A stretch of DNA of 64,000 bases from Octopus sinensis (taxonomy: Eukaryota): NCBI RefSeq assembly GCF_006345805.1, contig NC_043012.1, positions 15,686,001-15,750,000 on the forward strand, in the 5' to 3' direction. Below, one piece after another: positions 1 to 64,000 of this stretch. The notes beneath the pieces were generated by a model, which had not been told where the DNA came from, searched no databases, and saw nothing but the letters and a program-made list of their open reading frames with translations. Within the stretch, counting starts at the first letter, position 1; every line of letters begins with the position of its first letter. Both the position numbers and the translations under genes were made by a program.

Positions 1-2
1 CT

Positions 3-227
3 TCTACATACAACATTGGTTTCCCAGCAAACGCTATGGCAACTGCGCCCATCCATATACAACACTCTTGCCAAACATCTAATTCCCAACCAACTCTATA
101 TGATTCGGACAGATCTTTATTGGCTTCAAATTACAATTTGGTATCGAAGCAGTCATCCATGACTGTTCATTGTAATGACAATCTTTTATTTGAGCAAAGT
201 TCTGTAGAAATCGTGACACGTTTATAG
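3..227 (+). CDS. Possible terminal coding exon of an upstream gene (function unknown)
   Basis: Frame open from the window edge: STYNIGFPANAMATAPIHIQHSCQTSNSQPTLYDSDRSLLASNYNLVSKQSSMTVHCNDNLLFEQSSVEIVTRL*. Non-repetitive sequence; no domain recognised. Confidence 0.3.
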   Translation, partial: STYNIGFPANAMATAPIHIQHSCQTSNSQPTLYDSDRSLLASNYNLVSKQSSMTVHCNDNLLFEQSSVEIVTRL

Positions 228-2058
228 CTTAAAATAAACTACATGTATGTATATATGTGCTTGTGTATACACATGCAACTCCACTGCAAATGAATGTAAC
301 ATATTTGATGGCATAAAGAACATGTAGGGATAATTAGATGCATCCCAATTCTAGCTGTGCATATTTATGAAAAACAGTTTTTAGCATATTGATGCATGTA
401 ATATAGGCCCAGCTTTGCATAAAAGATCTTGGGTGATTTTTGGAGACATTGGAAGGAAACAGTGTGTCTTGTATGCCATCAAATACAGCAATTCATTTCA
501 CTTCTTCAAGCAAAGAGACTAATATTCTACTAATGTATTTGTGATATTTATGTCTTTAAAAACAAAAGAAAACAATCTACAAATTGGCTGTACCCATGAT
601 ATTGCAAACTTTTAAAGGAATATCACCCTTCTCTCACAACCTACAGCTGCTGTCTCTTGTCATGCTGAAATACGATTACTAACTTCTAAGTTTTTATAGA
701 AGTTCACAAAATTGAGTGAAGAGTATGAACAATATTCCCATATTAAAATGGACTTGTTTGAAATTTTTGTCCTCCTTAATAATCTTATTGTTTTTATAAT
801 TTTTATAAAAGCAAGAAATGTTACTCTACATCAACCTTTAAGTTTTTGGTTGACCTCAAAATCCACTTTCAATTTAAATGGGATGTTCTTTATTTACTAA
901 TGCTGCTCTTGAGAAAGGCATGCTCTTCACAGCACCACATTTTATTAACCTTGTAACTTCATATCTACTTAAGAAATTGTATTTCTCATGTAGTGGTTTT
1001 TGATTTAGAAAAATATACAATTGTGTACTCTGTACTAAGTTTATTTATGCTCCATCAAAGCTTTACCATTGTTTAAAGTTAATGATGATGATGAAATATT
1101 GATGCTGAATAAGAGATCCAATGTCTAAGTAAATGTGGTATCTGCTTTTTAACTACTAAATTATTAGTTAACATCTTGCCACCCTCTAGCTTAAAACTAC
1201 ATCTCTCTGAATTTACTGATTTACTTTTTCCAATCATCAGTAAACATATCATTTCTGTTACCTATCCTGTTTTCCCACTTTATTTTCCTTAAAATTCTTA
1301 TACCAGCTTTGTGTCCCAAAGCTTTGTTTCTTAGCTGGAGCACACCATATTACATACACTCACTGATGCACAATTAATTACCAATACATGTAAATAATCA
1401 TATCCAAGCAGCAGCTAAACACACTAATTTCTCTTGCCATCTCACCATGTATTTCTGAAAAAAGGTACTTGACTCAGTTTGATGTAATTAATTGTTAAGT
1501 TGTTACAGACCTCACTTGAAGTGTGATGGCAGCCATAAAAATATTGAAGTCAAGTCAAGTTAGTGTGAAACACAATAGGTTCCCAGCTGTTAATGCCGTG
1601 TAAACTATCAAATGCTCTGGAGTGGAATTTCTGTTTGATCATTGTGTACTTGGTCATCAAGTAAGAATCAGAGTGAATAATAAAAAGTTATAACTGAAAA
1701 TGCAATGAGGCCAATGCAATGCCCAGTTACACAACATAATCTTCTACTGCCTTCATCTCCATTCAACTTTACTGTTATGTGCACTGTTCTACTAGTGCCA
1801 AGAATTCCACCATGTGTTGGCTGGTCACTGGCATAACATTCCAATCTGCTACTGGTGACATTGCAGCTTAAGCGACTTTTATGTTTAAGAATGACTTTAC
1901 AGCAGATGAAAGGTGAGACTGGAAAAATACATTAACTGGACAAGAGATATATCTTTTAAACAGATTTTTCAAATCCCACAAATTCTCCAAAATTGCAGGC
2001 CAATCTAGTTATTATTTTCTATTTTAGTCAGTTATATGTTACAATTGCATATTTTTCC

Positions 2059-2119
<61 letters not shown>

Positions 2120-2131
2120 ATTATTATTATT
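2059..2131. repeat. (TTA)n microsatellite
   Basis: Direct reading. Confidence 0.97.
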
Positions 2132-4560
2132 GTTCAAAGGTGAAATTCACATGGAAATTACTCCTCTGTAAAGTGTGTTTTCTTGATAGGCTTTTGGGAG
2201 TTTAACTTTGGTTTTATGGCATTAGACAATTAAACTGTTAAGAACAGGTAACGCAATGCTCCATAGCTGGCAATATAGTCAAATGATCTGATACTACACC
2301 TTACTGATTTAGACATGTCCAGTTAAAGTTATACTTTTTGAGTAATCTATCTTTGTATTTTTGACTGTAAAGCCATGGTTTATGCTGATAGCCTCTTCTG
2401 AGAGCAATATTTTCAGCAGCACATTGTAATGTCATCTACAACAAAACGTCTCCAACAGAACTGAACTCAAAATCTATTAGTTTTTGTCCAAACCATTCAC
2501 TTAGCCATCTTGGTTCTACAATAAAGACTATTTCATTGTACTTGCATTTACTAAGAGTATTAATTAATTATCTTCGAATTAGAAACAAACACATCTAGCA
2601 TATAAATAGACACAAGTTATTTGGTTGATAAAAACAATACAAACAAATATATATATATTTGGTTGACAATAATGCAGAAAGATTCTGTTCAGGCGTTTGA
2701 CAACAGGCAAAGTCACAAATCAAACTAATGGATACATGATACGGGCACTTCCCTATTAATTAGTCAGCCTCATATATTCCATGAAGTGGTTGTTTATATT
2801 TCTAACAGGAGCTAGTAGTTTTTTTTTGTATTGTATTTTCTTTTAGAATTTTTAGCATTTTAAATTTTTACGCTCATAATAATTGTAATTAAACAAAAGA
2901 AGATACGCTGTGTTTTGAGTTTTTGTATGAGCCCTTACAAATTAATAAACTTCCAGTTTAAACCAGATTGACAATATTTTCACAAACTGTATCAATAAAA
3001 TTATATCATTATCTTTTAGTTTTGTTTACTTTAAGTTTCTTAATCTTGTGGCAATTCTGTTTATTTTAAACTTCAGAATTAACTCTCTGCATTCAGTGTT
3101 TCAGGTAGATTTTAAGTATATTTGTAAATAAATGCTTTTTGCTTTAATTTTTGTCAGATTTCAACAAAAAGTTTCTATTATATTTATAAATATAAATTAT
3201 GAATACTATAAATATTTTTTTTACATAATTCTGAATTTTTAAGTAAAGAGGAATGAAAACAACTTCTAGGATCAGTAAATTGGAAATAAAAGTTAAAATT
3301 AAAAAAATATCGAAGACTTGCACAAATAAAATCAACTTTAATTGCTAAAAATTGATCTTCTTTGTTTTGAATGTGGAGAAAATGACATTTATCAAACAAT
3401 CCAAATATAGATATATATTGCAAGTATTAGAATCTTTTATTGGACTGTAGTACATTTCATGTTTCAAACAATGCAGATGTTTTCCATGCTACTTGCTGTA
3501 TGGTAAGTATGTAGAATTTCAAATACAAATTCTGCTTATTGTAATTATATGATGACTTCAACTGATGAGTTAAATCTCTTTATTGTAAGTTTACATGTTT
3601 TAATTTTCAGTTCCTTACTGTCCACTTTTTAAAAATTTTATGCTCCATACAAAAAAATATTTTACTATGGTATCAAAAAATATTTTGCCATGTTTCATCT
3701 TAACTATCATAACTTCATTTAAGTTTTATTTCATAAATATTTTCTTTCCTTTATTTCAGTTAATTTTATATTTATTTAGCCATTGTGTAGTTTCATTAAT
3801 TCATATTTTATATGTTTATGTAAGAAATGTCTTTACCTTTAGAATTGGTAATTGCTTCCTTGATAGAAACTCCCTTATTCAAATTTGAACTTTTCTGAAA
3901 AATATTTTGAAACTCATTTAAAATATTATTGAATGGAAGCAATACTTCCCTTCCTAACTATGAGAAAATTATTCCACCATGGAGTGTATTTGTTTGTTTT
4001 TAGATTTTTGAATACTTTCACAGCTGAACTTCACTATGTTTACATATTACTGTTACCAAACAACAGTTGGATACAATCCTCAGAATAAGGTATTCAAGAG
4101 AAGCCATAGAGAACTGAAAATTTTATGCCTATTAAGTGGTATCCATTAAGATGGGAGCTCTCTAAAGAGGCGACATCTACCCTTGTGTGCATTTTTTCTC
4201 TTACAACCTCCTCATCACAAGCTGTATATGTACGTGTGTGTGTATGCATGTTTGTATGCAAAGACAAACGTATGTAATTGCTTGAGGATCATTTGACACT
4301 ATAAAAGACTGACTTTCATTTCTAACATCTTAGATGTAATGAAAATAGTCATTCATAGCTGCTGTGTCCTTTACCACTTCAAGTCCCTTTGCCTTCTCAA
4401 TGGAAGCCAATATAGTTCCCCCCAAAAATACTTTGGCCTTTTTGGCTACACACACCAAAACACTTTGTGTCTCAAAAGGGTTAATATACTTGTTGTGTCT
4501 ACAGGACTGACAAAGTAACTTTGCCTTTATAGTCTGTATCCTAATGTATTTCATCTTGTT

Positions 4561-4910
4561 GCAAGTGCGTGACCGTTGCCAGAGCAGCCAACTGGCTCCG
4601 TGCCGGTGGCACGTAAAAGGGCACCATTAGAGCATGATCGTTATCAACGTCGCCTTACTGGCACCTGTGCCAGTGGCATGTATAAAAAGATTCGAGCGAG
4701 GTCGTTGCCAGTACCGCCTCCCCTGGCACGTAAAAAGCACCCACTACACTCTCGGAGTGGTTGGCGTTAGGAAGGGCATCCAGCTGTAGAAACTCTGCCA
4801 GATCAAGATTGGAGCCTGGTGCAGCCATCTGGTTCGCCAGCCCTCAGTCGAAATCGTCCAACCCATGCCAGCATGGAAAGCGGACGTTAAACGATGATGA
4901 TGATGATGAA
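4561..4910 (+). mobile_element. SINE family B (aggaagggcatccagctgtagaaac core, (GAT)n tail, internal tandem subrepeats)
   Basis: Ends ccatgccagcatggaaagcggacgttaaacgatgatgatg; three ggcacgtaaaaag-type subrepeats upstream. Confidence 0.88.
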
Positions 4911-5189
4911 GTGCAGGGATGCACAAAAACATTTTTTTGTCTGTTTTGTAAAGCATACTCATTTTGCTGATACCTATGTATTTGCTTTTAAATGCACATA
5001 TGTGTATTTCTATAGTCATATACTTTTATAAACAGTCTCTCTTGTGCGCACGCACGCACACACACACACACACACACACACATTGATAATAAGATAGTGA
5101 ATGCTGCCCACTATTGACCTTCACAACTTGACAATGTTAAGTTAATTATTGTAGATCATTATGACCACCAACCAGCATTACTGCTATCA

Positions 5190-5350
5190 CTGCTGCTACC
5201 ACTGCTGCTACTACTACTACTGCTACCGCCAACACCAGCAGGTGCAGTAGCAGCAATACCATTAATGCCACCATGCTACCAGTAACAACAGCACCATCAC
5301 CACCACCATGACCAATGCCACCACCACCACCACCACCACCACCACCACTG
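5190..5350. repeat. Imperfect (CAC)/(CTA) triplet tract
   Basis: Source of the spurious poly-Gly ORF 5146-5361. Confidence 0.85.
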
Positions 5351-6045
5351 CTACTCTTCAATTAACTGTGCAAACCCTTTAATGATTTCTTATTTACAAT
5401 ATCCTGAGCCTGAAAGATTTTCTTAATGTTTATCTTTCATTTAGTTTTTCATTCTCCATTTCCTTTCTTTCTGTCTTGTTTCAGGACTCATTTTCTTCTT
5501 TTCTTCCATTAGTTTGCTATAATTCTTTCATAATTTCACTCTTTCTACATAAATGTTTTATTCTTTTATATTCTTTCCATTTAATTCCTTCTTTTTGATT
5601 TTTTTTTGTTTTTGAGATTCTACAAACTATTATATTTTACGCTTTTTAAAGAATTATAATTTTCAGTTCTTTACTTAATTCCTTAATCCAAACAAGAGCT
5701 TAGAGTAAGAGATGAAGAATTTAGAGTATCCCAGAATGTTGTAGGCTAACAAATTGAAGAATTATCAGGAGAAGCTAATGAGTAAATGGTGTGAATAGAG
5801 CAAAGTGTAAACTTCAGATTGACCAACAGAATTGTTGGTCAGCTTTGTAAATCTTGTTAGATGATTAAAGTTTCAAAAATTATTAAGGATAGGTATAGGC
5901 ATTGTATGTAGTAAGACGTTTGCTTCCCAACCACATGGTTCTGAGTTCAGTTCCACTGCATGGCACCTTGGGCAAGTACTTCTATAGATTCAGGCCAACC
6001 AAAGCGTTGTGAGACAAAAACTGAAAGAAGCCCATCATATGTGTT

Positions 6046-6080
<35 letters not shown>

Positions 6081-6222
6081 ATGTGTGTGTGTGTGTGTGT
6101 GTATTTGATTCTGTGTTTGTCACTAACAATTGGTGTTATGTTTATGTCCCAATAACTTAGAGGTTTGCCAAAAACGACTGATAAAATAAGTACTGGGTTT
6201 TTATAAAAAACGTACTAGATTC

Positions 6223-6425
6223 GGAGATGTACTCGCATAGCAAGTAATTTGATCTGAGATCGTGTGCTGAAACGAAAACAATTGCAGCGTGGAAGGTGTT
6301 TATAAGCCATTTAAGAAACACACAAAAGCCGTTCGATTCACTTCAACATTTAAGTATAATTTTTCAAAATATTTTCGTCGCTAAAATCCGCGACCTGTTC
6401 ACTGACAAAAATCCGTGCTGCATCT
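6223..6425 (-). mobile_element. 203-bp insertion with 8-bp TSD inside a SINE
   Basis: ctagattc is duplicated at 6215-6222 and 6426-6433, and the host SINE resumes across the site. Short imperfect terminal gagatg/catct. Confidence 0.8.
6363..6409 (-). ncRNA. Hammerhead-like motif with G3:C8 swap
   Basis: Minus strand: tttgtca-GTGAACA-g-gtcgc ggatttta gcgac-GAAA-atat-TT-tgaaaaa. Confidence 0.55.
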
Positions 6426-6764
6426 CTAGATTCATTTGACTAAAAATTCTCCAAGGCAGTGCCCCAGCATGGCTGCAGCCTAATGACTGAAACAAGTAAA
6501 AGATAAGAGAAGGCTTCTGAGGGAAAGTATGAATTGTAAGAGATATCTAAGATGTAGTCACTCTCTCTGAGTATACAGGGGGTAACAGTATTAAATGCTG
6601 TCAAGGCTTGCTAATGATTCTGCCAGCTTGCCACTTTTGATTCCATTGAAAAATATTTGTATTAGTTCTTTTGAATTTATTTCATTTTCATATTTAGGTT
6701 AAGATCCTTTGAATTTTCTCTCAACACACACAATTGCACACATTTTGTAACATTTTGCAGCAAC

Positions 6765-6855
<91 letters not shown>

Positions 6856-7644
6856 GCCAGTAATTGAATAATGGGCTCTAAAGAAAGTGTATTTTATTGT
6901 CCTGTCATGAACATGTCTTTTAAAATACACACATCCATACATATAAACTTCTTAGAATCAAGTATAATCACAATACACACACACACACACACACACACAC
7001 ATGTCTTTGGCAATACTAATGCTGTAAATCTTTTTTATTCAGCTTTTATAGGGAGAACATAAAGATAGCTGATGTGCATCAAGTTTATTTTATTACTGTA
7101 TTTTAGTAGAAATTCTGGTCTTACTGAGTTGATGCTTTCAGCAATGAAACCAATTCAGCTTTTTATTTCAGTTAAGGTTGTCATTTTCTATTTATTTATC
7201 TATCTCTTTACTTATATTTTCACCTTAGTTTATCAATATTTCATTGATTTCATGAGAAGTATCAGTCTAAACAATAACACAAGACTGATCTTTAAGTACT
7301 TCATTTATCCTTAAACATTGCATTTTTTACAGTTTCTTTTGTGCTGTAATACTTCGATTGATTTATGTGTGTTGCATACTTTGGGAGTCATTAGAAGCCT
7401 TACAAATTGATACTAAGTGAGATTCAGTGTTACCAAGGATTTCTACTACTATGAGAATTATGTAAATTTAGCCAATCTGCCTACTTGTTACTTGCACAGT
7501 GAACAGTAAGATTCAGAAATAATGACTTGTATCTTTATTGTTAACCCTTTAGCATTTAGATTATTTTGTAAAATGCAATACCTTTTCATTCCCATTGTTT
7601 TTAATAAATCATGCATTATGTTGTAACGTCAGAATTTTGATGAT

Positions 7645-7935
7645 AATGATGATTATCATCATCGTTTAACATCCACCTTCCATGCAGGCATGGGTTGGAC
7701 GGTTTGACAGGAGCTGGTTAGTTAGAAGACTACATGAAGCTACTGTGTCTGTTTTTGGCAGAGTTTTTTTTACAGCTGGATGCCTTTCCTGACACCAACT
7801 ACACTGCATGACACCAGCATGAATGAGGTCAGTTTTGGCATGGTTTTTACAGCTGGATGCCCCTCCAAATGTAGAGTCTACATTGTGGACTGGATGTCCT
7901 TTATGTGGCACCAGCACTGGCAGGGTCACCAAGTT
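7645..7935 (-). mobile_element. SINE family B (older, reverse)
   Basis: catcatcatcgtttaacatccaccttccatgcaggcatggg... Confidence 0.75.
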
Positions 7936-8271
7936 ACTAGCAAGACAAGGGATTTGAGAAGGAAGGTGAGGGGCATTGGAGGATGGGATTTTGTGTCAGA
8001 TGATGAAAGGTTAGAGTGTGACAGAGGGAGAGAGGCAGAAACAAGTGTCTTTTTATAGAGGAGAGGGTGTGATTGTATATTTTTAGAATGACATTGAAGG
8101 TTAGGTGTGATAGGCTGGATCTGGCTGCTTTGAACATAAAACATATTTTGGCTGGATATGACCATTTTAAATGCTAAAGGGTTAATACATTTAGGCAGAT
8201 TTGAACATGAGTATGCTAGTCATTGTTGTGTTTCATCATAGGAGAACAACTTTTCCTTTGCAACACATATG

Positions 8272-8620
8272 TGTTTGTGGTTATGTGGTAAGAAGTTTGC
8301 TTCCCAGCCACATAGTTCTGGGTTCAGCTCCACTGTGTGACACATCCAACAAGTGTCTTCTACTATTGCCTCGGGCTGGCCAAAGCCTTGTGAGTAGATT
8401 TGATTGGCAGAAACAGAAGGAAGCCCATCATATATCTTTGTGTGTGTGTGTTTGTGTTTGATGTGTTTATGTCCCTGTAACTTAGTAGTTTGGCAAAAGA
8501 GACCAATAGAATAAGTACCAGGCTTAAAAAATAAGTACTGAGGTGAGTTCATTTGACTAAAATTCTTCAAGGTGGTGCCCCAGCATGGCCACAGTCTAAT
8601 GACTGAAGCAAGTATAAGAT
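8272..8620 (+). mobile_element. SINE family A
   Basis: Head gtggttatgtggtaagaagtttgcttccc through tail gactgaagcaagtataaga. Confidence 0.85.
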
Positions 8621-8719
8621 GACATACTTGAATCGTAAGTACAAGGGCATCATGGGACGTTTAATGTTTCGACATCATTGGGTACAAATGAACTGAGTGT
8701 ATTATGACATATATGTATC

Positions 8720-9030
8720 AGCATCATCATCATCATCATCGTTTAACGTCCGCTTTTCATACTAGCATGGGTTGGATGAATGACTGAGGGCTGGCGAACC
8801 AGATGGCTGCACTAGGCCCCAATTTTGATCTGGCAGTGTTTCTATAGCTGGATGCCCTTCCTAACGCCAACCACTCCATGAGTGTAGTGGGTGCTTTTTA
8901 CGTGCTACTGGCACAGGTGCCAGGGGAGGCTGGCAGCGGCCATGATCGGTTGGTGCTTTTTACGTGCACCAGCACAGAAGCCAGTCAAGGCAGCGCTGGC
9001 ATCGGCCACGTTCGAATGGTGCTGTATATT
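8720..9030 (-). mobile_element. SINE family B (reverse)
   Basis: (CAT)n then cgtttaacgtccgcttttcatactagcatggg... Confidence 0.85.
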
Positions 9031-11228
9031 TTTTGTAAAAGTGAAGCTGCTTTCCAGTGATGAAACTCAACAGTGTTGAATCTGCCAGAACACATTAAGA
9101 ATAAATATACAAGTCATCATATGTAAACTCTTGCTAATTCCAAGTCTTCATTGTTATACAGCCTTTTCTGTGTTTTTTGACTGGATTTATAATTGATGGC
9201 ATATTATACAATGTATGAATGAGCTTAACCTTGTTAATAATGATACTGTTAATATTAATTAAAATTATCCTATATATTATTTACTGGCCTAGACTGGCAT
9301 TTTTTCCATTCAGTGTTAGAAAATAACCTTAACAAGTGACAGTGTTCATTATAATTTCTATAGAAAATCTGTAGAAATAATCTTAACAAGTGATTTAATA
9401 GCACTGCTAACACAGTAGAACACAGCATTTACTTATAAAAGCGTTTAACATACTTTGTAGTATATTATGATTGCATAACAAAATACAGTGTCCCTACAGG
9501 TCATTAATAAGTTTTAGAAAATTCTGTAGTGCTATACTGCTGCTACTAAACATTGCATACTGTCATAGACTATTGCCTCATCTGTAAGCTTTCTTTTCTC
9601 CTAAATTATAACAAAATTTCCTGGTGCCTTGCCAAAAAATGATCTGTATAAAGTTTACAGAGCCCTACTGTCTATTGTTCCTCAAAGAAAGTATTTCTGT
9701 GATCAGTATTCTTGCAGATAATGCCATAGTATTCATTTTTCAGTGTGCTGCCAATTTCACTCTGAACATACCACAAATGCCTTGTGGCATTTATTTTTGA
9801 TTCTTAACATTCAGAGTTCAAATCATACAAAGATCAACTTTTTCTTACTAAGTATAATGAATTGTCTGTTAACATGGAGCTATTATTTTAAAAGATACAG
9901 CATCCTGTGATATGCTGACCCCACTTTCTCTCTCTATACCTATTCTGTTGCAGCTTCTATAGCCTTTCTTGATAGGTCTTGTGGGACATTCTTTACTCAT
10001 TCATCTCTCTTGTTACATATATCGTGTTTGCTCCTTACCTTCATCCATTTCTCTGCATTGACCACCACACCTAGTTCTTTCTCTCCAGAATGTCTGGAAT
10101 GTGTTAAATATGAGGTCTGAATGCTATCAGCTTTTATGTTTATTTAGACTAATTAAAAGTCAGTGAAGAGGCCTCTACACGGTTGCTCAACCTGTTAAAA
10201 TTAGGGAGTCTGAATCCTTTAAATCACACACAGCCATCTTAGGAAAAGGGTGCATTTTGTATTGTGGTCCTGGGTGGACTCTGCCATCAGCTAAAAATGG
10301 TATGATTATAGCTGGAATAGTTCTGTTGGATCAAAATAACAATACATTCTGCTTTTTCAGACTTGTTCTGCTGTACTTTGTGTTTATATTCACAATGATA
10401 ATATTGAGCCCTAGATCAGTTCAGATCTGTCTTTGACTACCTGGATTACCTGTGAAATAATCAAGTATGGTTTGCTGATCCATTATTGTAGATATAAAAT
10501 GCCTTTACCTGGGCAAGGTGATTTGGTTGGAATACAATAGTTGATACCTTGAAACTGCTGTATTTTTCTGGCTTACAACATGAAATTTTCAGACCTAAAT
10601 TTACATCCGAAAAGAAGGTAGGTTGACTTCTACATCAAGATGAATTTGGAGAACCAAAAATTCTATCTGAAATGCAGCAGTATTTGGAAAGATGGTGGTG
10701 ATGTTTGAATGTTTACATTACATGTATACACTGTTATACTATGTCAACTTGTATGTCAGAAAAAATGGTATTATCAACTTCTACTAGTGCTGTGCCTCTT
10801 AGTAATATGTTTTTTTTTTAAGGGTGGTAACGGTGGTGGACTTATGAGTTTGTTAAGGCTATTTTGGGATGGATGTGATTGTTTGTATGTTTCTCTATAA
10901 AAAATAGGAGAGATAGTATTCTAAGGGTAGTAGCAGTGGTGTAAGGGTGTTGTTGATATATCTGAGTGTTTGGTGGGGATTGTGTATGTGACAAGGGCTT
11001 CAAAGACTGGAGCTTCATCTAACAACAAACTGTACTTCTCGCATCAGAATCTGATGGGTACTTTCATTTTGTTTTAGTGTTTTTGTTTTACTCTGTTGGT
11101 GACACATGTGTGCCACCCGTGGGGAAGCAAAGCAGGCTTTTTTGTTCCATTAGTAGTTTGTTGTGGAAAAACTGCAAGTCTGGGTAGAACTGGAACAATC
11201 TGATATACTACTTCTATACTAGAATAGT

Positions 11229-11490
11229 GTGGAGGCGCGTGGCTTAGTGGTTAGGGTGTCAGCATCATGATCGTAAGATTGTGGTTTCAATTCCTGGACC
11301 GGGCGACGCGTTGTGTTCTTGAGCAAAACACTTCATTTCACGTTGCTCCATTCCACTCAGCTGGCAAAAATGAGTAACGCTGCGATGGACTGGCGTCCCG
11401 TCCAGCTGGGGAACACATACACCATAGAAACTGGGGAAACTAGGCCCATGAGCCTGGCTAAGCTTTAAAAGGGTGCATTTATTTATTTAT
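11229..11490 (+). mobile_element. SINE family C (tRNA head ggaggcgcgtggcttagtggttagg, (ATTT)n tail)
   Basis: A and B box-like motifs; full-length partner at 40663-40912. Confidence 0.88.
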
Positions 11491-12447
11491 TATACTAGAA
11501 TAGTGACTTTTCTGCTTTATCAACTGGAGTGCTTGTCAGTAATTTTTCTGTACATTGTACTAAGTGTGTTGTGAACATTGTAGATGTAGGTATTGGTAAT
11601 TCCTAATATTTTTGTGTTTTGCATGTGTGTATATTATGTTCTAAGTTGTTTAGAGCTTCATGTTGTATCAGGCAGCTTTCAATGTTGCTGATAAGAAAAC
11701 AATTGTTGGTTTTGATTGAGACTTCTTTTCGCTTATTTCTTCTGAAGCCAGTTTTTTAGCCAGTAAGTTTGTGCAGCTGTGTCTGATGATTTATGGACAG
11801 ACAAGAATATGATGTTGTCTAAAATATCTGTTGGAAAGAGGATGAATTTATGGCTCAGAATGTGTTTTTGTACACCATATTGTATATGGTTGGTGACCTG
11901 ATAGTTAGTTTAAAGCTAATGTTTTATGTTGTTTCCTTATACAATGTTAAGTTGATGGTATTTACAAGGATACACATAATTTTAATTTTTGTTGAAGCCA
12001 TCATCTTTTCATTATGTCAGGTTTCTGAGTCGTGTAGCTGGTACAACAGTTGAGGGCTGGGTTTCAAATTCATGTGGAAAGTTGGAGAGGATGATGTCTA
12101 GATTTGTGTATCCAAGGTTGAGTGTTTCTAAAAAAACATTTTTGTATGGTGTATTGGTGGTGGTTTGGAAGGTGTATGCAAGCGTGGAGATGTGTTAGGG
12201 AGGGTGTATACTAGTGTGTGACTGTGAAAAGTAAGAAAGGATGTATGCAATTTCATGGGCGTGTTTGATGCTATTTTGGGTGTATTTTGGCTAGGTTTTA
12301 GAATCGTTACAGTTTTGCTCAGTTTTCAAATTTTCGAGATTTCTCTGCATTGATAAATCATTAGTTAAAAATTTTGACAGATGCTTCATTTCTGTCTTGA
12401 ATATTTCATAGCTTGTATGTTGCCATATTCTGTTAATGTTGGTTTCA

Positions 12448-13038
12448 GATTTTGACACAAGGCCAGCAATTTCAGGGAAGTGGCTAAGTCTATTACAGTG
12501 ACTCCAGTGCTCAACTGGTACTTATTTTATTGCTCCAACAAGGATGAAAGGCAAAGTTGACCTTGGTGGAATTTGAGCTCAGAATATAAAGACGGTCAAA
12601 ATGCAACTAAGCCTTTTTCTCAAAATGCTAATGATTCTGCCAGCTTGCTGTCTCACATTCTGTTAATGTTTCTTATTTCTTTACTGCCCACACAGAGGGG
12701 ACAAACAAGGACAAAGGGATTAAGTCAATTATACGGACACCAGTGCATAACTGGTACTTATTTAATTGGCCCCGAAAGGATGAAAGGAAAAGTAGACCTC
12801 AACGGAATTTGAACTCAGAATGTAATGGCAGACGAAGTACCTATTTCTTTACTACCCACAAGGGACTAAACACAGAGAAGACATCGACCCCAGTGCGTAA
12901 CTGGTACTTATTTAATCGACCCCAAAAGGATGAAAGGCAAAGTCGACCTCGGCGGAATTTGAACTCAGAACATAGCGGCAGACGAAATACTGCTAAGCTT
13001 TTCACCTGGCGTGCTAACCACTCTGCCAGCTGATCACC
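12448..13038 (-). mobile_element. Cluster of SINE family E copies (reverse)
   Basis: Three partial or complete units, each with aaggatgaaaggcaaagt(c/t)gacct. Confidence 0.85.
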
Positions 13039-13217
13039 TTAAATTCTGTTAATGTCAACATATTGTTTGTAGTCTTAAGTATATTTATGAGTCCCTCACT
13101 GTGGTTTGGCACATGTTGCCTTACCCTTGTGTAATAGGGACTTGCAAGATCCTTCAGTTCAGGTTGTAGCAACATTTCATGTATTGCTGCAGTGTAAATA
13201 TCATGTGTGATGAAGTA

Positions 13218-13422
13218 TGAGTGGGTGCTGAAAAGTTCTTGGCTTTAAAGACATGATTGGAGGCCCAACCTTCTGAGTTCTTCTACAAGGCTTAGAAAAA
13301 ACTGAAGGACTGTGGCAGTAAGTGTGTGTATTTGAGAGGGGAATATGTTTAATAAAATCATGATTAACTGATCATCCTGTATTTTCTTTTACCCAAAGCC
13401 AGCAAATTTTCAGCACCCCTCA
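13218..13422. mobile_element. 205-bp Tc1/mariner-type MITE
   Basis: About 28-bp TIRs tgagtgggtgctgaaaagttcttggcttt / aaagccagcaaattttcagcacccctca with TA duplication; same family as 61348-61560. Confidence 0.85.
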
Positions 13423-13566
13423 TATTTTACAAACTTTTAAGATGTTGGTGTTATATTATGTTTAGCTTTTTCAGTAATGGCTATATGGGGACCATAGCAT
13501 CAAGCACGGCTCACTTTGACTGTTGCTGTGTTAGAACAAATTGAACACACACAGATCACCCCTTCC

Positions 13567-13610
<44 letters not shown>

Positions 13611-13956
13611 TCTATAATTATATGCATAATTATAATTAGGGATCAGCAAAATTAGCTTCACCACAAACTGAAATTTAGAAATAGCAGTTAAATACTATTC
13701 TACTACCATAAGATATCTCTGTCTGAGAGATTTTTGTTCCTAACCCTGAAAGGATGAAAGGCAAAGTCGATCTTGGCAGAATTTGAACTCAGAACGTAAA
13801 GATTGACAAAATGCCACTAAGCATTTTGCCCAACGTTCTGCAGGACTAATATTAATTATTGTACATCAGTCAGTATTTAAATTCACTGTTCTTTCTTTTA
13901 TTTATTCTTAAATATCATCTTCTAATGTTATTCTTTTGTGACTTATTTCATTTCAG

Positions 13957-14055
13957 TGGTTAATGATGAAAAAACAATCTGCAAGTTTTACAGAGAAGGT
14001 CAAAAATGTAAACTTGGATCAAAATGTCCATATAAACACATAAGAGTACCAGATG
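13957..14055 (+). CDS. CCCH/Tudor protein exon A (CCCH zinc finger)
   Basis: tttcag| ... |gtatgt, phase 1-1. Peptide VNDEKTICKFYREGQKCKLGSKCPYKHIRVPD contains C-x8-C-x5-C-x3-H. Confidence 0.9.
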
Positions 14056-14593
14056 GTATGTTTTTACTTACATTATTAGTGTAAGCAGCACAAAGAATAG
14101 ATAAATGCAAATCTTCAATTTTACTACATATATTATGCTGTGCTACTAGGCAATACATTTAATTTTCCCAGTATGTCTAAAAAAAGTCTTTAAGCACTTG
14201 GTATCTTCTAGTTATTCTATATATATCTGAGCCTTTTTAACTTTTTGCACACTACATTTTCTTTAGAATTGTTTCCCCTAGTACTGCTCTGTTACTATAG
14301 GGGAAAAAACTCACACAGTGATATGATGCACTTACAGTGTGCTAAAGGTTAATTGTGGGCTTATTATGAACTCTTTGTGAAGGAACTGGGATTTAGTTTT
14401 TAAAGTTGATGTTTTTGTACTTTTAGGAAGTGAAATTTATCCTTTATACTAACATTTAACTCTGAAATTTCTGTCTCTAAGAATAAAAATCTGATATCAT
14501 CTTTACAAAGCAATTAATGTAATTAGCTGTTAACTCTTTTATCAAGAAGATACTCTACAGAAGTCAGCAGTTATTATGCATAGCTAATCTAAC

Positions 14594-14753
14594 AGGCATG
14601 ACTTTGTAGTAAGAAGCTTGCTTCCTAACCACATGGTTCTGGGTTCAGTCCCACTGCATGGCACCTTGGGAAAGTGACTTTTACTATAACCTTGGGTTAA
14701 CTAAAGCCTTATGAGTGGATTTGGTAGACAGAACCTGAAAGTAGCTCATTGTA

Positions 14754-14824
<71 letters not shown>

Positions 14825-15020
14825 TATCACCACTGGACAACTGGTGTTGGTATATTTTCATCCCTGTAACTAAGCAGTTCAGCAAAAGAAACTGATAGAA
14901 TAAGTGTCAGTCTTAAAAGAAACAAAATTACATAAGTACTACTATCAGTCCGTTTGACTAAAAATTCTTCAAGGATTGTGCCCCAGCATGGCTGCAGTCC
15001 AATGATTGAAACAGATAAAA
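14594..15020 (+). mobile_element. SINE family A with expanded (TG)n
   Basis: Family A head, core and tail; (TG)n at 14761-14822. Confidence 0.85.
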
Positions 15021-15136
15021 TATAACTCATAATAATGACATTGGTATTTTTTAGATTATAATTTACAATGCTTTCCACAAAGTGTCCCTTAGAACTAGAG
15101 ACAAGCTCCAGTCGTAAACCAGTATTTTTTTTTTTG

Positions 15137-15434
15137 TTCCTTCTCAAGCCATGCCTGGCTCATAAGGGCCGGTTTCCCAGTTTCCTTGGCGTATAGCTTC
15201 CCCACCTGGATGGGACGCCGGTCCATCGCAGGTGAGCTGCAAGATGCAGGAGGAAAGAGTGAGAGAAAGTTGTGGCGAAAGAGTCAGCAGAAGTTCGCCA
15301 TTACCTTCTGCCGGAGCCGCATGGAGCTTAGGTGTTTCACTCATAAACACACACATTGCCCGGTCTGAGATTCGAACCCGCGATCCCTCGACTGCGAGTC
15401 CGCTGCTCTAACCACTAGGCCATGTGCCTCCACA
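15137..15434 (-). mobile_element. SINE family D (tRNA head ggaggcacatggcctagtggttagagcagcggactcgc)
   Basis: Full-length reverse copy with B box ggttcgaatc. Confidence 0.88.
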
Positions 15435-15590
15435 AAACCAGTATATCTACAATCTATTAAAACAGTTTACGACAATAAAAAAAAAAGTTTTTACTGTAAG
15501 CATACTTACCATCATGTGTTGCCTCTCTTTTTGGTTTTCATTATTTTTACCCAGTATATTTTGCCATTTTCTATATTTAATTTTCTTCAG

Positions 15591-15770
15591 ATTGCCTCAC
15601 AGTTGACAGAAGAGAAGTTGTTTGCAAAGATGATAGTTGTTCTGAATTTGAACTACCATTGGTTGGTTCTCTAGTTGGGGTAGAAGTTAGCGCTATCATA
15701 AATCCTGCTCACTTTTATTTGATTTTACCTTGGGGCAAGGATGCTATCAAAGACCTGCATGACATGCCAG
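15591..15770 (+). CDS. CCCH/Tudor protein exon B (start of extended Tudor)
   Basis: ttcttcag| ... |gtaaga, phase 1-1. DCLTVDRREVVCKDDSCSEFELPLVGSLVGVEVSAIINPAHFYLILPWGKDAIKDLHDMP; VEVSAIINPAHFY is the typical eTudor N-terminal strand. Confidence 0.9.
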
Positions 15771-16069
15771 GTAAGAGTACACGCATATTAGTTTTGGAGC
15801 TGCTATTACTATTTTATGCATCACTCACTTTTAATTATACATGCATTTAATCATTCATATATACGTTTAAGTACATGTATAGGAGCACATTTACCTAGAC
15901 ATACTTAAATACTTTTAACTACACAAACAGAAACACGTTCAGCTACATATTCATACAAAAACAGACAATGACAAGTCCCTTAAACCCCTGGAGGCTGTTG
16001 GGGTGCTGCAGCCATGCAGTGCATCTTGGGTGAGAAAGCCTGGTGGAGCCCATCCCTCACCAGGCTAAA

Positions 16070-16662
16070 CTCATTTCTACAATTGAGTGGACTAGAGCAA
16101 CATGTGTTTTGCTCAAAAACACTATGGATCGCCTGGTCCAAAGATCAAAACCACAATCTTACAGTCATGAATCCAACACCCTAACCACTAAGTGACATAC
16201 CTCCACTAGTGGTACCCATTTCTACAGCTGAGTGGACTGGAGCAATGTGAAATGAAGTGTCTTGCTCAAGAACACAATGCATTGCCTGGTCCAGGAATCA
16301 AAACCACAATCTTACAGTCATGAATCCAACACCCTAACCACTAAGTGACATGCCTCCACTAGTGGTACCCATTTCTACAGCTGAGTGGACTGGAGCAACG
16401 TGAAATGAAGTGTCTTGCTCAAGAACACAATGCATTGCCTGGTCCAGGAATCAAAACCACAATCTTACAGTCATGAATCCAACACCCTAACCACTAAGTG
16501 ACATGCCTCCACTAGTGGTACCCATTTCTACAGCTGAGTGGACTGGAGCAACGTGAAATGAAGTGTCTTGCTCAAGAACACAATGCATTGCCTGGTCCAG
16601 GAATCAAAACCACAATCTTACGATTGTAAATCCAACTCCCTAAGCACTAAGCACATGCCTCC
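16070..16662 (-). repeat. About 4 tandem copies of a 153-bp unit made from the SINE family C head
   Basis: ccacaatctta recurs at 16151, 16304, 16457 and 16610; the middle units are nearly identical. Confidence 0.92.
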
Positions 16663-16924
16663 ACAGAGGCCTTTGCAGATACATACACATATACATACAC
16701 ATAGAAAACAACATATGTTCACCCATATATACTCATAGCTTAACACATTTAGATACACACAAATATATGTAGAGAAACACTGTTAACTTGACTGACATGC
16801 ACATCTTATTACTTAATTGATTATTTCGCAGTGACACACTTCTTTGCTTATATTGTGATTTTGAGAATGCTTTTTTTCTATTTATTTTTGCTCTGAATTT
16901 TATAATTTTCTTTTTGTCCAATAG

Positions 16925-16973
16925 ATTACGAAACCAAGGAGGAAACTTTAGCAGACTTGCAGAAAGATTTACA
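16925..16973 (+). CDS. CCCH/Tudor protein exon C
   Basis: atag| ... |gtatga, phase 1-2. DYETKEETLADLQKDLQ, the eTudor helix; joins B to D in frame. Confidence 0.8.
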
Positions 16974-17199
16974 GTATGAATTTTTTTCCTTCTTCTTTTA
17001 TCTTTTTTTTTTTGAGTTCTTCATATTTTTTCTTACAATGGTTTTAGGATATATTTCATAATGTTAATTGTTGTAGATTGTGGTGTTGCCATGCAAGAGG
17101 AAATGTCTTTCAAACAATGCTTTCCTTATTAACTATAAGATAGAGAAACTAGTTCAAGAAGAGATATGTCTTTCTCAGAAGCTTATTACAATCTGCTAG

Positions 17200-17641
17200 T
17201 GGGGCGCTAAGAGTACCATACGAGCGAGATCGTTACCAGAGCAACAAGCTGGCCTTTGTGCCGATGGCACCTTAAACACACCATTCGAGTGAGATCGTTA
17301 CCTGCATCGCCTTACTAGCACTTGTGCTGGTGGTACGTGAAAAAAAACATTCGAGCAAGGTTGTTGTCAGTGCCGCTGGACTGGCTCCTGTGCAGGTGGC
17401 ACATAAAAAGCACCATTTGATCGTGGCTGTTGCCGGTACCACACAACTGGCTCTCATGCCGGTGGCATGTAAAAGCACCCACTACACTCTTGGAGTGGTT
17501 GGCATTAGGAAGGGCATCAAGCTGTAGAAACTCTTCCAGATCAGATTGGAGTCCGGTGCAACCATCTGGTTCACCTGACCTCAGTCAAGTATTCCAACCC
17601 ATGCTAGCATGGAAAGCAAACATTAAACGATGATGATGATG
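17200..17641 (+). mobile_element. SINE family B with about 5 subrepeats
   Basis: Family B core and (GAT)n tail, in intron C-D of the Tudor gene. Confidence 0.88.
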
Positions 17642-18138
17642 TGTGTGTATCCTTGTCTTGACATCATGGGATGGTTGTAACTGAGCATCATCGTCATACA
17701 AGTAATATTGTTCAATTCCAGTCTTCCATGAAAAACGAAAAACTTGCCTGGCCAAGAGTTGGATATAAGCTCTATATTGCAGAAAAGAGCACAATTCATA
17801 GAAACTTGCAAAAGATTGGATTGCATTTTAATGCTAAAACAGAGATCTTGAACTCCTGCATACACAACACATAATTCATACTTAGACAATGGACACCTAT
17901 TCAGCCCACAGCCCCCTTTCATCCAAGGAAAAATTTTGCATGGATACAGATGGAGCAGTCGTTGAAAATTTTCATTAAAGTTTTGATGAAAGATTTATAA
18001 ATCTATTTGTTTTGGTATCATAATTAAATTATAAACATAACATTTTATCAGTTTGTTTTTAAATTTGCTCTGTTTCATTGAAATAGATAGTCAATTCTGG
18101 GACACCCTACATTTCTCTTTATATCTGTATATATTTGG

Positions 18139-18347
18139 TGATATTTCTCTGTATAAACCCATGTCTCTGACATAATACTTTTCTATGTAAACTTGTGTAT
18201 CTTAGGTAATACTCCTCTATATAAACCTGTGTCTGTCATAATTAATATTTCACTATATAAAACTGTTTAAGTATCTTATGTAATATTTCTCAGTATAAAC
18301 CTGTATATCTTATGTAATATTTTTCTATATTTGTTGTCCTCTTACAG
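18139..18347 (+). repeat. Degenerate minisatellite, about 34 bp x 6
   Basis: Units resemble taatatttctctatataaacctgtgtatcttatg; the last unit runs into the exon D acceptor. Confidence 0.75.
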
Positions 18348-18492
18348 AGACTTCTATAAGTTGTCTTTTCCCAAAACTGAAGAGAATCTGTTTTGGGGAA
18401 TTGGTGAATTAGTTGCAGCCCGGGCTGTCGTTGATCAAGACTGGTACAGAGCACGCATCTGTGAAGTAAATGATGTTATAAATGAGGTCAAG
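18348..18492 (+). CDS. CCCH/Tudor protein exon D (Tudor core)
   Basis: cttacag| ... |gtaaga, phase 2-0. DFYKLSFPKTEENLFWGIGELVAARAVVDQDWYRARICEVNDVINEVK carries the WYRA Tudor motif. Confidence 0.92.
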
Positions 18493-19804
18493 GTAAGAGT
18501 TTCGGTCTTCTAAATACTTTACAACTCCTTCTTTTCTGGATATACTTTCATGTTTTCTATGCAGCTTCTTTCTTTTTTTTTGGTGGTGGTGGGGGGATTA
18601 AGAATGCTATCTTGGCTGCGAGATTAAGTTGTTGGGCTATTACTTTCAGTGCCTTGAGTTCAGATTCTATTACAGCTGTTGGCTTGTTTATATTTACAAG
18701 AAAAGCAAACTGCTTTCCTGACCTCACAAACTGGAAATATAAGTTAAACACCCAAAATATAAGAAAAAAGTATGTACTAGTTCCTCATACATGATTTGAC
18801 AGCTTTGTCAGGCAGCAAGTCAACAAATACACTGGCTGACAGGAACCACCCCTTGTGCAATTTGAGGGAACTTGATGATGATACCAGTTCCTAAAACAAA
18901 TACAAGATATAACAGTTTATACACTCAAGATTTCAGACTGGTCTTTGTAAGGAAACAAAATGGGGAAGTTTATTTATTTTAGATATTCAAAGTATCAAAG
19001 AAAGTATTTTGTAAACATAACCAGAAAGCTTTTGCAAAATGTCTTTAATTAGCAATAGTTAGTAATTATGTCTTCTATAATGCCTACACTGAAAGAAGTA
19101 TATCTTTTATAGTTAGTCCTAGTAGCATTTCCTACCACCTAGTTAATAAGCATTATACTGTGGTCACCCCCAGGACAGACTCTAAATAACCAGGGCAGAA
19201 AGGAATTTTAACTACTCCAATTATAAATACATTTATTTGAAAGATATTCCTGGGTCATAATCTGATGGCAATAATTCCCCAAATCATACATTATTTTCAT
19301 GGTGTAAAATAATATGGAAAAGGTTGCAAGATGCAACAAAAATTTTAGGAAAATAAAAGTAAGAAATAAGTGGAAATTTTACCGGTGAGTGTGTTACATT
19401 ATAAGGCACAAAAAGAAAATGACTCTCCCCAGACACAACAGAATATGCTTCAACACACGAACTCATATAAAGAATCTTGCAAACCAAATCCCAAAACAAA
19501 ATATGGAAATATATCCTCCATAAAACATCTGCTAAAATTATGAACTTACTTTAAAGTATACATCTGAGGAAGTTATTTTGAGATTGGGGAAGAATTGCAT
19601 ATTCTTCCAGGGTATTTACTTGGGTATATTTTCTGCTCATGTGAAATATCTAAGTTTGCTTAGGTATCAATTGTTAAATCTGCTGCTACTGGGATTTTTC
19701 TGCTTCCAAGTAACTCAGTTTACTTCAAAAAATTTCATCTACCTGGTCCTTGCGAAGTGACTGAAATTAAAGCCAAGCATTGTCTCTAACAACAGCTTAA
19801 CTCT

Positions 19805-20139
19805 CATCATCATCATCAGTTAACGTCCACTTTCCATGGGTTCAACGATTTGACTGAGGTTTGGCGAACCAGATGGCTGCACCAGACTCCAATCTGATCT
19901 GGCAGAGTTTCTACAGCTTGATGCCCTTCCTAATGCCAACCACACCGAGAGTGTAGTGGATGCTTTTACATGCCACCGGCATGAGGGCCAGTTAGGTGAT
20001 GCTGGCAAAGGCCACGCTCAAATGGTGTTTTTTTATGTGCCACCTGCACCTGCCAGTCCAGTGACACTGGCAACGACCTTGCTCGAATGTTTGTTTTTTT
20101 TTTTCACGTACCACCAGCACAAGTGCTAGTAAAGCGATG
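19805..20139 (-). mobile_element. SINE family B (reverse)
   Basis: In intron D-E; inverted relative to 17305-17641. Confidence 0.88.
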
Positions 20140-20590
20140 TTTATAATCTTACTACACAGTTGGTATAATATTAACTATCAGATCTAAATGATGAGAATAA
20201 TGAGAACGATGATGACAAAGATAATGATATCCACTGTTGACGTGTAATCCACTGTCGAATTACATGTCTACATTGCTAGAGCATTGTGGCTAAAACTCTA
20301 GATTAGGAAAAAATGTTTGATATCAGAATGTTTGCACTCACAATTTACATAGCATATTTTGTGGCAGATAAGTTAACCTAGTTAATAGTGTAAGCATTCA
20401 GACATCATTAATACTTTTCCAAACTCTGCTTCAGTCCACATAGTATTTTTGGTTCTCCAAAGACATCTAATTGTATAAGATAATGTACCTGTTTTTTTTT
20501 TTTAGCTGTAAATTTTGGTCTAAAAGTTTCAACTTACGTGTCAGAAAATATAGCATAAAGTAAGCAGAACTGTAGAACCTTCCGACCTAT

Positions 20591-20810
20591 CATCATCATC
20601 ATCATCGTTTAACGTCCGTTTTCCGCGCTAGCCCGGGTTGGACGGTTTGACCGGGGTCTGGGAAGCCAGGGGCCGCTCCAGGCTCCAGTCTGATCTGGCA
20701 GAGTTTCTACGGCTGGATGCCCTTCCTAACGCCAACCACTCCGCGAGTGGAGTGAGTGCTTTTTACGTGCCACCTGCACATTTGCCGGGGGGTCCGGCAT
20801 CGGTCACGAT
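20591..20810 (-). mobile_element. SINE family B (reverse, CpG-rich)
   Basis: catcatcatcgtttaacgtccgttttccgcgctagcccggg... Confidence 0.85.
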
Positions 20811-20993
20811 CTGTTCGAGCTTTTCTAGAGTTGAGTTGGGTGGGAGGGCCAGCTGAGAAAGGTTCCACCAGTGAAAAGAGTGGGAGAGATAGTAGGGGGG
20901 GTGCAGGTAATATAGGGAAGCACCAGTGGGGAGGAATTTACAAGAATGAAAATTTTTCTCACCAAGTCATGCATTGTCTTTTGCTCTCTGCAG

Positions 20994-21151
20994 GTATTCT
21001 TCATTGATTTTGGAAATGTTCAGTGGATTCCAGAGAGTAACATACAGTCACTGGCCTCTCAGTTTACACATCTTCCACACCAGTCTGTGGAATGTTGTCT
21101 TAATGGAATAGTTTCAGCCTCTGATAGTGGTTTATGGACCCAAGAAGCCAA
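20994..21151 (+). CDS. CCCH/Tudor protein exon E (Tudor core)
   Basis: ctctgcag| ... |gtaagc, phase 0-2. VFFIDFGNVQWIPESNIQSLASQFTHLPHQSVECCLNGIVSASDSGLWTQEAK has the DFGN and LP.Q..EC.L motifs. Confidence 0.93.
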
Positions 21152-21524
21152 GTAAGCACCAATGGGATTTCAGTTTCTTGTTTTATTTATTGATGTTTTT
21201 GTTGCTGTATATGATACGCAGTTGTTCTAGGTGTGTCTCATTTACTAGACTGCAACATATGAAAGAAAATATCACCAGAAACTATCGTACACTCTCATAG
21301 AAACCTATCAAATAACTATACATTTCTCTAAACTCTTCACTGTACATATCAGCTCTCTTAATTCTATTCTATTTGTCCTCTTTATAGAGATCTATTATAT
21401 TCTCTACCGCTATCTTTTGAAGATGATAAAAAAACAAATCATTCTTTTATTCTTTTACTTGTTTCAATCATTTGACTGCGGCCATGCTGGAGCACTGCCT
21501 TTACCTATAATTTCCTTGTTTCAG

Positions 21525-21581
21525 GGATTATTTTCTGGAATTGGTTGATGATAAAGTATTAGTTGCCTCCATAAAAGCCAT
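21525..21581 (+). CDS. CCCH/Tudor protein exon F
   Basis: gtttcag| ... |gtaagc, phase 2-2. DYFLELVDDKVLVASIKAI. Confidence 0.88.
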
Positions 21582-22068
21582 GTAAGCAAATATTTCATTT
21601 ACAATATTTTGTGTTTGTAACGTTTATTTATAACAGTCCTGAAAAAAATGCTATTACCATTTTTATCTTGTTGCGACTCATTTTTTTAATATCATTTATA
21701 TTATTTCTTATTAGGCAAAGATGTGTGGTTAAGAAGCTTGCATTACAGGCATGTGCTTTGTGGTTCAGTCCTTCTGTGTGGCACCTTGAGCAACTATCTT
21801 CTACTTTAGCTCTGGACTGACCGATGCCTTGTGAACAAATTTGTTAGATGGAAACTGTGTAGAAGCCCATTGTGTGTGTATCTACGTTTATATGTGTCTG
21901 TGCATGTATATGTTTGTGTGTGTTTGTGTTTGTTTGTTAATCACTATAGTATATTCCACATGGCAGATCCGATTCCCATTCTTGAATGAACTGATTGATA
22001 CCTGTGGAATATACTACAGTGATTAACAACCTTAACTCTACTATGTCAGATAATTCAGTTTAACAACA

Positions 22069-22243
22069 AAGGGATTAAGTCAATTACACTAACTCCTGTG
22101 TGTAACTGGTACATATTTAATCGACTCCGAAAGGATGAAAGGCAAAGTCAACCTCGACAGAGTTTGGACTCAGAATGTAACGGCAGATGAAATATCGCTA
22201 AGCATTTTGCCTGGCGTGCTAACGTTTCTGTCAGCTCGCTGCC
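22069..22243 (-). mobile_element. SINE family E (reverse)
   Basis: Family E core. Confidence 0.85.
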
Positions 22244-22544
22244 CTTATAACTCTGGATATTGATGTTTGGTGTGAAATACATAAAAGTAACAGGAGAGCT
22301 ATTTTGACAGAAGCAACCCAGCTATGGTAATGTGGTAAAATGGGAAACAAAAGAAAATTTATTAAATTTTAATTTTTCTCAGTGAGGAAGACCTCTAAGA
22401 AGAGTGGTTTGTGTGGAAGTTTAGATTATCTTATCTGCTTAACACTGGATATATTTGTCTATTTATTGAGATACTATTTTAAAAGTTATTGTCATTCTTT
22501 TAATTGATAAGAGGTCGATTTTGTAAGTTACTGCAAATCATGAA

Positions 22545-22700
22545 TGAATGCAAGTTATTCATCCATCCATCCATTTTTGCCACCCGCTGTTCTGGGAGGG
22601 TTGTTCGGGGGAGAATCCTCAAGGATTTCCTCCACTGAATCCTATCAGAAGCTGCCATCATTACACTTTCTGGCTGAATTCCCAAGCATGACCAACTGAG
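22545..22700 (-). mobile_element. RTE LINE 3' end
   Basis: GIQPESVMMAASDRIQWRK..., ending in a (GATG)n tail. Confidence 0.65.
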
Positions 22701-22849
22701 ACCATCTCATTCATAATTAACCCCTATGACTCCTACCTGTTGACTCAACTTGAAAAACTCATTTTATGATTCTTTTCTCTAACATTCTAATCACAAGTCC
22801 ATAGTATGCATCAACCTGTGTGTAGCCTCCCACTTCATAGCCATCCATC

Positions 22850-23090
22850 TGATGTGCTGGTACGGACATGTCCTCCATCTCCTTCTATATCATCCTACCA
22901 GGGCTTTACTCTCATTTAATGCAGCAGCTGCAGGCTCAGGCTCCCACACCAGATGGCTGGATGTGATTGAGGAAGATCCCCAGTGGCTCAGTATCACCTT
23001 GGAGGATACAAAGGGGCTGGTACAGGACTGCCAACAATGGAGAGCAATATGGGACCTGGTTGGCTCTACACGTGATGATGCCTCTTGAAC
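22850..23090 (+). mobile_element. RTE LINE 3' fragment
   Basis: WYGHVL..HPTRALL..TRWLDVIEED..LVQDCQQWRAI is the RTE C-terminal pattern. Confidence 0.75.
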
Positions 23091-23775
23091 CACTAACTTG
23101 GAATCACCCCAGACCCATCAAGCAAGAGCATGAAGCCAAGCTAAGCCATAATACTAGAACTGCAATCTCTCAATATGGAGAAGTAATGATTCAGTTTGGG
23201 GATACTCCCTGGTCTCCAAGCTATACACCCTGTTGAGTAACATTACTCCAAAGATACTTCAGAGGAACCCTATTTTTGTATGTGCAGTCAAACTTTTTCA
23301 GTCATTACCCACTATATGTACTGTTGAGTCCAAACCATTTATTTGTAGTTAAAGATAAGACAATATTTATCTCTACTTGCCGACTTGAAAATAAATGCTG
23401 TTTTCATTATTGTCATAAAGAACATCCAGTTATGCAGATGCTTAGTCCAACAACCCATAAACAAATATTTAAAGTTTCTAAAATATCCTGTTAGAGACAG
23501 CATGAAAAATGCATGTAAACCAATAAATAAAAATAACTGTTGAATGCTTCACTTTTTAGCACTGGTAGATAAAGTGAATGCTGGAATTTTGTAGTTCCGA
23601 TCTTACCTAACTTGACATAACCTGAACCTCTCTTAGTGAAAAGTGAGTAATGGGCTGTGGAAACTAGAAGATTCACATGAATAAGTTTATGTTAATAAAA
23701 AGTAACTGAATGGTTGAAATAGCAATTTGGTGGAGCTCCAACTTATGTAATCTTTAGTTAACAAAATTACTGATA

Positions 23776-24135
23776 GGCGCAGGAGTGGCTGTGTGGTAAG
23801 TAGCTTGCTAACCAACCACACGGTTGCGGGTTCAGTCCCACTGCGTGGCATCTTGGGCAAGTGTCTTCTGCTATAGCCCCGGGCCAACCAATGCCTTGTG
23901 AGTGGATTTGGTAGACGGAAACTGAAAGAAGCCTGTCGTATATATGTATATATATGTATATGTGCGTGTGTGTCTGTGTTTGTCCCCCTAGCATTGTTTA
24001 ACAACCGATGCTGGTGTGTTTAGGTCCCCGTCACTTAGCGGTTCGGCAAAAAGAGACCGATAGAATAAGTACTAAAGGTGGTGCTCCAGCATGGCCGCAG
24101 TCAAATGACTGAAACAAGTAAAACAGTAAAACAGT
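23776..24135 (+). mobile_element. SINE family A
   Basis: Near-consensus ggcgcaggagtggctgtgtggtaagtagcttgc...gactgaaacaagtaaaac. Confidence 0.9.
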
Positions 24136-24358
24136 AATAGTCTAGCATCATATTCCAGAAATGTGTCGCAGATACATAATAATGGAGTGATGAACCATCC
24201 AGATCCAGCCAAGAAGAGGTGAATCATAAATTAAAGGAATTCCAAGTCACTGAATCTACCTTTTAAAATATAACACAATAATAATTCTAGTGTATTTCTT
24301 CCTATATCTCGTTTCTTTGATTTATTTTATATTAATTTTGTCCTTTTCTTTCTTGTAG

Positions 24359-24527
24359 AATGTGCCGGCGCATGTATATTGACCTTTACGACACATATCA
24401 GATACCAGAGAAGAACATTGCTGATGAATTAATTCAAGCTGGAGTTGCAAAGAGGAATCTGTCAGCAGATGGAAATTTATCAACAGCTTCTAATTTAACT
24501 CTGTCCAAGAACTACATACCTGGATAG
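24359..24527 (+). CDS. CCCH/Tudor protein exon G (terminal)
   Basis: ttcttgtag|, phase 2. MCRRMYIDLYDTYQIPEKNIADELIQAGVAKRNLSADGNLSTASNLTLSKNYIPG*; the NIADELIQAGVA helix ends the eTudor fold. Confidence 0.9.
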
Positions 24528-25299
24528 AACTGTGACCTCACCAATAACTTTGTACATTAAAATTATGCTTTATTTTTGATAATTCAACTCCAGCTGGTTT
24601 ATTTTTTATAGCTTCACATACCTGACTTACAGATAATATATATTTCAAACAGAACACCAAAGCAAGATCTTGTGCTCTGTAAAATGACAATTATACATTT
24701 CTTTGTAGATCTTTTCCCCTTTTCTATTGTAAAGAATTTAATGGTTGTATCTACTTCTTTAATGAAGTGGGTATCTTCATAACATCTAGTCAATATCTAC
24801 TTCATTGATAGCTAGTCAGTGTTTACTTCTTAACACAGCTAATGGTTCTATGACCTGTTCACTATTTTATTCCTCCAAGTAACTATTGACCTCTTCTCAT
24901 CTTGCTGATATGTTACAACTTCAATAGAACAACTGATTCTGTGATATCCAGTGAGTACTTAAGTCCTTGATAAACGAGTGGATTATCTACTGAGTACTTG
25001 ATTTCTTCATAAAACCAGTGGAGACATGCATAAGCAATACATTTTGATGAATTTTGAACTTTCTCTTTCCATTGTCTCTTTCTTTTCATTCATTTCTTGA
25101 TCTTTTCTCATTTTTGTAATTAAAATATTTCATATGTTGTTAAATTTTCCACCTGATCTGATTAAAATTACTCCAAGATAAATTAATCAAATGGAGATAA
25201 CCTGAAGTCTTCTCCTTTAACAAAATCAAGAGCTGGATGCTATTTAGATCCTAAAATGTAAATTCCTGCTGCTTAATTTGTTGACGGTACACACACAAG

Positions 25300-25630
25300 A
25301 ATGCTTCATGCAATTCTCAGACTTTCTTGGCAGCAACAGATCTACAAAGCAGTGACTGTATGGCAGTCTTTCTACCATCACCTTGGTAGTCAGAGAAAGA
25401 ACATATTATGCATGACACTGCTGGAGAAACCAAGATGAAATATCCATCGATTGCCTTTTCTGGGAACTCATACACGGACATACAATATTGGTAGACCAAG
25501 AAGAGCATATATTGACCAACTTGTGGAACCCAGTGGCCATCAAGTTGAGGATATAAAAACTGTTCTGGAAGATTGGGACATCTGGTGTTGAAGAGTTGTA
25601 TTGATCCTGGCAAATTGCCCAGCTGAATAG
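25300..25630 (+). mobile_element. RTE LINE 3' fragment
   Basis: Broken plus frames read SWQQ..LYGSLSTIT..HCWRNQDEIS..LFWELIHGH / GRPRRAYIDQLVE..EDIKTVLEDWDIW. Confidence 0.75.
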
Positions 25631-25864
25631 AGAAATAGAAGGCTAAATTACCTTTCATAGAAGTTCAGCTGTTGGGAAATATTTGATATCATAAATTGAT
25701 GATGACTGTTATTATTGTTGTTGCTATTAAATATTTTGGCCCTGATATGATGGTAGTTGATGAGATTAGACAGTTGTGATAGCATTTCTAATTGTGGCTG
25801 GAAATTATGAATCATGTTGTTTTAAGGTTTTGCTCATATAGCATATGGTCCTTGTTATATATTT

Positions 25865-26195
25865 CTCGCTTCACTGGCACCTACCAACGTCGCTTCATTG
25901 GCACCCCTTACCAACGTCGCTTCACTGGCACCTGTGCCGGTGGCACGTGTAAAAAGATTCGAGCGAAGCCGTTGCCAGTACCGCCTGACTGGCCCCCGTG
26001 CTGGTGGTAAGTAAAAAAGCACCCACTACACTCTCGGAGTGGTTGGCGTTAGGACGGGCATCCAGCTGTAGAAACTCTGCCAGATCAAGATTGGAGCCTG
26101 GTGCAGCCATCTGGTTCGCTAGCCCTCAGTCAAAATTGTCCAACCCATGCTAGCATGGAAAGCGGCCGTTAAACGATGATGATGATGATGATGTG
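25865..26195 (+). mobile_element. SINE family B with short tandem duplications at the truncated 5' end
   Basis: accaacgtcgcttca(c/t)tggcacc is repeated at about 25866-25932. Confidence 0.85.
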
Positions 26196-26317
26196 ATATC
26201 TTCTTTACTTCATCTCTCTGTATTGCTAGTGGTGTTGGAGGGTGGTCATTTGGAAAACACAAATGCCTTGAAGAAATTATGATTTTCAAAGTGCCAAAGA
26301 CAGCTTCTTCCATGTTT

Positions 26318-26430
26318 ATATTATCTGAGTACAAACTATCTGAGTACATATCTGAGTAAGTACTATCTCAGTACATATTATCTAAGAATGTATCATCTGA
26401 GTATGTATTATTTGAGTATATATTATCCCA
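26318..26430 (+). repeat. Degenerate 11-14-bp minisatellite (tatctgagtaca-like)
   Basis: About 8 units are visible. Confidence 0.7.
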
Positions 26431-26512
26431 ATATATATCTGTTTCAAATCTTAAAAAGGGTAAATTACATTTCATGTTTCAGGAGTAAATAACGACCAGT
26501 AATATATTGTTT

Positions 26513-26958
26513 GTTCCTTCTCGAGCCATGCCTGGCTCATAAGGGCCGGTTTCCTTGGCGTATAGGAAGGGCATCCAGCTTTAGAAACTCTGCCAGATCA
26601 AAATTGAAGCCTGGTGCAGCCATCTGGTTCACCAGCCCTTAGTCATACGTCCAACCCATGCTAGCATGGAAAGCGGACGTTAAACGACGACGATGATGAT
26701 GATGATGATGATGATGATAGGTTCCCCACCTGGACAGGATGCTGGTCTGTCGCAGGTGAGCTGCAAGATGCAGGAGGAAAGAGTGAGGGAAAGTTGTGGC
26801 AAAAGAGTCTGCAGAAGTTCACCATTACCTTCTGCTGGAGCCGCGTGGAGCTTAGGTGTTTCACTCATAAACACACACATTGCCTGGTCTGAGATTCGAA
26901 CCTGCGATCCCTTGACTGCGAGTCTGCTGCTCTAACCACTAGGCCATGTGCTTCCACA
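26513..26958 (-). mobile_element. SINE family D interrupted by a family B fragment at 26566-26720
   Basis: Colinear with 15137-15434 apart from the nested insert. Confidence 0.85.
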
Positions 26959-26977
26959 GTAATATATTGTTGTTTTC

Positions 26978-27204
26978 GGCGGTGAGCTGGCAGAAATGTT
27001 AGCGTGCCGGGCGAAATGCGTAACGGTATTTCGTCTGTCGTTACGTTCTGAGTTCAAATTCTGCTGAGGTTGATTTTGCCTTTCATCCTTTCGGGGTCGA
27101 TAAATAAAGTACCAGTTTCACACTGGGGTCAATGTAATTGACTTAATCCCTTTGTCCTTGTTTGTCCCCTCTGTGTTTAGCCTCTTGTGGGTAGTAAAGA
27201 AATA
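26978..27204 (+). mobile_element. SINE family E (ggcggtgagctggcagaa...gagttcaaattc...cctttcatcctttcggggtcgata)
   Basis: Full-length sense copy with a B box-like motif. Confidence 0.88.
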
Positions 27205-29504
27205 TATATTGTTGTTTATCAACTGAGCTCTCTTACTTCACAAAGAATGGGTTTATGTTTCAGTAAGAAGTATAAAAAAAAAAAAAACCATTAACGATTA
27301 TTCCAAACAAGAGTTATTGTTGCTACTGATGATAATGGTAGGAATATTTTTTTTGTTATTCAGTCAACTGTGACATTTATTTTGTTTTTCTGCAAACAAA
27401 AAGTAGAAATCTCAGCATCATTGTTTAGACAGTAAGATAAGAATAAAGCATTATTGTTTAGAGAGTCAGATAAGAATAAATTTCAAGGAGAAAGACTTGG
27501 TCACTGAACAAAACAGTGTATCACAAATACACATATGCATGCGTGTGCACACGCACACACACACATATACATGCATACATCTACCATCAGCATTTCTATT
27601 ACATATGTTATTGCTATTCTTTTCTATTCCACCACATCATCATCATCATTATAACGTCCACTTTTCTAAGCTTGCATGGGTCAGATATAATTTGTTGAGG
27701 CAGATTTTCTATAGCCGGATGCTTTTCCTGTCACCAACCCTTGCCTGTTTCCAGACATGTTTTCACAAAAGACTAAAAGTATACGTATGAATGCGTATGT
27801 GTGTTTATATGCACATGTTTGGGTCTCTTGCCCAATTGGTCCCTGTCAAGTCTACATCTGCTGCTTCCCTTCCATGTTTGATATCCTCTCATCTCCTTCA
27901 GCTTTCCATCCCTCTTCTTCCTTTCTATTATTCCTCTCCCCATCAATCACCCTCATTCTACTCTAAATCTCTTCTATTTGCTTTATAATTATTTTAATGC
28001 GACTAAAGAAGGCATCATTTCTCGAGCCATCATTACACCTATCACTACTCCCCCTCTCTTCTGTTTGCTGTATTACTCTGATGGAAGACTATATACAATA
28101 CACCTTTGTGTACTGACAGTCATCACCTCCTCTCTCCCAAGCCACTGTCTATTGGCATCCATCATATACCATTACCCACCTCCATTAATACTCATCACTC
28201 TCACTCTATATCTTGTTCACCCTCAAACCACCCTGTTTCTACCTTCATACTCTTGTAACTTTTGACACACACTTCCAACCTGATTCTTCTTTTAAAATTA
28301 TTTCCTCTTTTACTCATATTCTTCAGATACTTTGCCTTGAGTGAGAAGTTACATGATTGAGTATTGAAGATTTTCTGGTCTTACAGAATACAAGGCAACT
28401 TCACTAATGCCAGTGCCTTGATAAAAATGCACCCAGTACACTTTGTAAAATGATTGGCAAATGATTGAAGATAAGCTGGGTTTGAGAAGACGTTATAGTT
28501 TTGTCTAGAACATGACAATCTCCTAATAAAATACATCTAGTTCACTCTAAAGTGGTTGGCAATAGAGACCAAGTCAAAACAAAATTGAAATGTTTTAGTG
28601 AGATAAGATCCCCCAACCTACTTTGGAGGGTGGTAAATTTGAACAAAACTGACTGTGATAATCCATCTAACTCATGCTAGCATGGAAGTGAACATTAAAC
28701 AATGCTGCTGCTTGTTGTTGTTAAGCAACAAGACGGGTAAGGGCGATTAGGTGATGGTCTAGGGCTTAGGGGCGGGAGACCCCAGACCTTGGGGAAAAAA
28801 AAATCTTTGGTCTTGTTATAGTCGAGGGCTCTTCGTTGATGCCCGACACCACTGGGAGGTGGCCCTTGAAGTCGCTGGAAATGGAGATCTCCAGGTCCAA
28901 ATTCTTGAATGGCTGCTGCTGCTGCCACCTCCACCACTGCTACTACTGCCACTGACAATGATGATGACAACTAGAGTCAGTTCTTATTTTAATTTACTCC
29001 CCCCCCCCTAGACTGACAGGGGATTATGAAATGTACAAATGTGCTATTAAGTATGTTTTATTTATACATTTTTTTTACTTGATTTTCACCGTTGACTTCA
29101 TCGGATCACCAATGTTTTATAGACTGAACTGAATGCCTTTTAACTTGCTACCAGTCCTAAAGAGATTGAATTGTTCTTGACAAGATTAAAGCAGCCTCTT
29201 TATGTTGTCTTTTCATTTGACTCTTAACCCTAGGAAAACTAGAGGTTCCTCTTTTTCCTATGTTATCTCTGTTTGTTCTTTTCTTTCCATGCAGGATATG
29301 AGGATGAGGGAGTGATGAGAGAAAACCAAAGTAATGGGAGTAAGGAAGTGATAGAAGGGAGAGCTAGAGTAGGAATTTGATAGAAAGAGGATAAAGACAA
29401 CTATCTCTGCTCCCCTATTATACTCTAACCTCTTGCCTGGTATACAACCACTTCCTTTGGTTCCACTCCTCCTCTCAAGTAAGAGGTCTCTGCCTTGCAA
29501 GCTC

Positions 29505-29710
29505 TTTGGTGACCCCACTGGTGCTGGTGCCATGTAAAAAGCATCCAGTACACTCCGTAAAGTGGTTGGCATTAGGAAGGGCATCTGTAACAACCATGTC
29601 AAAACAGACAATTCGGGCTTTGTGCAGCTCCCTGGCTTACCAGCTCCTGTCAAACCATCCAATCCATGCCTGCATAGAAAACAGATGTGAATGATTATGA
29701 TGTTGATGAT
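29505..29710 (+). mobile_element. SINE family B (older)
   Basis: gtggttggcattaggaagggcatc...aacagatgtgaatgattatgatg. Confidence 0.7.
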
Positions 29711-30348
29711 GGACTTCTTTTATTTTCTATCGATCAAATCCAAACACAAAGTTTTGTTTGGCCCAGGGCTATAGTAGAAGACACTTGCCCTAGGTGCCAC
29801 ACAGTGGGATTGATCCTGGAATATGATTAGGAAGCAAACTTCTATAATAATGCTGAAAAATTGATAGACACTTAAATTAGTTGATCAGATAAATGTAGCA
29901 ATATGATCAGCTATGCTATTATATTCTGTGGTTGATTCCTGATAGAATTCTCTGAAAACTGACTTTCACAAGGAAGGCAGTTCAAGGAAGGCATGGTTGG
30001 TAATTTTCACCCTACAGTGTATAAATTCATTGAAGCCCCTTGCCTGGAACAATCACGTATATGAAAGAACTGAAGTAGAAATAATTATAGTCATATGTAC
30101 TTGTATTTTAGTTGAAACTATAGCTTTAATAAGAGTTACCTTTCTTAGATATTTAACATTGATAACAGCTAAGGAGCTAGAAACATTGGTATCTCGGAAT
30201 CCTGACAGATGGTGACATTGGAAAGATATGGTGTTTTTACATCTTTTTGCAACAAGAGAAAATTTTCTCCATGGTAACTGCAGTGAATTTGTCTTTTAGC
30301 AGTTGAAATATGTCACAAACATATTTAACTAACCTAAACTTTGCATAT

Positions 30349-30761
30349 AGGCGCAGGAGTGGCTGTGTGGTAAGTAGCTTGCTTACCAACCACATGCTTC
30401 CGGGTTCAGTCCCACTGCGTGGCATCTTGGGTAAGTGTCTTCTGCTATAGCCCCGGGCCGACCAATGCTTTGTGAGTGGATTTGGTAGACGGAAACTGAA
30501 AGAAGCCTGTCGTATATATGTATATATATATATGTGTGTGTATGTGTATATATTTGTGTGTCTGTGTTTGTCCCCCTAGCATTGCTTGACAGCCGATGCT
30601 GGTGTGTTTACGTCCCCATCACTTAGCGGTTCGGCAAAAGAGACCGATAGAATAAGTACTGGGCTTACAAAGAATAAGTCCCGGGGTCGATTTGCTCGAC
30701 TAAAGGCGGTGCTCCAGCATGGCCGCAGTCAAATGACTGAAACAAGTAAAGAGAGTAAAGA

Positions 30762-30799
<38 letters not shown>

Positions 30800-31214
30800 C
30801 ATGGAGTGACTGTGTGGTAAGTAGCTTGCTTAATGCCTTAATGGCGAATTTTCATGAAATAAAGTAGCTTGCTTACCTACCACATGGTTCCGGGTTCATT
30901 CCCACTGCGTGACACCTTGGGTAAGTGTCTTCTACTATAACCTCAGGCCAACCAAAGTCTTGTGAGTGGATTTGGTAGACGGAAACTGAAAGAAGCCCGT
31001 CGTATATATGTATATATATGTGTTTGTGTGTCTGTGTTTATCCCACCAACATCGCTTGCTGGTTTGTTTACGTCCCTGTAACTTAGCGGTTCAGCAAAAG
31101 AGACTTATAGAATAAATACTAGGCTTACAAAGAATAAATCCTGGGGTCGATTTGCTCGACTAAAGGCGGTGCTTCAGCATGGCCGCAGTCAAATGATTGA
31201 AACAAGTAAAAGAG
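30349..31214 (+). mobile_element. Two tandem SINE family A copies separated by (TA)n
   Basis: Copies at 30349-30762 and 30795-31214. Confidence 0.9.
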
Positions 31215-31224
31215 AATATATATA

Positions 31225-32468
31225 TAAGGGGAAGTAAGAAGAAAAATAAGCGAAAATGCACATTGGAAATAAAAAAAGTAAAGGCTTTTTATGGAAAGTA
31301 ACGATAGATATATACAATTAGATGAACTGAGGTAGGAATAAAAGTAATAAAAGTCATTGTGAATTGTTAAAGAGATTTAAAAGCATACCGGTTTCGTAAA
31401 ATTACTAATCATTGCTTTGAATGCACACCAATTCCATTAAGGGAAGTTAACCGAAATACTAAACCAGACTTAAACATACTCCCATACATCCCCATACATA
31501 ACAATAGAAACAACAAAGCCTTCAACATTGCCATCTGAAATCTACCCATCCTCACAGGAGATAAAACAATGAACAAAATTTTAGGCTCACACAAAATTAG
31601 CAAAAGCAAAATGCAACCTAAATCATTGAAAAAAATGTTAACCAGTGCAAGTCTATATCTATTAATAACAGAATCAAAAGTGAAAAAAATGTGGTCAACC
31701 TAACTGTGGTACATGCCCCCACCTTTTGGAGGGTTCAGAGTTCCACTTTAAACAAGGTGAAATGTTTAAGATTAAATCAAATTTCACCTGTGCCTCAGAA
31801 AATCTAATCTATGCCATTACATGCTTAGGGTGTGGTAATAATTATATTGGCCAAACAAGAATATTACTCCGTCGAAGAACCACTCTCCACAAAGAACAAA
31901 TCCGCCACCCACAATACAGACAGATACAAGTTAGTGAACACATAGAAAGGTGTGCTAGGAATCTTAATCCTAATTTTTCCCTTCTTTCAATGTTCACAGA
32001 ACACCTTAGTACAACAAAGAATGAATAAAGAGGCAACTTTTATCAATAAATATCTTCCACAACTCAATATGAACACATGACATAATACAGAACACTACTA
32101 GCCTTTCAATTAGTACCACTAACCCCCATACATCCCATACACCATTCACACTACAGATCTATATCTACCCTAATTGCACCAAATCCAGAACTACTTACTT
32201 CCCTTACTCATAATATTTTTACTCAGGGACTAGTAGACCTGACACCGTTCAGTAATCGGTGTGCATTCAATGCAATGATGAGTAATTTTACGAAACCGGT
32301 ATGCTTTTAAATCTCTTTAACAATTCACAATAATGACTTTTATTACTGTTATTCCAACCTCAGTTCATCTAATTGTATATATCTATCGTTACTTTCCATA
32401 AAAAGCCCTTATTTTGTTTTGATTTCCATTGTGCATTTTCGCTTATTTTTCTTCTTACTTTCCCCTTA
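31225..32468 (+). mobile_element. 5'-truncated Penelope-like element with inverted pLTRs
   Basis: GIY-YIG endonuclease (CASENLIYAITCLGCGNNYIGQT..RTTLHKEQIRHPQY) at 31726-32028. About 205-bp inverted repeats at 31225-31429 and 32258-32468. Confidence 0.9.
32272..32304 (+). ncRNA. Hammerhead-like motif in a Penelope pLTR (A at position 3)
   Basis: gca-ATGATGA-gta attt tac-GAAA-ccgg-TA-tgc. A mirror copy with a further G8>T change lies in the inverted pLTR at about 31383-31415. Confidence 0.6.
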
Positions 32469-32510
32469 CATTTCCATGTGTAGTTTCTATTTTCTTTTTG
32501 TAATATATTC

Positions 32511-32548
<38 letters not shown>

Positions 32549-32839
32549 TTAGACTTGGATATATACCTGATAGTATGCTGATTAATATTCAATTAATACA
32601 TTTCTACTGACCATGATATTATTGTTTGAGCAATCGATATTTATATACTGTGTTGTTGATACCCTTATTGTGCTATTGATATTCATCTTGTATCTCATTG
32701 TATGAAAACTCCCACGCATATGTGCATATAACTATCACACCCATAAAGACCTGGCTTTCTGTATATCCATACATACCTGTCGATGTGGCAGTGTGTGTCC
32801 ATGAGGCCATGTATGTATACGTGCATGTGTCTATATAAT

Positions 32840-33112
32840 CATTATCATCAGCATCGTTTAACATCCGTTTTCCGTGCTAGCATGGGTTGGACAGTTCGAC
32901 CGGGGTCTGGGAAGCCAGGAGGCTGCACCAGGCTCCAGTCTGATCTGGCAGTGTTTCTACAGCTGGATGCCCTTCCCAACGCCAACCACACCGTGAGTGT
33001 AGTGGGTGCTTTTTACTTGCCACCTCGGAGGAATTTGAACTCAGAACGTAGTGGCAGACGAAATACCGATAAGCATTTCGCCCGGCGTGCTAACGTTTCT
33101 GCCAGCTCGCCT
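32840..33112 (-). mobile_element. Family B 3' part abutting a family E head
   Basis: Family B at 32840-33022 is joined directly to family E at 33024-33112. Confidence 0.8.
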
Positions 33113-33116
33113 CCTA

Positions 33117-33500
33117 GGTTGCCATCTATCATGAAGTGTTAAAGCAAAACAAAACAGTTAATGTGAAAAAGTATTGTCATCAATTAAAAGCATTGCACAA
33201 AAATTTGCAAAGCACCTGTCATTGATCATTTGTAAAGGGTTGTTACTCTTATACAATAAGACAAGATCACATTTTGCCCAGGTCACTTAAGATAAGAATA
33301 TGGCACTAAATATGGAAGTTTTGCCTCATTCTCTTTAATCTCCTGTGCTTGCTTCATCTGACTTTCATCTTTTCAGATCATTGTAACATTATTTTGAGGG
33401 AAAACAATTTATTAAATGTGTAAAGTTAAAAATGATATCGAATGTTTTTTTATTTTTAAAACTTGAAGAATTTTATGATCAAGGATGATTATGCTATGAA
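33117..33500 (+). mobile_element. Decayed mariner transposase C-terminal fragment
   Basis: Broken frames read IYHEVLKQNKTVN..KYCHQL and EVLPHSL*SPVLASSDFHLFRSL*HYFEGKQF, matching the YSPDLAPSDFHLF motif. Confidence 0.75.
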
Positions 33501-34531
33501 TAATGAAGGGGGAATATTACCTGTGATTAAATATAGCAATTAGGTCTATGGAAGTTTTTTTTTTCCATCTTGAAATGCAATAGGACTCAAGGTACCACAC
33601 AGCGGGACTGAATCTGGAAGCATGTGGTTAGGATGTGTATGTGTGTGGATGTATGTATACACTTATACAAATATGTAATGTTTGAATGTGTGTGTGTGTG
33701 AAGATGTATATACACACACACAAATATGTTACTTTGTGTGCTTGTGTATGTATATATATATATAAAATATAAAATAATGATGTTAAAAAGAGAGGCAGAA
33801 TAATTATAAGCTAGTAATTTTATTAAAAATAAATATAATACATAAAAATGTCAAGTGAGGTTTATGTGCAACTTCAGTTTAGCGAAAACTGGGTATTTCC
33901 TATTTCTAAATTACAAGCGAAGATAAAATATATATATATAAAAACACCATTTTAAAGATGCATCTTGTGATGACCAAAATCAAAAATTATAACATTAAAA
34001 AAATGTGTCTGAGAAACAAGAAGAAAAGCAGTTGTTGACATAAAAATACTTGGAAAAGAAATTAAATGCAAAAATGTACAAATTTACTGAATAAGGAAAA
34101 GTATGAATGAGGTGTTCATTTTTTTTTCTTTCCAAATAAGCACATGCACTGTGTACTTGTTCCTCACTTCAGCTTCATTATTACTATTCTTATCTCAGTG
34201 TCCTTTTGTTAGATTTCAAACAGAGGACAAAGGAGACGAAGGACTCTAAGATAAGAATAATATTAAAGCTGCTACGAAGAACCGGTGGTACACAGTACAT
34301 GTGGTTACTTAGCCAAAAACAAAAGAAAAAATAAAGACCATCCCCAAATATTACAATATCTGTTTCAACACATGATTTCACATCAGGAATCTTGCAAAAC
34401 GAATGCATAAACATAAAAAAGATGAAGCTTTCTTTGAAAGTATCTTGGAATGATCAGCAGAATAGAATAATTGTTTTGTTTTTGTTTTTCCAGTTTCAGC
34501 TCTTGAGCTGTGGCCATGCTGGGGCACCGCC

Positions 34532-34699
34532 ATTGTGGTGAAAGAGTACAGCAGGGATCACCACCCCCTGCCGGAGCCTCGTAGAGCTTTTAGGTGTTTT
34601 CGCTCAATAAACACACACAACGCCCGGTCTGAGAATCGAAACCGCGATCCTGCGACCGCGAGTCCGCTGCCCTAACCACTAGGCCATTGCGCCTCCACA
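34532..34699 (-). mobile_element. SINE family D variant, 5' half
   Basis: Reverse of ggaggcgcaatggcctagtggttagggcagcggactcgcggtcgcagg. Confidence 0.85.
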
Positions 34700-34767
34700 T
34701 AATTGTTACGATTACTGTAAAAAAATCCCATATTGTTCTATGGCAGCAATTTGTATGTGTGAGTGCA

Positions 34768-35188
34768 CATACATACATACATACATACATACATACATAC
34801 ATACATACATTACATACATACATACATACATATACATCATCATCATCATCATCGTTTAACGTCCGCTTTCCATGCTAGCATGGGTTGGACGGTTCAACTG
34901 GGGTCTGGCAAGCCCGAAGGCTGCACCAGGCCAGTCAGATCTGGCAGTGTTTCTACAGCTGGATGCCCTTCCTAACGCCAACCACTCCGAGAGTGTAGTG
35001 GGTGATTTTATATATACATACATATAGTAATAATAATATACATATATTATCTCTCTCCATATATATATACACACACACACATACATGCACACATATATAT
35101 ACATGTATAATATGAATGCATATATATACGTGCATGTGTGTATGCATCTGTACATATACGCATACATATTTATGTATGTATGTATGTG

Positions 35189-35235
<47 letters not shown>

Positions 35236-35340
35236 CCTGCTCACTTAGCCAGAGGGGTGGCGTCATTTAGAGGCTAAAACAATGCGAAGCGCATTGTGAC
35301 CAGCGATGTGTAGCAACATCTGATAACCTGGTCGGTCACA

Positions 35341-35397
<57 letters not shown>

Positions 35398-35452
35398 TAG
35401 AGAGAGAGAGAGAGACACACACACACAGACCACACACACACGCACACACACA

Positions 35453-35500
<48 letters not shown>
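34768..35500. repeat. Compound (TACA)n/(TA)n/(GA)n/(CA)n microsatellite block with embedded SINE pieces
   Basis: Direct reading. Confidence 0.9.
34836..35007 (-). mobile_element. SINE family B 3' part between (TACA)n and (TA)n
   Basis: Family B tail and core. Confidence 0.85.
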
Positions 35501-35501
<1 letters not shown>

Positions 35502-35684
35502 AAACAAGTTTAAGATTATAAAAGTGGTTTTATTCTTAATGATTTTTTTTCTTTTTTAAAAAAATTTGTGGAGGAATACATTCCAAATTTTAACTTGAAA
35601 GCCAAAGAAAAAATCATATCATGTTCTGGATTCCATGCTATAGCAATGCTTTTTGGAAAGTAACTGTTCAATGACGCTGGAGAT

Positions 35685-35727
<43 letters not shown>

Positions 35728-35788
35728 TATGAAGCTGTAATAAAGAAGTCAAACTTAATAGTGATATTTTGAAATCCTTTAATATATA

Positions 35789-37323
35789 CACTGGCGAAAA
35801 TAAATTTAAGACCGATGATAAAAGTTCTATTTCTTACAAAATATTTTGTTACTAACACCATACAAATTATTTTTATCTTTTACACCTTATGCAGAATTTA
35901 TTTCTCTTTCGAATGATGCAGACAATAACTATTTTTATACAACTTGAAGAATTCTAATGCTAAATTAATGTAAATGTTTCAAATTTACCGGCAAAATTAG
36001 TTTAAGACTGTATCATTATAATTTTATTTAAAGCAAAAATGAGCAACAAGAACGAAATACATATTAGTACTTTGTGCCGTAGCCTTTATTCTTAATAACA
36101 GCTGAACAACGCCTCGGCTTTGAATTTGCTAAGTGATTACAAAATTCTTTGGGAATGTTTTGCCATATTTCAATGATATAATCGCATAATTGTTTTAGAT
36201 TAGATGGTTTTTTGGCATGGACTTTTTTGGAAACATAATCCCACAAGTTCTCGATTGGATTCAGGTCCGGGCTCTGGGGAGGCCTGCTGATAAATAGCCC
36301 CCGGAGGTGAGTCAAATATGGCACAACATTATCCTTTAGTAGATTCATATAACCTACACTATTTAGTTTTCCATCAACCTTAACTAGAGGGCCAACACCA
36401 AAACTACTATCTGCCGCCCACATCATCACATCCCCACCCCCCGCTTGCGTCGTCTTTTTCATGCATTTCGGATGGAATTCCTCGGTTGGGCGACGTCTGA
36501 CGTATGTTTTACCATCTGATCCAAATATACAGAAGCATCATTCGTCACTCCAAAGGAACCTGCACCAATCTTCAGTTGTCCATTGAGCATGGGTTTTTGT
36601 GAAAATAAGATGTTTGAATCGATTTCTTTCGGATATTATTGGCTTTTTACTAGTGATTCGTCCATGTAGTCCAAATTCTCTCAAACGGTTGCGGACTGTT
36701 TGTGGTGTAAAAATAACACCATTTTCGTTGGACAATTGTTTACAAATGTCAATGACTGTCAGCATTCGGTTGCCTTCTGAAAGTTGGTGGATTCGATGGT
36801 CCAACTGCACCATCGTTTTTCTTGGGGCGCCAGTCCTTTGTCGATCTTTATATTGACCAGTCTCCGAGTATAACTTCCATGCTTGCATGCAAGCCGCTTT
36901 ACTGCAGTTTAGTTGCTTGCTGATGTTCGAAAAGGAAACTTTTTGCTGGTGGAGTAATACGATTTTTGCTCTCGTGACTAGACTGAGGCTACGTTGTTTT
37001 CCCATTATTAATCAATTGTATAATAACGTTAAATTATAACACTATCTAGGCTAGTCGTGTGACCACCCATTTTGGCAAAAAAAATTGCATACATATTACA
37101 TGGTCTTAAACTAATTTTGCCGGTAAATTTGAAACGTTTATATTAATTTAGCATTAGAATTCTTCAAGTTGTATAAAAATAGTTATTCTCTGCATCATTC
37201 GAAAGAGAAATAAATTCTGCATAAGGTGTAAAAGATAAAAATAATTTGTAATGGTGTTAGTAATAAAATATTTTGTAAGAAATAGAACTTTTATCATCGG
37301 TCTTAAATTTATTCTTGCCTGTG
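35789..37323 (-). mobile_element. Tc1-family DNA transposon with about 220-bp IR/DR TIRs, defective transposase
   Basis: TIRs 35789-36008 and 37103-37323 with TA on both sides. Transposase 37005-36064 (MGKQRSLSL..GAPRKT..FLWSDE*..SPDLNPIENLW..GYGTKY) has a stop, a frameshift and a deletion covering the second catalytic Asp. Confidence 0.95.
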
Positions 37324-37646
37324 TACGCTTAAGGTCTGCTTAATATATAATAGGAAATTTAACCATTATGTAAGACCTTCCTTGGTTAAAACATTTCAAA
37401 ATACGAAACAATTGATGGAAATATTTCAGTATATATGGTCAGAACCATAAATCAGTTACTAAGGTAGATAAATATTTATATAAAGGTAAAGAAAGAAGGG
37501 AGATAGAAGGAGAGAGAGGGAGAGAGAGAGAAAGTGAGAGAGAAAAGAAGAGGATATATATATAGTGAGGTAGTGGGGAAGAAAGGAAGATGTACCAATG
37601 AACAGTATTGAAAGGAAATGAGACGGTTGTATCTATTTGGTTTGAC

Positions 37647-37652
37647 TTTATT
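37647..37652 (-). promoter_or_regulatory. Candidate polyadenylation signal of the D10C gene
   Basis: AATAAA on the minus strand about 420 nt after the stop codon. Weak evidence in AT-rich DNA. Confidence 0.3.
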
Positions 37653-38068
37653 ATTACAACTTATATGACTCAATATCAGTACAAACTAGCTGGTCAGGAC
37701 TACATTTATGCGGATACACTAACAAAAATTTGGAGTAATTTGAGTTGAAAATTCTGGTGCCGTGCACCCTCCCAATACTGGAAACCATTAATTGTTATTG
37801 TATGTTGTTGTTGTTGATAATGATGTCGATGTAGTTGTAGTAAATTAGTTGCCGCAGCAACAGAAGTCATTGTATTGCAGTAATGATTGTGACAGTAGAA
37901 GTAGTAGTTGTTGTGGTAGCTGTATAGTTTGGTATGTTTTTCAGGTTTTTTTTTTGTAGTTTTGAAATAATTATTCCTGATGATTTTAAACTGAAGAATT
38001 GTCAAAGGATTAACTCTTTGTCATTGACAATGTCTTTTGCTGATCTGGTGCTCACAGCGAGCACTTAC

Positions 38069-38386
38069 TCATAAAATTGTGTCTTCAATATTCATAGTGT
38101 CTTTTTCGGGTCTGAACTGGTCAATTGGTATGACGAGGCCCTCGGTTCCATCAAGTGGCTGCGAGTTGAAGTCATTAGGATGGCTTCTCATGGTCAAATT
38201 ATTCAGGTCATTGATTGCTTTGATGCTGTTTGAGTAGGATAGGTTGTTACCTGGATTGACACCATGATAAGAACTGCCAAGGCTGCTCCCTAATTTCTCT
38301 TCTTTCTCATCATGAAGGATAACATCATCACTGTAGGGGCTTTCGTTAATCAAAGCATCTCGTCGAGGGACCACAGTCACATGATA
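38069..38386 (-). CDS. D10C-mucin membrane protein, terminal exon (cytoplasmic tail)
   Basis: cattttacag|, phase 0. YHVTVVPRRDALINESPYSDD...SSYHGV...EKDTMNIEDTIL*. Confidence 0.8.
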   Translation of the reverse strand, partial: YHVTVVPRRDALINESPYSDDVILHDEKEEKLGSSLGSSYHGVNPGNNLSYSNSIKAINDLNNLTMRSHPNDFNSQPLDGTEGLVIPIDQFRPEKDTMNIEDTIL

Positions 38387-39224
38387 CTGTAAAATGAAAC
38401 ATCAAATAGATAAAAAAATGAATATTGTCAATTATAGAAGTTGCATGATATTTAAATGATACTTGTAATTAAAACCATTTAATAATTAACTGGACCAGGT
38501 ATATTTAAAGGGAAAATTTGACAAGTCAGTCAGCCACCGGCTGACACTCGCTGACGATACATCGAAGAGGCCAGGGAACAGAAGAAAGAAGAAGAAAGAC
38601 GTGCACCCAACACCAGAGCTGAAGACACCTTCGAAAGTGGGGGCCCCACCATGTCAAAACGGTAGAGGTGTAGGGGCCAAAACCGGACGTGGTTCCTCCT
38701 GATGATGTCTTGAGCTAACTGGATCCTATAAAGGAGCTGTTGTGGTAGCAGACCACGAAACACGGTTGTAATTCCTCCATGATGATAAAAAAGAGTGCAG
38801 GAGTAATATTATCAATTAATGATGTCGGCAGTTAATAATGGATCTTTTCTGGAACAAGTGAGTAATAATATGAGATTCAGCATGAAAAATTACATCAATA
38901 TACCAAATTTGAAAATGTTTACCTAATTCTAAAATTTCAGAAAGTGAAAGTCAAACGGAAAAGATCAGAGTAAGTTCATGGTCAGATGAGCATAATTTGA
39001 ATACTAAATTTTATACCTACAAATACAACTGAGATACAAGCAGTTTGAATTAGAAAGTTAATTTAACCAATTGCTCATAATTATCAATAATTCCTCAACA
39101 AGAGGTAATTGGAACCGCATATATACTAGCCAAGTTAATGTAGAATTTCACTTAAATTTCAAATAAAATATTAAGAGAAATAGATGATTTTATCGGAAAA
39201 TTCTTTGCTCAAATGCTACAAATT

Positions 39225-39585
39225 CATCATCATCATCGTTTAACGTCCGTTTTCCATGTTAGCATGGGTTGGACGGTTCGACTAGGGTCTGGGAAGCCAG
39301 GAGGCTGCACCAGGCTCCAGTCTGATCTGGCAGTGTTTCTACAGCTGGATGCCTTTCCTGACGCCAACCACTCCGTGAGTGTAGTGTGTGCTTTTTAGGT
39401 GCTACCGACACGGAAGCCAGTCATGGCGGCGCTGGCTTCGGTCACGTACAGATGGTGCTTTTTACGTGCCACCGACGCAGGTGCCAGCGGAGACTGGCAA
39501 CGGCCACGATCGGTTGGTGCTTTTTTCGTGCCACCGGCAGGGAAGCCAGTCAAGGCAGCGCTGGCATCGGCCACGTACGGATGAA
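39225..39585 (-). mobile_element. SINE family B with 3 subrepeats
   Basis: Family B tail and core plus ggtgctttttacgtgccaccg repeats. Confidence 0.88.
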
Positions 39586-40120
39586 TTCAAGATAAAAATT
39601 AGTTCTGATTCTTGGTACATTAGATGATATTAGATCTGTTGGCAATGTCATATATGGAACCATATTTTGTGCTTTCCTTAAACCAGGTGAGGTCATGCAC
39701 ACATTTGTAAGTCATTGTTTTTGTTGTAAATATTTTATCATCTAGAATTAAAAATTCAAGTTCTTTTTCTGCTTCGATTCTGTTGAACTTGTAAACGGGG
39801 TCAATAACCCCCATTCACTTACCCATTAAATCTATTGTTCCTTATTAACATTCTCATTCCTCCTATTATACAGGTGTTTGATTTTAGATCAAACAATCAT
39901 CATGTCATATAACCAACTGTCTATGCAAGCAGGTGAACCATTTCAACCTGGATCTCTCTATATTATTTGATCCAAGAAAGTTGTGGTTGGATATACCTGT
40001 TACTTGTTATAAATTTTCAACTGTTTCTTCGTTTTTTATTTACTTTTTTATTAATAACTGGCCGAAATTACAGAGTGATTCAAGGCCAAGTGTTTTATAC
40101 ATTGGCACTTACCAAACTAA

Positions 40121-40145
40121 TAATATATATATATATATATATATA

Positions 40146-40224
<79 letters not shown>

Positions 40225-40229
40225 ATATT

Positions 40230-40276
<47 letters not shown>

Positions 40277-40304
40277 ATAATATATATATATATATATAAT
40301 ATAT

Positions 40305-40340
<36 letters not shown>
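40121..40340. repeat. Long (TA)n/(TG)n microsatellite
   Basis: Direct reading. Confidence 0.95.
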
Positions 40341-40342
<2 letters not shown>

Positions 40343-40617
40343 GAGGCTCAATGGCCTAGTGGTTAGGGCAGCGGACTCGCGGTTTCGATTCCCAGACCGG
40401 GCGTTGTGTGTGTTTATTGAGCGAAAACACCTAAAAAGCTCCACGAGGCTCCGGCAGGGGGTGGTGATCCCTGGTGTACTCTTTCACCACTCTTTCTTCT
40501 GTTGGCCTGCTCGCTTAGCCAGCGGGGTGGCGTCATTCGAAGGCTAAAGCAATGCGAACGCATTGTGACCAGCGATGTGTAACAACGTCTGATTGTCTGG
40601 TCGGTCACGTGATCACG

Positions 40618-40620
<3 letters not shown>
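40339..40620 (+). mobile_element. SINE family D variant; a 3' fragment of it also at 35234-35345
   Basis: tggaggctcaatggcctagtggttagggcagcggactcgc...ggtcggtcacgtgat. Confidence 0.85.
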
Positions 40621-40660
<40 letters not shown>

Positions 40661-40662
40661 TG

Positions 40663-40912
40663 TAGAGTCACGTGGCTTAGTGATTCAGCATAATGTCAGC
40701 ATGATGATCGTAAGATTGTGGTTTCGATTCCTGGACCAGGCAACGCATGTTCTTGAGCAAAACACTTCATTTCACGTTGCTCCAGTCCACTCAGCTGGCA
40801 AAAGTGAGTAACGCTGCGATGGACTGGCGTCCCGTCCAGCTGGGGAACACATACACCATTGAAACCGGGAAACCGGGCCCATGAGCCTGGCTAGGCTTTA
40901 AAAGGGCGCATT
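40663..40912 (+). mobile_element. SINE family C
   Basis: Closely matches 11229-11490; flanked by (TA)n. Confidence 0.88.
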
Positions 40913-42342
40913 TATATATATATATATATACTCGTTTTGTGTTCTATTTTTCTGTTTGCATCACTAAACCAAATGTTTCATTGTTGATATCTTTTCATGT
41001 TAGGGGTGCTCATAGTTTACACTTGATAGATACTTTCATCTTGTCAGCATTATAGACCCCAGGACAAAGTAATGCATTAGGAATCCAACGTATATTAGGA
41101 ATCCACAGCATACATAGTTCGGCAGCAGGCCCCTAGATCCCTAAGATTGCCTGATCAACTGCCCAGTGGGTTTATGCTTAACCTGGCATTGCCAATAGGT
41201 ATCATTCAAACAGTGTTATTGTTACAACATGTAGTTCTTCTAATAGCTTTGATTGCTTTGAACTTACTTTTGTAGTAGAAGAGTGCATTTCATTGAAACA
41301 AATACTTTATTAGCAACATTGTAATATTGTTATACCCAGAGCTCAGAATATTGCTTAAGGAGACTGGAAAAAATTTATATCACTCAGAGTAGATTAGAGC
41401 TCTTACAAATATGTAAAAAGAGGAGAAATAAGACAGCAATAATAATTGGAACATCTGTTCGATTCTTTCAATACTTGCATCCTCTTCAAGAAACCACAAA
41501 TTGACAACAAGCACCATCTTTACAATAGAAATCTGTACAGCATTTAATTTCTTGCAGCACACGAGACTGCTTTTTTGTTTTAAGTCTTTAAACCAAAGAA
41601 AGAAACATTGTTTTCGTTTTCCAGTTGTTAGTGGCAATATTGACTACAAAAAGAAGAACAAGAGATAACAATTATTTCTTACACTAACACAAAGCTATCA
41701 TAGATATAGGTCCATAGAAAAGAGGAGTGATGCTGATGAGGCGTATGTTTTCCTCAAGTGTATTGAGTAAAATGTAAGTAATACTATATATGTAAAAACT
41801 ATAAAATGAATTCGGTATTGTCACTACACTACAGTACAAACGACCACAACATGACCATAGTGGTGGTTGTGATTGTGGTAGTGAGAAAGATGAGGATGAA
41901 GTGGGTGATGATAATACAGAAAATAATAATGAGGAGGAGGAGTAGGCGGAGAAGAAAGGGGGAAATGTATTTGTTCGTTAACATTGAAAGCAAAACAAAG
42001 ACAGTACGAAACGATGTTTTCTGTACATCGTTGATTGTTTTCGTTCGTAAATCATTGATGACGTCTCTTGTCAGTAACGAAGCGAATAATAAATCGAATG
42101 ATCTTGTGAATAGTTGATAGCATTGGGGGAAGTTGTCAGGTGTCACTTGTTACAAACACACGCATCCATACGCACGCATACATACGCATTCATACTCACT
42201 CTTTCTCTCTTCTGTCACAAACACACACGCAGACATTTACACGATCTAGAACCCACGTTTTATAAATATATTTCATAAACACACGGGTCTAAAAAAAATT
42301 CTCTCTCTCACGCACACGCTCATACCCAAAAATTACTCCACA

Positions 42343-42389
<47 letters not shown>

Positions 42390-42462
42390 GCACACGCGTA
42401 CATATGCTTTCATATTCAAAGGTCAGAGAAACTGAGAATAAAAAGGAAACAATTTGTCTCAC

Positions 42463-42618
42463 CTGTTCGGCTAACGCCCGATCCCAATGGCCCGAATGGC
42501 GTTGGCAATAGAGGTACATACAGCTGGATAGTAGGAGTATAAGACAAAGAAACCCAATTATCATTAAAATGATAAATAGAGCCAAATATTCTTGGAAGAT
42601 GTCCTGTGATGGTTCAGC
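42463..42618 (-). CDS. D10C-mucin membrane protein, transmembrane exon
   Basis: ccccaacag| ... |gtgaga, phase 0-0. AEPSQDIFQEYLALFIILMIIGFLCLILLLSSCMYLYCQRHSGHWDRALAEQ, a single TM helix. Confidence 0.9.
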
Positions 42619-42719
42619 CTGTTGGGGAGAGAGAGACATAGAAAGGATTGACGGTAAGGATAAAAAGAGAAAACCAAATGGAAAAATAATTTTATATGTG
42701 TTTGTGTGTGTGTGTGTGT

Positions 42720-42936
42720 ATTCTTTTACTTGTTTCAGACGCCAGACTGTGACCATGCCGGAGCACAATCTTGAAGAATTTTAGTCGAACAAACTGACTT
42801 TAAAAAAAAAAAAAAATTTTGTACCTATTCTATCGGGTACTGTGGCCGAACTGCTAGGTTTGGGGAACGTAAACACACCAATACCGGTTGTCAAACGGAG
42901 GCGAGGGACAAACACAAACATACACACACACACGTG

Positions 42937-42969
<33 letters not shown>

Positions 42970-43078
42970 CACACACACAATGAACTTTTCTGTTTCCGTC
43001 TACCAAATCCACTCACAAGCCTTTCGTTAGCCCCAGACTTGCCCAATGTGGCACGCAGTGGGACTGAACCCAGAGCAA
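42720..43078 (-). mobile_element. SINE family A (reverse)
   Basis: Reverse complement of the family A body; its tail lies about 100 nt upstream of the TM exon acceptor. Confidence 0.8.
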
Positions 43079-43334
43079 CGTTTATAATAATAATATTTTT
43101 TATTATAAATGATCTTACCATTCTTTTTACTTTACATGAAATAATCTTGACATTCTACAGTTGATTTATTTCCATTTATTTACGAGTATTATAAATTTTA
43201 TAGGTAAAATATTTTTCTGGGAACGAATTACGATTTATAATATTGCTACTATGGGATTTTATTGCTCTGCTTTCGAATTTTCGCTTTACGAGCAGTCTCC
43301 GGGAACAAATTAATTCGTGTATCGGGGCATTACT

Positions 43335-43353
43335 GTATATATATATATGTATA

Positions 43354-43434
<81 letters not shown>

Positions 43435-43463
43435 TAATATATATATAATATATATATATATAT

Positions 43464-43512
<49 letters not shown>

Positions 43513-43535
43513 TGTGTGTTGTGTGTGTGTGTGTT
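43335..43535. repeat. (TA)n/(TG)n microsatellite
   Basis: Direct reading. Confidence 0.95.
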
Positions 43536-43559
43536 TCATGTACTGAAAGCACGACAGAT

Positions 43560-44950
43560 TTTTTTAACACGTCTGGTGTCCTAGCACAAGCTTCGAGTAC
43601 TGCCCACATAGCATAACAAACTACATATGTGTCGATAGGATAAAGGAAAAAATAAGAAAAAGCGAGTAAGAAGTAGATATAGAAGGTGGAAAATTGTAAA
43701 AATGGAAAGCGGAAAAGAAAATAGAAAGAAGCAAAAGGAGAGGATTAGAACTATTACTCCTTAAACCGTAAAAATATGAGACTGAAAAGATAATGGCTTA
43801 CAGTCTGTAGTACAATTGTTCAATCCAGAGAGGGTGTTACTTGCCAATTCGTCAACAGGAACTTAGCTATATGCTTACAACCGCTGAAAATTTTGGATCG
43901 CAAATACAGCAGTGTGTTAGAGTTCTTAGATCTGAAAAGGGTCTGAGTTTTTTCAGTTACGCATAGCTTACATTATTTTTTTGTTCCGTTAACATATATA
44001 TGATGTGGATTTTTTCGACTATTTTCTACTTTGTCCTATGTGGTGTGGCGTTCGACTTCAAACCTCATACGTAGCTAGCCAACTTAGTAGCTTTACTTTT
44101 GTCCCTGTGTCGGAAGGAAGATATGTGATTAGCATAGCGATTTTTCAATTCGCCTTTAGATAGTCCGATATAGCTATTCTTATCGGTTGTGTTATCATCT
44201 AGCATTACTGTAACTTCTGCCTCATATATGATGGATTTAATCATACATCCCTGGTTGGGTGAACATGTTCCTGGGTCTCGACAGTTACAATAGGAAGTGG
44301 GCTCTTGGTGTTGTTTTTGTGTAATGATGCTTTTCATATTGAGACAGCAGCTGCATGATAATTTCACTGAGTGCCAGTTAAATATTTTCCTGTACCTGTG
44401 ATTTTCTGGAAAACGCTTGTTTTCGAGAGACAGGAAACTTTTACCTATGTTAGTTTTTACATTAAGGGAAAAGGTAGAGGTGAACCAAATCATTTTTCTA
44501 GGTCTATTTTCAGATCTATTATTATTATTATTATTATTATTATTCCGATTAACATTAGATGGTTTATAGATTAATTTATCCTTAAAGACATTATTGGCTA
44601 GAGCATTGTTGTAGTAGGAGGCTGTCTTCTGGAAAATTTCTTTAGAGAAAATGAGATTAGAAACTCTGATACTAATGTTAGCTATCAGATTTTTAAATAC
44701 TACAGTGGGGTAACAATACCGTTTATGTATATAGGAAAGTTTCTCGTTGGGATTTGGTAAAGTTTATAAGAGAAGGAGTTCAGATCCAGGAAAATATCTA
44801 AAAAGATCAACTTTAGATGTTTACACATATTACGATGAGCTTGAACAATTTAATCATAACAACTTGTTACATTTGGTGATCCCGACATGATTCTAACCTT
44901 CTCTACATATGTGTAGGCAGAACTGTACGACGATAAAAGAAAAAGGTTCG
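43560..44950 (-). mobile_element. Penelope-like element fragment (RT end plus GIY-YIG)
   Basis: PNEKLSYIHK..FKNLIANISIRVS..YNNALA..RPRKMIWF..CNCRDPGTC..KSIIYEAEV..SYIGLSKGELKNRYANHISSFRH. The 3' region holds a decayed hammerhead at about 43797-43832. Confidence 0.9.
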
Positions 44951-45014
44951 TAGTAAACATTGTTCAGACACTCGTATATTTACTATAAGACATTCACAAA
45001 ACTTTTTCTGTTAC

Positions 45015-45136
45015 CGTAATTGTTTGATTTGGCGTTACTGTCTTGTCGAAAGTTGTTATAACTGGTGTTATACTCGTTCTATGGGGAGTAGCAGGTGAAA
45101 CTGTCGAATTGTGTATGGAATATTTCTCTTTCCAGG
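45015..45136 (-). CDS. D10C-mucin membrane protein, second stalk exon (not in the ORF track)
   Basis: ttttttacag| ... |gtaaca, phase 1-0. AWKEKYSIHNSTVSPATPHRTSITPVITTFDKTVTPNQTIT; it resolves the phase mismatch between the 48 kb and 42 kb exons. Confidence 0.85.
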
Positions 45137-45195
45137 CTGTAAAAAATGGAATTCTCTTTTAACATTTAAAAAAGTACTTTGTAGTGGTTGAAATT

Positions 45196-45232
<37 letters not shown>

Positions 45233-45241
45233 TATATATAT

Positions 45242-45315
<74 letters not shown>

Positions 45316-45700
45316 GCTACAAAATTAGAAAATGGAGAAACATACTTAAATCAATCAAACATCAACCAACAGATGATACCCAATCAATACTTTATTACAC
45401 CATTACATAACAGTAAAGGCATTATACAAAATATACTGTAAATATAATTAGACAAGGAAATAGAAATATAAAATATAAAATATAATATGTAATTATATCA
45501 TATCTGACAGCTGTTTCGGCAGTAAGGGCAATCATGCCTCATTTAACCTATAAGCCATATAAGGCAGGTATAAATGAGACATTAACAAGGATGCCCCACG
45601 GCCTCTTCAGAGAATTTAATAAATTATAATTATGAAAAAATTTTTTTTCCATATACATATCAATATAAAAATGTAAAATATAAAAAACGGTGCATAGACA
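45316..45700 (-). mobile_element. Probable Penelope pLTR-derived segment carrying a hammerhead
   Basis: AT-rich block between (TA)n and (CA)n tracts that contains the 45503-45613 ribozyme. Confidence 0.55.
45503..45613 (-). ncRNA. Minimal type I hammerhead ribozyme, canonical core, long stem II
   Basis: Minus strand: tct-CTGAAGA-ggc..(long paired stem II)..gcc-GAAA-cagctg-TC-aga. Stem I tct/aga, palindromic loop 3, GUC cleavage triplet. Confidence 0.85.
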
Positions 45701-45738
45701 CCATAATACCACACACACACACACACACACACACACAC

Positions 45739-45773
<35 letters not shown>

Positions 45774-45954
45774 TATATATATATATATATATATTCATTA
45801 ATACAATAATACAATATACACAAAACAAAATAAAACAAAATATATATCAATATATATTAATAAGCTCAGTTATTCTACATATTGAGTTAATAGTTCTAAG
45901 ACTACCACACAAGAAGATATATGCACACTCACATTTAAATTAAAATCAGACTTT

Positions 45955-45990
45955 GTATATACATATATATGTATATACATATATATATAT

Positions 45991-46051
<61 letters not shown>

Positions 46052-46127
46052 CATATATATGTATATATATATATATATACATATATATGTATATATATAA
46101 TATATATATATATATTATATATATACA

Positions 46128-46195
<68 letters not shown>
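45955..46195. repeat. Long imperfect (TA)n; further tracts at 45200-45315 and 45710-45795
   Basis: Direct reading. Confidence 0.95.
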
Positions 46196-46198
<3 letters not shown>

Positions 46199-46430
46199 TA
46201 GAGAAGAACCACCATGTAGCAATTCAACAATGATATAATTAAATCATACCATATAGAAAAAAATTAAATATACGATAAAACATATGCCTATAATTAAGTA
46301 AAGTACAAAATAATAAATAAGTAGTATATAATTGGTAAAAAAGACTACACGTGTTTCGTGGCTATATTTTCAAACTGATAATAGTAAAATCAATTCCATT
46401 TAAATATAGTCACTCATCAGGTCACTCGGT
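46196..46430 (-). mobile_element. Probable Penelope pLTR-derived segment carrying a hammerhead
   Basis: Ends in (TA)n and contains the 46343-46423 ribozyme. Confidence 0.55.
46343..46423 (-). ncRNA. Minimal type I hammerhead ribozyme, canonical core
   Basis: Minus strand: gac-CTGATGA-gtgactatattt..aaatatagccac-GAAA-cacgtg-TA-gtc. Stem I gac/gtc, 12-bp stem II with one mismatch, palindromic loop 3, GUA triplet. Confidence 0.85.
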
Positions 46431-46792
46431 TGTTGTTGTTTTGGTCAAGGTCAAATCTGATCGAACAGACCTAAGATCAAAGGCTTTCCAAACGTGACTA
46501 CCCCTATGTTTTAGAGGAGTTTAGAATTGCATTATCAAAGATATTATTTTCGTAACTGCATGATTGGTTGCTATTTGAAGCTGGTCAAGTGACAACATAG
46601 TTACTCTCTTATTCCTGATGCTAAAATTCAATGAAGGAAACTATAACGGTGCTGATGAATTCTGTAGTTTGAAGCACTTAGCTCAGTTCTCCCATACGAA
46701 AAATTACCTTCAAGGGACCAGTATCATATCCGGGAGGTTTTTCTCCAAACTTTAATATTACAGAAACCGAGGGTAAACAAAGGTGCTCTATA

Positions 46793-47543
46793 CGAGTAAG
46801 CACTCAAAAGAAACCGGAAACGTTGTAGTTCAAGGTTCCGCCACTAGAAGCCACTTGACGCCACCCTCAGGCATCAGTCTGCTGACCGGCGTCGTACTTC
46901 CACGAGGTGCGTATTTGTTTGACAGTACTTCTCTTTTGTTGGTCGATTTTTTGCGATGGCTGAAACGAACGAACAGCGTGCTTCCGTGAAATTTTACTTT
47001 CTGCTGGGGCAAACGGAGACCGAAATAGTTGTGATGCTTCTAACAGCTTACAAAGACGTTGCCATGAAAACATCACAAAAATTCATGAACAGATCTTGGA
47101 GGAGCGTCCCAAAACAGTTAACGGACTTGTTGATATGACTGGTATGTCCTGGAGCTCCTGCCAACGAATTTTGAGCGAGGAATTGCGAAGGAAAAGTGTT
47201 GCAGCAAAATTTGGGCCTTGCTTGCTCACGGAAGATCAAAAGCAGTCACGGTTGAATGCGTGTCACGAACTGAAAGAACAGTTGTAAACCGATCCGGACC
47301 TATTTTTGAAGGTCATCACTGGTGACGAAAGCTGGTGCTACGGAATTAGCAGATGTGGAAGAGGTGAAGAAGAAAACGACGGAGGTGTTAAAAGGCAAGA
47401 TTTCCGGGGCTGTTTCAAACAGTGGAAAACGTATCTGAACCGATGCATTGATTCAAATAGAGAATACTTTGAAGGCGGTAAAAGTGCAGACAAGTGAATA
47501 AAAAAAATATTGCAAAATTCCGGTTTCTTTTGGGTACCCCTCG
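46793..47543 (+). mobile_element. Internally deleted mariner
   Basis: Degenerate TIRs (cgag..caaaagaaaccggaa / ccggtttcttttgggtacccctcg) with TA flanks. Remnants MAETNEQRASVKFYFLLGQTETE, KVITGDESWCYG and RCIDSNREYFEG. Confidence 0.85.
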
Positions 47544-47900
47544 TATTCATACGATTTGGAGACGCAGCCACTATAAATTATTGACAAGTTTTAATTTTGC
47601 CATGATATTTTGTATATATTAAGGTTAGAGGCATATTCACACGATATTTTATATACATTTAGGGAGATAAAAGAAATAGAGTTGCAAATCAATAAGACAC
47701 AGAGCAAATCAGGTTAATGGTGCCGAGCCAGCAGTCTTTGGTGATCTTCCGTGACGTGAGTCGTGTTTTTGATCAGAATCTCTGTTCTAGCTGTAACCAT
47801 CACTAATTTTGTTTGAAACTAGGTTGCCAGGTTGTATAAATAACCGAGAGACACAACATATGGATGAAAAATTATGAAACACAATCGATCAATAAATATT

Positions 47901-48133
47901 TATTTCTTTATTGCTTACATGGAGGCAAAACATAGAGGAGACAATCAAGGACAGACAGACGGATTAAGTCGATTATATCGACCCCAGTGCGTAACTGGTA
48001 CTTAATTTAACGATCCCGAAAGGATGAAAGGCAAAGTCGACCTCGGCGGAATTTGAACTCAGAACGTAGCGGCAGACGAAATACTGCTCGGCATTTCGCC
48101 CGGCGTGCTAACGTTTCTGCCAGCTCGCCACCT
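47901..48133 (-). mobile_element. SINE family E with 19-bp TSD
   Basis: caatcgatcaataaatatt at both 47882-47900 and 48134-48152. Confidence 0.92.
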
Positions 48134-48170
48134 CAATCGATCAATAAATATTGAAATATTCAATAATTAC

Positions 48171-48548
48171 CGGTTTCCTTTTTTTCTCCACTGCCGAAGT
48201 ATTTAAGTACTGAATCTTCGTCTTCTGTGGTGGTTTTTACTGTAACAGGCAATGTGGTGCTTTTCGTTCCTCTTACTGATCCTTTTGCAGGAAGTTTAGT
48301 GGTCAGGCTCTTGTCTGTAGTCACAGTGGCATTACGTCCTCCTTTCCTTGTTTTAATGTCTAAGATATTTGTAACGGAGCTTTTGGGTAAGTCTGTTGTT
48401 AAATTAGATCTAGTTGCACTTTCTACATTTACATCTTTTTCCGTTTGATTTACTGTGACGAAAGTTTGAGCCTGAATATCTGCAGTAGTTAAATTATGGG
48501 CATTTGAACCTATTGAGCTTATGAGAGGCGTCTCCAAAGTCGTTAGGT
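48171..48548 (-). CDS. D10C-mucin membrane protein, Thr/Ser-rich stalk exon
   Basis: tttttttag| ... |gtaatt, phase 1-1, 378 nt. DLTTLETPLISSIGSNAHNLTT...KTTTEDEDSVLKYFGSGEKKET, with several N-x-T sequons. Confidence 0.85.
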
Positions 48549-49021
48549 CTAAAAAAAAAAAAAAGTTAATATATTTTCTTGAAAGGAAAAGATTAGAGCA
48601 ATAATAATTAAAAAACGAAAGAACAAAAAGCAAAACTATATTTGTTTGATGGGCATGCAGTGTAAGATATTTAAGTTCAATATATTAATTAATACTTTGA
48701 ATAATCATAAACAACTTTTAAATGATCCATCGCTTGGATCCAAATGTCATTCACAGGAACTTTAAATCTTATCCATCTGATGATTTAGGGATTAGAACAT
48801 ATATAATGATTTTACTATTTCCTTGTCTTATTTTCTTTGTAAGCCTGGTACTTATTCTATCGGTCACTTTTTGCAGAACCTCTAAGTTACGGGGACGCAA
48901 CTTTTTTTGTGTAACACTTTATCTACTCAAAGCAAATTCATGCGCAACAACTTCCTGAACTCTCGAAGCGTTTGTACGGACTTACTGAGTTTAGGAAGTG
49001 GTCTTACTCGGTCACGAGTTG

Positions 49022-49038
49022 ACTTTTGACCATGTATT

Positions 49039-49072
<34 letters not shown>

Positions 49073-49190
49073 TGTATGTATGTATGTATGTATGTATGTA
49101 TGTATGTATGTATGTATGTGTGTGAGCGTGTGTACGTGTGTGTGTGTGTTTGTGTGTGCGTGTACGTGCGCGTGAATGTGCGTGCGTATA
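49022..49190. repeat. (GTAT)n/(GT)n microsatellite; a second (GTAT)n at 50841-50940
   Basis: Direct reading. Confidence 0.95.
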
Positions 49191-49932
49191 TAAGTCATTA
49201 TTCAGTTTTATTTCAAGATTTCTTGCCAATAGAGAAAGATCCGGTTTCTAACCTAGATCCAAGACTCCTTATTGGAATTTTAACAACATCAACTGGGTAT
49301 TTTTGCATGTATGCGTGTATATGTGCAATATTTGGAGTCAGTGTTTGACGTATGTATTGTCATGCACATAGTTGCATGTCTAGACATGTATGCCTGCATG
49401 CATGTATGTGTCTATGTATGCATGTAACGGTTTGTTGTGTGGACGCCCCCAGACGATGAAGTAGGCTAGCCCAATACGTAGATACAGAGGGAGAAGTCTA
49501 GTCGTCGAGAGTTGAGTGGAGGTCATCCGAACGTGCGATATAATACGGAAACATGTTGAAACTTTGAAAATTCTTGCATACTTCAGCGTTAACTTAATGA
49601 TTGTATTTGCAAAGTGTTAGTTGGTAACTTTCTTCGTTTGAAAGTATCATCTTTGCAAGATTGACACTTAGAGCTTTAGTAACATGTATTTGTTTTTGTT
49701 TTATGTTCTGTGAAGTTCATTTAGACACATTTCCATCCTGTCACTAACATTGTAACAACCCTTCCTTGTTTACGTGAAGAGAGTTCAAAAGAATTCAGAG
49801 CATGCAAGCATTAAGTTAATATATGTATATGTGGACTTAAGTTTGAACGTAACTTCTTGCATGCAACTGGCGTACATGTATTTTTAGTATATGATCGTGT
49901 GTTATTACGTTTTATACATGTGTGCGTATGTA

Positions 49933-50454
49933 CCGTAATTCCTCGAGTATAACCCGCATCCCCCCCCCAATTTAAAGGTCAAAATCCCTAGTGCGTACTA
50001 TATACGAGGTTAAAAATGAAAACTATTTTCTAAGCAATGTCCGAGTCTCTATTTGCTGTCCGGCAATGTTTATTCAGATGCAGTTTGTGATGTTGAGCAC
50101 GAAAATACCTTAAGCTAAGCCTGAAAGCAATGAAGTCATAAAAGAATCATCCATAACTTGCAGTAAGCAACATTTACTAAAATAAAAGTATTCAGAACAC
50201 CGAATAACATGTAACAAAAAAACAATTTGCAAACATATTTACATTCCCATATAACAGTTAAGAACATCACCATTATTGTATTACGCATGCGTGGAAGTGT
50301 TTGTTCGACTAGGTGCTGCTGGCTTAATTACGCACGACTCAAGTTAGAGAAGGGGTGCGTATTATACACAAGGTTTAGGTTTTTCACAAGTACAACCCCC
50401 TAAAAATCCCCTGCGTATTATACTCAAGGACGGACTATACTCGGGGATTTACGA
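49933..50454. mobile_element. pogo/Tigger-type non-autonomous element
   Basis: TIRs ccgtaattcctcgagtata / tatactcggggatttacga with TA flanks and subterminal tgcgta(c/t)tatatac-like repeats. A related left end starts at 53625. Confidence 0.7.
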
Positions 50455-51845
50455 TACGTATGTTCATTCACGAAAACTAAAGAGGAAAATCAACGAAAAA
50501 TGCAAAACTTTACTGTACTATAAATTGATTAGATATGAAGGATTCAAGTTTGTTCAGCTTTTTTATTCTTTGAAAATGTATGACAAACATAAATGTACAA
50601 ATATGTTTCCATACAAATATACCTACCAACATGTTTCCATACAAATATACACACGTTTCTATAAAAACAGATATATAAATATATAATCATGCACAGAACG
50701 AATTACTTACAGGATAAAACAAACATTTTGGGTTTTTCTTTTAGCACATGGAAAATGAAACTGTTTCTTCGGCAATTTCCGTAAAACATTTCTTTAATTT
50801 TTCTTCAGTTGAATTGCTTACGCTTATGTAATTATTTTTTGTATGTATGTATGTATGTATGTATGTATGTATGTATGTATGTATGTATGTATGTATGTAT
50901 GTATGTATGTATGTATGTATGTGTATGTATGTATGTATGTCAGGTCACTTTCGAGTGCTACTGGTAGCATGTAATCCAGTACAACATGTTGCATGGTCTA
51001 AACCGGCAATCCCACCAAGCTTGCTTGGTGAGGAGGGTGTTTATTGGATACCCTGCGGGATGAAAAACAAAACTCGTCAAAGGGCGGAGGAACCCTTAGG
51101 AGTCAACGGTCATCCAATAAATGTGTAATTTTTTTTCCTTAAGGCTTAAGGCTGTATCATGCGCGGGGACATAGAAATAATCGGACTGAATACCCGATCG
51201 CGCGGTTAAACCATTGGGAGTGAAGGACTCCTAGCCTTTGTTAGGGCATCCTTCTAGGAGAAGGTAACTCAGGTAACTGGGATAACTCCGACATAAAACG
51301 TGCGGCTCAGTGGTTACCGATGATGTTGACTTGTTCGTCTTTTCGGATTATGGCTGCTGTTGCTTAGTGAGTGGGATTGACTCAGTGCACAGCCTTTCCT
51401 CACTTTAAAAAAAATCTTCTTGCACAGGCATTGCACGATAACAACATTGTTCATGATTGTTGATGGTGCTGTGAGTCTCAACTGAATAGCTGGCTGTAAC
51501 CTTAAAAAGCAAATAAAATGTAACATTCGATCACAGCACCAATAACAGTTGAGCTTCGTGCAATGGCCATACTCGATAACGAGGGGCAGCCATCACCATA
51601 TGTATGTGTATATATTTCTTTTGTTTTTCAGCTAAATCGATTATGATTATGTATTTTTCTGTATATAATATATTTGTATATGTATGTGTATGTAAGTCAT
51701 GGATGTATATTTGGGCATGTACGTCTATTACTTTGAATTGTTTTCAGCCGAATCGCTATATTTATGTATTTTGTGTGTATTTATGCGTGATTATATGTGT
51801 GTGTATGTATATTTGTGTATGCATGTGTTTACACATACACATATG

Positions 51846-51886
<41 letters not shown>

Positions 51887-52085
51887 GCAATACTTACGCA
51901 AATATACATAAATACATAAATGCATACACAAAAAAATTACATAAACATCAGCTAAAAAAATAAATTAAGGAAATAAATACTTTTTACGAAAATTGTCGAA
52001 CAGTTTCGTTTCCCGTGTACCCCTATCGAAAGATAGCCTTTCTGTTTTTTTTTACAAGAGCCATCAGTTCTCGAGATAGTCTTAC

Positions 52086-52178
52086 CTTTAATCATATCTT
52101 CTGTTGATACAAACGGTGAAATTTCATTTACATCACCACCATGACGGATAGTATAATTATTGCGATCAGGCTCATTTT
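52086..52178 (-). CDS. D10C-mucin membrane protein, linker exon
   Basis: atttcatag| ... |gtaaga, phase 1-1. NEPDRNNYTIRHGGDVNEISPFVSTEDMIK. Confidence 0.8.
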
Positions 52179-52417
52179 CTATGAAATAGAAGAAACGATA
52201 TGCATTTAGACAATCATTAAAGCATGGAAGACGATGCACTAAAGAGATATGAAAATAAGGTAATTTCTTATTTGACGTTCGTAAAATCATGGTGATCCAA
52301 ACAGTTTATTCCAATAAAAAATATTCATAATTCGAAGTGGTACACACTGCGAACAGCGGGTAAAAAGTGAGGAAAAAATGTTAGACTTATTATGAAAAGA
52401 GCACATATAAAAATTCT

Positions 52418-52800
52418 TGTGGCTATGTGGTAAGTAGCTTGCTTACGAACCACATGGTTCCGGGTTCAGTCCCACTGCGTGGCACCTTGGGCAAATGTCT
52501 TCTACTATAGCCTCGGATTTGGTTGACGGAAACTGAAGGAAGCCCGTCGTATATATGTATATCTCTATATATGTATATATGTGTGTGTATATGTTTGTGT
52601 GTCTGTGTTTGTCACCCCAACATCGCTTGACAACCGATGCTGGTGTGTTTACGTCTCCGTCACTTAGCGGTTGGCAAAAGAGACCCATAGAATAAGTACT
52701 AGGCTTACAAAGAATAAATCCTGTGGTCGATTTGCTCGACTAAAGGCTGTGCTCCAGCATGGCCGCAGTCAAACGACTGAAACAACTAAAAGAGTAAAAG
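52418..52800 (+). mobile_element. SINE family A
   Basis: Near-consensus copy. Confidence 0.9.
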
Positions 52801-53460
52801 AATCCACGGCGGACGCACCAAACAATACAATTCGCTGAATCTGACAAAGATCGAACCCGTGGCGCAATTGCCTACTTTTCATTGATTAACTTCTTACCTG
52901 CATTTCGTTTGAATTCACAATAAAATGAGGATTAGTAGGGCGCCTACGAGATATGGTAATCGATTTGAAATGAAATTGAAACTAATGTAAATTCGATTTT
53001 ACGAACGTCAAATAGGCAATTACCGAAGGCAATGTGTTAACGTTATTAAATCATTTCAGTTGGAACTGAAGTATCTCGAAAGGGGAAAAGTTAAATAAGT
53101 TTGCAGTATATTATGTCATCAACTGAAATCTTTAGTTTCGTATGCCTGTTATAGCAATTCTGAACTTCTGAACTATGTCCTTGGCGAAAGATCTAAATAT
53201 TAATGGCCCAGTCTATTTCTGTAAAAATATAAATACTATGGAAAGGTGGTTTTTAAATGTTTTAAAACAGGGTGGCTAGTGTTTTGTTTGGGTATTGTGC
53301 TAAGTTCCAAACACTAATGGGAAAGACAACAGGCAAGATATTCCAATATCTTAACTGAAATCCATTCCGCTTTCTGAAAAGTGCATCATGTGTTATTCAA
53401 GCATTGGTCGCGCGCCAGTGAAATGGGTTAAATTCTTACAATGTAATTCTTCCACAAGTA

Positions 53461-53506
<46 letters not shown>

Positions 53507-53789
53507 TGCACGTGCGTGCGTGTGTGCGTGTGCGTGAGTGTGTGTATATGTGTGTGTGTGTACATATATGTCCATATCTCTGTCCATTTATCCTTCTGCA
53601 TCTGTTCTCTCTTGCTTTTAATTACCGTATTTGCCAGTGTATAAGCCGCACCCGTGTATACCCCCGCCCAAATTTTCGGTCCATGATTGGGAAAAAATGT
53701 GGGGGAAACCGGGAAATAACTGGGGCTAATGGAAAGAGAGAAATGTTACTTATGCCATGGCACCAGAAAACTTGTGGCCAAGAAGAAAA

Positions 53790-55080
53790 ACATTGCTTCA
53801 ACAGAGGAGTATTGACCCATAGCCACCATTTTGTATGAGTCTTCCCCGATTAAATGTTGCTTTGGCACACTTGTGCAAGTCAAATTCCATGTTAAAACTT
53901 TTCACAGTTGTTAGTAATCTCTCCAGATCATTATCATCTTTTGCATGTAGCTTGAGGTCATCAATATAAAAGAAGTGTGAGATGGTTCTATTAAAGATTT
54001 TACATTCATATTGTATATGTGATAGGGATATGAATTCTAAGCAAAAAAGTAATGGGCACAATGAGTCTCCTTGCTATATGCCTCGGTTAATCTTAATACT
54101 GCCAGATGTACTTATGATTTTATTATGAGTGAGGTGCAATTTTTTGTACCACGTGCCCATACTTTGGTGCAGAAAACCTTTAATAATTGGCGATATTTTG
54201 TACCAATCTAGAACTTTTACGATTCACGGGTGAAATACATGATCGAATGCCTTGCGGTAATGTATCCCCAGCTCTACTAAGATTATGGCTTTTTGAGGAG
54301 CAGCTTTTTGAGTATTATTCGGTTAATCAGAAGTTGAACTTCACAAACACAGAAATTTCTATAGCAGCCCTTTTGCACGAAGAATGTGTTGTTGTTCAAG
54401 AAATTGGTATGCGCGCTCTATTAGAATCGCTGTCAATATTTTGTAAGTGGTAGCAAGGCTTGTAGTTCTTCGTATTTTTAGATTCGTCATTTTTAGGCAG
54501 CACGTAGGTTATCCCTTGAGTTAGCCAAGATGCCGCTTTTTCTGGGATTTTCATTATGCCAGAAAAACATTCAGATAATTGCTTGTGTGATATTGCCAGA
54601 GCATTCAACTAAATGATTTTTTATCACATAATTCCCAAGGGATTTCCATTTAAGAGCCTTTGATATCACCATCAGCCCCTTGATGGTGATATCTTCCCAC
54701 ATTTTTCTTGTGCATTCACCATTCCTTGTTATCCTGTGATCCATTCATAATTTTCATTAAATCCCTTATTATTAGTCCATATACTTCTCCAGAAATTTTC
54801 TCATGCATTTCAGGCGGGTTCTTTAAATTCTATCGTTTCTTGTAAAGTTCTCTGTAAAATCTTTCCACGATCTGTTTTGAATATTTTGTTTTGTCTGTAG
54901 AAGTCATTTCTTTCATCAAACCTACGGAAGCGCAGTGACTTAAGCTGTAAATTTTGTTTTACTACTTCATCCATATCAACCAATTTGTGCTTGTGCTGTT
55001 TTGATTTCCTTGTGTTGACTTTGTTTTCTTTAGATAATTCATCTTAGCTAGAAAGTTCACTCCTGAGCAATTCATTTTCC
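53790..55080 (-). mobile_element. R4/Dong-type (RLE) non-LTR retrotransposon RT fragment
   Basis: WLTQGITYVLPKNDESKNTKNYKP and FFYIDDLKLHAKDDNDLERLLTTVKSF..KCAKATFNRG; multiple disruptions. Confidence 0.85.
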
Positions 55081-55796
55081 TTGGCTACCTGTACAAATGC
55101 ATCCACTCATCCTTTCATTTATCCATCCCTCTCTTCCTCCTCTCTCTTGTCCGCCCATCTTACCTGCCTGTCTAATGGCCTGCCTGCATACACATACACA
55201 CCAATACGTAACACACTATATCCCGGGAATATCTGTAAAACGTGTCACTGCTACGTTTGAAGGTTTGTCTTTCTGATATAAAAATATTTATTTTCAAATG
55301 ATAAATACTCTTTCATTCTGATCAACTCCGATAAATCAGTGCTGGCCTGATGTCATATCGTATTGATATAGTTTTGAATACCTTTATTTTTTCCTTGTCT
55401 TTCATTTCTGCCAATTTCTTGGTTACGGTACGTTATTTATTCAGCCAACACTAACCGTTACGTTTGATCACTGGATTTAACCAAGTTGTTCGTAAACTTG
55501 TCTTATATTGCGCATTAAGTTTTGGTTTCTGTTACACATTCATATCTATGTGGATACGTAGGTATACGTGTGTAGAATACATCCCCACTATTGACACTAT
55601 TTGTTAGTAAACAGTATGAGCTGCGTCTAAGGCGGATACGCACAATGTGTATCACTGTATATTGACAGTTCGCAACAGGTTAAGCAAAATAAACACGTAA
55701 AACAATAACAATGCCTTCATTGAGTTGTCTATCATCCCATCATGAACGAAACAATGCATAACAGGGTCTATTGCTTCAAAAAATATAGGTATTCTT

Positions 55797-55833
<37 letters not shown>

Positions 55834-56463
55834 TGTATGATGGACTCTCCCGCCGAAGACGACATATGCGTACAGCTTTTGTCGAACGACCCGCACAAAT
55901 GATTTGCTTTATAGTGATCAAATGTATGTGCTGTGCATTAGCGCACGTCTTCCATCAAATCGTCGCTGCCTGAACAGATGCACGGTGTACCACATGTCTG
56001 GTGTCTAAGGGATGGTGAACAACTTGAGATGAAGTGTTTTGCTCAAGAATACAACGCACCACCCGGTCTTGGAATTTACCCTGCCACATTAAAGGCATTA
56101 AACTAATAATCTAGTAACAAATATTTCTTCACTGCATTTAAGTACGTTAGACTCTATTTAACTATGTTCTTCGTGTCGAAGGCATCTTTTAAAATGTTCA
56201 CCTGCCATTATCTTAAATTATCAAAGGGTTAAATTTTTCACTGAAAATCTTTCTTGTTTCAGTCACATAGTATTTTGAAACTACATGTATGGCCATGTTT
56301 CACTGATGAAGATTGTGGGGTTTCAGAAAAAGTGAGGTGGTACCAATTGTCATTGGAACCTTAGAAACAACGGGGCGGAGGCTCAAGGAGAGAACAAAAC
56401 ATTTAGCTTTCTGGATTGATAATTTTGTAAGTCATTCTTTGAAAAAGTTTCTTTGGTACTTAC

Positions 56464-56695
56464 GCAATATGGAACAGTAAGCGACTGGACATCTATCTGT
56501 CTTTTTTAGATTATAGATAAAGAAATCTCCGGAGCAATGTCGCATTTCGATACGCTTGGATAGCACACAGCAGTCCCATTTTCCGAGGATATCGAACGAT
56601 GAACATGCGGTAACGGAAATCGTGTTCCCGATAGCGGGCAAAGTCTGATTCTTCAAATCGATAAACATTCCCAGTTTCGTACCACAGAAATCGTT
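56464..56695 (-). CDS. D10C-mucin membrane protein, D8C/D10C domain second half
   Basis: cttttcag| ... |gtaagt, phase 0-1. NDFCGTKLGMFIDLKNQTLPAIGNTISVTACSSFDILGKWDCCVLSKRIEMRHCSGDFFIYNLKKTDRCPVAYCSIL has CGT, TAC, CC, C.G.F.Y.L and C...YC. Confidence 0.92.
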
Positions 56696-56802
56696 CTGAA
56701 AAAGAAAGAAAAGGGATTAACAAAAATTATGATTTTCTTTTCTTTTACATTGACACTCCTCACAAATGTGTAAGAGAATGGTTTGTCGAATAAAACTAAC
56801 CT

Positions 56803-56854
<52 letters not shown>

Positions 56855-57036
56855 ACAGTTCAATTTGCAAACTGCACCAGAATGAACGAAAGCGCTTATA
56901 TATGATATATGATATAAGTTATATGATGTATAAAAACATGTAATATACAAATAAATATCTGTAAATATAAAACCATCCGAATTTCTGAGTACCTCATTTC
57001 TTCTAGTATAAAATACCTGTACATCATCTCCAAACC

Positions 57037-57074
<38 letters not shown>

Positions 57075-57078
<4 letters not shown>

Positions 57079-58337
57079 GTTATCCCATAAATAATGCGAT
57101 TTTCTCAATTGCATCAACTAAAAGTCCGAGGGGTACGGGATAAACTACCTGCATCAACTTGCTATAAAAGTAGATAGTAATTTTACTTTGTCCTTATTCT
57201 TAGTGCAAGTTTTGAAGAGTGCAGTTCGAGTTTAACAGTTATTTTTTCAAAGCTGGAAATGACAAAGGAGTATGTATATTCGGCATATTTTGCTTTATGA
57301 GTTCAATAAAGGCAACAACGCAACGGAGAGTGCGAGGAATATTCATGCAGTCTATGGGGATCGGACAGTAAGCGTCAACGGTGGTTCCAGAAACACCGAA
57401 CCGGAAACTACAGCCGAGAAGACGAGCCTCGTCCTGGAAGATCTGTAGAGAGCGACGAGGACGTCCTGCAAACCCTGGCGGAAAAAAATCCTATCGTAAC
57501 TTCTGAGGAACTAGCAGAGAAGCTTGGATTTGGTCATTCAACCATTCATCGACACGTGCTTGCCATTGGAAAAGTCAGCAAATTGGATCAATGGGTTCCT
57601 CACAAACTTTCCAGGTCTGATTTCGCGCAGATAGAGAATGTGTTCTCTTCTTAGCTGTCACATCCCATGAATGAACCTTTTTTGGGACCAAATAGTGACA
57701 GGTGACGAGAAATAGGTTCTCTGTAAAAATGTAAAACGCCGAAGACGGTGGGAAGGGAAAGGAGAAACACCGGCACCCCAGGCTAAAGAAAGTCTTCCCC
57801 CATGTAAGGTGTTGTTATCTGTTTGGTGGGATATAAAAGGCTTAATTCATTTTGAACTTTTAAACCCAAACCAAGCAATAACAAGCGGGATCTGTTTCGA
57901 GTAGCTTGAGCGGTTTAAGTCAACGCTAGAAGAAAAACGATCATCTTTGGTTTCAAGACGAAAGATGTTCCTCCATCAGGATAATGCTCGGCTACATAAA
58001 GCAAGGATGAGATTCCAAAGGCTGGAGCAGTTTGAATGGGAAACGATGCCCCACCCACGATATTTGCCGGAGATTGCCCCATCTGTTTATTATTTATTCC
58101 AGTCTTCAAAATCATTTGGACGGAAAAAATATGAATTCTGCAGACGAGGTGAGAACAGTACTGGAAGAGTATTTTTCGTCACGGATGAGTGAAGTTTGGA
58201 AGAGGGGCCTTGTAAATCTACCAGAGAGATGGAAGAGCATTGTAGAAAATGAAGGAGAGCATATTTTAGATTAAAAAAGAACTTTGTTTTTCTTAATTTT
58301 GAAAAAAATATAAGAGCCGCATTATTCAGGGGATAAC

Positions 58338-58341
<4 letters not shown>
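57075..58341 (+). mobile_element. Full-length degenerate mariner inserted in (TA)n
   Basis: TIRs ttgggttatcccataaataatgcg / cgcattattcaggggataacccaa. Fragmented ORF 57259-58274 with WVPHKL, GDEK, HQDNA and PEIAPSVYYLF (third Asp replaced by Val). Confidence 0.93.
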
Positions 58342-58371
<30 letters not shown>

Positions 58372-58400
58372 TATTTCCGCGTGTAGTTTCTATTTGTAAC

Positions 58401-58518
58401 GAAAGGATGAAAGGCAAAAATCGACCTCGGCGGAATTTGAGCTCAGAATGTAGCGGCAGATGAAGTACCGCTAAGTATTTCGCCCGGCGCGCTAACGATT
58501 CTGCCACTTCGCCGCCTT
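58401..58518 (-). mobile_element. SINE family E 5' part
   Basis: Family E core next to the mariner. Confidence 0.8.
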
Positions 58519-58611
58519 TAATAATGGCTTCAAATTATGGCACAAGGACAGTAATTTTACGGGAGGAAGTATGTCGATTACCTCGGCCCGAATACTCAAG
58601 CATAAAGCTTT

Positions 58612-59420
58612 TTAGATTATTTACAGAATAGCACAGAAATAAAGAATAGGTGACCAAGAGTAAAGTAAGAGAAAAGGAGAAGAATTAAGTTCAAAGAGAA
58701 CATATTAAACAAACTGATGAGAAACTTTTGCATGGTCAGTTTTGGAAAGCCACTGAGAATGTGTATGGAACAAAATCCCGTGGCTGGTTGAAAAAAAGGC
58801 AATTGAAAAAAGAACCAGTGAGCTTTACCAACTGCTCAAGATCAACTCGAAAAAATATGTATATGGGGAGAAGGTGTCAACAAAATATAGAATATGTGTA
58901 GTTTGGGATGAAACGTTTCAGAATGTCCCAAGTTGGCCCAGAGAGAATATAAGAAATGGAGGCATGACTAAGTTGTAAAGGTTTTGCACTGGAAGCTTTG
59001 TTAGAATTGGGAGTTCGAAGCTAGATGTACTTGATATAACAGCCAGGTAGAAAGTGTACTTGAATTGGAAAAATGCTAGATATCATGTGATTTCTTCAAT
59101 TCAAAAGGCTAAGAAGATAGAAAATAACAACCCAGATATAACAATGACAGACAAAACAAAGCGAATTTACTTACTGATTGATCCATCATGTCTGTTTGAT
59201 TCCAGGATTGTGAAGAAAGAAGATGGAAAGTTAAAAAAATACAATCCCTAATAATTTGAGACTGCGTGATTTTGGAATATGGAATATGTAAAGGTTGTGC
59301 TTGTAATAACTGGTGCATTAGGGACTATGAATAATGACATGAACAAATAGTTAAAGGAGACTGGAATGCCTCTAAAGGAATAGGGAAGATCACGAGAAGG
59401 GTTTTGAGTATTTGAAGGCT
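58612..59420 (+). mobile_element. R4/Dong-type C-terminal fragment (restriction-like endonuclease)
   Basis: LHGQFWK..SECPKLAQREYKKWRHD..LHWKLC..QPRYNND/DKTKRIYLLIDPSCLFDSRIVKKE..KVVLVITGALGT across broken frames. Confidence 0.8.
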
Positions 59421-59491
59421 TATTGACGCATGCCATGATAGATCGTTAGCCACTATACGCATTTTTTTCTCTCCTTGTTTTTCCTGTGTCC

Positions 59492-59527
59492 CTTTCTGTA
59501 GAAGAGCGTAAGCTCGAAGCGTAAAAG
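59492..59527 (+). ncRNA. Hammerhead-like motif with variant core
   Basis: cttt-CTGTAGA-a-gagc gtaa gctc-GAAG-cg-TA-aaag. Stems I and II pair perfectly; the core differs at positions 6 and 15.1. Confidence 0.45.
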
Positions 59528-59618
59528 ACTTTTTCAATTTCCTGAGCGTTATACTAATACATCTGTTTGTTTTATACACCGCTTGTCTTTGTCTTTTGTT
59601 TTTTTCGTGAACTCTCCC

Positions 59619-59633
59619 TATATATATATATAT

Positions 59634-59681
<48 letters not shown>

Positions 59682-59690
59682 GTATGTATA

Positions 59691-59751
<61 letters not shown>

Positions 59752-59752
59752 G

Positions 59753-59804
<52 letters not shown>

Positions 59805-59814
59805 TATATGTATG

Positions 59815-59900
<86 letters not shown>

Positions 59901-59945
59901 TATATATGTATGTATGTATATATGTGTGTGTGTGTGTATGCATGT
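59619..59945. repeat. Long imperfect (TA)n/(TATG)n microsatellite
   Basis: Direct reading; source of many spurious YIYI ORFs. Confidence 0.97.
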
Positions 59946-60535
59946 ACATGGTGGCCTAGGATGTGAGTGGAAGTGACTGTAGATTGGAAATAAGTAGTGT
60001 AGACATAAGAAACGAGAGGAAAAGGGATTCAGTGGAAGAAAGAAAGATCAGCGAAATCAGATATGGAAGAGAGTATATCTTCAGGGGAGGGCAGAGTTGG
60101 CATAGATGAGAGCTTCCGTTTAGTGAACAGGAGACATTGAAATCTCATGTTCCTGTAGGTTCTGTGCATGCAGATGGGAGTCTTTTCAGTAACTCTTTTC
60201 TGTGAGGTGTCTAGACAATATGACTTTCGATCTGTCTTTCGTGCACTTGTTGCATGGTTTTCACTTTGGGGAATTCAGTCTAGTACTAGGTAGAATTTAC
60301 CCCTGCTGGTTACAAAGTATGGATTTGATTTTTAGTTCGTGGAAGTAGTTAGCTAAAGATCTTTTATTTCACCTTCTGAAAATTCTAAAGAAGAGTGAGA
60401 ATTGTAGTTCAACTTAAAACTGTTACACGTCAAACCAACTACGGGCCTAGTGCATGTGAGGGAGAGCTCTTGTGTAGCGTTTTAACGACTCGAGCTTATG
60501 CGTAAAATATATGAGAAAAAAGTTTGTTTTTTTAC

Positions 60536-60684
60536 CTTGATGCACTGAGTTGGAATAATGGCTGGCTGTTTACCAATGATAAAGCGGTACCATCCTTCTG
60601 TTAGCGTATTGTCGCAGAGAGTATCATTATCCTTTGTAACATGTCTTGATGAAACTTCTTTTTCCGTGTAATGATCACAAGGAT
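60536..60684 (-). CDS. D10C-mucin membrane protein, D8C/D10C domain first half
   Basis: tttttcag| ... |gtaaaa, phase 1-0. DPCDHYTEKEVSSRHVTKDNDTLCDNTLTEGWYRFIIGKQPAIIPTQCIK shows the DPC..Y and CD...GWYRF signature of the uromodulin/GP2/OIT3 domain. Confidence 0.92.
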
Positions 60685-60860
60685 CTGAAAAAGCCAGATT
60701 AAAAATAGAATAAATATACAAAATATGAGCATATATAAACGGAATGTGACCACCTCATCCCGCCAAAAGGAAAAAAAGAGCAAACAATTAAAACGACGAA
60801 ACGCCACATAGTTATTTGGAAATAGAAAAATTAGCAAAAGAAGCAAAAACAAGAGCTTAC

Positions 60861-60974
60861 CTTTCGAAGTAACTTCAGTGCAGGACAGGGAAAAAGCTGA
60901 AAGTAGAAATATAGAAGTTTGAGGAAATGTACCTAACACAACGATTAGCGACGACGAAGGTGGTTCTGTAGTTT
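60861..60974 (-). CDS. D10C-mucin membrane protein, hydrophobic signal-like exon (5' boundary uncertain)
   Basis: Strong donor aaag|gtaagc in phase 1 matches the next exon. Frame ETTEPPSSSLIVVLGTFPQTSIFLLSAFSLSCTEVTSK; putative acceptor ttttactacag. No in-frame ATG inside this exon. Confidence 0.6.
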
Positions 60975-61347
60975 CTGTAGTAAAACACCAGATTGAATCA
61001 CCAGCATTGAATGAAACTCATTATAGAGGAGGTAGATTAGATCTCTGTAGTTCTAATAAATACAGAAACAACCGAGGCTTGAAAATTGCATTCATTATAA
61101 TATATCTGCGTTTTGAGGTAATGACAATGAGGACAAAGACATGACCAGAACAAAAGAAGAATATCAAAAATGAATAGTTGAATGTTCCACGAAGGACCTG
61201 AAAAGTATCTTAAAAACACGAGAGACTCGAGATCTGGTAATTTTGATAAAGATTTTTCCATGAAAGTACAATAAAATAATATCTACCTCGACCATAACCA
61301 ATCTATAATTCAGTTTTGTTGATGTTACTTGTAGTTGTCATCATATA

Positions 61348-61560
61348 TGATGGAGTGCTGAGAAGTTCCTGGCTTTGGGCAAAAGAAAACACAGGAAGAT
61401 CAATTATGATTTTATTCGACATATTCCCCTCTTAAATTCACACACATATTGCAGAAGTCATTCAGTTTTTCTAAGCCCGGTAAAAGAACTCGGAAGGTTA
61501 AGCTTCTAACTAGGTCTTTCGAGATACCCTTAAAACCAGGAACTTTTCAGTACTCCTTCG
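61348..61560. mobile_element. 213-bp MITE, same family as 13218-13422, opposite orientation
   Basis: TIRs tgatggagtgctgagaagttcctggcttt / aaaaccaggaacttttcagtactccttcg, TA flanks, shared internal sequence. Confidence 0.85.
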
Positions 61561-62016
61561 TAGACTTAGTCAACCATATCGAGCAAAGTAGTTAAACAAT
61601 TAGTTGGAATTTGCTGTTCTGTATAATCAATTTTGATGACCAATATACAGCAGTTTATATAAAAACTGTTGTACGAAAATATGCCATTTTTCCTGTCTTT
61701 TTTTCGAAACCCTGTTTGTTCTGCATGTCTGTAAATTCCGGTGAGGGTCACAGCAAAAACAAATATAGATTTCATCGGACTGCAATGGTCTTTCTAAGCC
61801 TATATCTTCCATGTGTTTGACCTGCTGAGTCGACATCTAACTTCCCATCTTTGTTGCATCCATCTGCGCTCGACATTGAAGTCTACGAGGAGACAATCCA
61901 GTAAACCAAATCCTGAGTTAAACTGTCCTATCGATAGATAAATATTTTACACATTCTCATAGGAGCCATTCTCTCTAACGTCTATAAAGATTTCTTTTCT
62001 AACAATGTTTTCAAAT

Positions 62017-62403
62017 TTTGACACAAGCCCAGAAATTTTGGGGGAGGGGATAAGTAGATTACATCGAATCCAGTGTTCCACTGGTACTTATTTTATCGAT
62101 CCCGAAAGGAGGAAAGACAAAGTCGGCGTCGTCGGAATTTGAACTCAAAACGTAGCGACGGACAAAATACCTATTTCTTTACTACCCACAAGAGGCTAAA
62201 CACAGAAGGGACAAACAAGGACAGACAAACGGATTAAGTCGATTACATCGACCCCAGTGCGTAACTGGTACTTATTTAATCGACCCCGAAAGGATGAAAG
62301 GCAAAGTCGACCTTGGTGGAATTTGAACTCAGAACGTAGCGGCAGACGAAATACCGCTAAGCATTTCGCCTGGCGTGGTTACGACTTTGTCAGTTCGTTG
62401 CCC
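62017..62403 (-). mobile_element. SINE family E dimer (reverse)
   Basis: Two tandem cores. Confidence 0.85.
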
Positions 62404-64000
62404 TTTTTCTTTTCTGCTAATAATTACGATTTCTTCTAACTTCTATAATAAAAGATAATAAATAACAAATGAACTAGTCTCTATGAAGATATTAAAATAG
62501 GTGACACCAGAAATAGAATTTGCAGGTTAGTCTGAATTAGTCAAGAATATTTCACCAAATTACATACATACATTTATGCATGTATGTCTGCATGCATATA
62601 TCTTTGGCCTGCAAGTGTTATTTTCTATCTGGAAATCAAAGGATATGACTACTATTCTTTTGATTACTTTACTTTTGAGACCTGGACATCAATGTTTTGA
62701 AATTGCTCTGTTTCCCGTTACATTTCACACAGATTCAGCGCTGAATTGCTGAAACAGAAATATAGGTAATATTCGGCTCAGTACTATAGATTTGGTTGTC
62801 ACTTGCTTGACTTCGACCACATGAGCATGTCCCTTAGTGGCTGACAGTATGTGCACCTCTGATCATGATCAGGAGTTGTGGGGCAGTATCATAGCAATGT
62901 GTTGAGAGGGATTCTTTGAGGGTTTAAATAAATGTAACAAAAAAGCAAAGTTTGAAGGAAATATTAGCCTTCATATTTCCTAGGGATAAGAAAATAGGAC
63001 ATAACAGTAGGAATCAATAGGAAATAACAAGGACAACATTTGTGCTACACTGTAAAATTAATAACAACTATATACAGCGAGTACAATTTCTATAGTTTGT
63101 TGTTCAGAACGAGTATCTACAGAGCTTAGTCAGCTTTAGCCAACAGTGACAGTGAAAAATACTGTAATGGAGAAACTTTCAGTAAACTCTGTAACGAAGG
63201 AAAATCTCTAGGAACTTTGAATTCTATGTGATAAGAAGTTTGCTTCCGAGCCACATGGCTCAGTGCCGTTTTTAAATTCTTAATAAAAACAAATAACACT
63301 GTGTAGCAATTGTTTTTTCTCTTTGGTCAGTAAGTGTTATTTCCTATCTAGAAATCAAAGGGAATGACTACTATTCCCTTCTACTACGTGACATCTTGGC
63401 GAGTATCTTTTATTGTTGGACCGGGCCAGCTAAAGTATTGTGAGTAGTTTTAGTAGAGAGAACTCCGAGGTTCCCACCACCCCTCCACTCCTTTCTTTTC
63501 CAGAAAAAAGTGGCTTGCGGCGGGTTTAGAGGTCAGATACATTGAATGCACTCGCACAAACCTATGCAAAAACATTGTTTCACACCGAGATGCGAACGGG
63601 TCCTTTACGAAATATTTACCTATTTTTAAGTCATTTTCATAAAAAAATATTTTTAGATATTCCAAAAATTTTTTGAAATAGTATTCATATGAAAATAATT
63701 TTAAAATGAAGTAAAATATTGTCTGTTTAAAAAAGCTAAGATATAAATACTTAGTGTACAAAAAACTTGTATTTTTGAAATTACATTCACTTAAAAATAT
63801 TTCTAAATGATTGAAAGATTGTGTTTAACAAAACCGAATGTAGAAACATTTACTGTAAAACCAACTCGTACTTTTTCGTTGACAAATTAAAGTCACTAAC
63901 ACTTTTTTACCCGGGTCGTGAAGTTTGTATTCAAAATACAGAAGAAATTGATCATAATGCATCTAATCGAAAGGTTAGAGTTTCTTCATTTTCAGGGTTA

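What the first reader, a model, noticed from the sequence alone, without database searches (positions are those of the whole stretch)
38069..60974. Uromodulin/GP2-type D10C domain on a mucin stalk with TM and cytoplasmic tail, no ZP domain
Seen: eight phase-compatible exons give signal-like segment, 10-Cys D8C/D10C domain, about 200-aa T/S-rich stalk with many N-x-T sequons, TM helix and a tail of about 120 aa. Established: in vertebrate uromodulin and GP2 this domain sits on GPI-anchored ZP proteins and presents glycans that act as decoys for bacterial FimH. Inference: here it is displayed on a receptor-like type I protein, a candidate epithelial microbe-sensing or adhesion molecule. From remembered alignments, the decoy-glycan positions are not sequons here (GP2 NYT = HYT; uromodulin YNLT = YNLK), while the NGTHP-equivalent sequon is kept (NQTLP), suggesting a different ligand mode.
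Basis: partly seen in the sequence, partly recalled or inferred. Interest (0 to 1): 0.7.

Follow-up and report, generated by a model that had tools for sequence, protein, structure and literature searches.

The report
Octopus membrane glycoprotein with D10C head
This octopus gene encodes a single-pass membrane glycoprotein tipped with the domain that vertebrate uromodulin and GP2 use as a bacterial decoy, but here it sits on a sugar-rich stalk with an intracellular tail resembling podocalyxin's instead of a filament-forming ZP module; the gene is real, conserved across molluscs and an annelid, and uncharacterised.

Summary
On the minus strand, eight exons with canonical AG/GT sites (60896..38069) translate to 494 residues plus a stop. 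They are 98.2% identical to residues 12-505 of an annotated Octopus vulgaris protein.

One correction is needed. The "signal-like" stretch 60974-60897 is intron read-through. The ATG exon lies about 30 kb upstream in O. vulgaris, outside the window.

The D10C domain is certain:
- Pfam D8C_UMOD scores above its cut-off.
- All 10 Cys align to GP2.
- The AlphaFold model has pLDDT 95 and TM-score 0.79 to GP2 structure 7p6r.

No ZP, EGF or beta-hairpin is present. Cuttlefish RNA-seq contigs carry the whole D10C-stalk-TM-tail ORF uninterrupted.

The same architecture occurs in gastropods, bivalves and the annelid Owenia. The TM and juxtamembrane segment is 95-100% identical across cephalopods, against 46-50% for D10C between octopus and cuttlefish-type orthologs.

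A new finding is that the TM and cytoplasmic tail resemble vertebrate podocalyxin. The hhalign probability is 96.5-97.6%, and shuffled controls score far lower. Shared blocks are ENP..E.M, W[IV]VP[IL]D.L and a C-terminal EDT-x-L, which fits a PDZ ligand.

Most likely this is an apical, scaffold-anchored surface glycoprotein with a D10C head. Microbe sensing is untested. It is a new variant of known kinds, of moderate interest.

The parts
60861..60896 (-). Coding exon 2 (36 nt), encoding the C-terminal part of the signal peptide and the first residues of the mature protein (AFSLSCTEVTSK). Its last base starts the Asp codon of DPC.
   Evidence: The acceptor is tatttctactttcag and the donor is gtaagc. 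The exon is 100% identical to O. vulgaris L011 40514-40549. No ATG lies upstream in frame. Exon 1 sits 30.5 kb upstream in O. vulgaris and is absent from the window.
60536..60684 (-). Coding exon 3, the N-terminal part of the D10C domain (DPCDHY...TQCIK; Cys 1-3). It includes HYT (60673..60665) at the position of the GP2 N65 sequon, and an NDT sequon (60628..60620).
56464..56695 (-). Coding exon 4, the C-terminal part of the D10C domain (NDFCGT...VAYCSIL; Cys 4-10). It includes the NQT sequon (56650..56642) and YNLK (56515..56504) at the position of the UMOD N275 sequon.
52086..52178 (-). Coding exon 5, a linker (QNEPDRNNYTIRHGGDVNEISPFVSTEDMIK) carrying an NYT sequon.
   Evidence: Located by tblastn with the orthologs. 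Splice sites were read. The model was verified.
48171..48548 (-). Coding exon 6, the main T/S-rich stalk (126 codons) with four N-x-T sequons.
   Evidence: No tandem repeat lies in this exon. AlphaFold2 pLDDT is below 50 here.
45015..45136 (-). Coding exon 7, the second stalk exon (WKEKYSIHNSTVSPATPHRTSITPVITTFDKTVTPNQTIT). It aligns with the structured juxtamembrane module of decapodiform orthologs, of which it appears to be a degenerate remnant.
42463..42618 (-). Coding exon 8, holding the pre-TM segment, the TM helix (42588..42508, YLALFIILMIIGFLCLILLLSSCMYLY) and the juxtamembrane segment CQRHSGHWDRALAEQ.
   Evidence: The AlphaFold2 helix covers residues 354-389 at pLDDT 85-88. The segment is 100% identical among octopods and 95% identical to decapodiform orthologs.
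38069..38386 (-). Coding exon 9, the cytoplasmic tail plus the stop codon. It holds the conserved blocks INESPYSDDVILHDE (38350..38306), DGTEGLVIPIDQF (38152..38114) and the C-terminal EDTIL (38086..38072), which fits a class I PDZ ligand. It also holds the cephalopod-specific Tyr motifs SSYHGV and LSYSNSI.

Best explanation
The locus is the ortholog, in a close congener of Octopus vulgaris, of an uncharacterised gene family found across Lophotrochozoa.

Shown: it encodes a type I membrane glycoprotein. In order it has a signal peptide, a single D10C domain directly at the mature N-terminus, a ~200-residue T/S-rich stalk bearing N-glycan sequons and predicted to be disordered, one TM helix, and a ~120-residue cytoplasmic tail. 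It has no beta-hairpin, EGF or ZP module and no GPI-type end. It therefore cannot polymerise into UMOD/GP2-type filaments, and it lacks the two glycan sites that make those proteins FimH decoys.

Supported by profile comparison: the TM and tail are related to those of vertebrate podocalyxin. The conserved blocks occur in the same order: ENP..E.M..E, then NG.W[IV]VP[IL]D.L, then the C-terminal EDT-x-[LF].

Inferred mechanism: the protein sits in the apical membrane of epithelial cells. Its C-terminal T-x-L/F docks to a NHERF/EBP50-type PDZ scaffold, and the juxtamembrane region docks to ERM proteins, tying it to cortical actin as in podocalyxin. The glycosylated stalk holds the D10C head above the glycocalyx. 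There the head acts as a protein- or glycan-binding module rather than as a presenter of a fixed high-mannose glycan. The near-invariant TM segment in cephalopods suggests an additional partner within the membrane.
For: Gene model:
- Eight canonical exons give a product 98.2% identical to the O. vulgaris protein.

D10C domain:
- Pfam scores above its cut-off.
- PDB GP2/UMOD match at E = 6.5e-10 to 3.6e-8 with ten aligned Cys.
- The AF2 model has pLDDT 95 and TM 0.79 to 7p6r, and only GP2/UMOD match.

No ZP, EGF or GPI:
- Pfam scans of 13 family members show D8C_UMOD, in some a weak LDLa match, and never ZP.
- The literature defines the decoy module as beta-hairpin plus D10C, with the FimH glycans at UMOD N275 and GP2 N65 (PMC8930769). 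Here those positions read K and H.

Transcript evidence:
- An uninterrupted 545-aa ORF lies on 2.2-2.9 kb contigs from 85 or more runs. Two of these runs are identified as Sepia esculenta larval RNA-seq.

Family:
- A TM+tail profile searched against 1.84 billion representatives finds only 10 proteins.
- Every hit that extends to its N-terminal region (Mytilus, Haliotis, Gigantopelta, Sinanodonta and the partial Owenia record) has the layout D10C, S/T-rich region, TM and tail ending EDT-x-L/F.
- The three other new hits (81-258 aa) cover only tail or TM regions.

Podocalyxin link:
- hhalign of the lophotrochozoan TM+tail against the PODXL TM+tail gives Prob 96.5%, E = 9.4e-10, score 58.5.
- 400 column-shuffled controls score 11-12 +/- 2-3, with a maximum of 24.3.
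- Non-cephalopod members against PODXL give Prob 97.6%, E = 4e-12, with 96 columns aligned end to end.
- Cephalopods against non-cephalopods give Prob 99.3%.
- An HMM of the lophotrochozoan tails scores PODXL fragments up to 30.6 bits.
- Pfam CD34_antigen is the best non-D8C hit for two cuttlefish-type orthologs (E = 0.011-0.037).

Function:
- The PODXL tail function (DTHL with NHERF1/2, juxtamembrane ezrin binding) is taken from PMC8227556.

Constraint pattern:
- TM plus juxtamembrane is 95-100% identical across cephalopods, the distal tail 52-53%, D10C 46-50% and the stalk ~20% in the octopus to decapodiform comparison.
- All 9 amino-acid differences from O. vulgaris lie in the ectodomain.
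Against: - Pfam CD34_antigen never reaches its gathering score. The best value is 16 bits against 26.3, it matches only 2 of 11 tail segments, and it sits among TM-driven noise hits.
- The unbiased profile search of 1.84 billion proteins returned no vertebrate CD34-family protein at E <= 0.001.
- The cephalopod tails alone match PODXL only weakly (Prob 52%, E = 1.5e-4). The PODXL HMM gives the octopus protein 7 bits. The link for this gene therefore rests on transitivity through gastropod, bivalve and annelid members.
- The matching blocks are short, acidic, linear motifs that could be convergent.
- The podocalyxin comparison was driven by a hypothesis, with one target chosen after seeing the motif.
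- Octopods lack the structured juxtamembrane module.
- The stalk is proline-poor and non-repetitive, which is unlike classical sialomucin domains.
- No localisation, binding or expression-site data exist for any member.
- No octopus transcript was available here.
Confidence: 0.55

Rival explanations
1. The protein is an epithelial microbe-sensing or adhesion receptor: D10C binds a microbial or self ligand, and the cytoplasmic tail transduces a signal.
For: - The topology is type I with a long, conserved tail.
- Cephalopods share a tail insert with two invariant tyrosines, S-x-Y-x-G-V and L/I-S-Y-x-N-S. By my own reading these fit ITIM-like and pY-x-N consensus patterns.
- The ectodomain evolves fast between close species, with 9 non-synonymous against 2 synonymous differences, as surface recognition molecules often do.
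- The vertebrate relatives of D10C act in host-microbe interactions (PMC8930769).
Against: - Pfam scans of the tail segments returned no recognised signalling domain above threshold.
- The tyrosine motifs are confined to cephalopods and absent from the other family members.
- The conserved core of the tail matches a scaffold-binding tail, that of podocalyxin.
- The substitution counts are far too small for a selection test.
- No ligand or expression-site data exist.
Confidence: 0.2
2. The tail resemblance to podocalyxin is convergent: short acidic linear motifs plus a PDZ ligand. On this view the family is a lophotrochozoan-specific transmembrane mucin-like protein unrelated to the CD34 family. 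It would still be a surface glycoprotein with a D10C head.
For: - Pfam CD34_antigen stays below threshold.
- No vertebrate hit appeared in the 1.84-billion-protein profile search.
- The similarity is concentrated in roughly 55-96 columns of low-complexity, acidic sequence.
- NCBI's pipeline calls the Mytilus member 'mucin-3B-like'.
Against: - Three or four blocks occur in the same order, with the same spacing class, from the TM to the very C-terminus.
- The hhalign score of 58-71 compares with 11 +/- 2-3 for column-shuffled profiles of identical composition.
- Reciprocal HMM scores reach 19.5-30.6 bits for the least derived members.
Confidence: 0.25
3. The protein is a UMOD/GP2-type lectin decoy. 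D10C presents a high-mannose glycan that traps fimbriated bacteria, perhaps after the ectodomain is shed.
For: The D10C fold is essentially that of GP2. D10C carries one or two sequons in the window protein, NDT and NQT.
Against: - Both decoy sequon positions are non-sequons here.
- The beta-hairpin that forms the glycan-protecting groove is absent.
- No D10C sequon is conserved, even among octopods.
- There is no ZP module for polymerisation.
- The sequence shows no SEA-type G/SVVV site and no dibasic cleavage site (own reading).
Confidence: 0.07
4. The finding is a gene-model artefact. The D10C exons and the TM/tail exons belong to two adjacent genes that only appear phase-compatible.
For: No transcript from an octopus was available here. 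The introns are long, up to about 8 kb, and rich in transposons.
Against: - The same end-to-end architecture sits on single uninterrupted ORFs in cuttlefish RNA-seq contigs from 85 or more runs.
- It is also found in independent annotations from gastropods, bivalves and an annelid.
- All eight junctions are canonical and in phase.
Confidence: 0.02

Closest known systems
D10C (formerly D8C) domain of uromodulin, GP2, OIT3/LZP and the teleost omcins
   Same: The fold is the same and all ten cysteines are present. Foldseek gives TM 0.79 and rmsd 2.1 A to GP2 7p6r, and Pfam PF23283 scores above its cut-off. The DPC, GWYRF, CC and YC signature positions are conserved.
   Different: The vertebrate proteins pair D10C with a beta-hairpin, EGF domain(s), a ZP polymerisation module and a GPI anchor, and they present a high-mannose glycan to FimH (PMC8930769; PMC11415648). 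Here there is no hairpin, EGF, ZP or GPI. Both decoy sequons are absent. D10C sits at the tip of a TM protein with a ~120-aa tail.
Podocalyxin (PODXL) and the CD34 family of sialomucins
   Same: - Both are type I proteins with a Ser/Thr-rich glycosylated ectodomain, a single TM and a conserved acidic tail.
- The tail blocks are collinear: ENP..E.M against ENGYHDNPTLEVME, then G.W[IV]VP[IL]D.L against DSWIVPLDNL, then a C-terminal EDT-x-L against EEDTHL.
- hhalign gives Prob 96.5-97.6%.
- The C-terminus fits a class I PDZ ligand, like DTHL, which binds NHERF1/2 (PMC8227556).
   Different: - No CD34-family member is known to carry a D10C domain (own knowledge).
- Pfam PF06365 is not reached.
- Octopods lack a structured juxtamembrane globular domain.
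- The stalk is proline-poor.
- The cephalopod tail has a lineage-specific insert of about 30 aa with two conserved Tyr.
- The cephalopod TM is under far stronger constraint than expected for a passive anchor.
[quoted passage not shown]
   Same: It is listed alongside GP2, UMOD and the ZP protein LZP/OIT3 as a mammalian D10C-containing protein (PMC8930769, Extended Data Fig. 1 legend). That it has no ZP module is my own knowledge. If so, D10C without ZP is not unprecedented.
   Different: VWDE is a large secreted multi-domain protein (own knowledge). It is not a TM protein with a stalk and a conserved tail.
Membrane-tethered mucins with PDZ-binding tails (MUC3, MUC12, MUC17)
   Same: These are type I proteins with a glycosylated stalk. 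From my own knowledge they carry a C-terminal class I PDZ ligand. The Mytilus family member is auto-named 'mucin-3B-like'.
   Different: No SEA domain is detected by Pfam in any member. The stalk exons hold no PTS tandem repeats. The sequence shows no SEA autoproteolysis motif.

Membership tests
UMOD/GP2/OIT3-type D10C-ZP proteins | D10C domain with ten conserved Cys and the GP2 fold | tested here: met
   Pfam scores 33.7 bits against 27. phmmer to 7p6r gives E = 6.5e-10 with all Cys aligned. The AF2 model has pLDDT 95 and TM 0.79 to 7p6r (modelled on the 97%-identical O. vulgaris domain).
UMOD/GP2/OIT3-type D10C-ZP proteins | Disulfide-stapled beta-hairpin preceding D10C, giving the bipartite decoy module | tested here: not met
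   Only TEVTSK lies between the predicted signal-peptide cleavage site and DPC. No Cys pair is present there. The definition comes from PMC8930769.
UMOD/GP2/OIT3-type D10C-ZP proteins | ZP module (ZP-N/ZP-C) and at least one EGF domain | tested here: not met
   No ZP or EGF family appears in Pfam scans of 13 members at E <= 1. The cuttlefish transcripts contain none.
UMOD/GP2/OIT3-type D10C-ZP proteins | GPI anchor, with no cytoplasmic domain | tested here: not met
   The hydrophobic helix at residues 359-385 is followed by a conserved 120-aa tail.
UMOD/GP2/OIT3-type D10C-ZP proteins | N-glycan sequon at the UMOD N275 or GP2 N65 position (the FimH decoy glycan) | tested here: not met
   The sequence reads YNLK at the UMOD N275 position and HYT at the GP2 N65 position. 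The same holds across the family.
CD34/podocalyxin family | Type I topology with a Ser/Thr-rich, heavily glycosylated ectodomain | tested here: inconclusive
   The topology criterion is met. The stalk has S+T 28%, seven N-x-T sequons and is predicted disordered, but Pro is only 5% and there are no repeats. Glycosylation itself cannot be tested here.
CD34/podocalyxin family | Match to Pfam PF06365 (CD34_antigen) at the gathering score | tested here: not met
   The best score is 16.2 bits (E = 0.011) against a cut-off of 26.3, and only in cuttlefish-type and one JGI member. The octopus proteins have no hit.
CD34/podocalyxin family | Conserved cytoplasmic tail ending in D-T-x-L, a PDZ ligand | tested here: met
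   EDT is invariant in all 11 members, with endings TIL, TVL, TKL, TQL, TKF and TRF. PODXL ends EEDTHL.
CD34/podocalyxin family | Profile-level similarity of the TM and tail to podocalyxin | tested here: met
   hhalign gives Prob 96.5% (E = 9.4e-10). Non-cephalopod members give 97.6% over 96 columns. Shuffled controls reach at most 24.3 against a real score of 58.5. Cephalopods alone give only Prob 52%.
CD34/podocalyxin family | Binding of the tail to NHERF1/2 and ezrin, with apical localisation | not testable with these tools
   This needs pull-down and localisation experiments.
SEA-domain transmembrane mucins (MUC1/3/12/13/17) | SEA domain next to the membrane, and PTS tandem repeats | tested here: not met
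   Pfam finds no SEA hit in any member. TRF finds no repeats in the stalk exons.

The most novel reading that the evidence does not exclude
The lophotrochozoan D10C-stalk-TM-tail family may be the protostome counterpart of the vertebrate CD34/podocalyxin family. If so, the podocalyxin-type TM and PDZ/ERM-docking tail would predate vertebrates. In molluscs and annelids it would be coupled to a D10C head. That would link two vertebrate kidney and gut surface systems, uromodulin/GP2 and podocalyxin, in one ancestral-type molecule. It would also make the unknown ligand function of D10C testable in a non-polymerising, cell-anchored context.
Probability: 0.35. Interest if true: 0.65.

Novelty: new variant of a known kind. 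Interest (0 to 1): 0.5.

Why it matters
D10C is known functionally only from polymerising, GPI-anchored ZP proteins such as uromodulin and GP2. There it scaffolds a decoy glycan and is a hotspot for kidney-disease mutations.

This family shows the same fold used in a different way. D10C is a solitary head on a cell-anchored stalk, without the hairpin, the decoy sequons or the ZP module. The arrangement is conserved from annelids to cephalopods. D10C therefore probably has an older, glycan-independent binding role that could be studied here.

If the tail is truly podocalyxin-like, the CD34/podocalyxin chassis is not a vertebrate invention. That it is usually regarded as vertebrate-specific is my own impression; three literature searches here returned nothing relevant. 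The family would then give an invertebrate entry point to apical-membrane and glycocalyx organisation.

For cephalopod biology it is a candidate apical surface protein of skin, gill, gut or symbiotic epithelia.

All database records of this family are labelled 'uncharacterized'.

Tried and rejected
1. There is no ATG, the O. vulgaris model splices in at 60896, and the ATG exon is 30.5 kb upstream. My first boundary of 60890 was a miscount and was corrected to 60896.
2. A seven-exon model lacking the 93-nt linker exon was superseded once the orthologs revealed 52178..52086.
3. A word-indexed search with a D10C profile returned only short proteins of 99-216 aa, mostly unnamed metagenome or exon-level calls. 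It did show that D10C exists in a coral. It was of no use for an architecture survey.
4. The full-length AlphaFold2 run with 8 sequences gave mean pLDDT 40. It was informative only for the TM helix and for disorder. A D10C-only run with 64 sequences was used instead.
The O. vulgaris ortholog was used, and I tried no other route.
6. The O. bimaculoides protein is not on record in the contig index.
7. Pfam scans for CD34_antigen or SEA gave only sub-threshold or no hits.
8. Literature searches for D8C/uromodulin in molluscs or cephalopods, and for podocalyxin in invertebrates, found nothing relevant.
9. dN/dS against O. vulgaris is about 0.86 overall, but it rests on only 12 differing codons. 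That is too few to claim selection.

Full report
**What is in the sequence**

The window is AT-rich eukaryotic DNA (GC 0.26-0.41), full of TA/CA microsatellites. It is 95.4-98.6% identical to Octopus vulgaris chromosome OX597828.1 over the collinear blocks. It therefore comes from O. vulgaris' closest relatives or from a divergent haplotype.

The finding lies on the minus strand. I rebuilt the gene from stop-free stretches, reading of the splice sites and tblastn with orthologs. The window holds eight exons, all with AG acceptors, GT donors and compatible phases:

| Exon | Coordinates | Content |
|---|---|---|
| 2 | 60896..60861 | end of signal peptide |
| 3 | 60684..60536 | D10C, N-terminal part |
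| 4 | 56695..56464 | D10C, C-terminal part |
| 5 | 52178..52086 | linker |
| 6 | 48548..48171 | main stalk |
| 7 | 45136..45015 | second stalk exon |
| 8 | 42618..42463 | TM helix and juxtamembrane segment |
| 9 | 38386..38069 | tail and stop |

They encode 494 residues plus a stop, 98.2% identical to residues 12-505 of the annotated O. vulgaris protein P0001.

Only the 5' boundary is wrong:
- The stretch 60974-60897 has no in-frame ATG and is the polypyrimidine end of an intron.
- In O. vulgaris the first coding exon is ATGATTACAAAATATATTTTTCTGTTTTCCTTAG|GTAAGT, encoding MITKYIFLFSL.
- That exon lies 30.5 kb upstream of exon 2 and is not in the window.

**The D10C domain**

The domain encoded by exons 3 and 4 passes every test:
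- It exceeds Pfam's cut-off for D8C_UMOD (33.7 against 27 bits).
- It matches the GP2 and uromodulin chains of the PDB at E = 6.5e-10 to 3.6e-8 over its full length, with all ten cysteines aligned.
- An AlphaFold2 model of the 97%-identical O. vulgaris domain, built on a 64-sequence alignment, has mean pLDDT 95.
- Foldseek against the PDB returns only GP2 and uromodulin entries below E = 1e-3. The best is 7p6r at TM 0.79 and rmsd 2.1 A over 125 columns.

GP2 N65 (NYT) corresponds to HYT. UMOD N275 (YNLT) corresponds to YNLK. NGTHP corresponds to NQTLP.

- The decoy module of GP2/UMOD is a beta-hairpin plus D10C, and the FimH-binding glycan sits in the groove between them (PMC8930769). Here D10C starts six residues after the predicted signal cleavage site, so there is no hairpin.
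- The 'kept' NQT sequon reads NQP in O. vulgaris, NQS in O. bimaculoides and Argonauta, and is absent in most decapodiform orthologs. No D10C sequon is conserved in the family.

**The rest of the protein**

Between the last D10C cysteine and the pre-TM segment lie 207 residues. They have 28% S+T, only 5% Pro, seven N-x-T sequons and no tandem repeats in the coding exons. They are predicted disordered (pLDDT below 50). 'T/S-rich glycosylated stalk' is accurate. 'Mucin' in the strict PTS-repeat sense is not shown.

The TM helix (residues 359-385) is predicted with pLDDT 85-88. It is followed by a tail of about 120 residues. Pfam finds no ZP, EGF or SEA domain and no signalling domain.

**Are the D10C and TM exons really joined?**

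A homology search found orthologs with the same end-to-end architecture:
- O. vulgaris, 505 aa
- O. bimaculoides LOC106883806, 480 aa
- Argonauta hians, 510 aa
- four clusters of 541-545-aa decapodiform proteins

The decapodiform proteins sit as uninterrupted ORFs with UTR-like flanks on 2.2-2.9 kb contigs assembled from single sequencing runs. One variant occurs in 85 runs. Two of the runs (SRR19578113, SRR25114245) are Sepia esculenta larval RNA-seq according to PMC10141105 and PMC10442824. One cluster includes an Acanthosepion pharaonis protein.

An intronless ORF spanning what are nine exons over more than 50 kb in octopus is transcript evidence that D10C, stalk, TM and tail form one mRNA with no ZP module. 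No octopus transcript could be retrieved here.

**A conserved lophotrochozoan family**

A profile of the TM and tail was searched against 1.84 billion representative proteins. It returned only ten hits at E <= 0.001. Apart from the cephalopods, the named hits are:
- Mytilus
- Haliotis asinina XP_067683246
- Gigantopelta aegis XP_041350107
- Sinanodonta woodiana
- the annelid Owenia fusiformis CAH1783961

Each of these named hits has an N-terminal D10C, sometimes an LDLa-like module, a long S/T-rich region, a TM helix and a tail ending EDT-[KQR]-[LF]. Three further short hits (81-258 aa) cover only tail or TM regions. All named records are labelled uncharacterised or unnamed.

The constraint pattern within cephalopods is striking. 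The figures below compare octopus with decapodiform orthologs:

| Region | Identity |
|---|---|
| Pre-TM, TM and juxtamembrane (57 residues) | 95% (100% among octopods) |
| Distal tail | 52-53% |
| D10C | 46-50% |
| Stalk | ~20% |

All nine amino-acid differences from O. vulgaris lie in the ectodomain. There are 9 non-synonymous against 3 synonymous codon changes overall, too few for a selection test.

**The tail resembles podocalyxin**

Pfam's CD34/podocalyxin model was the best non-D8C hit for two cuttlefish-type proteins, though below threshold (E = 0.011-0.037). The tails of the gastropod and annelid members end ...NGW[VI]VP[IL]D...EDT-x-L. I recognised this as like podocalyxin's ...DSWIVPLDNLTKDD..EEEDTHL.

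I fetched podocalyxin TM/tail fragments from birds, a lizard, bowfin, catfishes, sturgeon and paddlefish. I aligned them and compared profiles:

| Comparison | Prob | E-value | Score | Columns |
|---|---|---|---|---|
| 11 lophotrochozoan TM+tails vs PODXL | 96.5% | 9.4e-10 | 58.5 | 55 |
| Five gastropod, freshwater-mussel, annelid and unnamed members vs PODXL | 97.6% | 4e-12 | 71.0 | 96 (TM to C-terminus) |
| Cephalopods alone vs PODXL | 52% | 1.5e-4 | 30.9 | 59 |
| Cephalopods vs non-cephalopods | 99.3% | 3.3e-20 | 115.9 | 119 |

Column-shuffled controls of identical composition scored 10.9 +/- 2.0 (maximum 18.4) and 11.8 +/- 2.8 (maximum 24.3) over 400 shuffles. For the cephalopod-only comparison the shuffles gave 11.8 +/- 2.6, with a maximum of 21.5.

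A plain HMM of the lophotrochozoan tails scores paddlefish and sturgeon podocalyxin at 26-31 bits. The podocalyxin HMM scores Owenia at 19.5 bits, Gigantopelta at 17.2 bits and octopus at 7 bits.

The similarity is therefore not compositional. It is strongest in the least derived members and reaches the octopus gene by transitivity.

Against family membership:
- Pfam PF06365 is never reached.
- The unbiased 1.84-billion-protein search found no vertebrate protein.
- The matched blocks are short linear motifs.

I therefore say the protein 'works like, and is probably related to, the podocalyxin tail'. I do not file the protein as a CD34-family member.

**Mechanism**

- Shown: a type I glycoprotein with a D10C head, a disordered sequon-rich stalk, a TM helix and a conserved tail ending in T-x-L/F. 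There is no polymerisation module and there are no decoy sequons.
- From established knowledge: podocalyxin's DTHL binds the PDZ domains of NHERF1/2. Its juxtamembrane region binds ezrin. Together they link an anti-adhesive apical sialomucin to cortical actin (PMC8227556).
- Inferred: the octopus protein is an apical surface glycoprotein anchored in the same way. D10C is displayed as a binding head rather than a glycan presenter. The near-invariant cephalopod TM and juxtamembrane segment implies an additional partner in or at the membrane.
Its support is limited to cephalopod-specific tyrosine motifs and a fast-evolving ectodomain.

**Comparison and novelty**

D10C without ZP is not unprecedented. 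VWDE is listed among mammalian D10C proteins (PMC8930769), and from my own knowledge it lacks a ZP module. The teleost omcins keep the D10C-EGF-ZP-GPI plan (PMC11415648).

What is new is a conserved family with a D10C head on a transmembrane, podocalyxin-like chassis. Three literature searches found no description of it.

I rate it a new variant of known kinds, with moderate interest (0.5). It would rate higher if the podocalyxin homology and an apical, PDZ-dependent localisation were confirmed.

Noticed in passing
window 36067-37011 (-): A Tc1/mariner-type transposase remnant lies about 1 kb downstream of the gene's stop codon. It consists of two adjacent stop-free stretches separated by one stop codon. 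They match HTH_Tnp_Tc3_2 (52 bits) and DDE_3 (28.2 bits, just under the cut-off).
   Followed up: partly
window 53801-54073 (-), inside the intron between exons 4 and 5: A fragment of a reverse transcriptase (FYIDDLKL...) matches Pfam RVT_1 at E = 3e-4. It is probably a decayed LINE-type element.
   Followed up: partly
window 31684-32025 (+) and 44068-44763 (-): Two ORFs carry Cys-rich, GIY-YIG-like motifs, which could mark Penelope-like or similar elements. The first matches Pfam GIY-YIG weakly (E = 2e-4). The second, a 232-aa stop-free stretch in the intron between exons 7 and 8, has no Pfam hit.
   Followed up: partly
window 46956-47500 (+) and 57272-58274 (+), both in introns: These stretches look like mariner transposase pieces (for example ...ARLHKARMRFQRLEQFEWETMPHPRYLPEIAPSVYYLFQS). 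Only weak HTH hits were found for 57310-57651, and none for the other pieces tested.
   Followed up: partly
window 30347-30773 and 52419-52801; similar translated motifs at about 8223-8660, 23690-24019, 30240-30575 and 42775-43161: An interspersed repeat of about 400 bp recurs in the window. It matches several places in the O. vulgaris locus at 82-91% identity and translates as ...RLPNPLT...GYSRRHLPKMPRSGTEPG.... It is probably a SINE-like element. I did not classify it.
   Followed up: no
window 60897-60912 (-) compared with O. vulgaris exon 1 (L011 10001-10034): The intron end just upstream of exon 2 translates in frame as ...SIFLLS. That mimics the real exon-1 peptide YIFLFSL, and the two DNA stretches are similar T-rich sequences. 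I did not resolve whether it is chance or an old duplication.
   Followed up: partly
Decapodiform orthologs P0005-P0008, residues ~300-385; gastropod and annelid members P0092, P0093, P0096: These members have a juxtamembrane module of about 90-110 aa that looks structured (PAELIFLLNG...ILFWAYDKDGN...VEEALG). Pfam's CD34_antigen model matches it weakly (E = 0.011-0.037). In octopods it is reduced to a short T/S-rich remnant in exon 7. I did not test its fold, whether SEA-like or like the podocalyxin globular domain.
   Followed up: partly
ENA metagenome contigs of 113-623 kb holding P0016, P0018, P0019, P0021, P0023, P0025, P0029, P0030 and P0046: Several small D10C-only predicted proteins of 127-145 aa occur repeatedly on the same long metagenome contigs. 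They may be exon-level gene calls on eukaryotic contigs carrying tandem D10C arrays, as in the teleost omcins. I did not examine them.
   Followed up: no
window 59580-59960, 45196-45315, 45956-46195 and many other places: Long TA-, TATG- and CA-type microsatellites fill much of the introns. They generate the many spurious 'YIYIYI' and 'CVCVCV' ORFs in the ORF list.
   Followed up: no
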